From assembly GCA_043728745.1 (NCBI GenBank), contig JAYTMG010000772.1:1-51777 (forward strand): a stretch of DNA of 51,777 bases. The letters run 5' to 3'. Positions 1 through 51,777 of the stretch are shown in pieces (within the stretch, counting starts at the first letter, position 1; each line of letters opens with the position of its first letter). The notes below the pieces were generated by a model. It was given only the letters and a program-made list of their open reading frames with translations, was not told the DNA's origin and searched no databases. The DNA comes from Verrucomicrobiaceae bacterium. GTDB taxonomy: Bacteria > Verrucomicrobiota > Verrucomicrobiia > Chthoniobacterales > Chthoniobacteraceae. The position numbers and the translations under genes are program-made.

Positions 1-192
1 CCGCAGTGTTCACAAATGGGCGCTTCGCGCTATAGCAACGGCGGCAAGAATGCCGCCGCTCCTTGGCTCGTTACACTCGCATCGCAACATTCGCGTTCCG
101 CTTCCAATCACACCCCACGCACCGGTTCGCTCCACGCGATCATTGCATCCATACCGCGATTCGGAAACACTCCTCTGACCTCGATAGCCATC

Positions 193-1065
193 ATGAAAAC
201 AATCCCTACACTTGTCGCCGCTGTCTTCCTCAGCGTTGCAGCATTCGCCGATGACGAGACCACTTTCACTGCTGTTCCTCCGGGCTCCTGGACGCGCTTT
301 AATCCGCTCGGGATCGCAGCGTTCACGTTCACGGGCGGCGTCGCGCGACTCAGCAGCGCGGCTCCGAGTGCGGCGGCGTATCCCATTTTAGGCCCGGCGC
401 GGCTTGCGCTCTTCGGGCCGACTACTTTCACACAGACGGTGATCTCTGCGGACCTTGTCGCCTGGGGCCCTACGAAGAATGTTCCGGGCGTCATCGCGCG
501 GGCGGGGAACATCGCACTTGGCGGGACGCGCGGCTATTCGTTCGGTGTCATTCCGACCACTGGCGAAGTCGCAATTCACCGCGTCACAGGCGAGGTCCCT
601 ACGCCGATTGCGATTGGCGTTCCAATCACCGTAACTCCGGGACATTCCTACCGTATCATCCTGATTTGCGGGGGCAGCAATATCACGGGCCGCATCTTTG
701 ATCTCTCGAACCTCACAAATCCGTTGATCGAGCTCACCGCAACCGATTCGACCTATCCGTCAGGCATCACGGGCATCGTGAACGCCGCCGACTCGCTCAC
801 CGCGATTGATGCGACGTTCGACAATTTCCTCGCGTGGGATGGCACCCCGCCGCCGCTCACGGTGACGCCGGGCGTCGGCACGATGACGATCAGCGCTGAC
901 ACCGCGCGCAGCCTCAGCACAAATCTGGAAACGACCGACGACCTCGCCGTGCCGTTCCTGCAAGTGTATCCCGGGTCGAGCATCAACGGCACGCTTCTGG
1001 AAAATGTCGTACCGACAAACGCAGCGCAGCGCTTCTACCGGCGGCGACTCGTCGGCACGCCATAG
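193..1065 (+). CDS. Secreted hypothetical protein, about 290 aa, possibly a jelly-roll/LamG-like fold
   Basis: The ORF 16..1065 has an internal ATG at 193. It gives MKTIPTLVAAVFLSVAAFA|DDE, a classic Sec signal peptide. The 59 codons upstream are R/S/H-rich and look non-coding. The body is a beta-rich sequence with high GC3, and the C-terminus reads QRFYRRRL. The fold assignment is a guess. Confidence 0.7.
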   Translation: MKTIPTLVAAVFLSVAAFADDETTFTAVPPGSWTRFNPLGIAAFTFTGGVARLSSAAPSAAAYPILGPARLALFGPTTFTQTVISADLVAWGPTKNVPGVIARAGNIALGGTRGYSFGVIPTTGEVAIHRVTGEVPTPIAIGVPITVTPGHSYRIILICGGSNITGRIFDLSNLTNPLIELTATDSTYPSGITGIVNAADSLTAIDATFDNFLAWDGTPPPLTVTPGVGTMTISADTARSLSTNLETTDDLAVPFLQVYPGSSINGTLLENVVPTNAAQRFYRRRLVGTP

Positions 1066-1281
1066 TCACGGAAGGCGCACGGCATGTGCGCATAGTCCGA
1101 TGACTGGGTCGCCCCACATCAATTTTCCATAAGTCTGTCCATAGGACTTTAGTCGGATATGCGGCGTCCTTCGGTATCCGTCTTTAGTCGTATGGTGCGA
1201 TTTTTGGAAAAGGCTCAACGTCGGCTCATGCAAACAACGCAAAGCACGCAAGATAACGCTGTGAGATTCGCGGCGCGAAGC

Positions 1282-1395
1282 CCCAAGGAGGGGGGCCGTC
1301 TCGGCCCCATAAGGAGCGAAGCGTCTCCCATGACCTCCCAGCTTATCGGGAACTCTTTCAGAGTTCAGGGGGCCGAGACGGCACCCCTCCTTGGG
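1282..1395. repeat. Long hairpin / inverted-repeat element (27-bp arms with 1 mismatch, loop of about 59 nt)
   Basis: The left arm cccaaggaggggggccgtctcggcccc (1282..1308) pairs with the right arm gggggccgagacggcacccctccttggg (1368..1395). Each arm also contains its own small palindrome (ggggccg/cggcccc). The element lies in the 660-nt gap between two secreted-protein genes. Confidence 0.6.
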
Positions 1396-1728
1396 CTCAC
1401 CAGATACGCGCGAATCATCAGCAGAATCCGATCGCTCGTCTGCGGACACGAGGGCAGGTGGGACTCGCTGGTCGCGACCTGCGCCAGCGACATCCTGCAT
1501 GTGAGAGGTCTTGAACAATGGATCGAATCCATCGCTACGCTCACTCACCGCGAACGCACGGAAAAGCTGCTCCGGGCATCCGGGAAGCTAAAAGCCGCAG
1601 ACATTTCCAGCACCCTCTCGTGCATGGCGAAGGGGGCAGGGCTGTTCCTCGCCATCCCAGAATCCAAGCTGCGGACCGTTCAATTCGCACAGGTCGCTTA
1701 ATCAGAAATCCAAACAACAAACCATCCA

Positions 1729-4596
1729 ATGAAACACACACAAAGCATCATCACCGCCTGCGCACTCGCGCTCGCTTCCACGGCATCCGCCGAGCGCAAT
1801 TACATCGCGTGGGGACAACGACACAACGCAGCTTCAACGACTACCACAGAACGCGCCGTCGCCGTCGCTACCGACAAACGTGGCAACGTCTTCGTGACGG
1901 GTTACAACGATGTGAGCGGCGGCAACGACACTTGGTACACCGCGAAATACGACGGACTCACCGGCGCGAAAATGTGGGAAAAGACATTCTCCAACAACAT
2001 CAACGACGACCAGCCAAGGGCCATCGCGACGGACAGCGAAGGCAGCGTCATCGTCGGTGGCTTCATGGGCACTACGAATCAGCGCGACTTTCAGACGATC
2101 AAATACGACAAGGACGGGATCGCTCTGTGGTCGAGGAGTTACAACAACAGCAATCAAAACGGTGGCGACGAAATCACGGCGATTGCGGTGGACGCGAGCG
2201 ACAATGTGATCGTCACCGGCAAGTCCATCGATAGCGGGAGGCAGGAGGATTTTTACACGATCAAATACAATTCCGCCGGGACGGTGCAGTGGGGTGGAGG
2301 GAAGCGCTACAGCACGTCGTTCATCGATGTTCCGAATGCGATGGCCGTGGCTCCAGATGGCGATGTCGTCGTCGTCGGAAAGTCGCGCGTCGGCTCGGAT
2401 TCCTGCTACTACACCGTGCGCTACCGAGCATCCGATGGTGTCCCGCTTTGGGACGAGACTTACGACAACCTCGTGCAGAGCGACGACGATGAAGCGACGA
2501 GCGTGGCCATCGCTCCGAACGATGCGCAGGACCCGACGGGCGCTGTGCTGGTGACTGGTTCCTCGCGGGACACGAGCAGCGCATCTTACTCGTATCACAC
2601 CATCAAATATCCGGGCGCTGGCGGTGTGCCCCGCTGGTCGCGGCGCTTCACTGGGCCGGTCGGAAACTCGCTCGACACGCCGTTCATCGGGACGGATTTG
2701 CAGGGCAACGCGCTCATCTCCGGCACTACGAAACTCGATGGTTTTCGGACGGTCTATTACGCTGCGAAGTATGCCGCAGTAAATGGCGCGTTCCTCTGGC
2801 AAAATGCGACCGACGTACCGGCAGGCAGCCCGGCAAATACAATCATCACCGACAATGCAAACGCGATGGTCGTGGACGGCGCGGGCAATGTCGTCGTCAC
2901 CGGCACCTCGCTTTTCGCAGCGACCGGGACGGACCATGACTACCTCACTGTGAAATTTGACGGAGCGACCGGCAGTATCCTGTGGCGGCAGCGGCTCAAT
3001 GGCGATGCCGCAGCCGGCAGCGACGATGCGCGTGCAGTGGCAGTCGATGGCGGCGGCGATGTCATCGTCGTAGGCACAGCGAGGAAGGCAGCGCCAAGTG
3101 CGAACTTCGAAATTATCACCGTGAAATACGGCCACTTCCTGCTCGCGGACGGCGACCCCGTTTCCGGCCCCGGCCTCACCACGGCGGCAGTCGCATCTGC
3201 AATCGGCACACCCGCGACAGCCGATGATGGCGGCATCGTCGTCCGCCTCACAGCAAAGGACGGGAAGAAAAAATTCGCCGCCATATTGCCGCAAGACGGC
3301 TCCGGCGGAAACCTCATCACCGCAATGCAAGGCCAGCCCGCACCCGGCGTAACTGGCGCACTCTTCAAATCATTCGGCGACCCCGTCTCCGCGCCAAACG
3401 GCACCTACGCATTCACCGCGAAACTCAGCGGTGTGGCCGGTGGAGAAGCCGCTGGCGTGTGGACCAACACAATCAACGGCAACCTCGGCCTCGCACTGCA
3501 AACGGGCAAACAAGTCCCCGGTCTCACCGCCGGCACGCTGCTGAAATCCGTCGTCAATATCTCGCTGCAAAACGGACACCTCGTCGCGCTCATCAACGTC
3601 GTCGGCGCGGAGAAGAACACCGTCCTCTACGGCCTCACGAGTGTCGGAGGAACCTCGCTGCTCAAGCTCGGACAGTCGTTCACCGCCGATGGCACTGCAT
3701 CCACGATCAAGAAAATGAGCATCTTTGCTCCGACAAAAACATCGCCCGGCCAAGGCCGCTACCACGGCAGCAGCCGCACCGTCGCAAACGTCACCCTCGC
3801 TGATAAACGCACCGCCGTAGTCAGCATCACCAACGCAGGCGTGGCCACCGCAGTCGCCAGCAGCGGCCAAGCGGCGACCGTCATCGACATGAACGCAAAA
3901 TGGAAATCGTTCGGGCCATACGGAGCCAACAGCAACGGCTTCAATCAAGCCGCGCTTGCGACGCTCACACCAAACCTCGGCGGCGTCACATCGGCAACCG
4001 ACACGGCAATTATCACCAGCACATTGGGAACTACAGTAGGCAGCATCATCGCCCGCGAAGGCAGCCCCGCATCGAACATCGCGAACGCCAGCTACGTCAG
4101 CCTCAGCGACCCTGTTTCCAACAATCAGGGCACCTACGCATTTCTCGCGAAGGTAAAAGGCACCGGAATTACCGGAGCAAACAGCACCGTCCTCTACCAC
4201 GGCAACAGTGCCACACCTGCAATCATCGCCCGCACCGGTGGCGATGTGGCCGACGGCGCGGGCTTCACCCTTCCGCAGAAGTTCACGGCTTTCAAAAGCT
4301 TCGCCCTTCCCGGCGGATCGAACAGCGCACCCATCTTCCTCGCCACCGTCAAAGGCACCGGCGTGAGTGGAAAAAACAGCCTCGGGCTTTGGGGGACAGA
4401 CAGCGACGGGGTCCTGCGCCAACTGCTGCGCAGCGGCGACGAACTTGGCGAATACACCGTGAAGAAGTTCACCATGCTCACACCGGCCAAAGGCGCGCTC
4501 AGCGTGTCCCGCAGTTTTAACAATGCAGGCAACGTCACGGCGCTCGTGAACTTCACGGACAAATCAACCGCAATCATCCGCGTGAACATCCCGTAA
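1729..4596 (+). CDS. Secreted SBBP-type beta-propeller repeat protein with C-terminal NxxGxxAF-like repeats (955 aa)
   Basis: ATG at 1729. The signal peptide is MKHTQSIITACALALASTASA|E. Eight or more repeats match the SBBP pattern: YTAKYD, FQTIKYDKDG, FYTIKYNSAG, YYTVRYRASDG, YHTIKYPGAG, YYAAKYAAVNG, YLTVKFDGATG. The C-terminal half carries APNGTYAFTAKL / NNQGTYAFLAKV / NNAGNVTALVNF motifs. Confidence 0.9.
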   Translation: MKHTQSIITACALALASTASAERNYIAWGQRHNAASTTTTERAVAVATDKRGNVFVTGYNDVSGGNDTWYTAKYDGLTGAKMWEKTFSNNINDDQPRAIATDSEGSVIVGGFMGTTNQRDFQTIKYDKDGIALWSRSYNNSNQNGGDEITAIAVDASDNVIVTGKSIDSGRQEDFYTIKYNSAGTVQWGGGKRYSTSFIDVPNAMAVAPDGDVVVVGKSRVGSDSCYYTVRYRASDGVPLWDETYDNLVQSDDDEATSVAIAPNDAQDPTGAVLVTGSSRDTSSASYSYHTIKYPGAGGVPRWSRRFTGPVGNSLDTPFIGTDLQGNALISGTTKLDGFRTVYYAAKYAAVNGAFLWQNATDVPAGSPANTIITDNANAMVVDGAGNVVVTGTSLFAATGTDHDYLTVKFDGATGSILWRQRLNGDAAAGSDDARAVAVDGGGDVIVVGTARKAAPSANFEIITVKYGHFLLADGDPVSGPGLTTAAVASAIGTPATADDGGIVVRLTAKDGKKKFAAILPQDGSGGNLITAMQGQPAPGVTGALFKSFGDPVSAPNGTYAFTAKLSGVAGGEAAGVWTNTINGNLGLALQTGKQVPGLTAGTLLKSVVNISLQNGHLVALINVVGAEKNTVLYGLTSVGGTSLLKLGQSFTADGTASTIKKMSIFAPTKTSPGQGRYHGSSRTVANVTLADKRTAVVSITNAGVATAVASSGQAATVIDMNAKWKSFGPYGANSNGFNQAALATLTPNLGGVTSATDTAIITSTLGTTVGSIIAREGSPASNIANASYVSLSDPVSNNQGTYAFLAKVKGTGITGANSTVLYHGNSATPAIIARTGGDVADGAGFTLPQKFTAFKSFALPGGSNSAPIFLATVKGTGVSGKNSLGLWGTDSDGVLRQLLRSGDELGEYTVKKFTMLTPAKGALSVSRSFNNAGNVTALVNFTDKSTAIIRVNIP

Positions 4597-4615
4597 CCAC
4601 GCCACATATTCCCGC

Positions 4616-4660
4616 AAACGCCCCGGTCCGCATCGCGCAGGCCGGGGCGTTTTGTGTGTT
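4616..4660 (+). terminator. Rho-independent terminator after the SBBP gene
   Basis: There is a perfect 11-bp stem, aaacgccccgg (4616..4626) with ccggggcgttt (4642..4652), and a 15-nt loop. A T-rich tract tttgtgtgtt follows. The structure starts 20 nt after the stop codon at 4596. Confidence 0.65.
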
Positions 4661-4780
4661 CGCCATCCATACCGGAAGAAAACCCGACGGGCACCAAACC
4701 GATGTCGGGAACCGCTAAGCGGCTGTTGAAAAACGCCAGATTCTTACTTCCTTCTCTTACCTTAAAAACAGCAATTGAGT

Positions 4781-4904
4781 GTCCACGAAACGCACTAAAA
4801 GACACGAAAGGACCTACTTCCGAAAGACGAAGCATACACCGAACTGGTGAGCGCGCATCTTTTCACAAGGTCCTCTTTTCGTGTATTTAGTGTCTTTCGT
4901 GGAC
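4781..4904. repeat. Imperfect inverted repeat (arms of about 34 nt) in a less GC-rich spacer
   Basis: The arm gtccacgaaacgcactaaaagacacgaaaggacc (4781..4814) pairs with ggtcctcttttcgtgtatttagtgtctttcgtggac (4869..4904). About 28 of 34 positions are complementary. The arms contain reiterated 'cacgaaa' words. Confidence 0.45.
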
Positions 4905-5270
4905 CACCAACTGCGGCTTTTAGGCTTACTCTTGCTCTTGCTCGCGGAAACCCTCGCCGGTGAGCATGGCGGGTTATTCGTTGGAAATGGAATCGGACGT
5001 AAGCTCTTGCAAGGAACAGTTCGGAGCGGAGATTTTCCGGGAGTTGCGCGTCGTGAAATCTATCGTAGTCGTGGCTTTTGGAGGCATGAATCGGAGGGTC
5101 TAGGTCTCGCGGTGCGCGATGGCAAGCGGAGCGGTGAAGGAAAGCGCGAACCGGACTTTGATTCCGCGTGAATGGCCAAGATGTTCCATGGACGGGGCAC
5201 ATCCATCTTTCATCGCAGCCATCCCATTTTCGCCATGATTCCAACCTCCCCGCTCCTGATATTTGAATGC

Positions 5271-5410
5271 AAAGGGGTGTGACCGTTGCGTGATGTAGCA
5301 CAGTCCGTCCCGGCTGTGGGGCCAGTAGCCGTCCCGGCTGCTGTCGGCCCGCAACGGGCGGGACGGACTGTGCTACGGGCTACATCACGCAGCGGTCACA
5401 CCCATGCAAA
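5271..5410 (+). repeat. GC-rich palindromic (REP/MITE-like) element, full copy A
   Basis: The left arm ggtgtgaccgttgcgtgatgtagcacagtccgtcccg pairs with the right arm cgggacggactgtgctacgggctacatcacgcagcggtcacaccc, which carries a 7-nt insertion. The core contains three 'ccgtcccgg' words. Positions 5279..5365 recur at 51605..51691 with 2 mismatches. Confidence 0.75.
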
Positions 5411-5778
5411 GGTATGGCGTCGCACGGTTGTGATAACGGAGCGACGTTCAGAGGCGGCTCTGCTTACTGAACAGACGGCGTTTGCGACACTGAAGCCCTC
5501 TGCCAATCAGCTTTCCCGAGAAAACCGTGCGTGAGCCACTCCAGCACCGCCTCCAACCCCGGCTACGGTCGGGCAACCCTCCTGGTTTGGCGTATATGGC
5601 TCAGCCGCTGGACTTACCGTCGCCGCGGACACCCTCGGCGACTTTGTGCGCGATAGTTCCCGCGAGTCGATCGCCGGGGAAAAGCCTGACGAAAATAATA
5701 ACAGAGCCGTATGTTTTTAACGTTGTCAAATCCGAAGCGAGGCGTCACATCATTGAGGCAACACCTCGGACTGGAATT

Positions 5779-8700
5779 ATGGTTTTTATGAAAAAGGCGA
5801 AGATTACCCTCAAAAAGAGCGGGAAAATTGGCACCGAGGTCGCCTCGGTAGCGATTCTCCGTACGCAAATCGGGCCGGAGAATCTTGAGCCGCGCATCAC
5901 TTTTTCTTCGGACATCGGGCTTGGTTCGTTGTCCATCGCGGGGGGGCTGGCCCTCGCCATGACGGGCGGTTCCGATGTTTTCGATATCCTCCGGGTGGGC
6001 GATGCGCCAGAGGGCGGCGAGATCGTAAAGGTGAGAAACCTCACAAGTGGGTTGGAGCAGATTTTTAGTGGGGTGCGGTCGATTTCTGCGGCCGGTGGTG
6101 CGGGCGACGACGTGTTGGAGCTTTCCGGAAGCACGCTTGTCTCGCAGATCACGTTCAACGGTGGCGACGGGCTGGATACGATCGTCGGCCCGGCGTCGGA
6201 CAGCACTTGGGTCATCGACGGCGATGGCGCGGGTGCGATCAATGGCAACGTTCACTTTGTAGGAATCGAAAACGCAGCAGGCGCGGCAAATAACGAAGAC
6301 GAGTTTTCGTTTGCGGCGACTGGCTCGCTGGCCGGTGTCGTGTCCGGTGGCGATGGCGGCTATGATTCGCTCGTGGTGGATGGTTCGTTTTCGCACTCCG
6401 TGTCGTCGAGGGCGACCGGGCCGAGCTCGGGCTCGCTACAGTTTGATGGAAGACTTCTGACCTACGCAGGCTTGGAGCCCATCACGATTTCCGGTGTCTC
6501 GGATATTGTCATCGAAGGGACGAGCGGCAGCGATCTTCTCCTCGTGGAGAAAGACCCTGGCGATGCGACAAAGCTGCGCGTGTCGTCCACCAATGGTTCG
6601 ATCGAAAGCGTGTCGTTTTCGATTGCCGGGCTGACTTCGCTGCGGGTGGATGGCAAGGGCGGGCTGGATACGATCACGTTTGGCGGATCGTTCACGCTTG
6701 GTGCGGCCAGCATCGATGCGCTGGCGGAGGGGATTTTTGTCAATGCGGGCACGGTCATCAGCACACTGGGCGATGTCGTTTTCACCGCACTCGCGGATGA
6801 AATCGCGGTGACCGATGTTGCAAACGTGAGCACGAAAGCCGCGCTGATTCAGATCGGCGGCAAGATTTCCACGACGGGAAACATCACGCTCGATGCCGGA
6901 GTGGTGCGGGATGTGAATGTGGACTCCGCGTCGCTGTCGCTGGCGCTTGCTACAACTTCTTCCGCAAACATCGCTGTGCTGAGTGGCGCGACACTCGAAG
7001 CGGCGGCGCTCTCACTCGACGCGCACACGGGCGGTTTGGTCCGCGCCGAATCGCCGCTGAGCACAAGGATCGAGTTTACCGATACGGCGGTTGCTTCGTT
7101 GACCGATGCGACGATCACGGTGACCGGACTCACGGTCTCTGCGAAGACGAATACGCGGTACGAAAGCGTCGGGCGCGATGCGTACAACATCGTTTCCGGT
7201 GAGACGAAAGCGTATGCCGACGACGCCACGATCATCGCCGGAGCGGGCGGCGTTTCTTTCGTGGCAACAGACAGCACGGACTTGCGCGCGATTTCGCCGG
7301 AACGGGCGCTCTTGATTGCGGACGTCGCATTGCCGGTGGATATCGCGATTGGCGCAGCGCGGAATTCGCTGAGCCGGACCGTTGAAGCATATATCTCGAA
7401 CGGCTCTACGGTGACCGTGACCGGCGCGGATGTGAGCCTCTCAGCAGCGCGGGAATCCACCGCTGCAGCATACGTAAAGGCCACCGCGGTTTCTGCGAGC
7501 GTGCCGCTTCCGAATACGTTCTCGCTCAGCGCAGCGGGCACATTTACCTCGAACGTTTTGCGGGGCGATGTGCGCGCTTTCATCGCCGACAGCGCGGTGA
7601 AGACGCTCGTGAGCGGCGACATCTCAGTCGATGCCGAAGACGTGTTTGCGGCGAGTGCGGAGTCGGAGACGAGCATGAAATCGACGCTCAACCCGCTCGC
7701 AGCCAGCTCCGGCGCGGGAACGATCGGCGCGACACTCGCGTATAATTCAATCGGCTGGCTGCCGTCGAATGCGCTCACCGGCACGTTGAGCCAGATGCCG
7801 ATTGGCGAGTTGCTCGGCGATGAACTGGGGCTCGGCAGTGTCGAGGAACGTTCCAAAGTTCACGCGTTCATCGCGCGCTCCACGGTCGAGGCGAAAGACG
7901 ATCTTTTTGTCACTGCGACTTCCGAAGCGCAGATCAATTCCTACGTGGAAAACATCTCCGAAACGATCGCCCAAGCGTTGGTGAGCCCGATCGGTGGCGG
8001 TGCGAGCGCGGTGCTCGCGGTGAATAAAGTGAGCAGCGAAGCAAAAGCGTGGATCGATCAAACCGGCGTTGCCGCGCCTGTCGTGGTCGGCGGAGACCTC
8101 ACGATTTCTGCGGAAGATGCGGCGGGAATCTACGCGACAACGATCCTCGGAAACAGCGCGACGGTGGTCGCAGATGGCGGGCAACAAATCATCGAAGAGG
8201 AGGTGAACGCGGTCGATGCGACGTATTCCACAGACGATGGATCGAACGTGATTCTCTTCGGCGACACGGTGGAAATCTCGGAGACATTCCTCGACGAAGA
8301 TTTCACGACCGACGACGGCGCGCAGATGCTGGCGACTGGCGACGATATCCTCGTCGCGGCAGGATACGCCGACACGCGATGGACTTCGGAAGACGGGCGT
8401 CGCTTGCTCGTTGCGGGCGACAAAATCGAAGTCGAAGCGGGATATGGAAACGGAGGCGGCGACGCAGAATCCGCGCTCGTTTACCAATATATCGGCGCGA
8501 ACAAACGGATGGATCTCGGCGCGGTGGACTACTCCGACGCCACGAAGTGGGCGCTCGTTTCCGGCGATGACGATGTCGTGTATCGATACCTCGGCGCGCC
8601 GGGAACTGTGGACCTGAGTTTGCAGGATTATTCGGACGACACGAAGTGGCAGGTCCGTGGCGCGGATGGCGACGTGAAGTATCAATATCTCGGTACCACG

Positions 8701-11319
8701 GCGACGCTCGATCTCGGCACGCAGAACTATCTCGACCTCGAGTATTGGAAGCCCGTCGCGGACAATGTCACGTTCCCGGAAGGCCTGAATTTCAGCGCAT
8801 CGCCGGTGGCCGCGGTCGGCGGCGTGGTCGTTCAAAACGATGTGCGCAGCGATGTGGAAGCGTACGTGAAAAACGCGGTCGTCTCGACGGCAAACGTGAC
8901 GATTTCTGCGGTGGAAAGTGCGACCATCGCGGCGGCTATCGACAGCCTCGTGGAAGCAGAAGGCGGCAACGCATTTACCGGCGCAGGCGCCGTGTACGCT
9001 GCAAATGGCCAGATCGCTGCGAATATGATTCTCGGCTCCGCGAGGGCTCATATCACTGGCAGCGAAGTGACTGCCGGGGATGTCTCCGTCACGGCGAAAA
9101 ATACTTCGAGCATCGAGACGGCCACTGCTGGCGCGCTCACGAGCCCTGGAGAAAACCTCGGTGTGACTCTCGCGTTCAATAGCATCGGCTGGAAGATGGC
9201 GGGCTTTTTCTCGATGACGGTGGACACATTCTTCGGGGACGATGTCACGTTCGCGACGGAGCAGGCTTCCGCGACGAGCGCGTCGATTGATGATTCCGTC
9301 GTCTCCGCCACGGGCGACCTCGAAGTGACGGCGCTCAACGAAGCGACGATCCAGTCTGATGTCTCAAATTCCTCCAGCTCCGACTCCGTCGCAGTGACGG
9401 GCGGCGGCAGCAAGAGTCTCGGCCTCGTGGCGTCGAGCAATCTCGTAAATACGAACACAACTGCGACCGTCGGTTTCACGTCGGCATCCGCGACGAATAC
9501 GGTCACGGTCGCCGGTGCGTTCAGCGTTCATGCGGAAGACAGCGCGAGCATTTTTGCCGACGCACATCTCGAATCCATCTCTCGCTCGCTCAACGACGGC
9601 GGCATCACGATCATTTCCGGCGTCTTGGAGCGTGCGCTGACCGAGTATCAATACACGCCGCGCTCCGGAGTAAAAAATGTGGCGCAGGGCGAACTCGTTC
9701 GCACCGGCGAGGAAATCGCGTCGGACGGTGAGCCGCGCAATATCGTCTATCGCTTTCAGGGGACGGATGCGGAGGGCGTGGGGCGCGATCTCGCGACGGA
9801 AAATTACGCAAGCTCTCCGTTCTGGAAGAAGGTCGAGCTCGCCAATGCTTTCTCGGACCTCGCGGTCTATGGCGTCAGCGTCTCCTCCCCGTCGGAAGCG
9901 ATGGGTGTCGGCGGATTGTCTGTGCGCAACGATGTGCGCGGCCTGACGAGCGCGACGATCAGTAATGCAAAAGCCAGCGCCGGAGAATTGGCTGTGACTG
10001 CGCTGGAGACGGCGACGATTCGCGCGCTGAATGAAAGCGTCGTGAAGGCGCTCGGCGGGACATTCCAAGTGACTTCCGGCTCGGCTGTGGCGGTGAATTT
10101 CATGAACACCTCGAACCTCATTCTCAGCAGCGCTGAGGCGGTGATCGATGGCAGCGACGTGACGACGATGAGCGGGGATGTTTTGGTCGATGCGCAGAAC
10201 ACCGCCACGCTTTCAGCCGAGGTGAAGAGCGAGACGGACTCGAATGGTTTTTCCGTCGGGGTGACGCTTGCTTTCAACAGCATCGGCTGGGAGTCGCAGA
10301 ACATTCTCTTCAATGTTTCGGACGCGCTTCTCGGAACTTCCATCGGCAATCAGCAGCCTGCTTTCACGCGTGCTGCGATCACGGATTCGAGCGTCGAGTC
10401 GGCTGGCAAGATCAGCGTCACGGCGCTTTCCGATGCGAGCATCGACGCGGAAGTCTTGGGCTCTGCAAAGTCGGTGAAAGCAGCGGTGGACGGCGCGACA
10501 ACAGTCGCCATCGGTGCAGTCGTCGCTTTGAACCGCGTGAGCACGCTCACCGAGGCAACCATCGAATCATCATCGAGCATCGAGGCGCAGGCGGGCGAGC
10601 TGAAAGTCGCCTCGGAAAACACGGCGGAGATATTTTCGAATGTCAGCTCGCTCTCGACTTCGCTCACCGGGACAGGCGCGACAGGATTTGCGCTCAGCGT
10701 CGGCGCGAGTGCTTCGCGCAATGACATCAACAGCGACACGACTGCGCGCATCGACACCGTGGCAAATGCCACGGCGACCGGCGACATCACCGTAAGCGCG
10801 CTGGACACCTCCGTGATAAATTCGGGAGTCGAGGCGGTAGCGCTCGGCGGCTCGATGTCGGGCGGTAGCGGACTGGCGATCGCCGTCGGCCTCGCGCTGT
10901 CGCGCAATACGATCGAGAACGATGTGCGCGCGCTGATTTCAGACTCCGCGAATGTCGAGTCCACGGGCGGGCGCTGTCCGGCTGAGCGCGCTCAGCGACT
11001 CGGAAATTGCGGCGTCTTCGTCGGCTTCTTCATTCAGCGTAGCGCTCGCCGGAAGCACCAGCATCGCGGTGAGCGGCGCAGGCGCGGAGGCAATGAACAT
11101 CATCCTCGGAAACACATACGCAGCAGCACAAGGCAGTGCGTTGAAAAGCTTTGGCGATGTCTCGGTGACTGCCAGCAATACGTCGGAAATCGATGCGTTG
11201 ATTCTCGCGGTTGCTGCGGCTGGTTCAGGCGGATCGAACGGCGGAGGCGTCGCGCTCGGTGCTTCGGTTGCGTTCAATTCTATCGGCTACTCGCACGCTG
11301 GAACGAAGTCCCCGATTGA
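5779..11319 (+). CDS. Giant surface/secreted repeat protein, N-terminal segment. Coding sense ends near 10971; the rest is an out-of-frame tail.
   Basis: The likely start is ATG 5779 (or 5788), giving MVFMKKAKITLKK...ENLEPRITFSS. The 5527..5778 extension is compositionally non-coding. Motifs include GGDGLDTIVG, GKGGLDTITFGG, repeated (T/S)LA(F/Y)NSIGW and 'xGDhxVxAxxxxxI' beta-helix-like repeats. After ...ANVESTGG (10971) the frame becomes R/C-rich nonsense. Confidence 0.8.
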   Translation: MVFMKKAKITLKKSGKIGTEVASVAILRTQIGPENLEPRITFSSDIGLGSLSIAGGLALAMTGGSDVFDILRVGDAPEGGEIVKVRNLTSGLEQIFSGVRSISAAGGAGDDVLELSGSTLVSQITFNGGDGLDTIVGPASDSTWVIDGDGAGAINGNVHFVGIENAAGAANNEDEFSFAATGSLAGVVSGGDGGYDSLVVDGSFSHSVSSRATGPSSGSLQFDGRLLTYAGLEPITISGVSDIVIEGTSGSDLLLVEKDPGDATKLRVSSTNGSIESVSFSIAGLTSLRVDGKGGLDTITFGGSFTLGAASIDALAEGIFVNAGTVISTLGDVVFTALADEIAVTDVANVSTKAALIQIGGKISTTGNITLDAGVVRDVNVDSASLSLALATTSSANIAVLSGATLEAAALSLDAHTGGLVRAESPLSTRIEFTDTAVASLTDATITVTGLTVSAKTNTRYESVGRDAYNIVSGETKAYADDATIIAGAGGVSFVATDSTDLRAISPERALLIADVALPVDIAIGAARNSLSRTVEAYISNGSTVTVTGADVSLSAARESTAAAYVKATAVSASVPLPNTFSLSAAGTFTSNVLRGDVRAFIADSAVKTLVSGDISVDAEDVFAASAESETSMKSTLNPLAASSGAGTIGATLAYNSIGWLPSNALTGTLSQMPIGELLGDELGLGSVEERSKVHAFIARSTVEAKDDLFVTATSEAQINSYVENISETIAQALVSPIGGGASAVLAVNKVSSEAKAWIDQTGVAAPVVVGGDLTISAEDAAGIYATTILGNSATVVADGGQQIIEEEVNAVDATYSTDDGSNVILFGDTVEISETFLDEDFTTDDGAQMLATGDDILVAAGYADTRWTSEDGRRLLVAGDKIEVEAGYGNGGGDAESALVYQYIGANKRMDLGAVDYSDATKWALVSGDDDVVYRYLGAPGTVDLSLQDYSDDTKWQVRGADGDVKYQYLGTTATLDLGTQNYLDLEYWKPVADNVTFPEGLNFSASPVAAVGGVVVQNDVRSDVEAYVKNAVVSTANVTISAVESATIAAAIDSLVEAEGGNAFTGAGAVYAANGQIAANMILGSARAHITGSEVTAGDVSVTAKNTSSIETATAGALTSPGENLGVTLAFNSIGWKMAGFFSMTVDTFFGDDVTFATEQASATSASIDDSVVSATGDLEVTALNEATIQSDVSNSSSSDSVAVTGGGSKSLGLVASSNLVNTNTTATVGFTSASATNTVTVAGAFSVHAEDSASIFADAHLESISRSLNDGGITIISGVLERALTEYQYTPRSGVKNVAQGELVRTGEEIASDGEPRNIVYRFQGTDAEGVGRDLATENYASSPFWKKVELANAFSDLAVYGVSVSSPSEAMGVGGLSVRNDVRGLTSATISNAKASAGELAVTALETATIRALNESVVKALGGTFQVTSGSAVAVNFMNTSNLILSSAEAVIDGSDVTTMSGDVLVDAQNTATLSAEVKSETDSNGFSVGVTLAFNSIGWESQNILFNVSDALLGTSIGNQQPAFTRAAITDSSVESAGKISVTALSDASIDAEVLGSAKSVKAAVDGATTVAIGAVVALNRVSTLTEATIESSSSIEAQAGELKVASENTAEIFSNVSSLSTSLTGTGATGFALSVGASASRNDINSDTTARIDTVANATATGDITVSALDTSVINSGVEAVALGGSMSGGSGLAIAVGLALSRNTIENDVRALISDSANVESTGGRCPAERAQRLGNCGVFVGFFIQRSARRKHQHRGERRRRGGNEHHPRKHIRSSTRQCVEKLWRCLGDCQQYVGNRCVDSRGCCGWFRRIERRRRRARCFGCVQFYRLLARWNEVPD
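8203..8757 (+). other. Acidic/aromatic insert in the N-terminal beta-helix with three 'YxY(I/L)G...DLxxxxYxDxxxWxxV' repeats
   Basis: The three repeats are VYQYIGANKRMDLGAVDYSDATKWALV, VVYRYLGAPGTVDLSLQDYSDDTKWQV and VKYQYLGTTATLDLGTQNYLDLEYWKPV. A fourth, diverged copy is IVYRFQGTDAEGVGRDLATENYASSPFWKKV at 9736..9838. Confidence 0.5.
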
Positions 11320-14300
11320 AGTCGAGGCGGGTATCGAAAATTCGTCGGTCATGGCTGGAGGCCAACTGACCGTGGAGGCGCTCGCCGATCAGATTTTGCG
11401 CGCGCAGGTTTTTGCAGGCGCTGCCGCGATCACGGCTGCGGGCGGCACGGGGCTCACCGGAGCGGGAGCCGGCGTCTATTCGCAAAACAGGATCGCCGCG
11501 AATGTGGTTGCGCAGATCGATGGCGATGGAACTGCGGGAATCTCGGTGACGGCTTTGACGGTGCGGGCGCGCGACATTTCGGAAATCTCGTCGATTGCCG
11601 GTGCCGCAGCGCTTTCTGCGGCGGTGGGCGGAGCCGGAGCTGGCGCGCTTTCTGTTGGCGTGGCGGTCGCGGAAAACTCCATAGACAACGAGATCGAAGC
11701 GTCCATCCGCAATGCGGACAGCGTCGAAAGTCTGGGCAATATTTCGGTGACCGCGAGTGAGACGGCATCCGTTTCGACGATTTCCGCAGCGGCATCTGTT
11801 GCCGCGGCGATTGCTCCGATTGGCGTCGCGATTAGCGGCGGCGCAGCGACCTCGAAGAACACGATTGCGGGTTCGGTCCGCGCATCGATTGAGGACTCGG
11901 ACGTGACGGCCGCTGGCGCTGTGAGCATCACAGCCGGCACCACATCGACGTTGACTGCGGACATCGCGAGCGTCGCTCTCGCCGCCGGGCTCGTGGGCGC
12001 GGCAAACGGTTTGTCGCTCGCAAATAATACAGTCACCAATGTCGTCTCGGCGTTCATCGATTCATCGAGCGTCACGGCGGACGGCGGCGACATCACCGTC
12101 GCCGCAAATTTGAATCCGACGCTCACGACAAGCTCGCGGGTCGGCGTGCTCACTGCGGCGATAGGGACGAGCTTTGCGGCTGCGGAGTCATACTCGAATC
12201 TCAACGGAACTGCGGAAGCATACATCAACGCGGCGACGCTTTCGGCAATCGGCCATGATGTGAATGTGACGGCGGATTCCATTTCCAGCGCAGCGCCGAT
12301 TACGCAAGGCGCGGGTGCTGGTTTGGCCGCCGCGACTGCGCTGCTCGCGCAGGCAAATATCGGTGGCACGACCCGCGCATTTGCGACGGGGCTTTCGAGC
12401 GTCACTGCGGGCGGCTTTACGATCGCGGCGACGGATGCGACGACAGCATCGCCGGAGACGAAAGTGAACGGCGTTGGCGGAGTTTCCGGCGCGGGAGCGA
12501 TCTCGCTCACTCGCATCACTCGCACGACGGAGGCATACATCGGCGCAGGAGCGGACATTTCTACCGGCGCGACTTCGGTGAATGTCACAGCGACTTCCAC
12601 GACTACGGCGAACGGAACCACGGTCGGCAACTCGGCCGCAAATGTCGCAATCATGGCACTGCTTGTGGATGCAGAAATCAGCGGCAGTACGAGAGCCTAC
12701 GTCCAGGATGGCGCGCGGATTTCCGCAGGCGGATTGTCAGTGATTGCCGATGCGACGAACAGCGTCACGGCTCCGGCAAGCATCACGGGCATTGGGTTTG
12801 CAGCGCTCTCCGGAGTGAGCGTTACTGCGAAAGATTCAAGCGCCGTGCTCGCATTCATTGGCAGTGAATTTGGCCCGGTGGGGACGGCGGCAAGCATCAC
12901 CATCACCGGCGGCGATGCAGTGGTCCGCGCGAAGACGAAATCGGATGTCTCGGCGACTGTGGAAGCAGTGGGCGTGAGCTACGGACTTGCAGCGACGCTT
13001 TCGGAAATGACGGCGACCAGCGCGCATACGACGAGCGCATTTATCGGGAAAGACGCGACGGTTTCTGCGACTGCGGGGAGCGTGAACGTCGAGGCGCTTT
13101 CGGACAATACGGCAAACGCGGCGAGTTCCTCAAAGAGCGTTGGCGCGGTTCTCGTGGGCATCACCGAACTCACCGCAAACGCCGACGGGGCGACAAACGC
13201 GAAGGCGCTTGGCAACGTCACAGCAGCGGCGATTTCGGTGCGCGGTGAAGGAACGAGCGAGGCGGCAGCGGGCGCGAGTTCGCTCGGCGGCGGAGCAGTT
13301 TCACTGGCGCTTTCGACGGTGAATGCGAGCGCGTCGCCGTCCGTCTCTGCGACGGCAGGCGGCAATCTTTCGGCGACCGGCAACCTCACCATCGAAGCAA
13401 TCGCGGGCAGCGAGGCGGATGCTTCGTCGAAGAGCTTCGGCGTGGGCGGGCTGGCGATTACTTCGCTGACTGCAAATGCGTCTATCGAGCCAACGGTGAC
13501 AACTTCTGTGCAAAGCGGAGCATCGCTGGAAGCAGGCGGCAATCTCTCCATCGTCGCACGCCACGGTGCGGTAGGCTCGGCAAATGGAAGCGCTACGGCG
13601 ACTGCGACAGGAAGCGGCGGCGGCGGCATCGCGGTGAGTGGAGCGACCACGAGCGCCAGCTCGGAGCCGGTCGTGAGCACAACCTTCGGCGCAAACGCGG
13701 TCATCAAAGGATTCAATGTAGTCGTCGATGCGACATCGCTCGGACGCGCAATCAGCGAGGCCACTGGAACGAGCGTCGGCATTTTGAAACTCGGCACCAG
13801 CAGCGCAAACGTGCTCGTGGACAATACGGCATTTGTGAACGTGGACGGCGGCGCAATGTTCATCGGTCGCAATGATGTGACGGTGCGTTCCACCACGGAC
13901 ACGGAGTCCGACGTGCGGACAGAAAGCGACGGCGGCGGGCTTGTGAGCATCGCGAATGTGAATTCGTCGGGAACGATGAATTACAGCTCCAAGGTTACTC
14001 TCGGAAATGGCGTCGTGATTTCCACGGTGAACAATCTCACCGTCGAGTCGCTGAGCGATGTCGATGGAACGGCGGAGGGAGAGTCGGACTCCAATGGATT
14101 TGCAGGTGGTGCGACGGCCCGGGCTTCGATGGCGGTGATCGGCGAAACCATCACCCTCATCGGCGACGGGTCGCATTTGACCGGCGCAGGCGTGACGCTT
14201 GGCGCAGTAGTCTCCACGCTCGATCTTTCGGCGACTGCAAATGCGGACCTTTCGGCGGCAGGCGGAAATGCCAACGCATTCACCACGGCGACATTTACAG

Positions 14301-17300
14301 ACGAATCGAGGCTCACGCTAAATCCCGGCGTGCGAATCGTCGGCAGTGCGGTGACTCTGAAATCTCGGCACGATGGCGTGAGCATTGTTTCGGAGCCGAC
14401 CGCGAGCGCGGCGACTTTCGGCGAAGGCACTGCACATTCCGTGGGCACGTACGACAGTGATTCAAAGATTGATGCGAAAGCTGGCGCGGAAATCGTGAGT
14501 GGCCAACTGCTCGTGCAGGCGCTTCAGGACATCGACACACTAAGCCGTGCGACGACGGCCTCGGGCATCGCGACCGATCGCCAGCGCACAGGGACGCTGA
14601 CTGCCGACCGCACGATTATTTTCGATGCCGACATCCGCCTCGGTGCCCGCCCGGAACTTATCATCGACGAAAACGGTGTGATTCAAAAGGCAGTCGGAAT
14701 CTCGGCGACTGTGGGCGCAACGACGATCACCGTCGCTCCAATCAGCAACACAACTTCCGGCGCAAACGCTCGTTTTCAAACGGACGGAACTTTCACTTAC
14801 GTCGATACGAATTCGGCGCAAAATCAGACCTCCGCTGCGGCGACGGTTTCGGGCTCGGCGGGGACGGTGCATGTGCTGGATTCGTTTGAGTCGGTGAGCA
14901 TCATCAATCGCTCCACGAAGAATCTCGTGCTCGGCAGCATCGAAGTGGCGAACCCGCTGGCGACAGCGACGGTAAATATCGACCTTGCAAATCCAACGCT
15001 GACTTTCGACATCACGCATTCACTCGGCAGCATGGGGATTTCGATCCTGAACGAAGGCGCGACGGGCGACGTGACGCTGACGGGGCTCATCAATAATCCA
15101 GTCGGCGCGACGACGATCAATGCGGTCGGCGGCAGCGTGCTGAACACGACGGGAATCGTGCGGACGGCGACGTTTAACTCGGATGCGCTGAACATCGGCT
15201 CGGCGGCAACTCGGCTGAATCTCGAACTCGTGCGGACGACGAATCTCTCGCCGGGCGGAGTGCTGAAATCGGCGGGCGATGTGTATCTTGATGTCACCGG
15301 ACGGCTGCGCGATTTGAGCGAAACGGTGGCGGGAAATGCAACGTTCACGCTCGACTCCATCGAGGCGGCCGGGACGGTGGATGTGACGCTGGAAGCCGCG
15401 CAAAAAGAAGCGACGACGACTTGGACGGCGGGCGCGTTGTCGGTGAGTCTCGCGGGCGGTGCGGCGCAGAGCTACTCGTCGCACTTCCGTCCAGACATTG
15501 CCGTGGCAGTCAATGTCGGCGGCGGAATCGTCCCGACTGCGGCAGCGGCGACGCCGTTTGCGGCGACGTATAATTTTGGCTCGATTAGCAGCGGCAGCAT
15601 CGCACTCGCGGCAGCGGATTCTGCGGTCGCGGCGACGTTAGTAAATATCACGGCGGCGACCAATTTGACGGATACGGGCACGGGCGGCGCGAGTGCGCTG
15701 ACAAATGGAAATATCATCATCAGCGAGACATCGGGCGACTTGCGTATCGGCGCGCTGACTTCAACGGCGGGCGATGTGACGGCTTCGGCGACGGTCGGCA
15801 TTTTCGACACGAACGGCGCGGACGGAACGACGGCGTATATCACCGCGAAAAAGATCACGCTCGCGGCAGGAACGGGCGGAATCGGCAGCGCGATGAACGT
15901 GTTGGAAATTGATTCGACGACGCTCGTGGATGCCTCGGCGGACCTCTCGATTTTCGTAAAGGAAACGGCGGGCGATATGAATGTCGGCGGCATTGTCTCG
16001 CGGTTGGCGGATGTCTCGCTTGCGACGATTGCGGGCGGAATCCTCGACGCGGACGATGATGTGCGTGCGGATGTGCAGGGACGGAATATCGACCTCACAG
16101 TGCTCGGGGGCGGAATTGGCACAGCGGCGAACGGGCTTGAAATTAACGGCGCAGGAACCGGGCAAGTGCAGGACGCGCTGCTCCAGCTCGACGCAAATAT
16201 TCCGGCAGTCGGGCGGCTCGTGGCGACGGCGCAGGGCAGCATGTTTATCGCGGAGACGATCGGCGGAATGAACGTCCTTTTGGCGACGACGACGGTGGGC
16301 TCGATCCGGCTTTCGGCAAATGACTCTGCGGGTCGCAGCGTGATCGTGAGCGGTCAGCCGGTCGTGGTGAATAATGAAGACGTGAACTTCATCGCGACGA
16401 GCCGCGTCTCTGCGCCAGCGGGCGTGACGGTGATTGCGGGCGACGGCGTTTATGTGGCGCCGGATGCGGAGATTAGCAGCGCGGCGACGGTGCTCATTCG
16501 CGTGGATGCTCGGGTGAATCCTTTGGAAGTGGACCCGGATGTTGCCGACGGCGGGACGCTGGAGATCGCGGGTGATGTGGTTGCACCGATGGTGACGATT
16601 GAGGGCGGCTCGGGCATCGACTTCCTGCAACTCACAAACCCGAACGGCATCAATGCGACGGGCGTGACGGAGGTCTTTGGGCTCGGCGCGGACGACCGCT
16701 TTTTCGTGAACGCGGTCGCGGGCACGACGACGCTGAAAGGCGGCGACGGCGCGGACCGTTTCTACACATCGAGTGGCGCGAATAAGTCGCTCTTCACGCT
16801 CAATGGCGTGTATGACGACGACGCGGTGAAGCCTTACGACGTGCTCACTGGCACGCTCGCGAAGCTCGGCGGACTGAGCATCGAAACCGGCGCGGGCACG
16901 GCCAATACGCAGGACGGCATTTATCTCAGCTCGGATGCGAGCACGGCGAACCTCACGGGTGCGCTCGTGGGCAATACGATCACGGGCCTGGGTATCACCG
17001 GAGCCATCACTTACACGGCGGCTCCCAGCGCGACCGGCGCGGTGCTTTTTGTGAAGCTCGGGCAGGGCGATGACACGATGGTGGTGAAAGACCTCGCGGC
17101 AAATATCTGGGCGAATATCTACGGCGGCGACGGCGCGGATACGCTCAGCGCGGGCAACGATTTGAACGCGGTCACGGGCATCAGCGGCATCGTGAATTTT
17201 GAAGGGCAAGGCGGCGTGGATACGCTGCTCGTGCGCGGCGACGGAGTCGCGGCGGCGGGGCTTTTGACGGAGATCAATGTGACTGGATTGGGCATGGGCA

Positions 17301-20300
17301 CGAACCAGCAGCTCGCCGTCCACAACACGGAATTTGGCGCGGACTACACGGTGACTGCACCGAATTTCCCCGGCGCGATTTATTACGCAAAGCGGAACCT
17401 CGGGACCGGCGTGACGACGAGCACGGTGGAAAATGTGAACGTCCAACTCGGCACCGGGGCTGACGTGTTTGCGGTGGATGGAACGAATAGCTTTTCCAAA
17501 GTGACGATCCTCGGCGGCGCTGGCGCAGACACGATCACTGTCGGCTCGACGGCGGACGGTCTGCATCGCACGACGATCCGGCGCGTGGAGTTTGTCGCGG
17601 GCAAGTTGCACCTCGATGGACAGGGCGGCGCGGATACGATCACCGTGGATACCGGCGGCATCGGCACGGGCATCGTCGGCTCTTACGTCGGCAACGAAGT
17701 GCGCGGGCTGAACATGCCTGCGACAGGCGGCATTATTTTCGACGCGCCGGACGACATTAATGTGATCCTCGGCGTTGGGAACGACACGTTCTTTGTGCCG
17801 TCTGCCGCTGCGGGTCTGACGGTGCAAATCCTTACGGGCGATGGTTTTGATAAGACGTATCTCGGCACTGTCGAAGGCGCGCTCACGACGGGGACGCTTG
17901 ATGATATCAAAGGCACGATCATCGTGAACAGCGGCGGTCCGCAGGCGGACGATGTTCTTTATATCAACGACCAAAGCACGACGGCTGCGCAGACTTACAC
18001 GATCAGCAATGTGGTGATGGCGTTTGACGAGACGACGGTGACGCGCACCGGTATGGATGCCGGCAAGATCATCTACAAACGCACTGAGGGAGTGATTTTG
18101 AGCGCGGGCTCGGGCGCGGATACGATCAATATCGAAGGCACGCATCGCGAGCAGTCGGCGAGCGGGCTGAACTCGACGTTCACCGTGAACGCGGGCGGCG
18201 GCGCGGATACCGTGAATGTCGGCACGCCGGTGACTGGCGGCTTTTCGCTGGATTCGTTCCGCATCGATACGGGTGCGGCCACTTATCGCGGGATTCCGCT
18301 GATCGTGAACGGGCAGGGCGGGATTGATACCGTGCATTATAAAGACACCGCTTCGACCGTGGGAACGAATCTCGCGATTGCGAACAAGCCGTTCTCCACG
18401 CCGTTCGGGTTGGCTGGCTCGCCGGGCGTTGCGGACCCACGGTGGGTGAATTATTTCACCGCCGCATTTGGCGAAGATCCGTCCTCGACGACCTACTCGC
18501 AAGTGGCGCTGAATCCGTCCGTCGGGACGAACAATTCCCCGCTCAACGGCTATGCGCGGCTCACGGAGCATGTGAAGGTTTCGCTCGGCTCGGGCAACGA
18601 TGTCGCGCAAGTGTTTGACGGCACTTACGCTTACGACACGACGGTCTTTGGCGGTCCGGGCCACGAGACTTTTAATGTCGGAAACGGGATCGCAAATACC
18701 GGTAAGAAGATCATTTTCAACGGCGAGGATGGCGACGATCTCGTCTTCACGAAGTTCACGACTGGCGTGCCGAACGCGACGACGTTTGTGGAGTTCAACG
18801 GCGGCGCGGGGACGGATACTTTGCGGCTGGCTGGCGACGGAATCTCGACCGGCACTTACACGCCGAGCGCCACGGAAGCGCGGTCGGGATTGGTAGTCGC
18901 GAGGGGCAACACGTTTGCATTCACGGGCGTCGAGCCGCTGGTGGTTCACGGGCTGTTGCGCTTTGACCTCGTCTCGCCGGACCAAGCGGCGGAACTCACG
19001 ATCAGCAGCGTTCGCGTGGCGGACTTGAATCTCACGGAACTCGTCCTGCACGAGCTGACAATCGATGGCGTAGTGAGCTGGACGCAGAGGATGAAATTTG
19101 AGGTGCCAGCGGCGCTCGATGCGAAGCACATGGGCGCGGCGACGGCGATCAGCGGAGATACGCTGGTCGTGGGCTCGGAGCAGGAAAATGCGGCGAGCGG
19201 CGCGGTGTTTGTTTACAAGTGGGACGGCAGCGGCTGGGTGGAGCAGGCGAAGCTCTACGCGAGCGACCGGGGCAGCGCCGGGCAGGGATTTGGCAAAGCG
19301 GTGGCCATCGAAGGCGACACGCTGATCGTCGGTTCGCCGAGCGATAACACGACGGGCTCAAACTCGGGCGCGGCGTATGTTTTCACCCGCACGAACGGCG
19401 TGTGGACGCAGCAGGTGAAACTGCGCGCGGACAACGGCGCGGCGGGCGCGACATTCGGGCAATCGGTGACGATTGGCGCGAGCACGGCGTTCATCGGCGC
19501 GGCGGGCGGAACGACGGATTCCGTCTATGTCTTCAACAAAGAAGGCGCGACGTGGCGGCAAAAACAAATCCTCACGCTGGCCTCGGATGCGGACAGCGAC
19601 TTCGGCGCATCGGTGGCGTTTTCGAGCGGCACGGCGGTCATCGGCGCACCGCTGGCAGGCGCGACGGATGCAGGCGCGGCGTTCGTTTATACGCTCTCGG
19701 GCACGACCTGGACCTCGGCGAAGACGCTCGTTCCCGTGTTGTCGGAAGCTGGGGAAAACTTCGGCGCTGCGGTGGATATCGATGCGGGCAAAATCATCGT
19801 TGGTTCGCCGCTGTGGAATGGGCAGCGCGGGCGGGCGGTCATCTTTGAAGGCGCTGGCGCTGATTGGGCGCGGACTTCGCAGCTCTCGTCTGCGGCGGGC
19901 TTGCCGCAGAATGAAATCGCGGCGGAAGATCAAGCGGGCAGCCGCTTTGGAAAATCGGTGTCGATCGATGGCGCATACGCGGTCGTCGGCGCACCGGGCT
20001 ACAATTTGACTTCGCTCGATCAGGGCGCGGCTTACGGGTTTTACCAGATCGCCGATTCGGTCTTGGGCTTTGGCGCAAGCTGGGCGCGCGCTTCGGGCGC
20101 GAGTGGTTCGGGGCGGATGATGGCTTTGACGCCGGAAGGTTCGTCGGTCGGGGTTTCCGGGCCTTACGCGACGGCGGATAATTTTGGCGCAAGCGTCGCG
20201 GTGGGCGGCGGACGGATCGTCGTCGGGCAGCCTGGCCACAATTCCGGCGGGCGACTTGATCTCGGTGCGATCAGCACTTTCACCGCGGACGGCACATTGC

Positions 20301-23300
20301 CAGCGGCGACGCAGGAGTCGGTCCGCGCGGAGACGATCATCGACCCGCTGGGCACGCTGGTGACTTCGCAATTCGGCACGGTGACTCATTACGACGCGGC
20401 GACTCGGACGATGTTCGTCGGCGATGCGGGCGCGGGCAAAGTGTACGTGTATGCAAACGAAGGGCTCTCGTGGCCGCTCATCGCGACGCTGGCCCCGGCA
20501 AGCGCGACGGGCTTTGGCGCGGACATTGATGTGGATGGGCACAATCTCGTGATTGGCTCGCCGGGATCAAATCAGGCATTCGTTTACAAACGCACCGGTG
20601 AGAACTGGGAAGATGCCGTGGTGCTCGTTCCGCAGACGCTCTCCCTCGCAAACAGCGCGGGCAGCAACTTCGGCGCATCGGTGGCGATCAGCGGCAGCAA
20701 TATCGTCGTCGGGATTCCCGATGGAAATGTGCAGTATTCGACCACGGGGCAAGTGGACGCGAACTACAAACTCGGGCTCGGTGCTGCGGGCGGCGCGGTC
20801 ACTTTCAAGCTCAATACGACCACCTCGCTTTGGGCGCAGGATCGTCTGTTGTTGCCGGATGATGTCACACTTCCCACGAACACTTCCTCGACGGAAACTT
20901 ACGTGCCGACCGATGCGAACTGGGGCCAGGTTCTTGTGCAGGGAATGGGTTGGTTTGGAATCGGGTATCACGACGTGGGTGAGAACAACGGCAGGACCAT
21001 CACGCTCATGCCGCATATGGCGATTGCCATCGTGGATACGAACGGCGGTGACTGGGATTTCAACTATCTCTACAACGACACGGACTTCCCTGTGGACAGG
21101 ACCATCGGCTCCGGATGGGCCAATGATATTGATGACCTGATCGTGGGTTCTTACACTCCGGGAGCTTACGCGGAGTTTGTCGTGAATGGTTCGACGCGCC
21201 GGTTCAACTTGGGCGAAACGCGCCTCGGCAGCACCGAGAATAACGACACCGCAGTTACGGTGGGACCGAACACCATCGTCATGGTCGCGGACATCTCCGG
21301 CGGCGATGCTCGGCAGCAGTCATTCACGTCGTCAGGCACGATGAATAGCGACCTCGATAACGACGTGGAAGGCGTCGGTGTGGTGAGCACGGTCGTGCCG
21401 ACAAAGACGCGGACGAAATACGAGAGCTTCAGTTTTACAGGCGCAAAATGGGGTTCATCCGTGGACATCGTGAACGGCATCGTTTTTGTCGGCGCACCGG
21501 GCAAATCGCGCGTGGCGATGTATGACCTCGCGACGGCAGACACGACCGGCTGGTCGGCGAGCATCGGCGGCGTAAACGCTGGCGGAACGGTGGTCGGCGG
21601 CGGCGTGACGGGCGCGACGCTCACCGGCGGCGTGGTGGATGGAGCGCTGCGCAGCACGAAATATTTCGACGCGGCAGCTGCGGCAAAACTCGGCACAGAA
21701 GTCGTGGCCGCGAGCGCGACGAAAGTCTTTGTCGGCAGCCCCGGCATGAGCACGGTGCAGGTCTATAATAAGACGACGACTTGGACGGCAGGGACGCCGA
21801 TTGTGGGGACGGATGGATTTGGCGGCGATGAGTCGATCACGATTCGCGGCGGACAGATGCTCATCGGCTCGACGGGCACTGTGGGCTCCTCGAATCTCTT
21901 CACCTCCGCTGGAGTGACTCTGAACAAGACCTTCACGCCGTTCATTTACACCCAAGTGGGCAACACGATGGCGAACGATACGAACGTGGCGCTCAAGTTT
22001 GGCGCGGGTGGTCAGCTCATCAGCGAAGGCGTGACGATCATCGGCACGGCAAATACGACGGCGGACGAGAACAAGCTCTACGTTTTCCGCGACCGCGGAC
22101 CAGCGTTCACCGGTCTGGCGACGGAGCTTTCGCCGGAACTCCCGACTTCCAGCAAGGGTGGCTCGGGCGTGGCGATCGATGGAAATACGGCGGTCATCGG
22201 CGCGAGCGGCTTCGATGGGCGCGGCGCTGCTTACGTCTATACGTCGAGCGCGCCGGGCGTGTGGACTTTGCAGGCGACGCTGCAGCCGAGCGGCTTGCAG
22301 CGTGGCGATGACTTCGGCGCGACGGTGGCGCTGGCGGGCGATTCGATCATCATCGGTGCGCCGATGCGCGATGCGGGCGGGCTGGTGGATTCGGGCGGAG
22401 TGTATGTCTATCAGCGCCTCGGCACGGGTTGGACGCTGAAGGCGGATGTCGGCGGCGACGCTGCAAACGCGCGCCTCGGGCAGGACGTGGACATTTACGG
22501 CATCAACGCAATCGCGGGTGCGCCGGGCGCGGAGAAGGCGCTCGTGCTGACCCACGACGGCGCGACGTGGGGCGTGTCCTCGACGATCACGACGAGCTGG
22601 CCGGGGCAGTTTGGCGCGGCGGTCGCCATCGAGGGAAACACGGCGATCATCGGATCGCCGACGGGGAACGCCAACAAAGGCGTCGCGCAGGTTTATACGA
22701 ATTCGGGCGCGACGTGGAATGCGGGCGCGCTGCTGGATGCGCGGGAGTTTTCGAATGCAGGCGACCGATTCGGCGCGGCGGTGGACTTCTCGGGCGGGCT
22801 GGCCGTCATCGGTGCGCCGGGCTTTGCGAATAGCACGGGCGCGGTGTTCCCGTACTTCACGGGAAGCTGGGGCTTCCATGCGCAAATCAACGGCGTCGCG
22901 GCGGGCGATTTCTTCGGCAGCGCGGTCGCTGTCGATGGCGATATGATGATCGTCGGCGCGTATGGCGTGCAGGTCCCGGTGACCGCGCCTGTGCAGACGC
23001 GAGGCGACAACGAAGGCTCGGCTTACGTGTATCGCTATGTCGCTTCGAGCTGGGTCTCGGAGACATCGATCGATGCGCTCACGGGCAGCGATGCGTTTGG
23101 CGGCGACAACGTCGGATACGCAGTCGCGCTGAGCAAAGGCAATGCGCTCATCGGTGCGCCGCAACTCGGCGGACGGGTGAATAACACGACCACGCCCGGC
23201 GCTGGCTACGCCTTTATGCGCGAGGTTTCCGCGCCGATCACGGTCACGACGGTGGGCTCGCAAAGCACGCTCCAACTCGGCGCACAAGCGAACATCATCG

Positions 23301-26300
23301 GCGGCAAAGTGGGAACAATGACAACGGCGGATTTGAAGTTCTTCGACATCCGCGATTTCAATCTCACCACGGGCAGCGCGGATGACCTCGTGACACTTGG
23401 CAGCGCGGGTCTAACGGCATACGGACTGCGCAATTTCAATGTGACGACGGGCGGCGGAAACGACACGTTCACCACGCAGACGAACCTGCTCAAGCCGACG
23501 GCGGCGGGCACTTTCCTGCCGAGTGTTCCGTTCACTTTTGGCTCCACGATCCCGGCGAATACGCCGATGGCGCGGGTGCTCGGCGCACTCACTTTTGATG
23601 GCGGCACGGGCACGAATACGATGGCGGCAGTCTTTGACGGCGACTGGACGGTGACGGCAAACGCGCTCATCGGTACGAAGGACAACGCGGCGGTGACGCT
23701 GACGAATGTCTCCAACGTGACGCTGACCGGCGGCGGGTCCGTCAATCGCTTCACACTCTTGGATTGGTCAGGCACCGCGACGCTCGATGGCGGCGGCGAC
23801 TCCGACCAATTTATCGTTCACGCTGCGGCGCTGAACGGGACAAAAATCTCCGACACGACTGGCAGCTTGGATTCACTCACGGTGCTCGGCACCGCTGGGA
23901 TTGATACGTTCCAAGTGAACGCCGGAAGAGTGCGGCTCAACAATACTATGGACTTGGATTATACAAACGGCGGCGTGGACTTACTCAATATCGCAGGAGG
24001 GCTCGGGGACGACATCCTGACCGTAAACGACAGCTCGGCGGGCTTCGTCTTCCTTGATGGCGAAGATGGCTCGGATACTTACCAAGTCTTCGCTGGTGCG
24101 ACGTCGGCAAAGGTCTTTGCGCACGACAGCGGGCCGCTTCCTTCCGACACGGCGAACGTCGATAAACTGGAACTGCCAGTGAGCAGGATTCCGGGGCTTG
24201 ACTCGACCTTCACGGTCGGCGCGAAGTTGGTGACTTTCGACGAAACAATCGAAGACATGGGCACGGCGGAATTGGTGTTCGATCCAATCGTCACCGCGAC
24301 GGGCAGCGCAGGGCCGGATAACATCGTTCTCAGCGGCAGCACGCTGACGATTAACGGCGTCCCGCTCGACATCTCGATGATCACCGAACTGACAATCGAC
24401 GCTGCCGATGGCGATGACATCATCACCATCGATGCGTTCAGCGCGCCGCTGCTCACAAAGCTCATCATCAACGGCGGCAACGGTAAGGATAAAGTGATCC
24501 TCACTTTGCCTCTGCCGACCGGCCCGAGCTACGCGCTCAATGGCGGCGCGGACGACGACATCCTCGAACTCCACACCGGCTCCGGCAACGACATGCTCAC
24601 GCTCGGCGCGACATCGGTGCAACTCGACGGCTCGCCGAGCGCCAACTTTACGGACTTCTCATCGTTCGTCGTGGATACGGGCGATGGCGCGGATGTGGTG
24701 ACGCTCGATGGCGTGACCGGACCCGTGACTGTCAACACCGGCGACGCCGACGATATTGTGAAATACGGTGCTCTCGTTGCGCGGGCGACGATCAACGCGG
24801 GACGTGGAAATGATCGCGTGATTCCGCTCTCACTGGCGTCTGGCGGCTTTGGCCTCACGTTTAATGGCGGCGATGGAAATGACTACTTCGAGGGCACCAC
24901 GAGCGACGACATCGCGGACGGCGGACTCGGCGAAGACACGCTGCTCGGCGGCGATGGCGCGGATACGCTGCTCGGGGGTGCAGGGAATAATTTCCTCAAC
25001 GGTGGTGGCGGCGCAGACAGCATCACGGGCGGCAGCGACTCGGATACGATCATCGGCGGCGCTGGCAACGATGTCTTTAATGGCGGCGGCGGCGGCGACC
25101 TCTACACATTCGCGGATGGCTGGGGCGCGGATTCGTTTACCGGTGTGAACTCGGGCTCGGGTGCGTTTGATTTCTCGGCAGTCACGACGGCGATTACGTT
25201 CGCATCGAGTGGAACGACCATCACCGCGACTTCGGGGGCAGACAGCATCACGTTTAGTGATTCGCAGCCGTACATCACGTCGGTCTCCGGCGGCGCGGGC
25301 GACGACATTTTTAATGTCACGAATACGGGCGGAACGCCGGTCGTGCTCAATGGCGGCAATGGCTCGGACCAATACATCGTCACACTCGGCGCGCTGAATG
25401 CAGCGGTGCAAATCAACGACACAGGCACCGTGGGCTCGGACACCGTGACCATCGAAGCGCCTGCTCCCGGCTACACGATCGACGTCCGCCAGACATCTAT
25501 CGTGGCGACGAAAGCGGGCCTCGCGGCGCAGGTGATTAATTTCGGCACGGGCATCGAAAACATCACCGTGAACGCGAAGGCAAACGGCGGCAGCACCGTG
25601 AATGTCGCGGAGGCGATTTCGTTCACCGGCAACGTGCGCCTCGCGGCGAATCAGGCGTTTGTGAACAACACGATCAACGCGGGCGGCATCCGCATCGACT
25701 CCGCGCTCGGGCTCGACCTCAACGCGGACATCAACGCGCGGAACAACGGCAACGTGAGCGTCTTTGTGGATGGCGGCGCGATTACGCTGAATGAGGACAT
25801 CAATTCTTCATCCGGCAATTCATTCACCGGCGACGGCTCGGGCACGATCCAGCTCGTGACGAATGGCGGCGCAATCCTCGCGGGCAACAGCACGGCGATG
25901 ATTCTCGCGGGAAGTGGCGCACTGCTCCTGCGCGGCTCGAACGGCAGTATCGGCACGCTCACCACGCCGATTCGCACGCAAGTCGGCACGCTCGCTGCGG
26001 CGACGACTGGCGCGGGCACGCCGATCAATATCTACGAACTCGACGGCCTCATCGTGGGCACTGTCGCGGGCACGCCGGGCATCACCAGCACGGGCGGCAC
26101 GGTGCAGATTTTCAACGACGCAAACGTCCTCAGCGTGCAATCGCGCATCGCGGTTGCGGGCGACCTGACGCTCACTTCGGACCAAGTGGACATCGCCGCA
26201 GACATCGCGAGTCCCGGCAGCAACTTCTTCATTCGTCCCGAAGGACTCACGACGGTCATGGCGATTGGCGATGGAGTCAGCGGCGTCTTCGTGCTGAGCC

Positions 26301-29300
26301 AAAGTGAGATCAATCATTTCGTGAACGGTTTCCTTTCGATCCAGATCGGCCAGGAACTCGGGCGCAATCTCATCAACCTCGGCAATGCGTCGTTTGTGGA
26401 CCCCACACTGATGCAGAATCCGGTGCTCGGCGGGCACATCAATCAGACCGGCATCCTGAACGTCACGGACAACGGTTCGTTCACAATTTACGGAAGCGGG
26501 CACACGACGGAACTGAACAACCAAAACGTCGGCGGGAACATCGACATCGTGGACAGCGCAGTCGTCCGCGAGGGCGAGACGGTGACGCTCACGAGTCTCG
26601 CGGGCAGCATCAATATTAACTTCGACGTGGACGGCACGCTCGGCGGCGCGGACGAAACGCTCGTGCTCAATGCAGCGGGCGACGTGACGGTGAAGGGTGC
26701 AATCGGCAGCGAAGCACAGCTCGGAACGCTGCGTATCGCAAACGGAACGAACGTCCGCTTTGAGGGATCGGTGAACGTCAAAAACCTTATCATCGAAGAC
26801 GGCGCGACCTTTACCGTGGATGGAACGCTGAACGCGCAGAGCATCGCAGTTTCTGGAGTCGCGGCGGCGACATTTAAGAGCAGCGTGATTCTCACGACCG
26901 GGCTCACAACCACTGGCGGTGCGCTTTCCACGATTGTCTTCGAGGGACAAATCAGCGCGCCGAGTGTTTCGGTGACGGCGATTCAGCTCGCGGATTTCTA
27001 TCAGCTTGTGGATGTCACCACGGCGCTAAACGTCACGACGACGAGCGCGACGGGCGACATCGTTTTCCGCCAGCAGGTGAACTCGCACGCTGGAAATATC
27101 ACGGTGAATTCGCAAGACGACGTGACCTTTATCGGCCCCGTCGCGGGCGCAAATCTGACGGTGACGCGTGCCGATGCGACTTCGTTTCAAGGGCCGCTGG
27201 AGCTTACGGGCGCGTTCGTGCGGACGCTCGGGACGGGCACGGCGAGCTTCGCGCTCTTCGCGGCGGCTTCGGCAAATATCAACGCCACGGGGCTCGTCCT
27301 CGGCGGCACGACGACGCTCACCGGCGCGGCGGGCTTGGTGGCCGGGCTGGGCGCAAATGGTGCGTTCACGGCGGTCGGCGCGGTGTCCGCAAATGCGGGA
27401 CCGCTCAACATCACCGGCAAGACGATCAATTTCCAATCGGGCGTCAGTGCGGCTTCGTCCACGCTGAGCGCGATCGAGTCCATCACCGTCGCAAACGCAT
27501 CGCTCTTCACGACGACGGGTGCGCTTTCGGCGACGACGACGAGCGGCACGGTGGGTGAAATCAAGTTCACTGGACCGACAACGGTGGGCGGAGTTGCGAC
27601 GTTCACCACGCCGCGTGCGCTCACTTTCCAAAACACGCTCAACGTCACCAGCTCGCTCACGGTCGCAGGCGCGACGAGCGAGCAGTATCAAGGCGCAGTC
27701 GTGGTCGGCGGGGCATTTGTGCAGACTTCCACGGTGACTGGCGCGACGAGTTTCTCATCCACGCTGCAAGCCGGCTCGCTGGATTTGCAGGCTGGTTCGC
27801 TTGCTTTCACAGGCGACGTGAACAGCTCGGGCAACGCGACTTTAACTGCGAAAGCGGGTAGCATCTCGGCAGCGGCAAACGTCGTGGCGACGGGGACGCT
27901 GACGATGAGCGCGACGACGAATGTCGGGCTGCTCGGCGCGACTTCTGCGAGTTCCATCGGTGTCACTGCGGTCGGCACAATCACGGCAGGTGTCGGCGGA
28001 ATGACCACGACGAGCGGCGCAATCTCGCTCACGACAACCGGCGCAGTCGCTGGCAACTCGGTCACGCTCAACGGACTCGTTGACGCGGAGACCGCGCTGA
28101 CCATCAACGCAGCGCGCGGCGTACTCGCGACGAATACAATCAACGCGGCATCGCTAAACGCGACCGGCACGGCGCTGACGTTCAACAGTCTTGTGACCAC
28201 GACCGGCGCAACGACGCTCGGCAGCACTGGCGCAATCAATCTCGTCTCCGGCCTTACGGCGGGCGGCAACTTGCTCGTGACGGGCGCAAGCGCAGTGACG
28301 CTCGGCGACGCGGTCACGGCAAACACAGTCAACATCACGGCTGCGAACACGATCGATATTTCCGTCGGCGGTCTTGCTTCGACGGTAGGCGGCATCACGC
28401 TCGCCACGACAGCGCCGGGTGCCGGAAACTCGGTGAGTGCGCTCGGACTCGTGGATGCGAGCACGGCGCTGACCATCACGACTCCACGCGCGGTTTCGCT
28501 CAATGCGGTCGATGCGGCTTCGGTCGCTGTGAGCGCGGCGAGTATCAATTTGTCATCGGTCGTCACGGCGACTGGCGGCGTGACGTTGACGGCGGATGCG
28601 TCCGGAAACATCAGCGCTGGCTCTACGATCACAGCGGGCGGGGCATTGAACATCAGCCGCGCAAAAGCGGTGACGTTCGAAGGACTCGTGAATGTCGGCT
28701 CCGTCGCGATTGGCAGCACTTCCATCGAGACAGTCTCCATCGGTGCGGGTGGCATGACTGCGGCGGGCGATTTGATTATCAACACGACGGTTGCCGGGGT
28801 CGGCAACGGCATCACCTCGCAAGGCACACTGACGGCGGGCGCGAACAATCTCGTCAGCCTCGTTTCGGTGCGCGGCGTGGACATCAGCGGAGCGATCAAT
28901 GGAAGCGACCTCACAGCGAGCGGCACGACGGTGACGCTCCGCGGAGTGCTCACGCTCGGCGACGACGTAACGCTCAGCGCAACGGGCGCACTCGCAGTGA
29001 ATAGCGACCTCACAGCGGGAGGCGACCTCGTCGTCTCGCAGGCTGGAGCGCTCGCATTTGGCGCGAAAGTGAACGCAGCAACGCTGACGGTATCGAACGC
29101 CGGAAACACGATTTTCTCCGGGCAGACGACGATCACAAATGCGGCGACGCTAACGCTGACCGGCGACCTCACGACGGCGGCGCAATTTGCAGTCGGCGGC
29201 GCGCTGAACGTCCCGACGGTGCGCGACGTTTCATTCGGCGGGCTCGTCACGGCGGCTTCGGCATCCATCGGCTCCACGAGCGCACGCACCATCTCGGTGA

Positions 29301-32300
29301 ACAACGGAGGCGTGCAGACGACGGGTGCTTTGACGCTCCGCTCCACGGATGCGCTCGGCACGATTAATATCAACGGGCCGATTGCTGCGGCGAACGGCGC
29401 GACAACGCTGACGGCAGCGGGTGTGGTGAATTCCGTGGCAGGCATCAGCGGTGACACGGTGACGGTCACGGCTTCCTCGATGTCGCTCGGCGGCGCGGTG
29501 AATGCGGACGCTGGAAATGTGACGCTGAATACGACCGTCGCAAATGCGGGCAGCATCATCGTCGGCGGAGTCGTCACCAGCACGGGCTCGCTGCTCGTCG
29601 GCACCACGACTGCTCCGAAATCGGCGGCGCTCAACGGCGCGCTGAATATCGGCAGCGACCTCACAGTTCGTGCGGACGAGACGATCTCGACGGGTGCGCA
29701 AGTTACCGTGGTTCGGGACATTTCGTTTACAACGACAAGCACTACGGCGGGCGAAGTCCGCGCGAGTGGAACGCTCAGCGCAGGACGCAACTTCCTGCTC
29801 GATACCTCGCGCAACGCGACGTTCCTCGCGCCAGTCACAGTTGGCGGAGCGGCGACCATCACGAAGGCGGCGGCGCTGCAATTTGACGGCGCGCTGAATG
29901 TCACTGGCGCACTCACGCAGACGGCGGGCCTCACCAGCTCGCGCTTCGCATCCATCAGCGCGGTATCCATCGCGATTGATAGTCCGACAATAGCCGTGAC
30001 GAACGCGGTGACGGCGACAAGCGGCGCGGCGAACTTCAACGCGGCAGCGAGCGGCAAAGTCACTATCGGCGGCAATATGAGCATCGCTGGCGCGCTCACC
30101 GTGCCTCGCGCGGATGAAGTCATCCTCAGCGGAAACGTCAGCGCTTCCACGGTGAATGTCGGCGCGACGAGCGTGCGCACGATCAGCTTCGGCACGAACC
30201 TCACGGCAACCACGGGCGACGTCACGCTCGATGGAAATGGCGGCCCGATCACCGTCGCGGGCACGCTCACCACGCCGACTGCACTCAGCATCCCACGCGG
30301 CACGGTCATCACGCTGAACAGCGCAGTGAGCGCAGCAAGCGCGACGATTGCGGGCGGCGCATTCACGGCGGGAAATGACATCACGACCACGACCGGTGCG
30401 CTCACTTTTACCACGACGGGAAATGTCACCGTCGTCGGTAAAACAACCGCCGCACAGACGCTGAGCATCACCGGAGCAGCGGACGTGAACCTCACCGGCG
30501 CAGTCAGCGCGCGCAGCTTCACGCTCGACGCAAACTCGTTCCTCGCGGGCAGCACTTTTGCCACGACGAATGGCAACGCAATTCTCACGACGGATGCGAA
30601 TATCCGCTTCGTCGGCGTGGCCAATGTGAACGGCGCTCTGACCGTCACGACGGCGCTCAACACCACGTTCCAAGGCCAGCTCACCGTCACTGGTGCGTTG
30701 ACGCAGCAAGACGGATTTGGCGCGACGCGCTTCGACGGGCCGGTTTCTGCGAGCGACATTTTTGTCCGCACAGCACAGCAGGTCTTCGCGGGAAATGCGT
30801 TCATTGCAAACACGGGCAACATTTTCATTGAGTCCGACGAGATTGATTTCTTCGGCGGCACGAATGCCGTGCAGGGAACTGCAGCGCTCACGCTGCGGCC
30901 TTACCTCGCGGCGACTTCGATCGACATCGGCTCGCCGACGCCGACCGGTTTGCTCGACCTTTCCGATGTGGACCTGAACGCGCTGCGCGATGGCTTCACT
31001 CAAATCACCATCGGGCGTTCCGAAGATGGCACGGGCGCGATGCTCATCGGCAGTAGTGTCTTCAAGGACAACGTAGCGTTCCACGCAGGCAGCATCACGG
31101 TGGAGAGCAATACGCTCGTCGGCCAAGTCGTCACCACGCCGGAGAGCCTCACTATGACAGCGCGGACGGGCTCAATCGTCACAAACGACGATATTTTTGC
31201 GAGCGATGTGAACTTCACTGCGGTGGACAATGTTGCGATCAATAATCGTTTGGAAGTCAGCGGACTCCTCGGGATAAATCCCCTTATCTCGGTAAGTGCG
31301 GGCATAGACGATACGGGTAGCATCTTCATCAACGGAACGGTTCTCACCACCAATCATCCCAATAGCACGCTGTTCGCCAGGACAGGTAATGTGGCTGGCG
31401 ACATCAGAATTACCGGCACTATCGGAGGGATCGGCCTTGCTATACTCATGGCACCTAACGGTGAGATTTTGCAGACCTCCGGCAATGTGAGCGCGAGCTT
31501 TCTTGATACGGTGGCGGAAACGGGCATCACGCTTCTCACGACTGCGGACCACATTTCGGCGCGCGTCACGGGCACGGGCGACATTTACATCACAGACACC
31601 GGCGCTGCGGCGGGGCACTTCCTTGACCTTGGCTCGCGGGCGTCTCTGAACGACGGGCTCTTTACGGCAGACGGCGACATCACGGTGTATGCAAACGAGA
31701 GCATCAATGCGTATCGCGTCGAAGCGAATGGCGACGTGACCATCGAGTCCGGCGCTGAGATTTACGTCGATGACGTGACCGGCGACGAAGCGGTGGTGCG
31801 TGGAACGATCCTGCTCGTCGAAGACCGCGACTCGAACGGCGAGAACATGTTGTTCGACGGAAACGTGCGACTGCTCCGTGACATCACGCTGAACAGCGAC
31901 GGCGGCAATATCACAATCACGGGCGCGGTGAACGCCACTCCCGGCCAGCACTTTAGTCTCACGATCGAGGCAGGCGGCGGCGACGTGACCATCGGCAATG
32001 GAATCGGCTCGGTGACGCCGATTGAGTTCCTGCAAGTGAATGATGCGGGGCTCTTCACGCTCGCCAGCGGTTCGCGGGTGGAAGGCGATACGGAGATCAA
32101 CGCATCCGCGATTGCGATTTCCGCACCACGCGGCTCGATCGTCTCGACGATGGGCGGCGCGCTGCGGTTGCTGCCAGTCGATAGCGAAGCGGCCATCGAC
32201 ATCGGTTCGCCTGCAAATGGCAGCGCGGAGTTTTCCTTGAGCGATGCGGAACTCGCGGCGCTCGGCGACGGCTTCGGCGGCATCCAGATCGGGCAAGTCG

Positions 32301-33556
32301 GCGGCAGGCACAACGTGAAGATCGAATCCGCACGATTCCTCGATGATCTCGATATCTACGCGGACAACGTGAGCCTACTAACGTCGTCCATCGCGCAGGG
32401 AGTGAACGGTCTCTCGGCGGTGAATGGCAGCGACGACAACGACGTGCGCATCCACGCAATCACCTCATTCACGCAAGGGCGGCGCGCGGGCATCGTCGCG
32501 GGGCGGAACGGCGACATCGTCATCACCGCAAACGAAATCACCCTCGACCCTGCGAGCACCGGGCTCATCCGAGGCTTCGGCGAATTACTCGTGCAACCAC
32601 ACGACGCGACGCGCTCCATCACGCTCGGCGGCGCTGGGCCAGCGGGCGCTTTTGACCTCACGGCCAACGAGTTTAGCGCGCTCGGCGATACATTTTCCCG
32701 CGTCATCATCGGGCGGGAAAATGGAGCGCACGTCATCAATATCACCCGCGACCTAAAGCTCCGCGACACCACGCTCATCCGCACGCCGATGAACGGCGGC
32801 TCCGTGCTCATCGGCTCGGACCTTTCGTCTGTCACGGTACAGACGCTCGGGCGCTCGGACAGCCTGCGTATTGAATCTGCGGGCGACCTCATCATCGGTG
32901 CAAACCTCAAAGTCGTCGGCAGCGGCAGACTCGACTTGCTCGCCGACGTCGATGGAATCAACGGGGGCAACCTCAGCTTTGGCCAGCTCTTCGCGACGGA
33001 CAAAGTGACCCGCACAATCAGCAGCGAAGCGGGTGCCATCCGACTGGAAGGCTTTCACATCGCGCTCGGGCTGGAGGATGCCGCATCGAAGAAACGCGGT
33101 GCAGTCAGCGTCACCTCGAAGACCGGTGACATCACAGCGCAGAGCGGCAGCAGCTTCGCCTTTAGCCATCTTAAAAGCAGCATTTCCACGGGCGGCATCG
33201 CAAGCATTCTCGGCACCGCGCATTTGGACAGCGCATCGTTTGGCGGCGGCACGATCTCCGGAAAACGCGGAGTAAACATCAGCGGCTTCGGAGCCATCGA
33301 AACGGTGGGCACGAAGATCAAAAGCGAGCAACGCATCACGCTCGAAGCCGTCTCCGTGACGAACCGAGCGAAGACCGCAATCACCAGCACGCTCGCCGAC
33401 ATCCAAGTGCTCGGCGATTCCTTGATGGGCCTCGCCATCATCGAAGGAAAAGCCGCGCTCAAAGCGAAGACATCCATCCTCCTTTCCGCAGCCGATGTGG
33501 TGGCCGATCCAAAGGCCATCCTCAAAGCGAAGACCGTCACAATCACCGAACTCTAG
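10952..33556 (+). CDS. Giant surface/secreted repeat protein, C-terminal segment (7,534-codon ORF; biological continuation from about 10973)
   Basis: The frame is uninterrupted with high GC3. It contains beta-helix-like A/T/S/G/V repeats, GGxGADT(I/L) modules, about 20 FG-GAP-like blades, a GGxGxD nonapeptide block, and four 'L(R/Q)P..I(D/T)(I/L)G....LSxxE(L/F)xxLxDGFxxIxIG' modules. It ends ...[10 protein letters not shown]. Confidence 0.85.
   Translation: [7534 protein letters not shown]
10966..10975 (+). other. Frame disruption (one extra nucleotide) joining the two giant ORFs
   Basis: Frame 1 reads ...aat gtc gag tcc acg ggc ggg (N V E S T G G) up to 10971. From 10973 frame 2 reads gct gtc cgg ctg agc gcg ctc ([14 protein letters not shown]). 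That continuation matches neighbouring repeat units such as VESAGKISVTALSDASIDA. The site is a gggcgggcg run. Confidence 0.75.
19130..23221 (+). other. FG-GAP / integrin-alpha-like beta-propeller region (about 20 blades) inside the giant protein
   Basis: Repeated blades follow the pattern FG.(A/S)V(A/D)I.G....(V/I)GAP........GA(A/V)YV(F/Y). Examples are [17 protein letters not shown]...[23 protein letters not shown]...[23 protein letters not shown]...GGVYVY and [17 protein letters not shown]. Confidence 0.75.
24863..25111 (+). repeat. RTX-type (hemolysin-type Ca-binding) GGxGxD nonapeptide repeat block
   Basis: The block reads [83 protein letters not shown]. Confidence 0.8.
26940..30880 (+). 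other. Low-complexity beta-helix-like tract of about 1,300 aa (A/T/G/S/V/L/N/I pseudo-repeats)
   Basis: The sequence is a degenerate run of units such as ...[31 protein letters not shown]..., ...[36 protein letters not shown]..., ...[29 protein letters not shown].... I saw almost no charged or aromatic residues. Confidence 0.55.
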
Positions 33557-33570
33557 ACCCACTAATTTAT

Positions 33571-35475
33571 ATGAGAAACCAACACTCAACTCGTCCATCC
33601 ATCGAAGCCCTCGAAACCCGCATCGCACCGGCTGGCATTGTCGCCATTGCTCTGGACGGCAAGTCCGCGACTTGGACCGATGTCGATGGGGACATTGTAA
33701 AAATGACCGTCTCGAAAGGCGTGCTCGATCCTTCGATGTTCACGACCGACGACTCGTTCGACACGGGACTTCTCGTGGAGAAGATCGACCTCGCAGGCTC
33801 CGCAGCTTTTAGCGGCGCGAAGATCGCCGTGACGACAAAGCGCAATCCGCTCGTCGGCGGGGACGGCACGGTGAACGTCGGCTACATCGACGCAACGGAC
33901 ATTTCACTCGCCGCCGTTACGATTACCGGAGACCTCGGACGGATCGATGCGGGCAATCCTGCCACTCCGACGGTGAAGGCGCTGGGCGCGCTGAAGGTCT
34001 ATTCGCTCGGTGCGCTGGGCGGAGCCACGCTCCCGGATGGCGAGACTCAGACCAGCGAGATTTTTGGCAAAGTCGGCACGATCAATGTGCGCGGCAGCAT
34101 CACGGGCATCCTTTTCAATGTCACCGGCGACACCGCTGGGAGCATCGATTCCATCACGATTGGCGGCTCCCTCATCGGCACTGCGGATGCTGATTCCGGG
34201 CGGATCGCGACGACGGGCGGCATCGGCAAGGTCGTGATCAAAGGCAGCATCATCGGCGATGCCGGGCAGCAGTCCGGGTCCATCGCTGCGCGCGGAATCA
34301 TCAAATCGGTGAATGTCGGCGGCTCGATCTTCGGCGGGCGGAGCGATTCACCTTCGACGGATAGCACCGGCTTGATCCGCAGCGATTCGGCGATCGGCAG
34401 CGTCGTCGTGGCCGGCAGTATTTTCGGCGGCACGCAGCAGGACAGCGGGCTCATCTCATCGGCAGGCGACATCAAATCCGTGAAAATCGGCGGCGGCATT
34501 TTCGGCGGCACGGCGGGCACTTCCAACGGCGGAATATTCGTAGGGGCAAATGCGGGCGCGATCTCAGTGGCGGGAAATCTCACCGGCGACAGCGCCGAAG
34601 AATCCGGCACCATCCGCGTGGACGGAACGCTCGCGTCATTGACGATCAAAGGCAACCTGCTCGGCGGAACGGCAAATCATTCGGGGGCCATCGTCATCGG
34701 CTCGGACGTTGGAAGAATCGTAATCAACGGCAGCGTGCAGGGCGGCGACTTGAGCGATGATGCCGACGGCGACCTCAGCGGCAGCGCGCTCATCCAGGTA
34801 AAGAGCGCCGTGAGCATCACGATCGGCGGTTCGATCATCAGCGGCGCGGACTACAGCTCAGCGGACAAGATCGTGAATAGCGCGACCATCCGGATTGCGC
34901 AGAATATCGGGAAGCTCACGGTGAAAGGGAGCATCCTCGGCAATGTCGAAACGCCCGTCTTTATAACCGCCAGCGGACAGGAGGTGATAGAACTGAACAC
35001 ACACAAGGATTTCGCGTTTGGAAACATCACCGTGGGAGGTTCCGTCCGTCACGCATCCATCCTCTCGGGCTACGGAATCGGTGAAGTCGCCACGGAATCT
35101 GAGGAAAATCCGAATGCACAAATAGGCACCGTTTTCGTGAAGGGAGACTGGGTCGCGAGTAATCTACTTTCCGGCGCACGATGGAGCGATAGTTTTGGCG
35201 ACGGGCTGGATTCAAAAGCCACCGGCGTCGATACCCCGGCAATTACCGCACGCATTTCGTCCATCACCGTTGTCGGGCAGATTATTGGTTCCGCAGATTC
35301 TACGACGGACCAATTCCGCTTTATGGCGCAGGCAATCGACAAGATGACCGTGAGCGGCACTCTCGTCTCACTGGATCTCCGAAAGGGAAATGACAATGAC
35401 CTGCTCGCGCCGCGCTACAACCTCGCCAATACTCTGGATGTGCGGGTCTTTGAGTTCGCCGACGTGGCACCCTGA
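33571..35475 (+). CDS. Beta-helix-like repeat protein (634 aa), co-transcribed partner of the giant gene
   Basis: The ATG lies 14 nt after the giant gene's stop. The N-terminus is MRNQHSTRPSIEALETRIAPAG, with no hydrophobic signal peptide, and is followed by TWTDVDGDIVKMTVSKG. About 15 repeats fit the pattern (I/V)(G/K)S(I/V)x(I/V)xGS(I/L)xGG, for example IDSITIGGSLIG, IGKVVIKGSIIG, IKSVNVGGSIFGG, IGSVVVAGSIFGG, IKSVKIGGGIFGG. Confidence 0.85.
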   Translation: MRNQHSTRPSIEALETRIAPAGIVAIALDGKSATWTDVDGDIVKMTVSKGVLDPSMFTTDDSFDTGLLVEKIDLAGSAAFSGAKIAVTTKRNPLVGGDGTVNVGYIDATDISLAAVTITGDLGRIDAGNPATPTVKALGALKVYSLGALGGATLPDGETQTSEIFGKVGTINVRGSITGILFNVTGDTAGSIDSITIGGSLIGTADADSGRIATTGGIGKVVIKGSIIGDAGQQSGSIAARGIIKSVNVGGSIFGGRSDSPSTDSTGLIRSDSAIGSVVVAGSIFGGTQQDSGLISSAGDIKSVKIGGGIFGGTAGTSNGGIFVGANAGAISVAGNLTGDSAEESGTIRVDGTLASLTIKGNLLGGTANHSGAIVIGSDVGRIVINGSVQGGDLSDDADGDLSGSALIQVKSAVSITIGGSIISGADYSSADKIVNSATIRIAQNIGKLTVKGSILGNVETPVFITASGQEVIELNTHKDFAFGNITVGGSVRHASILSGYGIGEVATESEENPNAQIGTVFVKGDWVASNLLSGARWSDSFGDGLDSKATGVDTPAITARISSITVVGQIIGSADSTTDQFRFMAQAIDKMTVSGTLVSLDLRKGNDNDLLAPRYNLANTLDVRVFEFADVAP

Positions 35476-36333
35476 GCCGTAGAAGCTTCGAGGAACCAGC
35501 AGCGCTTAGAAAGATTGCCGTTCGCGAGCCTGACCGGGCCGACAGCGGCGGACGAGTTTGGCATCGACGGCATCCTGCGCGGACTGCGAGTCGGCGGCGA
35601 TTGGGTATGTAGCGCAGTCGCCGGATGATGACGTGGAGAAAGCAAAGGAGAAGACCGGGGAGAATGAAATTTTGACCGTTGCGCACACTGCGCGGCTGTT
35701 GGAGTGCGCCAGCGAGGAAACAATGCCGTATTGGGCGCATTCCGGGCCGGTGTTTTCGTAGGTGTCGTAATTTACCCCGGACCACCAATCAATGATCTCT
35801 GAACCGAAATGGCCATCAAACGAACCAACGCCGAAGATGCCCAAGGTGGCACTTCCACCGAACCAAAACCCGATGCAGCGAATGAAGCGCAGTCCTTCCG
35901 CGAAAATGCGGAAGTGAACGCGAAGATCGAAGCATCTTCCTGCAAGCCGTGTAAAAAAAGAGCGACGCGAGAAGCTGCGCGAAAGCGTGATGGAGAAGCT
36001 CCGTGCAAATTCCGAGATGAAGGAAGCGTATCGTATCCTCGTGAAAAACCTTCCCGAAGAGCAGCAGGAGAAAGCCATGGTCTCGCTCGCCATGCGAACG
36101 AGCCGCACCGTCGTTCCACCCACCGCCCGTCACAAGCAAAGACTCCGGCTGCGTTCTCCACGTTCGTGGAGCCTCCCGCAGCCGAAGACTTTGCTCCCCC
36201 CGCAATCCGCCATGCCGTTGCCGAGGGGGCGGCTACGGCGTTGAGCACATCGAAGATTCGTTCTGATGTTTTGCGGATTCCGTGATTTGTCGTTCAGTCA
36301 CCAAATCGCCCTACATTCGCAGGCGACTATTGA

Positions 36334-37011
36334 TTGCAAGACGCCCTCGGATTCTGCGTTAATCACCGGGTGCCGCTCGCTTGTTTTATTTTGCTATTCG
36401 GTCTTCTGCCATCGCTTGCGTTCGCTCAACTAAAGTGGGCTCAGCCATCTAAAGATTTCGTGCGTTTGACCACCGATTTGAAAACCGAAGTCGAGTTCGA
36501 GTTTTCTAATCCGGGCACGACTCACGCGAAGATTGTGGACATCAAATCCTCATGCGGCTGCACCACTCCTGAGCTGCAAAAACGCGAGTACGCTCCCGGC
36601 GAAAAGGGCTCGCTTCGAGCGACGTTTGTCTTTGGCGGCAGGACTGGCCAGCAGCGAAAAGTCATCACCGTTCGCACGGCGGATGGCCTCGTACAACTGC
36701 TCGAACTCAATGTCGCAATCGCAAAGCCGATTCACGCCGAGCCGGGGCTCGTGTTTTGGCGCGTGGGGGATGTCCCCGATGCCAAGCGCGTGACCTTGAA
36801 AGTCCCCGACGGCATCGTCGCGCGAGCCACCAATGCCACTTCAAACAATCCCCGCATCAGCGTCCGATTGGAGACTGCTCCCGATGCGACTCAAGTGCTG
36901 AGCATCTCGCCCGCAGACACGTCCAAGCGCGAGTCCGCAGAGCTGACCGTGGAGACGAATTTTCCGCCGGATGCCCCGAAATCGCTCACAGTATTCGTCC
37001 GCATCAAGTGA
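36334..37011 (+). CDS. DUF1573 domain-containing protein (secreted)
   Basis: The family-diagnostic pattern is EFEFSNPGTTHAKIVDIKSSCGCTTPELQKREYAPGEKGSLRATF...GQQRKVITV. The signal peptide is ...PLACFILLFGLLPSLAFA|Q. The start is TTG 36334 or the in-frame GTG 36370. Confidence 0.9.
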   Translation: MQDALGFCVNHRVPLACFILLFGLLPSLAFAQLKWAQPSKDFVRLTTDLKTEVEFEFSNPGTTHAKIVDIKSSCGCTTPELQKREYAPGEKGSLRATFVFGGRTGQQRKVITVRTADGLVQLLELNVAIAKPIHAEPGLVFWRVGDVPDAKRVTLKVPDGIVARATNATSNNPRISVRLETAPDATQVLSISPADTSKRESAELTVETNFPPDAPKSLTVFVRIK

Positions 37012-37403
37012 CAACGATCGCATTTAAACACGCTGTGATGATCGCGATAGCGGCATTGATTCCCGCCGTGTTTTACGATCCCTCGCCAGCTCAGACGGCT
37101 CCGAAAGATGGCGAGATTTCGAGCGCCGATGTCAGAGCCGTTCCGGCGGAGCGACTGCTCTGGATCGATACTCGAAAGAACGCGGGCGGCCCGACGATTG
37201 CGGGAGCCAAGCGCCTCAATTCATGGTCGTGGGATGAGCAATTGCCCGCGTTTCTCGATGCGTGGGAGCCCGAGCTGACCGTCGTGATTTTCGGCGCGTA
37301 TGGCTCCGACGAATCACACGCCATCGCAAACCGCCTCGCGCGCGAAATCGGCATCTCGCGGGTATTCGTCTTGAGCGAGCCGTGGGAAGTTTTTGTGAAA
37401 TGA
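37008..37403 (+). CDS. Rhodanese-homology domain protein lacking the catalytic Cys
   Basis: GTG 37008 overlaps the upstream stop (GTGA); an alternative ATG is at 37038. There is an N-terminal hydrophobic anchor, MIAIAALIPAVFY. The rhodanese-like core reads ISSADV....LLWIDTR....IAGAKRL....VVIFGAYGSDESHAIANRL....VFVL. The active-site position holds Gly, not Cys. Confidence 0.75.
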   Translation: MTTIAFKHAVMIAIAALIPAVFYDPSPAQTAPKDGEISSADVRAVPAERLLWIDTRKNAGGPTIAGAKRLNSWSWDEQLPAFLDAWEPELTVVIFGAYGSDESHAIANRLAREIGISRVFVLSEPWEVFVK

Positions 37404-37810
37404 AGCCGCGCTTTTCCATCATCCTGCGCATCGCGCTCGCGGGCGTGCTGCTCGCTGCCGGCGTCCAAAAGCTGGAAGCTGTTGAAGGGTTTGCGCATGA
37501 TTTGTTTTTGTTCGGGTTGGTCAATTGGGACGTTGCATCGCGACTCGCCGCATATCTCCCGTGGCTGGAAATCGCGACCGCGCTGAGCCTCGCAATTCCT
37601 CGCATTCGCAACGGTGCCCTACTGCTTGCGGCGACGCTCTCTGTTGCATTTACCGCGAGCCACGCGATTGCGTGGTGGCGGGATTTAGATTTTTCGTGCG
37701 GTTGCTTCGGTCACGGCGGAACGGGCGTCCATCCATCGCTGGCAATTACGGGAACCTTGTTGATGTTTAGCGCAGCGATATTTCTGCTGCGCGAGCCACG
37801 GCGCGGCTAG
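37400..37810 (+). CDS. MauE/DoxX-family membrane protein
   Basis: ATG 37400 overlaps the upstream stop (ATGA). The protein has four hydrophobic segments (MKPRFSIILRIALAGVLLAAGVQKL...) and the CGCFG motif typical of MauE-like proteins (DFSCGCFGHGG). Confidence 0.85.
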   Translation: MKPRFSIILRIALAGVLLAAGVQKLEAVEGFAHDLFLFGLVNWDVASRLAAYLPWLEIATALSLAIPRIRNGALLLAATLSVAFTASHAIAWWRDLDFSCGCFGHGGTGVHPSLAITGTLLMFSAAIFLLREPRRG

Positions 37811-40800
37811 TTCGACGGAAGCAGCTCGACCGTGCCGCCGTTTGTCGGGCGGAGGAAGTAGCCGCGACCGACGTTCTGTTTCAGGAAGACTGCGCCTTTA
37901 AATTTCGCGGCAGCTTTATCGCTTGGGGCGAGGAAGGTGCCGGAGAAAATTCCCGTCTTGGCGTTGAGGCTCAACTTTGGTCGCAGCGTGCCGGGAGTGC
38001 TAAACAGTCCGACTCCGGTTGGCGACCATGTGAGTGGAAGTGCGAGCGGCTCGCTGAGTCCGCCGTTGCTAAATCGGAGCGTTGTGAAAGTCTGTGGCGC
38101 TGGTGTGTAGCGCGAACCGATAAGCGGCAAAATAGTTTCAAATGCGTGCGGGAAAACTTTGTGAGTCGCCGCTGCCGGGCGGAACCAATGGACGCTTCCG
38201 TCGAGGTCGCTCAGCGCAGAGCGGTCGCGGAAATAAATCTGCGCGAGCGCGGAGCCTTGGCCCTTTGCCAGCATCGTATAGAAGGCCCACGCATCCTCGC
38301 CAATCAACGATGAGGATTGCGAAAACTTGCTGCCATCCGCGAACTCACCGACGGCTTTCAGCTTGCCCGCCGCAGTCATCGAAAGCGTCGCGATTCCCGT
38401 GCCGGAAGGCAGTCCGCCTTGTCCCTCCGGCGCGAGCAGCAACGTGTGCGCTCCCGCCAGCGTGGTGGGGAATGTTTTGCTGTGGATGACGCGCTCGGTG
38501 ATGAAGGTCGTATCGCCGCCCGGTCCGTTGAGCGTGCCGGTAAATGCGTCCGCGCCGAACTCGCCTTCGAGCGAAAGTGTGATGCCATACGTGCCGACAA
38601 TTCCCGCGAATCGCCCTTCTGCATCGAGCTTTCCGCGCAGCGTGCTGCGCTTGCCGCCGCGCGTGAGCGTGCCGGTGAAGGCGCCAGTTTTCGCGAGCTT
38701 CACGCTCAGGATGCCGGATGTTTCATGCGTCGGCACGGCGTCGCGCAGCAGTCCCAAATACTCGCCTGCGTAGCTCGCGAAATTCCGTGTCTTTTCGCCA
38801 TCGAGCCGCCGCCATGTCGTGGTCGCGCTCGTGTTTCCGGCGTTTCCAGCGATGTCTTCCACGCCTGTCGCATTCACGGTGAAGACGTAAACGCCCGCGT
38901 CGTCCGTCAGTAAATCGAGGCCGGCAATGGAAAATTGCGCGGCGTTTGCTCGCACGAGTTTCACCGCTTTTGCGAGCGGAACGGCGACGCCATCACGAGT
39001 GAGCGAGCAGTCCGCAATCGCGAATGTCGTGACATTGAGATTCTCCGAAAATGAAACGCTGAGACTGCTCACAGCGTCCTCACGCGGCGACGGGGTCACT
39101 TCGCCAATGAATGCCGAAGGCGGCGTGATATCAACGAACACGCGCAGCATTGTGGGTTCGGAAACATTGCCCGCAGCATCCACCACGACCACCGCTACGT
39201 CGTGAGTTCCCGCTCCGCCCAAATCGACTGGGATGCTGAATGCCGCAGTGGTGACAGCCACTTCGCCGAGTGCGCCGCCGGTCGTGAGGTCCGTCGCACG
39301 CACGAAACTATTTCCGACTGCAACGCGCCCGACGATGGATGCCGCACGCGACTTCACGATGCCGTCTTTTGCGGAAGCTCCGGTATCCGGCAACACAGCA
39401 ACTTTCGTGGGAGCAGCGGGGCGTTTTAGTTGCACTTTCCAGCTCCGAGTCGCGGTGCCGCTGCCCGTATTTCCCACGCGGTCGGTGACGCCAACCGTGT
39501 TTACCGAGAGCGCATAATCGCCAGCCGCAGCCGTCGCAGCCGCGAGCCCTTCAATGGCGAAACTGCCCGCTGAAACCTCGCGAATGCTTGCTTCGGCGAG
39601 GCTCACGACGCGCCCGTTGCGCCGCAGCGATACATCGTCAGTGCCGAAAGAGTTCGTCGCGACCGGTTCGGAGAAAGTGACCGTGAGCGCGGAGATGGCA
39701 TCGCTGCGTGGGTTCGGCGAAACGGCTGCGATTTCCGCCGTCGGCCCCGCTGAATCAATGCTGAAGGACTCCTCGATTCGCCCAGTTCCTGCGAGTCCGT
39801 CCGTGTCATTCACACCATCCGCCAGCACCGCGAAAGTGTAATCGCCGGGCAGCGTCGTGAGCCCGCCAAGGCTAGCAACGCGGAACACATTTGGCGCGAC
39901 GGAGGTGATCGTCACCGCCGACGTGATGAGGTTTGCGCCGCCGTCGAGCGTGAGAATCAAATCGTCCGTCGTGAAACTTCCGCCATTTGCCGCACGGGAG
40001 AAAACGACATCGACCGAAGTCACCGATTTCCGCACTGCATCCACGCCAAATCCGCCCGCACTCACCACGACTAGTCGCGTCGCGCTCATCGCCCACAGCG
40101 CGGAGGCGGAGCCTTGGCCTGCGCGACCCGAGAGGTCGGCGATGGTGCCGGATTGCACGGAGATTGCGTACGTCCCGTCGTCCGTCGTCAGCGCAGCGAG
40201 CCCTGCAATGCGGAATGCGGTTTCGCCGAGCGACGTCACCGACACGCCCGAATTCACGAGGTTTGCGCCTGCATTTCGGCGCAGCGTCACATCATCGCGC
40301 GTGAAAGTCGCAGCATCGACTGGACGAGTGAAAACGACATCTACGCTATCGAGCGGCACGTTTCGCACGCCCGGCTCGACGGGCCCGAGTTGCGCGATTT
40401 GCACGGCTGGCGGAAGCAGACCCGGCGTCTGCGCGATATCGTAGAAAAGCGTGTAGGTGCCCGTTCCATCGAAATCGAACAGATGCAGCGAAAGCTCGCG
40501 CCGCGCACCGCTCAGCTCCGTGGGGAACGTGCGGTCGGTCTGCCACACATTGTCGCCGACGCGAATATCGACATCGTCGGAACGCACCACGCGGATGAGT
40601 TTCAGCCCCGCACCGGGGTCGGGCAGGCGCACGTAACTCCAGCCGCTCGGCTGATTGAGCGTGAGTTGGCGAATGAAGCCGCCGCCTGTGCTCGCGGGGC
40701 TCGTCGCGAGATTCACCACCGCAACAGAGCCGTCGCTGAGATGCAGAGTGTCCGGCGCATTTTCAGGATCGGTGACTTGGTTTGTGAGGAAATCCGGCAA

Positions 40801-43800
40801 ATCGTCATCGTCGTCGCGGTCTGCGCGAACGGGATGTATCAACTCGAAGATTTCCACGCCATCGATGAGCGATGTCGCCATTCCGCCCAGCTCGCTCGCG
40901 TGCTCAAAACTCGCCTTGTAGTCGATGAACTTCCCTTGCAGCGAACACTCCATAATGAACTGCGCGACTTGGCTGCCAGCCGGTTCGATGTTACCGAGGT
41001 CCACCTTGAGCGTCGGCTCCAGCTCTTGATTTCCGACGCGCGTGCCGATGATTTTGAAATCAATCAGCAGCCCTTTTTCATTCTCGATGATCTTCGGCTG
41101 GCCGCTCGTGATGGAGAAATTCTTCGCCGTTCCGCGTCCCGTATTTGTGACGATGAGCCCGAGCGAAAACGGCTCCGCTGGCTCCACGCCATCGGTGAAT
41201 GGATCGTCGCTATGCACATCGCGTTGCAGGAAATACTTGAGCGAAAGGCGCGCATCGGGCCGCACGACGATGTTTGCTGGCAGCAGCGGTAGCGCGACTT
41301 GCTGCGCCCCATCCGAGAACTGCAAGGTGCCCGCAAAACTATACACAGTCGGCTCCAGCGGCGCGGCCTCCCGAGTCGGGATGAACGTATATTGCAGCCG
41401 CCCCGTCGCACCCGGCGCGAGCACGCCATTTCCCGCAGCGCCCGCCATTCCAGTGACTTCCGGGCCTTTGATGAAGAAGCGACCATTCACCGAATTTCCA
41501 TCCGAATCGCGGATGTCGAGCACGACGCGCACATCCTGCATCGCGTTTGTCTCGCTGTTATTCGTGACCTCCATCGTGCCCATGAACGCTTGCCGCGTGA
41601 GCACCGCTTCCTGGTCGATCTGGATTTTCACACGGGCGCAAACGCCTTGGGTTTGCTTCGCGCCTTGATCGCGCAACGTCTCCACTGACTTCACTAAACC
41701 CGCGAGCGGCGACTCAAATCCCTGCGCCTCGGAAAGCGTCTGTGCTTGAATGGACCGCCCGAATTTTTCTTGCGCCACATCCAGCGCGTAAAAGTCGATG
41801 CTTGCCCCGGCGGGCACATCGGTGAGCTTGAGTATGCCTCGGTCGTAGTAGTCGGCAGTGCGGTTATTGCGCTCGATGAGTTTTGTCGCCATTGCGAGCG
41901 TGATGTCGGACGGAAGCGGCACAGCTAAAAGCGCCGCCTTTTCCGAATCGGTAACGCGCACCGTGCCATCGGAAGTCTCCAGCGTCGCTGCGAAAAATGC
42001 GTCGAGCCATGTTTTCAAGCGAACTCCTTCGGTGCTCGTAAGCCAAATCCGGTCGCCGAAAATATACGCGAAAGCATCCAGTTGATCGTTCAGTCGTGCG
42101 CTCCATTCGAGCATCTCCGCAAGCTCAGGAACCGCTCCCGTGGCAGCGACAGCAGTGGCTTCCGTGCGGCTCACACGGAATCGGGCGAGCGACATCTGGC
42201 GCGTATTGCCACCTCCTCCGGCTAGGACTTTTTTGCAATCGAGGTAAGCTTGGCCGAATCCCACCACGCAATCGAGCACAGCCCACGCTGGTCCGAGCGG
42301 CGTTCCGCCAGCAACAGCGGACGCGCAATCGTACCCTGCTCGCATACATGTGTATGGGACGGTCACCTTCCCATCGAGTCCGTCGCTTGCGCAGTTGTAT
42401 AGGGCATACCCGCATTTCGGCAGGTCGTAGCCGGGGATAAATCCGAGGATGCAATCGAGAGTCGCTTTCGCTTTGATCGCCGCGCACGGGTCGCACTCCG
42501 ATTGCGTTACGGTTCCCGGTCCCACATGAATCGTGCCGCCGCCGGGTCCGCCGGGTTGTGGTCGTGGATTAAATGTCCCGCCACCCGCGCCGGGACAGGC
42601 TTGGCCTTGAATCACGAATGGCTGGCCGACTCGATGGTAGCGGCGATCTGGCCCGCATTCGTAAGAATAAAGAACGATGGTAAATGGCGTGCAATTTGTC
42701 GGCCCACCCGCCGCTCGTGCAACGCTGCGCTGCGCGAAACCTGCCACGGGGCGGCGGACAATAATCGGCACGGTCACGCTGCTTTTCGCCGCGATCTCGT
42801 CGAACTGCCGCACAAGCGGGACGAACTCATAGCCGGTATCCAAGCCGGGCACTTGCACCTCGATTTGCTCTGCGGCGAGCAAGCCGTGGTTCGTGAGTTT
42901 CATGTCCACTTGGAAGGACTCGCCCGGCGCGAGATCGGGGATGGTGCTTTGCGAAAGCTCCATCGTCACGACGGGCACTGGCACATCGACTTCAAACGTG
43001 GCGACGAGCTGGATTTCGTAGCGGTCCGCGATTTCCGTCGGCACGACGACCCATGTGTAAGTGACCGTCTGCCGGTCGAGAAAAACATTCTGCCGAGTGA
43101 GCGTGCCCGCATTCACCGTGAGGCCGTTGCGATAGGAACTGTGCTTGTCCGCCGAGACTTCCAGCCAATAACTGCCCTCGCGAATACCGGAGAAAGTGAT
43201 GCTGCCATCCGCTGCCGTCGTGCCTTGTGCGACGACGATGGATTGATCAAACGGATCGCGTAGCCGCACCGTCGCATCTGCCACGCGAGGTGCGCCAGCG
43301 ACGTGATAAGTGTAATCGTCGAGCACATCCACGCGCACATCGCCGACGGCTTCGGAAATGGCGCGGAACTGAAACGGAATGGAGACGCTCGTTTGCGCCG
43401 CGCGGACGAGGATGGAGCCGCTGTAAAGATTCAGCGGTAGCGTCGCGCCCGGCAGCAGTTGCAGCGTGAGTTTCGTCCGCTCGCCCGGCGCGAGTGACGG
43501 GATTTCCGCGAGCGAAGCAAGCGTGAGCCACGGGAAATTCGTGGGTAGTAAAACTTCCAGATCACCGCTCGCTGCGCCGCCGAGATTTGCGATTTCACAC
43601 TCCATGAGCGTCTGTGCGCCGCGCAGCATCCCGCGTGTGAGCACGCCGGGATTTGCGACCAAATTCGCGACGAGCGGAGCCACAGTGACATCCACCGGAA
43701 CATCGAGAACCGCGCCCTCAGTCGAGATAAAATGGAGCTTTCCACGAATGCGGGTAATGGACGCATCCGATGCAGTGAGCGTGTAGGAAACAACGGCTTC

Positions 43801-46800
43801 TTCGCCGACCGCAAGGCTTGCTGGCGCTTGGATTTGTGCGGTGAGATTTGCGGCAGTGGTTTGCAGCGTAGCGGAAATTCCTGCCAGCGAACGGGCGCTG
43901 ATATTGCGCAGCATCAACTCGCCGGAAAGCGCCTGATTTGGCGCGAGCCGTGCCGTGATTCCCGGCGGCTGCGAAGTCATCCCGACGAGTTCAAAACTGT
44001 CCTGCACCGCGTCCTCGCTCACGCCGGGGTGATCCGCTGCGACGCTGTAATTACCTGCCTCCGTCGCCAACGGGCGGAAGGTGATGAGGTAATCGCCAGT
44101 CGCATCGGTCAACGCGGTGAAGACACGGCGCGTGCCGCTTACCAACACGCGAACGCTGACCAAAACTTGCGGAACTGGCGTCTGGTCCATTGCGCTCAGC
44201 GCCCTGCCGCGAAGCGCGATGGGAGTGCCGCTCGATGCCACCGTAACGTCCGTCGCCACGGTCGCACGATACGCGGGCAGCACTTCGATTTGTGTGGCCG
44301 CGATGAGCGCGTTGTTTTGCTCCGAGCCTTCTGCAACCTCTCCTTGCGAATCCGTCTGCACGCTCAGCCAATACAGCCCCGGCGCGGACGGAAGCGTGAT
44401 TTGCGCCGTCCGCGTGTAGCCTTCACCGATGGCGATTGGGCCGCTCGCAGACTGCGTCGCAACGGCTTGTCCCGTGGCCGACTGGCGCTCTTTTGAGATG
44501 AAAATTCGATCTACCCAATTCCCGAAGACGACTGCTGTGCCGTCATTCGCGATGGTCCAACTCACAGCGATAGAGGTTCCACCGGCTCCGCTGGCAGCAG
44601 CGGGCGAAATGCTGTCCACCGCGAGGTCCGGCTGTGCGCCGCTGGTGATGGTGAACGCGCACGCCGCAGCGTTGAGGCCGGGTGCCGTAGCAGTGAGCGT
44701 GATCGGCGTGCTCGCAGTCACACCCGCTGCGGCTGTCGCGGTGAAAGTGACTGTCGCTTCGCCATCGGCCATCGCTACCGTTGAGGGAATCGTCGCGAGC
44801 GCATCGCTGCTCGCGAGCGTGACGGTGAGCGCACCAACCGCACCGGGCTTGCGTGCGAGCGTGATGTTGAGCGATTGCCCGCTCACCACCGTGTCCGCAG
44901 AAGCGGCGAGTTCGAGCGTCGGCCCTTCGTCATCAAATACTCGCAGCGTAGCCGTGGCGACTTGGCCGAGGATGGGTTGCTGAATCACCGAGTCCGTTTC
45001 TGTAGCGGTGATCAGCACGCTTCGCTCGCCGTTCGTTTGCGTGTCATTGAGCACCGTGAATGGGAAAATCGCGCTCAAAGCATCCGCCGGAATCACCACT
45101 TGCGATGGCATCGTGACCAATGCCGGAGCGCTATTTTCCAAGCGCACCACGATGTCACGAGTCGCCGGTCGCTGACGCAAAATTGTGCCGTATCCCGCCG
45201 GAGCCTGTGCATTTTCCGGCACGGCTGCGGGGCTGAGCGAGAGCGTGATCGTCGGCGGGTCTTCGTCGATGAGCGTGATGCTTGCCGAGTTCCCCGCGTG
45301 GCCCGCTGCGGAAGCACTGATGCGCACCGTGCGGTTGCCCGTGAGAATCTCATCATCCTGCACGGTGATTGGGAAAGTCGCACTCTCCGCGCCCGCCGGG
45401 ATGATGACTTCTTGCGGCACGCCCGCAGTCGTCGGCGCACTGCTCACGAGCGTCACCGTGAGCGCCGCAGTCGTCGCGGAGTTGCGACGCACTGTGCCCA
45501 TTGCAGCGGGGTTTGCGGCATCTTCGGGCACGGAGTTCGGGGCGATTTCTACGGCCAGCGCGGGCGCTTCATCGTCCGTCACGGAAAGCGGCGCGGTGCT
45601 CGCCGCATACCCCGCAGCCTGCGCGGTCATCACGACGTTGCGCGTCGGGCTTACGACCGAATCATTGACTGGCGCGATGGTGAACGTCGCCGTCGTTTCA
45701 CCCGCCGCGATTTCCACGCTCGTGGGGAACTGCAATACACCCGTCGGGGTGGCATCCAGCGTTACGGAAAGCGGTGCCGTAGTCGTGCCATTGCGGGTGA
45801 GCGTTGCGGAGAAAGTGCCGTTGCTCTCAACAACTGTGAGCCGCCCTAAATTGAGCGCCAACGCCGCTTGCACGTCCAACGCCGCATCGTCAATCGCCGC
45901 GTTATTGGTCGTCTCGTTTTCAAAAATATCGCCGCCAGTATTCACGCGAACTACAACGAATCTCGCCCCTGCGCTCAGCGCAGGAACGGTCACGGACAGA
46001 GTCCGCGAAACCGTCTCGCCAGCCGCCAGCGTGGCTGCGGCGGGCGAAGTTCCGAGCAATCGGTCGCCGCCAATATTGCCATCGTCGGATAAGAAAACTT
46101 GATCCACCCAAGCAGTCGCCGGGCTGTTGCCTTGGTTCTTCACAGTCCACGCGATTTGCACCGTTTGCCCCGGCAGCCCGACGGCAGGCGCGGTGATTGC
46201 GAGCACGGTCAAATCCGGCGCGATCGCGCGATCGTTGTCCACGAGCGTCAAGGCGACATTGCCGCTCACGTAGCCCGCAGACGTGGCGGAAATCGTCACT
46301 TCTTTATCCGCTTCGGCGACGGTGTCGTTGATCGCCCCGACCGCCACGCTCACCTCGGTTTCGCCCGCCGCGATGGTGAGCGTCGCGGGCAATGTGAGTT
46401 GCCCCGGCAGGCTTGCACTGAGCGCCACGGTGATTGCGTTTTGCGTGTGATTGCGCAGCACGCGCAGCGTCGCGCTTCCGCCTTCGGTGAGCGACGGCGC
46501 GTTTAGCTCGACGGTCAACGCCGAGCGGAGCGTGACCGTGCGCGGCGCTGATTGCAGGCCGTCGCCCGCAGTATTCGCAGCACGGGCGGCGAACACGTTT
46601 TCCCCCGGAAGCAGCACGACACTCGTGGAAAATGCGCCGCTTGCATCCGGCAAAATCGGCCCTGCGAGCTGCGTTCCATTTCGTAAAATGAACACCTCCG
46701 AACCGCGAACCGTCGTGCCGGAAATCGTCACCGTTTGCGTGTTCACGATCGCGCCTGCGAGCGGCGAGGTGATCGTCGGTGCGGGCGGCGGACCGAGCTG

Positions 46801-49800
46801 AAGTTCCACCGTGCGGATGATTTCGTTCATCACGTTTTCGGGCGTCGCGACCACGGCGCGAAGCTCGTAATTTCCAGCCGGGAACGCATCGAGAGGCAAG
46901 TTCACCGAGAGTCCGTTGCCCGGGATCACGTCCTCGCCGAGCGAGGTAAATGGCCCGCCGCTCGCCGGGCGGATGAAGAATTCCGCACGCGCGATCCCGT
47001 CTGCATCCACCGCAGTGACGCGTAGCGTTTCGTCGATGTTGCGCAGTTTGAGCCCCGGCAAAATTTCCGCACCGCTCGCAGTGAAAGCCGTGATCACTGG
47101 CGGGAGGCGCAGCAGGTGCGAGACAGGGTCCGCAGGCCAAAAATCCGCGTTACCATCCTGCAACGCCGTCACCGTCACACGCCCGCCGCTTAATGCAATG
47201 AGCGACGCACCGTTCACCGCCGCGAGGCCCGCTGGCACAAGTGTGTAGCGCACCGGGAGTGCGCTGCCCGCGGAGGCGCTCAGCGGCGTGACCACGCCCG
47301 CAGTGGGCTGCGGGAAAGTGATCGTCTGCACCTGCTTGGTCGCTTCGATAGAAGTCACCGCCGGACTGTTGCCGCCGAGATTATTCACCGTCACGACCGC
47401 GTAGTGTTGGCCCGAGACTGCTGCAAATGAGCCGAGCGGCGCTTCCGTCGCGGGGCCCGCCGTGATGCGCGTTGCGGCGCTGATATTCGTGAATGCGGCA
47501 TTTGCGCGATACACTTCGTAGTGCGAGACGAGCGCCGTGGGCTGCGCGGCAGGCCACAACAATACGACCTGCCCGTTGCGAATTGTGAGTTCCAGCGGTG
47601 TGGGGTTTCCCAGCAACGTGGAGCCGATGAGTGTCGCGCCGCTGCTCTCGTTATTAAATGGATCCAGCGTCACGATTCGGAACGTGTAACCAGTCGCTGG
47701 CGTGAGTCCCGTAGCCTCCCATGAAGTCGCCGCAGCGGGCAAATCTACAGGCACCGCCGAGCCGCCAAAATACACGCGATAGCCGCGCAAAAAGCCGCCG
47801 ACACCGGGCGGCGGAGCCCACGAATAGAGAATCGAATTAATCCCACTCACGCCCGCCAAATTCACCACCTCGCCCACGCCGGAAATCGATGCCTGCGCCG
47901 AGAACGAACGCACCACCGGATCGAACCCACCGAGCAAATCTTCCGCGACGACAGCGATGTGGAAAATCCCGCCACCCGTGAGCCCGGAGAGTGTGTAGCG
48001 TTGATTTCCCGCAGGGACAAAGCGCGACGGCGTCAATCCATCCACCGTGCTAAAAAAGCTCGTGCCGACATAGACGCGGTATCGGAAGACGTCGCGTTGC
48101 GCGGTTTCGTTGTAGCTCGTCCAATCCAGCTCCACCGAGCCAAACGCCGTGGTGGAAGTGGTGATGTTGAACCCACTATTGATGCCCGTCACCGGTGCAG
48201 GAATCGCGGCATCGGGAACGAGGATGTCCATTTCCCGCGACACGAGTTCGCGCACATCCGCGACTGGGCGGGGAGCGAAAGGCAGGAGCCGGAACAGCGT
48301 CACTTCATCGATTCCCACGCTCGTATCGCTCGTCGTATTTTGACCAGCAAATGTGACCGTGTGCGCCCCCGAAGCACCGACGGAAAGTGCGACGCTCATT
48401 TCCTTCCACGCCGTATCGCTGGTGGAGAAAGCGGTAGCGACGGGATTGCCGTCCAGTTTTACCACGAACGGATTCACCTGCCCGGCACGCGACGCCGCTT
48501 TCCACGAAAGCCAGTAATCTCCCGCCGCGGGAAAGGTGATGCTCATCGCGATGGAGCTGTCGAGTTGCAGGCTCACGGCTTGCGTTCCTTCGGGCACATT
48601 TGCGTAGCCCCAAGAGCCACCGTTGCGGAATAACGCCGGACCACCGTTCCCAACATTGCCCGCGCCGGTCCAGCCGAACGTCGCGCGCTGAGCCGTGGTC
48701 ATCGAATTCCAGCGGATAAAGTTCGTCGTGGTAAGTGATTCAAAGCTGTGATTTCCGACAGCCACTATGTCGCCGAGCGTTCGCACTAAATCCGGCGGCG
48801 CTTGGCCGATGAAGACGGACAGCTCCCGCGAAATAACCTCGGGCGACAGCACATAAGCGGCGGAGTAATTGACCGCCGGGAGGAAATTCCCGAGCGCATC
48901 GACCGGCACGATTGCAAAGAAATGATCGCGCCCCGCAGTGAGCCCCGCGAGCGAGAGCGACGTAGCCCCGCCGCCCACAGTCGCATACGGCGTCAGCCCC
49001 GCGACGCTCGTGAATGGCCCCGCATCGGAAAGGTAAATATCGAACCTCTGAATATCGCCGATTGCCCACTGATTGTAACCGCTCCAGTCCAGCGTCGCCG
49101 AATCACCAGAAGCACTCGTAGTCACCGAAATATTCGTAATCGCAGGCGGCGCTGCTGCGTTCACGACTGCAATATCCAGCTCTCGCGAAACCACCTGCCT
49201 ATCCGAATCATTGCCGATGGAAATCGACACCTCACGAGAGATCGCCTCTGGCGAAAGAACGTAAGCCGCCGAATACGTCACAAGCGGAATGAAGCGGCCA
49301 AGTGCATCCACGGCGACCACGGCGAAAAATCGATCCCGAAAAGGCACGAGCCCCAGCAACGTGACCGAACTTTCACCACCGCCGACGCTGCGAATAGGAG
49401 TCAGCCCCGTGACATCCGAAAACGGGCCGGTTTCCGACATATATACATCGAACCGCTGTATGTCGCCGACGGCCCATTGATTATACGCGCTCCAATCCAA
49501 CGTCGCCGTATCGCCAATCGCCGAAACCGTCACCGCCAATTCGCTAATCGCCGGAGGCGCAACGTCGCTCACGCGAACGACATCCATTTCCCGCGAAATC
49601 ACCTGCCGGGAATCGAGCCCATTTTCGATAAACAGGGAAATCTCCCGCGAAGCCAATTCCCGCAGCGGCGCGACTTCCGTACCGCCGACATGGATGGAAA
49701 ATTCACGCGAAACGACCTCGCGAATTAACACCTCACCCTGCGCAAAAGCACGCGGCGCGAGCAGCTCGAAAGCCATCGCGACAAACGCCAAAATGCAGAG

Positions 49801-49812
49801 TGGGTGCCTCAT
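37807..49812 (-). CDS. Giant secreted multidomain protein (about 4,000 aa): FN3-like, jelly-roll, Calx-beta, CARDB, a Cys-rich core, Ig-like repeats
   Basis: The ORF 37807..49821 opens with TTG; the first ATG is at 49812. The signal peptide is MRHPLCILAFVAMAFELLAPRAFA|QGE. Domain motifs are listed in the sub-features. The stop overlaps the MauE stop on the other strand. Confidence 0.9.
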   Translation of the reverse strand: MRHPLCILAFVAMAFELLAPRAFAQGEVLIREVVSREFSIHVGGTEVAPLRELASREISLFIENGLDSRQVISREMDVVRVSDVAPPAISELAVTVSAIGDTATLDWSAYNQWAVGDIQRFDVYMSETGPFSDVTGLTPIRSVGGGESSVTLLGLVPFRDRFFAVVAVDALGRFIPLVTYSAAYVLSPEAISREVSISIGNDSDRQVVSRELDIAVVNAAAPPAITNISVTTSASGDSATLDWSGYNQWAIGDIQRFDIYLSDAGPFTSVAGLTPYATVGGGATSLSLAGLTAGRDHFFAIVPVDALGNFLPAVNYSAAYVLSPEVISRELSVFIGQAPPDLVRTLGDIVAVGNHSFESLTTTNFIRWNSMTTAQRATFGWTGAGNVGNGGPALFRNGGSWGYANVPEGTQAVSLQLDSSIAMSITFPAAGDYWLSWKAASRAGQVNPFVVKLDGNPVATAFSTSDTAWKEMSVALSVGASGAHTVTFAGQNTTSDTSVGIDEVTLFRLLPFAPRPVADVRELVSREMDILVPDAAIPAPVTGINSGFNITTSTTAFGSVELDWTSYNETAQRDVFRYRVYVGTSFFSTVDGLTPSRFVPAGNQRYTLSGLTGGGIFHIAVVAEDLLGGFDPVVRSFSAQASISGVGEVVNLAGVSGINSILYSWAPPPGVGGFLRGYRVYFGGSAVPVDLPAAATSWEATGLTPATGYTFRIVTLDPFNNESSGATLIGSTLLGNPTPLELTIRNGQVVLLWPAAQPTALVSHYEVYRANAAFTNISAATRITAGPATEAPLGSFAAVSGQHYAVVTVNNLGGNSPAVTSIEATKQVQTITFPQPTAGVVTPLSASAGSALPVRYTLVPAGLAAVNGASLIALSGGRVTVTALQDGNADFWPADPVSHLLRLPPVITAFTASGAEILPGLKLRNIDETLRVTAVDADGIARAEFFIRPASGGPFTSLGEDVIPGNGLSVNLPLDAFPAGNYELRAVVATPENVMNEIIRTVELQLGPPPAPTITSPLAGAIVNTQTVTISGTTVRGSEVFILRNGTQLAGPILPDASGAFSTSVVLLPGENVFAARAANTAGDGLQSAPRTVTLRSALTVELNAPSLTEGGSATLRVLRNHTQNAITVALSASLPGQLTLPATLTIAAGETEVSVAVGAINDTVAEADKEVTISATSAGYVSGNVALTLVDNDRAIAPDLTVLAITAPAVGLPGQTVQIAWTVKNQGNSPATAWVDQVFLSDDGNIGGDRLLGTSPAAATLAAGETVSRTLSVTVPALSAGARFVVVRVNTGGDIFENETTNNAAIDDAALDVQAALALNLGRLTVVESNGTFSATLTRNGTTTAPLSVTLDATPTGVLQFPTSVEIAAGETTATFTIAPVNDSVVSPTRNVVMTAQAAGYAASTAPLSVTDDEAPALAVEIAPNSVPEDAANPAAMGTVRRNSATTAALTVTLVSSAPTTAGVPQEVIIPAGAESATFPITVQDDEILTGNRTVRISASAAGHAGNSASITLIDEDPPTITLSLSPAAVPENAQAPAGYGTILRQRPATRDIVVRLENSAPALVTMPSQVVIPADALSAIFPFTVLNDTQTNGERSVLITATETDSVIQQPILGQVATATLRVFDDEGPTLELAASADTVVSGQSLNITLARKPGAVGALTVTLASSDALATIPSTVAMADGEATVTFTATAAAGVTASTPITLTATAPGLNAAACAFTITSGAQPDLAVDSISPAAASGAGGTSIAVSWTIANDGTAVVFGNWVDRIFISKERQSATGQAVATQSASGPIAIGEGYTRTAQITLPSAPGLYWLSVQTDSQGEVAEGSEQNNALIAATQIEVLPAYRATVATDVTVASSGTPIALRGRALSAMDQTPVPQVLVSVRVLVSGTRRVFTALTDATGDYLITFRPLATEAGNYSVAADHPGVSEDAVQDSFELVGMTSQPPGITARLAPNQALSGELMLRNISARSLAGISATLQTTAANLTAQIQAPASLAVGEEAVVSYTLTASDASITRIRGKLHFISTEGAVLDVPVDVTVAPLVANLVANPGVLTRGMLRGAQTLMECEIANLGGAASGDLEVLLPTNFPWLTLASLAEIPSLAPGERTKLTLQLLPGATLPLNLYSGSILVRAAQTSVSIPFQFRAISEAVGDVRVDVLDDYTYHVAGAPRVADATVRLRDPFDQSIVVAQGTTAADGSITFSGIREGSYWLEVSADKHSSYRNGLTVNAGTLTRQNVFLDRQTVTYTWVVVPTEIADRYEIQLVATFEVDVPVPVVTMELSQSTIPDLAPGESFQVDMKLTNHGLLAAEQIEVQVPGLDTGYEFVPLVRQFDEIAAKSSVTVPIIVRRPVAGFAQRSVARAAGGPTNCTPFTIVLYSYECGPDRRYHRVGQPFVIQGQACPGAGGGTFNPRPQPGGPGGGTIHVGPGTVTQSECDPCAAIKAKATLDCILGFIPGYDLPKCGYALYNCASDGLDGKVTVPYTCMRAGYDCASAVAGGTPLGPAWAVLDCVVGFGQAYLDCKKVLAGGGGNTRQMSLARFRVSRTEATAVAATGAVPELAEMLEWSARLNDQLDAFAYIFGDRIWLTSTEGVRLKTWLDAFFAATLETSDGTVRVTDSEKAALLAVPLPSDITLAMATKLIERNNRTADYYDRGILKLTDVPAGASIDFYALDVAQEKFGRSIQAQTLSEAQGFESPLAGLVKSVETLRDQGAKQTQGVCARVKIQIDQEAVLTRQAFMGTMEVTNNSETNAMQDVRVVLDIRDSDGNSVNGRFFIKGPEVTGMAGAAGNGVLAPGATGRLQYTFIPTREAAPLEPTVYSFAGTLQFSDGAQQVALPLLPANIVVRPDARLSLKYFLQRDVHSDDPFTDGVEPAEPFSLGLIVTNTGRGTAKNFSITSGQPKIIENEKGLLIDFKIIGTRVGNQELEPTLKVDLGNIEPAGSQVAQFIMECSLQGKFIDYKASFEHASELGGMATSLIDGVEIFELIHPVRADRDDDDDLPDFLTNQVTDPENAPDTLHLSDGSVAVVNLATSPASTGGGFIRQLTLNQPSGWSYVRLPDPGAGLKLIRVVRSDDVDIRVGDNVWQTDRTFPTELSGARRELSLHLFDFDGTGTYTLFYDIAQTPGLLPPAVQIAQLGPVEPGVRNVPLDSVDVVFTRPVDAATFTRDDVTLRRNAGANLVNSGVSVTSLGETAFRIAGLAALTTDDGTYAISVQSGTIADLSGRAGQGSASALWAMSATRLVVVSAGGFGVDAVRKSVTSVDVVFSRAANGGSFTTDDLILTLDGGANLITSAVTITSVAPNVFRVASLGGLTTLPGDYTFAVLADGVNDTDGLAGTGRIEESFSIDSAGPTAEIAAVSPNPRSDAISALTVTFSEPVATNSFGTDDVSLRRNGRVVSLAEASIREVSAGSFAIEGLAAATAAAGDYALSVNTVGVTDRVGNTGSGTATRSWKVQLKRPAAPTKVAVLPDTGASAKDGIVKSRAASIVGRVAVGNSFVRATDLTTGGALGEVAVTTAAFSIPVDLGGAGTHDVAVVVVDAAGNVSEPTMLRVFVDITPPSAFIGEVTPSPREDAVSSLSVSFSENLNVTTFAIADCSLTRDGVAVPLAKAVKLVRANAAQFSIAGLDLLTDDAGVYVFTVNATGVEDIAGNAGNTSATTTWRRLDGEKTRNFASYAGEYLGLLRDAVPTHETSGILSVKLAKTGAFTGTLTRGGKRSTLRGKLDAEGRFAGIVGTYGITLSLEGEFGADAFTGTLNGPGGDTTFITERVIHSKTFPTTLAGAHTLLLAPEGQGGLPSGTGIATLSMTAAGKLKAVGEFADGSKFSQSSSLIGEDAWAFYTMLAKGQGSALAQIYFRDRSALSDLDGSVHWFRPAAATHKVFPHAFETILPLIGSRYTPAPQTFTTLRFSNGGLSEPLALPLTWSPTGVGLFSTPGTLRPKLSLNAKTGIFSGTFLAPSDKAAAKFKGAVFLKQNVGRGYFLRPTNGGTVELLPSN
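38815..40410 (-). other. Four Ig-like repeats of about 95 aa, plus one Big-like domain
   Basis: The four repeats contain VDVVFTRPVDAATFTRDDVTLRRNAGANLV...FRIAGLAALTTDDGTYAISV, VDVVFSRAANGGSFTTDDLILTLDGGANLI...FRVASLGGLTTLPGDYTFAV, LTVTFSEPVATNSFGTDDVSLRRNGRVV...FAIEGLAAATAAAGDYALSV and LSVSFSENLNVTTFAIADCSLTRDGVAV...FSIAGLDLLTDDAGVYVFTV. Confidence 0.6.
42231..42696 (-). other. Cysteine-rich module (12 Cys in about 155 aa) in the centre of the 4,004-aa protein
   Basis: The module reads NCTPFTIVLYSYECGPDRRYHRVGQPFVIQGQACPGAGGG...TQSECDPCAAIKAKATLDCILGFIPGYDLPKCGYALYNCASDGLDGKVTVPYTCMRAGYDCASAV...WAVLDCVVGFGQAYLDCKK. The rest of the protein has only isolated Cys residues. Confidence 0.7.
44290..46520 (-). 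other. Array of about 5 Calx-beta-like and 2 CARDB-like domains
   Basis: A Calx-beta-like example is LTVELNAPSLTEGGSATLRVLRN...ITVALSAS...TLTIAAGETEVSVAVGAINDTVAEADKEVTISA...LTLVDND. The CARDB-like examples are PDLTVLAITAPAVGLPGQTVQIAWTVKNQGNSPA...VDQVFLSDDG and PDLAVDSISPAAASGAGGTSIAVSWTIANDGTAV...WVDRIFISK. Confidence 0.75.
48220..49715 (-). other. N-terminal region with a duplicated FN3-like module, a 'GNHSFE' jelly-roll (DUF642/CBM-like) domain and seven 'SRExS/D' strands
   Basis: The seven strands are VSREFSIHV, ASREISLFI, ISREMDVVRV, ISREVSISI, VSRELDIAVV, ISRELSVFI and VSREMDILV. The two tandem modules are APPAISELAVTVSAIGDTATLDWSAYNQWAVGDIQRFDVYMS... and APPAITNISVTTSASGDSATLDWSGYNQWAIGDIQRFDIYLS.... 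Confidence 0.6.
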
Positions 49813-49837
49813 GCGGTTCAAGAATCGTGCGCCGCCG

Positions 49838-51097
49838 TTACGGGCGGACGACTTTTACCTGTACGGCAGAATAGCCGACATTCACCGGCAGTGTAGCCGT
49901 CCAGCGGACTACGAGTGGCGATGCGCTCACGACGGTATCCACGGCAGCCGCGATCTCCGTAGCATTGCCGCCAGAACGAGGCGTGAGTCGTACCTTCACC
50001 TGCGAAGCCTGTTCGACATTCCGTGTCTCAATGATCATCTGCGTAGAAGTCGTCTCTGGAAGCGCCACATCTGCGCCGCTCGTCCCAAAACTCGCACGGG
50101 GATCGAGCGGAGCAGCAACGCCGCCCACGGAAACAATCTTCACCTCCGGCGCACCAGTCGGCGGCCAAAGCAGTGCGGCGTCGCCCGCGTTCAGGGGCAC
50201 GACGCTCGGGTCTGGTACTACTTGGAGCGTATTTGTATTATTCACGCGCTCAATGCGGATGCGACCGCGACCGCCCGTCGCCCACCCACTACCACCCAGC
50301 GCGTTCAGTCGCCCCGCTCCTTGAAGCGTATCGCACACGACGCGGATGCCGCCACCGCTGCCACCGCCGGTATCTTCGGCTCCATACGATTTCCCGTTTC
50401 CCCCATTGGAACGAATTTCTCCAGTGATAGAAATCGAGCCCGTCGCCGCCAGCAACATCGCGCCTCCGCCAGCACCGCCGCCAAGCCGATCGCTATTAAA
50501 TTCAGGATCTCCAGCGCCACCCGAGCCTCCGATTAGCGGAACCAATGATGGATTTCCGTAAGGTGCTCCGCCTAAAGTTAAGTTACTCCCTTGAGTCCCA
50601 AATCCAGCCGAGTGCCCCGCATTCGATTGCTGCCTACCGCCGCCTACGCCAAATCCCGCGCTTGCTCCCGGCCCCGTCGTATAGCTTGCCGTGCCCCCAC
50701 GAAACCCGCCCGGCCCCGGCTCCGCAAGATTCGGCGCAACTTGTAAGTGGTCCCCATTGAGGCTCACCGTGCCCGTAATCGTCGCATCCCCGCTAACCAG
50801 CCAAACGACCGGCGCACGGCTCGCGTGATTTTTAAATGTGAGCGTTTTCCCTGCCGCAATCGTGACGCTGCTATATTTGAATACCACCGCCCATTTCGAC
50901 GCGTCGTAAACACCCTTTCCAGCATTTGCAGTATTGTCGGAGTCCCACGCACCATTCACCGCCGCCGAGAGGTCAATGACCGTATCCACCGTGATATTGA
51001 GAACCCCATCAGTGCCATTGGCTCCGGGGACGGAAATCGCCGCGCTGGCGGAGATGCTGAGGACTGAAGCGATAAACGAATGTATTAGTGTCTTCAT
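49838..51097 (-). CDS. Secreted Gly-rich beta-helix-like protein (419 aa), first gene of the minus-strand operon
   Basis: ATG at 51097. The signal peptide is MKTLIHSFIASVLSISASA|A. Gly-rich segments include GPGGFRGG, GFGVGGG, GGSGGAGDPE, LGGGAGGGAMLLAATGSISITGEIRSNGGNG, GGGSGGGIRV. The stop lies 16 to 25 nt upstream of the 4,004-aa gene's start. Confidence 0.85.
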   Translation of the reverse strand: MKTLIHSFIASVLSISASAAISVPGANGTDGVLNITVDTVIDLSAAVNGAWDSDNTANAGKGVYDASKWAVVFKYSSVTIAAGKTLTFKNHASRAPVVWLVSGDATITGTVSLNGDHLQVAPNLAEPGPGGFRGGTASYTTGPGASAGFGVGGGRQQSNAGHSAGFGTQGSNLTLGGAPYGNPSLVPLIGGSGGAGDPEFNSDRLGGGAGGGAMLLAATGSISITGEIRSNGGNGKSYGAEDTGGGSGGGIRVVCDTLQGAGRLNALGGSGWATGGRGRIRIERVNNTNTLQVVPDPSVVPLNAGDAALLWPPTGAPEVKIVSVGGVAAPLDPRASFGTSGADVALPETTSTQMIIETRNVEQASQVKVRLTPRSGGNATEIAAAVDTVVSASPLVVRWTATLPVNVGYSAVQVKVVRP

Positions 51098-51380
51098 GAG
51101 TCGCCTGTTATCCCCCTAAATACCCTCGGTCAAGTAGTAAAAAAGACTGTTCTCTGTGTCTTAGCGTCTGATTTGCTTGCGTAGAAAGTGCCAGTGTAAT
51201 GGCTTTTAGTTTTTCGGATGTTCCGGCATGGCAATTTGCATGACCAGGCACTGCGAAAATATGTGTTGCAAATCTCAAATCGGTTTCGAAACCTATCAGT
51301 TTAGCATAGGTGCGACGAGCACTGGCAACGACGAGTCTTGAACTGAATCCAACGGCTGCGAAAACGGCTATCTCCAACAC

Positions 51381-51608
51381 ATGAATCCACCAGCAATCAT
51401 CACTACACGCCGCACGGTGCAGAATACATTGGTAGCAATTTTTGCGCTTTTCTCGCTCTTCGCATACGCTGCGCCGCCTGCGAATAATGAATTCGCAAGC
51501 TCTACGCTGATTTCCGGTGAATCCGGCACGGGGACTGGAACCAATGTTGAAGCAGCAAAACAAGCTGGCGAGCCGGACCACGGGGGCGACCCAGACGGGC
51601 GGGGGTGA
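51381..51608 (+). pseudogene. Truncated N-terminal fragment of a secreted protein (signal peptide plus NxFAxxxxISG...GEPxH module)
   Basis: The fragment reads MNPPAIITTRRTVQNTLVAIFALFSLFAYA|APPANNEFASSTLISGESGTGTGTNVEAAKQAGEPDHGG. This N-terminal module normally precedes large extracellular proteins. Here the frame stops at a TGA (51606..51608) that lies inside repeat copy B. Confidence 0.5.
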
Positions 51609-51691
51609 CCGTTGCGTGATGTAGCACAGTCCGTCCCGGCTGTGGGGCCAGTAGCCGTCCCGGCTGCTGTCGGCCTGTAACGGGCGGGACG
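51605..51691 (+). repeat. Half-copy B of the GC-rich palindromic element (left arm plus core only)
   Basis: Its 87 nt align with 5279..5365 in the same orientation with 2 mismatches (at 51676 and 51678). The right palindrome arm present in copy A is absent; the sequence diverges from 51692. Confidence 0.75.
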
Positions 51692-51777
51692 CCCAATACT
51701 GTTCACTTAGCACACATCCACCACAAAATCCCTTTTTCGCGCGATCGGCGAGTCCCCTCTTTTCCTCACCGGAAATC

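Follow-up and report, generated by a model that had tools for sequence, protein, structure and literature searches.

In many PVC bacteria, and in some others, no gene products are larger than the giant proteins with a short N-terminal leader of the LExR or LEPR type. In planctomycetes, the forms RRLxxExLExRxLLA and LxLExLExRxxP have been described as a putative signal for export (Studholme 2004, cited in PMC8567305). The leader is present on eight of the ten longest Tuwongella immobilis proteins, at 4,016-10,566 aa (PMC8567305), and many smaller secreted planctomycete proteins share it. Leader-dependent export to the cell surface is a deduction from the literature for the class. Proteins of at least 10,000 aa are reported to be frequent in PVC phyla. 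Chlorochromatium proteins of 20,647 and 36,806 aa bear the leader too; the LEPRxLL giants of this organism are flanked by TolC-like and SapC-like genes, and the authors of a preprint describe Cag_663 and Cag_665 as being without known transport signals. The NCBIfam entry NF012209 (LEPR-XLL or "LEPR-8K") captures a 24-aa N-terminal motif with a near-invariant LEPRxLL following a basic stretch, and LEPR-8K giants with LktA_tand_53 repeats include metagenomic Burkholderiaceae, Gammaproteobacteria and marine examples as well as Chlorochromatium Cag_663 and Cag_665. Further points of comparison are LktA of Fusobacterium necrophorum, which is exported by type Vb secretion (T5b), and FHA-like TpsA proteins; the RTX adhesins LapA, MpIBP and SiiE, which are acidic, Cys-free and built from Ca2+-binding GGxGxD repeats and repetitive extenders presenting ligand-binding domains; and the FG-GAP propellers of integrin alpha chains, whose blades come in multiples of seven.

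We analysed a 51,777-nt stretch (the window) of a contig from an uncultured bacterium of the PVC group, most likely a member of the Verrucomicrobiota, in which a single-base lesion hides a 9,258-codon gene at 5779..33556; all features described here lie on the forward strand. As sequenced, the gene is split into two ORFs of 1,846 and 7,534 codons, ORF A (5527/5779..11319, frame 1) and ORF B (10952..33556, frame 2), which overlap by 367 nt. Dropping any one base within 10968-10972 restores a continuous ORF encoding 9,258 aa (921 kDa, pI 4.24, no Cys). This bears out an earlier sequence-only reading, which took the two ORFs for pieces of one frame and proposed removing one base near 10972 and translating the result. 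The GC3 phase changes over at about position 11000. Repeat-like sequence in frame 1 stops at "...NVESTGG" and is followed by a 116-aa tail with 10 Cys and 35 R/K/H (10972..11319, 115 codons plus stop), which is non-native sequence. The repeat grammar picks up again in frame 2 at "AVRLSALSDSEI...", and the in-frame junction residues are STGGAVRLS. Frame +1 runs for 7,539 codons without a stop, the other frames carrying 104-467 stops, and gene callers assign ORF B its own ATG at 11372. ORFs A and B descend from one gene, into which a single nucleotide was inserted at 10965-10977 (ACG GGC GGG CGC TGT), the surplus base falling in the middle of a repeat unit. Annotation may treat such a gene as a pseudogene or as two separate genes, so that protein databases miss it or list it in pieces. 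Only 14 nt downstream lies a partner gene (33571..35475) for a 634-aa protein (pI 4.63, no Cys) with the leader IEALETRIAPAG. Scans for promoters and terminators at both gene ends yielded nothing above shuffles, and neither Rfam nor a tRNA search found anything in the window.

Several lines of evidence connect the two sides of the junction. An alignment of paralogous repeat units passes through it without a break (aa 1695-1796 versus 1951-2050, E 4e-14), and the 53-aa repeat family LktA_tand_53 (NCBIfam NF012206; curated cut-off 50 bits) matches ORF A with 189.5 bits in 12 stretches and the start of ORF B with 73.7 bits in 7 stretches, so that the same repeat grammar crosses the junction, as had been proposed. 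The AF2 model is unbroken and confident over this point (pLDDT about 93 at tile residue 390). All 14 distant relatives (27-42% identity) maintain one continuous ORF over the homologous stretch, several of them running for more than 6,579 aa from a "...FEPLEPRILLSAD" start, and each of the five full-length proteins related to the C-terminal part is encoded by one ORF with an LE(P/S/D)R start. A 600-aa junction query against genome and metagenome contigs recovered no close junction-spanning orthologue, its best matches showing 27-58% identity over the best aligned segment; the suggested comparison with orthologues thus favours a single gene at long range only. The single-gene state is suggested by paralogy together with these relatives at 27-42% identity.

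The restored protein shows the N-to-C order of modules that had been read from the sequence. GGDGxDT-type modules (aa 46-340; 5914..6798) are collinear with LEPR-XLL N-termini, one of which (L026) aligns over its aa 32-828 with aa 3-784 of the giant. They lead into a first arm of LktA_tand_53-type repeats (aa 341-2700; 6799..13879), which contains a 364-aa supra-repeat at aa 1000-1740 and YxYxG...DL...Y.D..W inserts at aa 880-1000 and 1290-1350. A beta-rich stretch without family match follows (aa 2701-3600; 13880..16579), its repeats of about 100 aa at aa 3250-3500 resembling parts of the second arm, and then a second GGxGxDT block (aa 3600-4440; 16577..19099; family D3). We counted by motif about 21 FG-GAP_2 blades (aa 4451-5815; 19130..23224; family D1), in agreement with the roughly 20 blades earlier placed at 19130..23221, and Pfam PF14312 matches them in 6+3 stretches (E 3.6e-57 and 8.8e-16). 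As a predicted fold, these are enough for three seven-bladed propellers, in keeping with the sevenfold blade number of integrin alpha. An internally duplicated insert without family match after blade 10 (aa 5040-5220; 20897..21439) probably sits inside a propeller. The third GGxGxD block (aa 5830-6560; 23267..25459) holds a canonical RTX beta-roll at about nt 24884-25225 (aa ~6360-6480), where both the Pfam HemolysinCabind model and a PDB RTX beta-roll match; the sequence-only reading had put a GGxGxD Ca-binding block at 24863..25111. The GGxGxD modules at aa 45-340, 3600-4400 and 5830-6560 are alike. A second arm of degenerate T/A/G/S/V/N repeats (aa 6600-8330; 25577..30769) is succeeded by a C-terminal region (aa 8330-9258; 30767..33553) with three "LRP..IGSP...LSD.E...L.DGF..I.IGR" modules, whose end, ...DPKAILKAKTVTITEL, is conserved among close relatives.

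Homology and structure searches resolved part of this map. Pfam applied to eight sub-regions at E<=1 returned nothing beyond FG-GAP_2 and HemolysinCabind (a sub-threshold FliC match and an SH3_10 match were disregarded), and the RTX beta-roll was the sole match in a PDB sequence search, so that the domain scan recommended earlier recovers these two families and leaves most of the protein without a Pfam or PDB sequence match. The structure prediction recommended alongside it gave a confident arm model across the junction, of a different kind from the beta-helix that had been expected: the first arm is modelled as long beta-hairpins with strands of 20-23 residues and tight turns, not as a classical three-sided beta-helix. 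The alignment behind this AF2 model was a poor one of 13 rows. Foldseek found nothing for it in the PDB at E<=0.001 (TM <=0.17), and its one match in BFVD (7.6e-5) was set aside as not meaningful at TM 0.06.

The leader motif LEPRITFSSDI (aa 35-45; 5881..5913) follows a Lys-rich start, MVFMKKAKITLKKSGK, and gives an LExR match, ENLEPRITF, at aa 33-41, inside the first ~60 residues. It is nearest to LEPRIVFSVNIGAG of the relatives P0140 and P0143. A home-made motif HMM built from 12 relatives placed its top match among 387 window ORFs at aa 34-47 of the giant (E 0.006), and the NCBIfam LEPR-8K model itself did not report the motif in hmmscan even at E<=10. LEPRITFSS reads as a variant, with ITF for xLL, of the LEPR-XLL or planctomycete LExR leader. 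The N-terminus had been called non-hydrophobic with an LEPRITFSS motif; the motif is present, but a weak hydrophobic stretch, IGTEVASVAIL (KD 1.76), lies upstream of it and could conceivably act as a Sec-type signal. Nearby secreted proteins bear ordinary Sec signals.

Comparison with described families revealed different affinities along the protein. Residues 1-2060 resemble proteobacterial LEPR-8K giants: the phmmer matches P0001, P0002 and P0013 bear the name LEPR-XLL and are recognised by NF012209, and L026 (28% identity over the first ~800 aa) and L030 are collinear with aa 3-784. Like the LEPR-8K giants, Cag_663/Cag_665 among them, the protein has a basic N-terminus followed by LEPR...S(A)D, and it carries the same LktA_tand_53 supra-repeats and YxYxG inserts as LEPR-8K proteins. 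The latter are likewise thousands of residues long, with no recognised transport signal, and are single ORFs, although the giant is one ORF only after base removal. They differ in having LEPRxLLSA where the giant has LEPRITFSS, their relatedness is limited to aa 1-2060, and the partial sequences retrieved for them show neither its propeller centre nor its C-terminal 3,000 aa. A search with the N-terminal 1,000 aa listed only distant relatives at 29-44% identity, none of them giant and the self match not among them. The C-terminal third (aa 6271-9258; 24590..33553), comprising the RTX block, the second arm and the C-terminal region, is instead common to the full-length relatives P0140-P0144 (5,291-6,571 aa) at 33-48% identity, and to partial orthologues at 73-88%. 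P0140 and P0143 share the leader type as well, and the C-terminal end is common to the group, which is metagenomic except for partial Chthoniobacteraceae entries. The N-terminal ~2,500 aa of P0140-P0144 are mutually homologous and unrelated to the first 6,270 aa of the giant, which is 2,700-4,000 aa longer; BLAST detected neither LktA-type repeats nor FG-GAP blades in these relatives, and no counterpart was found for the centre with its 21 FG-GAP_2 blades. The giant is a mosaic: its first ~2,000 aa are related to proteobacterial LEPR-8K giants, and its last ~3,000 aa to a different family of LExR-leader giants of 5-6.6 thousand aa. This is a clear instance of modular exchange, in which the leader and the C-terminal third are of verrucomicrobial type, the LEPR-8K arm is of proteobacterial type and the centre, with its three predicted propellers, is unique. 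The assignment of the source to the Verrucomicrobiota draws on named homologues from Chthoniobacteraceae, Verrucomicrobiota and Gemmataceae, and a DUF1573 neighbour gene fits it.

Planctomycete giants (PMC8567305) belong to the same PVC superphylum and have the same leader type on the longest proteins of the genome, and the smaller leader-bearing proteins are paralleled here by the 634-aa partner, whose LExRIAPA matches LExRxxP. The host here is instead probably one of the Verrucomicrobiota, and integrin-beta and Calx domains are reported for the planctomycete giants, whereas LktA repeats, FG-GAP_2 and RTX modules are found here. With LktA and FHA-like TpsA proteins the giant shares the LktA_tand_53 repeat and a long filamentous all-beta architecture. 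Residues 8337-8884 are homologous to the shafts of TPS-domain proteins (P0155, E 2.5e-22; P0139), shaft-type repeats being all that is common; the giant lacks a Sec signal, a TPS domain and a TpsB gene, and has the LEPR leader instead. It resembles the RTX adhesins in being acidic and Cys-free with GGxGxD repeats and extender regions, but its RTX block is internal, no T1SS genes are linked to it and Ig-like extenders are absent. The predicted layout, a row of three propellers with an insert following blade 10, does not correspond to that of any described adhesin. The sequence-only reading had regarded a gene of this size as rare and its architecture as one that fits no described adhesin family. 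Rarity of the size is not borne out, given giant PVC proteins with this leader and the reported frequency of proteins of at least 10,000 aa. As to the architecture, the leader reads as a variant of a catalogued one, the first third is of LEPR-XLL type and the last third recurs in relatives of 5.3-6.6 thousand aa, while searches of Pfam, NCBIfam and the PDB assign the protein as a whole to no characterised family of adhesins. We regard the giant as a real but fairly ordinary example of the known LEPR-leader giants.

Taken as a whole, the observations are best explained, with a probability of roughly 75%, by a single ancestral gene for a giant surface fibre that has recently been frameshifted. 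The identical ORF A with its frameshift is present in three assemblies, namely a k141_ ENA contig, a scaffold belonging to another ENA assembly record and a Logan contig that was seen in 2 samples, and on this ground the frameshift is probably real and recent. The site holds only a G3 run and no long homopolymer, DNA-level repeats able to confuse assembly are lacking, and one of the assemblies bears a SNP (at 5298) relative to the others. Nevertheless, the three are 99.99-100% identical and may not be independent. The gene might therefore be intact in the organism, with the extra G at ~10970 a sequencing or assembly artefact shared by related read sets; ORF B runs on for 7,539 codons and carries no further lesion, dN/dS is 0.17-0.20 downstream of the frameshift, and the out-of-frame tail looks wholly non-native. 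This artefact, which predicts GGCGGCG at the site where the assembled alternative is GGCGGGCG, is less probable than a recent frameshift, a minority possibility that we take seriously. With ORF B unbroken over 22.6 kb, the lesion would be very recent, and it most probably disrupts the gene in the sampled population; owing to it, the full-length protein may not be made at all in the organism. The apparent fixation of the frameshift there, the open ORF B under purifying selection and its called ATG at 11372 could also point to a functional split, through low-level programmed +1 frameshifting or as two polypeptides, a leader-bearing one of 1,730 aa and a leaderless one of 7,400 aa. Programmed frameshifting was rejected, as ACG GGC GGG CGC contains no known +1 slippery or stall motif. 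Moreover, the shift sits in mid-repeat, the product of ORF B would be missing the leader found on every relative, the 116-aa tail would bring 10 Cys into a protein that has none elsewhere, and the relatives examined are all single ORFs, which makes a functional split very improbable. The different relatives of the N- and C-terminal thirds, finally, would also be expected if two or three giant genes had been chimerically mis-assembled through shared repeats. We find this hardly credible and rejected it: tandem repeats are absent, direct repeats do not exceed 85% identity or 60 nt, two assemblies agree over the aa 6271 boundary (scaffold_2204 reaches window nt ~27023), GC3 and composition are uniform, and the leader type matches that of the proteins related to the C-terminal third.

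The export route also admits more than one explanation. No ABC/MFP/TolC set, TpsB or autotransporter barrel was found by Pfam in the other ORFs of the window, which agrees with the earlier statement that it encodes no cognate transporter, nor among precomputed Pfam listings for the genes in the 4.4 kb upstream; the 56-kb contig (window plus these 4.4 kb) thus contains no secretion genes, and a linked transporter is likewise absent from the relatives' loci inspected (flanks of up to 10 kb). The TPS domain PF05860 matches no part of the giant, and the window has no POTRA/ShlB gene. The giant gives no autotransporter match in Pfam, and its C-terminus keeps the repeat pattern to ...TVTITEL. An acidic, Cys-free protein with a canonical RTX beta-roll, an extreme C-terminus conserved among close relatives and no classical signal peptide could still be a giant RTX adhesin exported by classical type I secretion, like LapA, MpIBP and SiiE, with its ABC/MFP/TolC genes elsewhere in the genome, and the TolC-like neighbours of the Chlorochromatium giants are compatible with this. 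However, the RTX block lies ~2,800 aa from the C-terminus rather than abutting it, no T1SS gene occurs on the contig or beside syntenic relatives, and Cag_663/665 are without known transport signals according to the preprint authors. The conserved feature of the class is an N-terminal leader, which also occurs on the 634-aa partner, a protein without RTX repeats. On balance, type I secretion appears doubtful.

Under the preferred reading of a recently frameshifted surface fibre, the intact gene would encode a 0.92-MDa, acidic, Cys-free and almost entirely beta fibre, extracellular or on the cell surface and adhesin-like. An extracellular character is suggested by the lack of Cys, the pI of 4.24, the RTX beta-roll, FG-GAP_2 and the shaft homology of aa 8337-8884. 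Giant and partner would leave the cell by a leader-recognising route, not by linked T1SS, T5SS or Sec-TPS systems. Once exported, the chain may be made rigid by Ca2+ bound to its GGxGxD/RTX modules, and the two long beta arms could act as spacers for three integrin-alpha-like propellers, which would bind the ligand. Together with the partner, the conserved C-terminal third may form a common module of the family, probably cell-proximal or assembly-related, and the two proteins may interact. Export route, surface location, Ca2+ binding and adhesin role are predicted properties. The locus by itself neither opens a new question nor gives a direct test of how this class is exported and what it does, since the bacterium has not been cultured and its gene is possibly inactive.

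The partner was considered as a TpsB or outer-membrane barrel and rejected, as it is a soluble-looking beta-solenoid with an LExR leader. Its leader, LETRIAPAG, within IEALETRIAPA at aa 11-21, is related to that of the giant, and the structure model is a confident beta-solenoid. Foldseek returned nothing for this model in the PDB at E<=0.001 (TM <=0.17), and no description of the partner was found in the literature available. The exact 634-aa product is not on record, probably because the gene has been called with a different start. The family numbers more than 780 proteins; of 120 partner homologues, 116 match a loose [LIVM]ExR/K pattern somewhere in their first 80 residues. One tentative, on present evidence unlikely, extension of these results is that giant and partner form a conserved two-gene cassette with LExR leaders belonging to an undiscovered PVC export or assembly pathway, that the LktA arm is a long-hairpin antiparallel beta fibre with no solved analogue, and that the middle propeller has a domain inserted at a position like that of integrin alpha-I. 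If the cassette were true, it would offer a handle on the export machinery behind a leader unexplained since 2004. In relatives of the giant the partner gene lies 13-20 nt downstream, and it is syntenic in five relatives (L021, L022, L024, L038 and a Chthoniobacteraceae contig); a conserved partner with the same kind of leader is an addition to the known family.

The sequence-only reading had joined two plus-strand open reading frames, ORF A (5527/5779..11319, frame 1) and ORF B (10952..33556, frame 2), which overlap by 367 nt, into one giant gene, and our analysis bears this out. Removal of any one base at 10968-10972 (ACG GGC GGG CGC) yields a single 9,258-codon frame beginning at the ATG at 5779, the start also picked by metagenome gene callers. 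The site carries the form GGCGGGCG; with one base removed it would read GGCGGCG. Near the junction, frame 1 reads '...ALISDSANVESTGG' and then passes into degenerate RCPAERAQRLGNCG..., and frame 2 takes up the repeat pattern directly as 'AVRLSALSDSEIAASSSASSFSVALAGS...'. The merged product (5779..33556; 921 kDa, pI 4.24) contains no cysteine, so the out-of-frame tail of ORF A, with 10 Cys and 35 Arg/Lys/His among 116 residues, is clearly foreign. GC3 switches phase at about nt 11000, following the ORF A frame before that point and the ORF B frame after it; frame +1 is stop-free for 7,539 codons, and the other frames hold 104-467 stops across the same 27.8 kb.

Continuity across the junction was also evident at the protein level. 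Self-comparison of the merged protein in 100-aa tiles matched the junction-spanning units (aa 1695-1796) reciprocally to downstream aa 1951-2050 (E 4e-14), and their pairwise alignment crosses the junction with one 1-residue gap. Both ORFs exceed the 50-bit cut-off of NCBIfam's LktA_tand_53 repeat model (NF012206): ORF A reaches 189.5 bits, and the opening part of ORF B reaches 73.7 bits. An AlphaFold2 model of residues 1341-2440 (mean pLDDT 71, pTM 0.79; pLDDT 80-97 for tile residues 330-990) is unbroken at the junction, where pLDDT is about 93. No close orthologue spanning the junction was found in the scanned genome and metagenome contig and protein collections; 14 distant relatives (27-42% identity), found in metagenomes of freshwater, marine and sediment origin and in MAGs of Burkholderiaceae, Gammaproteobacteria and others, all carry one uninterrupted frame over the homologous stretch, and none is split. 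Several of them begin '...KMQFEPLEPRILLSAD' and continue beyond 6,579 codons without a stop. The single-gene reading is correct in origin.

The frameshift itself could be an assembly artefact or a mutation present in the population. The exact 1,846-aa ORF A product, including its tail, is encoded in three assemblies (ENA ERZ27315199 k141_8524154, 56.2 kb; ENA ERZ28573545 scaffold_2204; and Logan SRR23617303, a contig recorded in two samples), whose contigs match the window at 99.99-100% identity; a single intergenic difference, at 5298, occurs in one of them. Because three assemblies share the lesion, the site is just a G3 run, and the giant gene contains no tandem repeats or long near-identical direct repeats that could confuse assembly, a genuine mutation is more likely than an artefact, with the proviso that the assemblies are possibly not independent of one another. 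No known +1 frameshift signal was found at the junction. The mutation, if real, must be very recent, since ORF B has acquired no further lesion and dN/dS for its C-terminal part is 0.17-0.20 when compared with orthologues that share 88% and 73-81% of their amino acids. The orthologues in this 73-88% range lie on ERZ28573520 scaffold_8639, on JGI 3300079869 Ga0654464_0020317 and on the 33-kb contig of P0289. The giant gene has probably been inactivated in this population by this recent frameshift.

Residues 1-45 of the merged protein comprise a Lys-rich start and the motif LEPRITFSSD, followed by GGDGxDT modules (aa 46-340), an arm of LktA_tand_53-type repeats with a 364-aa supra-repeat and YxYxG...DL...Y.D..W inserts (aa 341-2700), a beta-rich stretch matching no family (aa 2700-3600) and GGxGxDT modules (aa 3600-4440). 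The FG-GAP blades, put at about 20 from sequence alone, number about 21 by our count (FG-GAP_2, aa 4451-5815; Pfam E 3.6e-57 and 8.8e-16). The proposed GGxGxD calcium-binding block was likewise recovered: modules at aa 5830-6560 include a canonical RTX beta-roll, detected by Pfam and matching CyaA, lipase and serralysin structures. A second degenerate repeat arm (aa 6600-8330) leads into a C-terminal region with three 'LRP..IGSP..LSD.E..L.DGF..I.IGR' modules (aa 8330-9258), of which aa 8337-8884 share homology with TPS-domain protein shafts (P0155, E 2.5e-22, and P0139). Over most of its length the protein matches nothing in Pfam or, by sequence, in the PDB.

The first arm had been described as beta-helix-like. 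Its model instead displays strands of 20-23 residues and turns of 3-9 residues, repeating roughly every 55-60 aa, which points to a meander of long hairpins and not to the classical three-sided beta-helix; this fold is provisional, as the model was built on a shallow, poor alignment, and it gave no meaningful Foldseek match. The roughly 45-aa motif YxYxG....DL....Y.D..W occurs in 4-5 copies in this arm (window ~8400..8800 and 9650..9830; aa 880-1000 and 1290-1350) and also in distant relatives such as the one at locus L010, and has no Pfam family. An internally duplicated 180-aa insert of no family follows blade 10 (aa 5040-5220; window 20897..21439). Should the blades form three seven-bladed propellers, it would fall inside the second, a placement that would recall the position of the integrin alpha-I domain.

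Homologues of the first 1,000 residues carry the name 'LEPR-XLL domain-containing protein' and match both NCBIfam NF012209 ('LEPR-8K', a 24-aa model) and LktA_tand_53. The NF012209 model does not report the giant's own motif. Within the whole window, a motif HMM derived from 12 relatives matches the giant's leader best (E 0.006); the beginning of the downstream partner gene ranks third. The leader form LEPRITFSSDIGLG is nearest to LEPRIVFSVNIGAG and LEPRTVFSVNIGAG of the full-length relatives P0140 and P0143. It looks like a variant of LEPR-XLL. In Tuwongella immobilis, LxLExLExRxxP occurs in 52 proteins, among them 8 of the 10 longest (4,016-10,566 aa) (PMC8567305). At their N-terminus, the Chlorochromatium proteins of 20,647 and 36,806 aa have a 24-aa LEPRxLL domain; both are expressed and reach the envelope, according to the authors without known transport signals (bioRxiv 10.64898/2026.03.19.712371). 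Proteins of at least 10,000 aa are reported to be frequent in PVC phyla (bioRxiv 10.1101/2023.11.21.568195). With an apparent variant of a catalogued leader and such reported frequency, the description of the gene as rare and unassignable is not supported.

Exhaustive searching with the C-terminal 929 aa retrieved five full-length relatives (5,291-6,571 aa), each bearing an LE(P/S/D)R start, which are mutually homologous over their whole length and share only aa 6271-9258 with the giant. Proteobacterial-type LEPR-8K relatives, in the partial sequences retrieved, match only aa 1-2060, and no retrieved sequence matches aa ~2060-6270. Such a pattern could arise from a chimeric assembly; two assemblies, however, agree across the aa 6271 boundary and repeats that would cause a mis-join are absent, which favors evolutionary module exchange over a chimera. 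The giant is a new mosaic member of a recognised kind, the giant surface proteins with an LExR/LEPR leader that PVC and other bacteria encode. Module exchange, the fold of long hairpins provisionally assigned to the LktA-type arm and a conserved partner cassette are the features worth retaining.

The partner gene (33571..35475, plus strand) begins 14 nt after the giant's stop and encodes 634 aa (pI 4.63, no Cys) with the N-terminus MRNQHSTRPSIEALETRIAPAG. Its family (>780 homologues, no Pfam domain; named members in Chthoniobacteraceae, Verrucomicrobiota and Gemmataceae) has the N-terminal consensus (I/L)ExLExRIAPA...TATWTDVDGDxVTLK and the C-terminal end ...RYNLAGTLDVRVFEF. The partner is confidently modelled as an all-beta solenoid (pLDDT 92, pTM 0.89), the leader being disordered, and the model has no PDB match at E<1. 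A partner homologue lies 13-20 nt 3′ of a giant relative at loci L021, L022 (giant of 4,978 aa), L024 and L038 (P0143, 5,559 aa), and the same arrangement occurs on a Chthoniobacteraceae contig with P0136 and P0042; the distant partner homologues P0045 and P0054 do not adjoin giants. Relative to L024, dS is 0.43 for the giant's C-terminus (30767..33553) and 1.2 for the adjacent partner (33571..35475), a discordance that points either to recombination inside the cassette or to saturation.

As the sequence-only reading had remarked, no cognate transporter is in view: by Pfam, ABC/MFP/TolC, TpsB, barrel or other secretion genes are absent from the window and from the remaining 4.4 kb of the contig, and none lies in the inspected flanks (10 kb or less) of syntenic relatives. 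Membership in the classical T1SS, T5b and autotransporter classes was considered, and each fails a defining feature. Most economically, giant and partner would be exported by a route associated with the leader. At locus L036 (GCA_031389825.1, JANMSW010000023.1, 3143..9121), three genes adjoin P0045: one encodes a short SecA-like protein (663 aa), and the other two have MFP-like BSH_CusB matches, one with a faint Peptidase_M50 match and the other with GAF. They offer a candidate lead to the export route of LExR-leader proteins.

The contig harbors a second giant gene (37807..49821, minus strand; called as 3,989 aa) with CARDB, fn3, Big_13, CarboxypepD_reg, Glucodextran_B and DUF642 domains. As this protein has an ordinary Sec signal, the contig encodes two giant surface proteins with different export signals; the other secreted proteins in the window also have ordinary Sec signal peptides. 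Just upstream of the second giant on the same strand lies a 419-aa secreted protein of no family (49838..51097). A 955-aa secreted protein (1729..4596, plus strand) combines SBBP/delta-60-type propeller repeats with a DUF7453 / NxxGxxAF 'choice-of-anchor' C-terminal region, and a 550-aa FG-GAP protein is encoded on the same contig just upstream of the window. An inverted repeat with 13-nt arms, acagtccgtcccg ... cgggacggactgt (5300..5372), lies within the 480-nt gap that precedes the first giant and is directly adjoined by the only inter-assembly SNP (5298). A small secreted DUF1573 / HYDIN-VesB-like Ig protein (36334..37011, plus strand) fits a PVC origin of the contig, as the DUF1573 family was first defined in Rhodopirellula.
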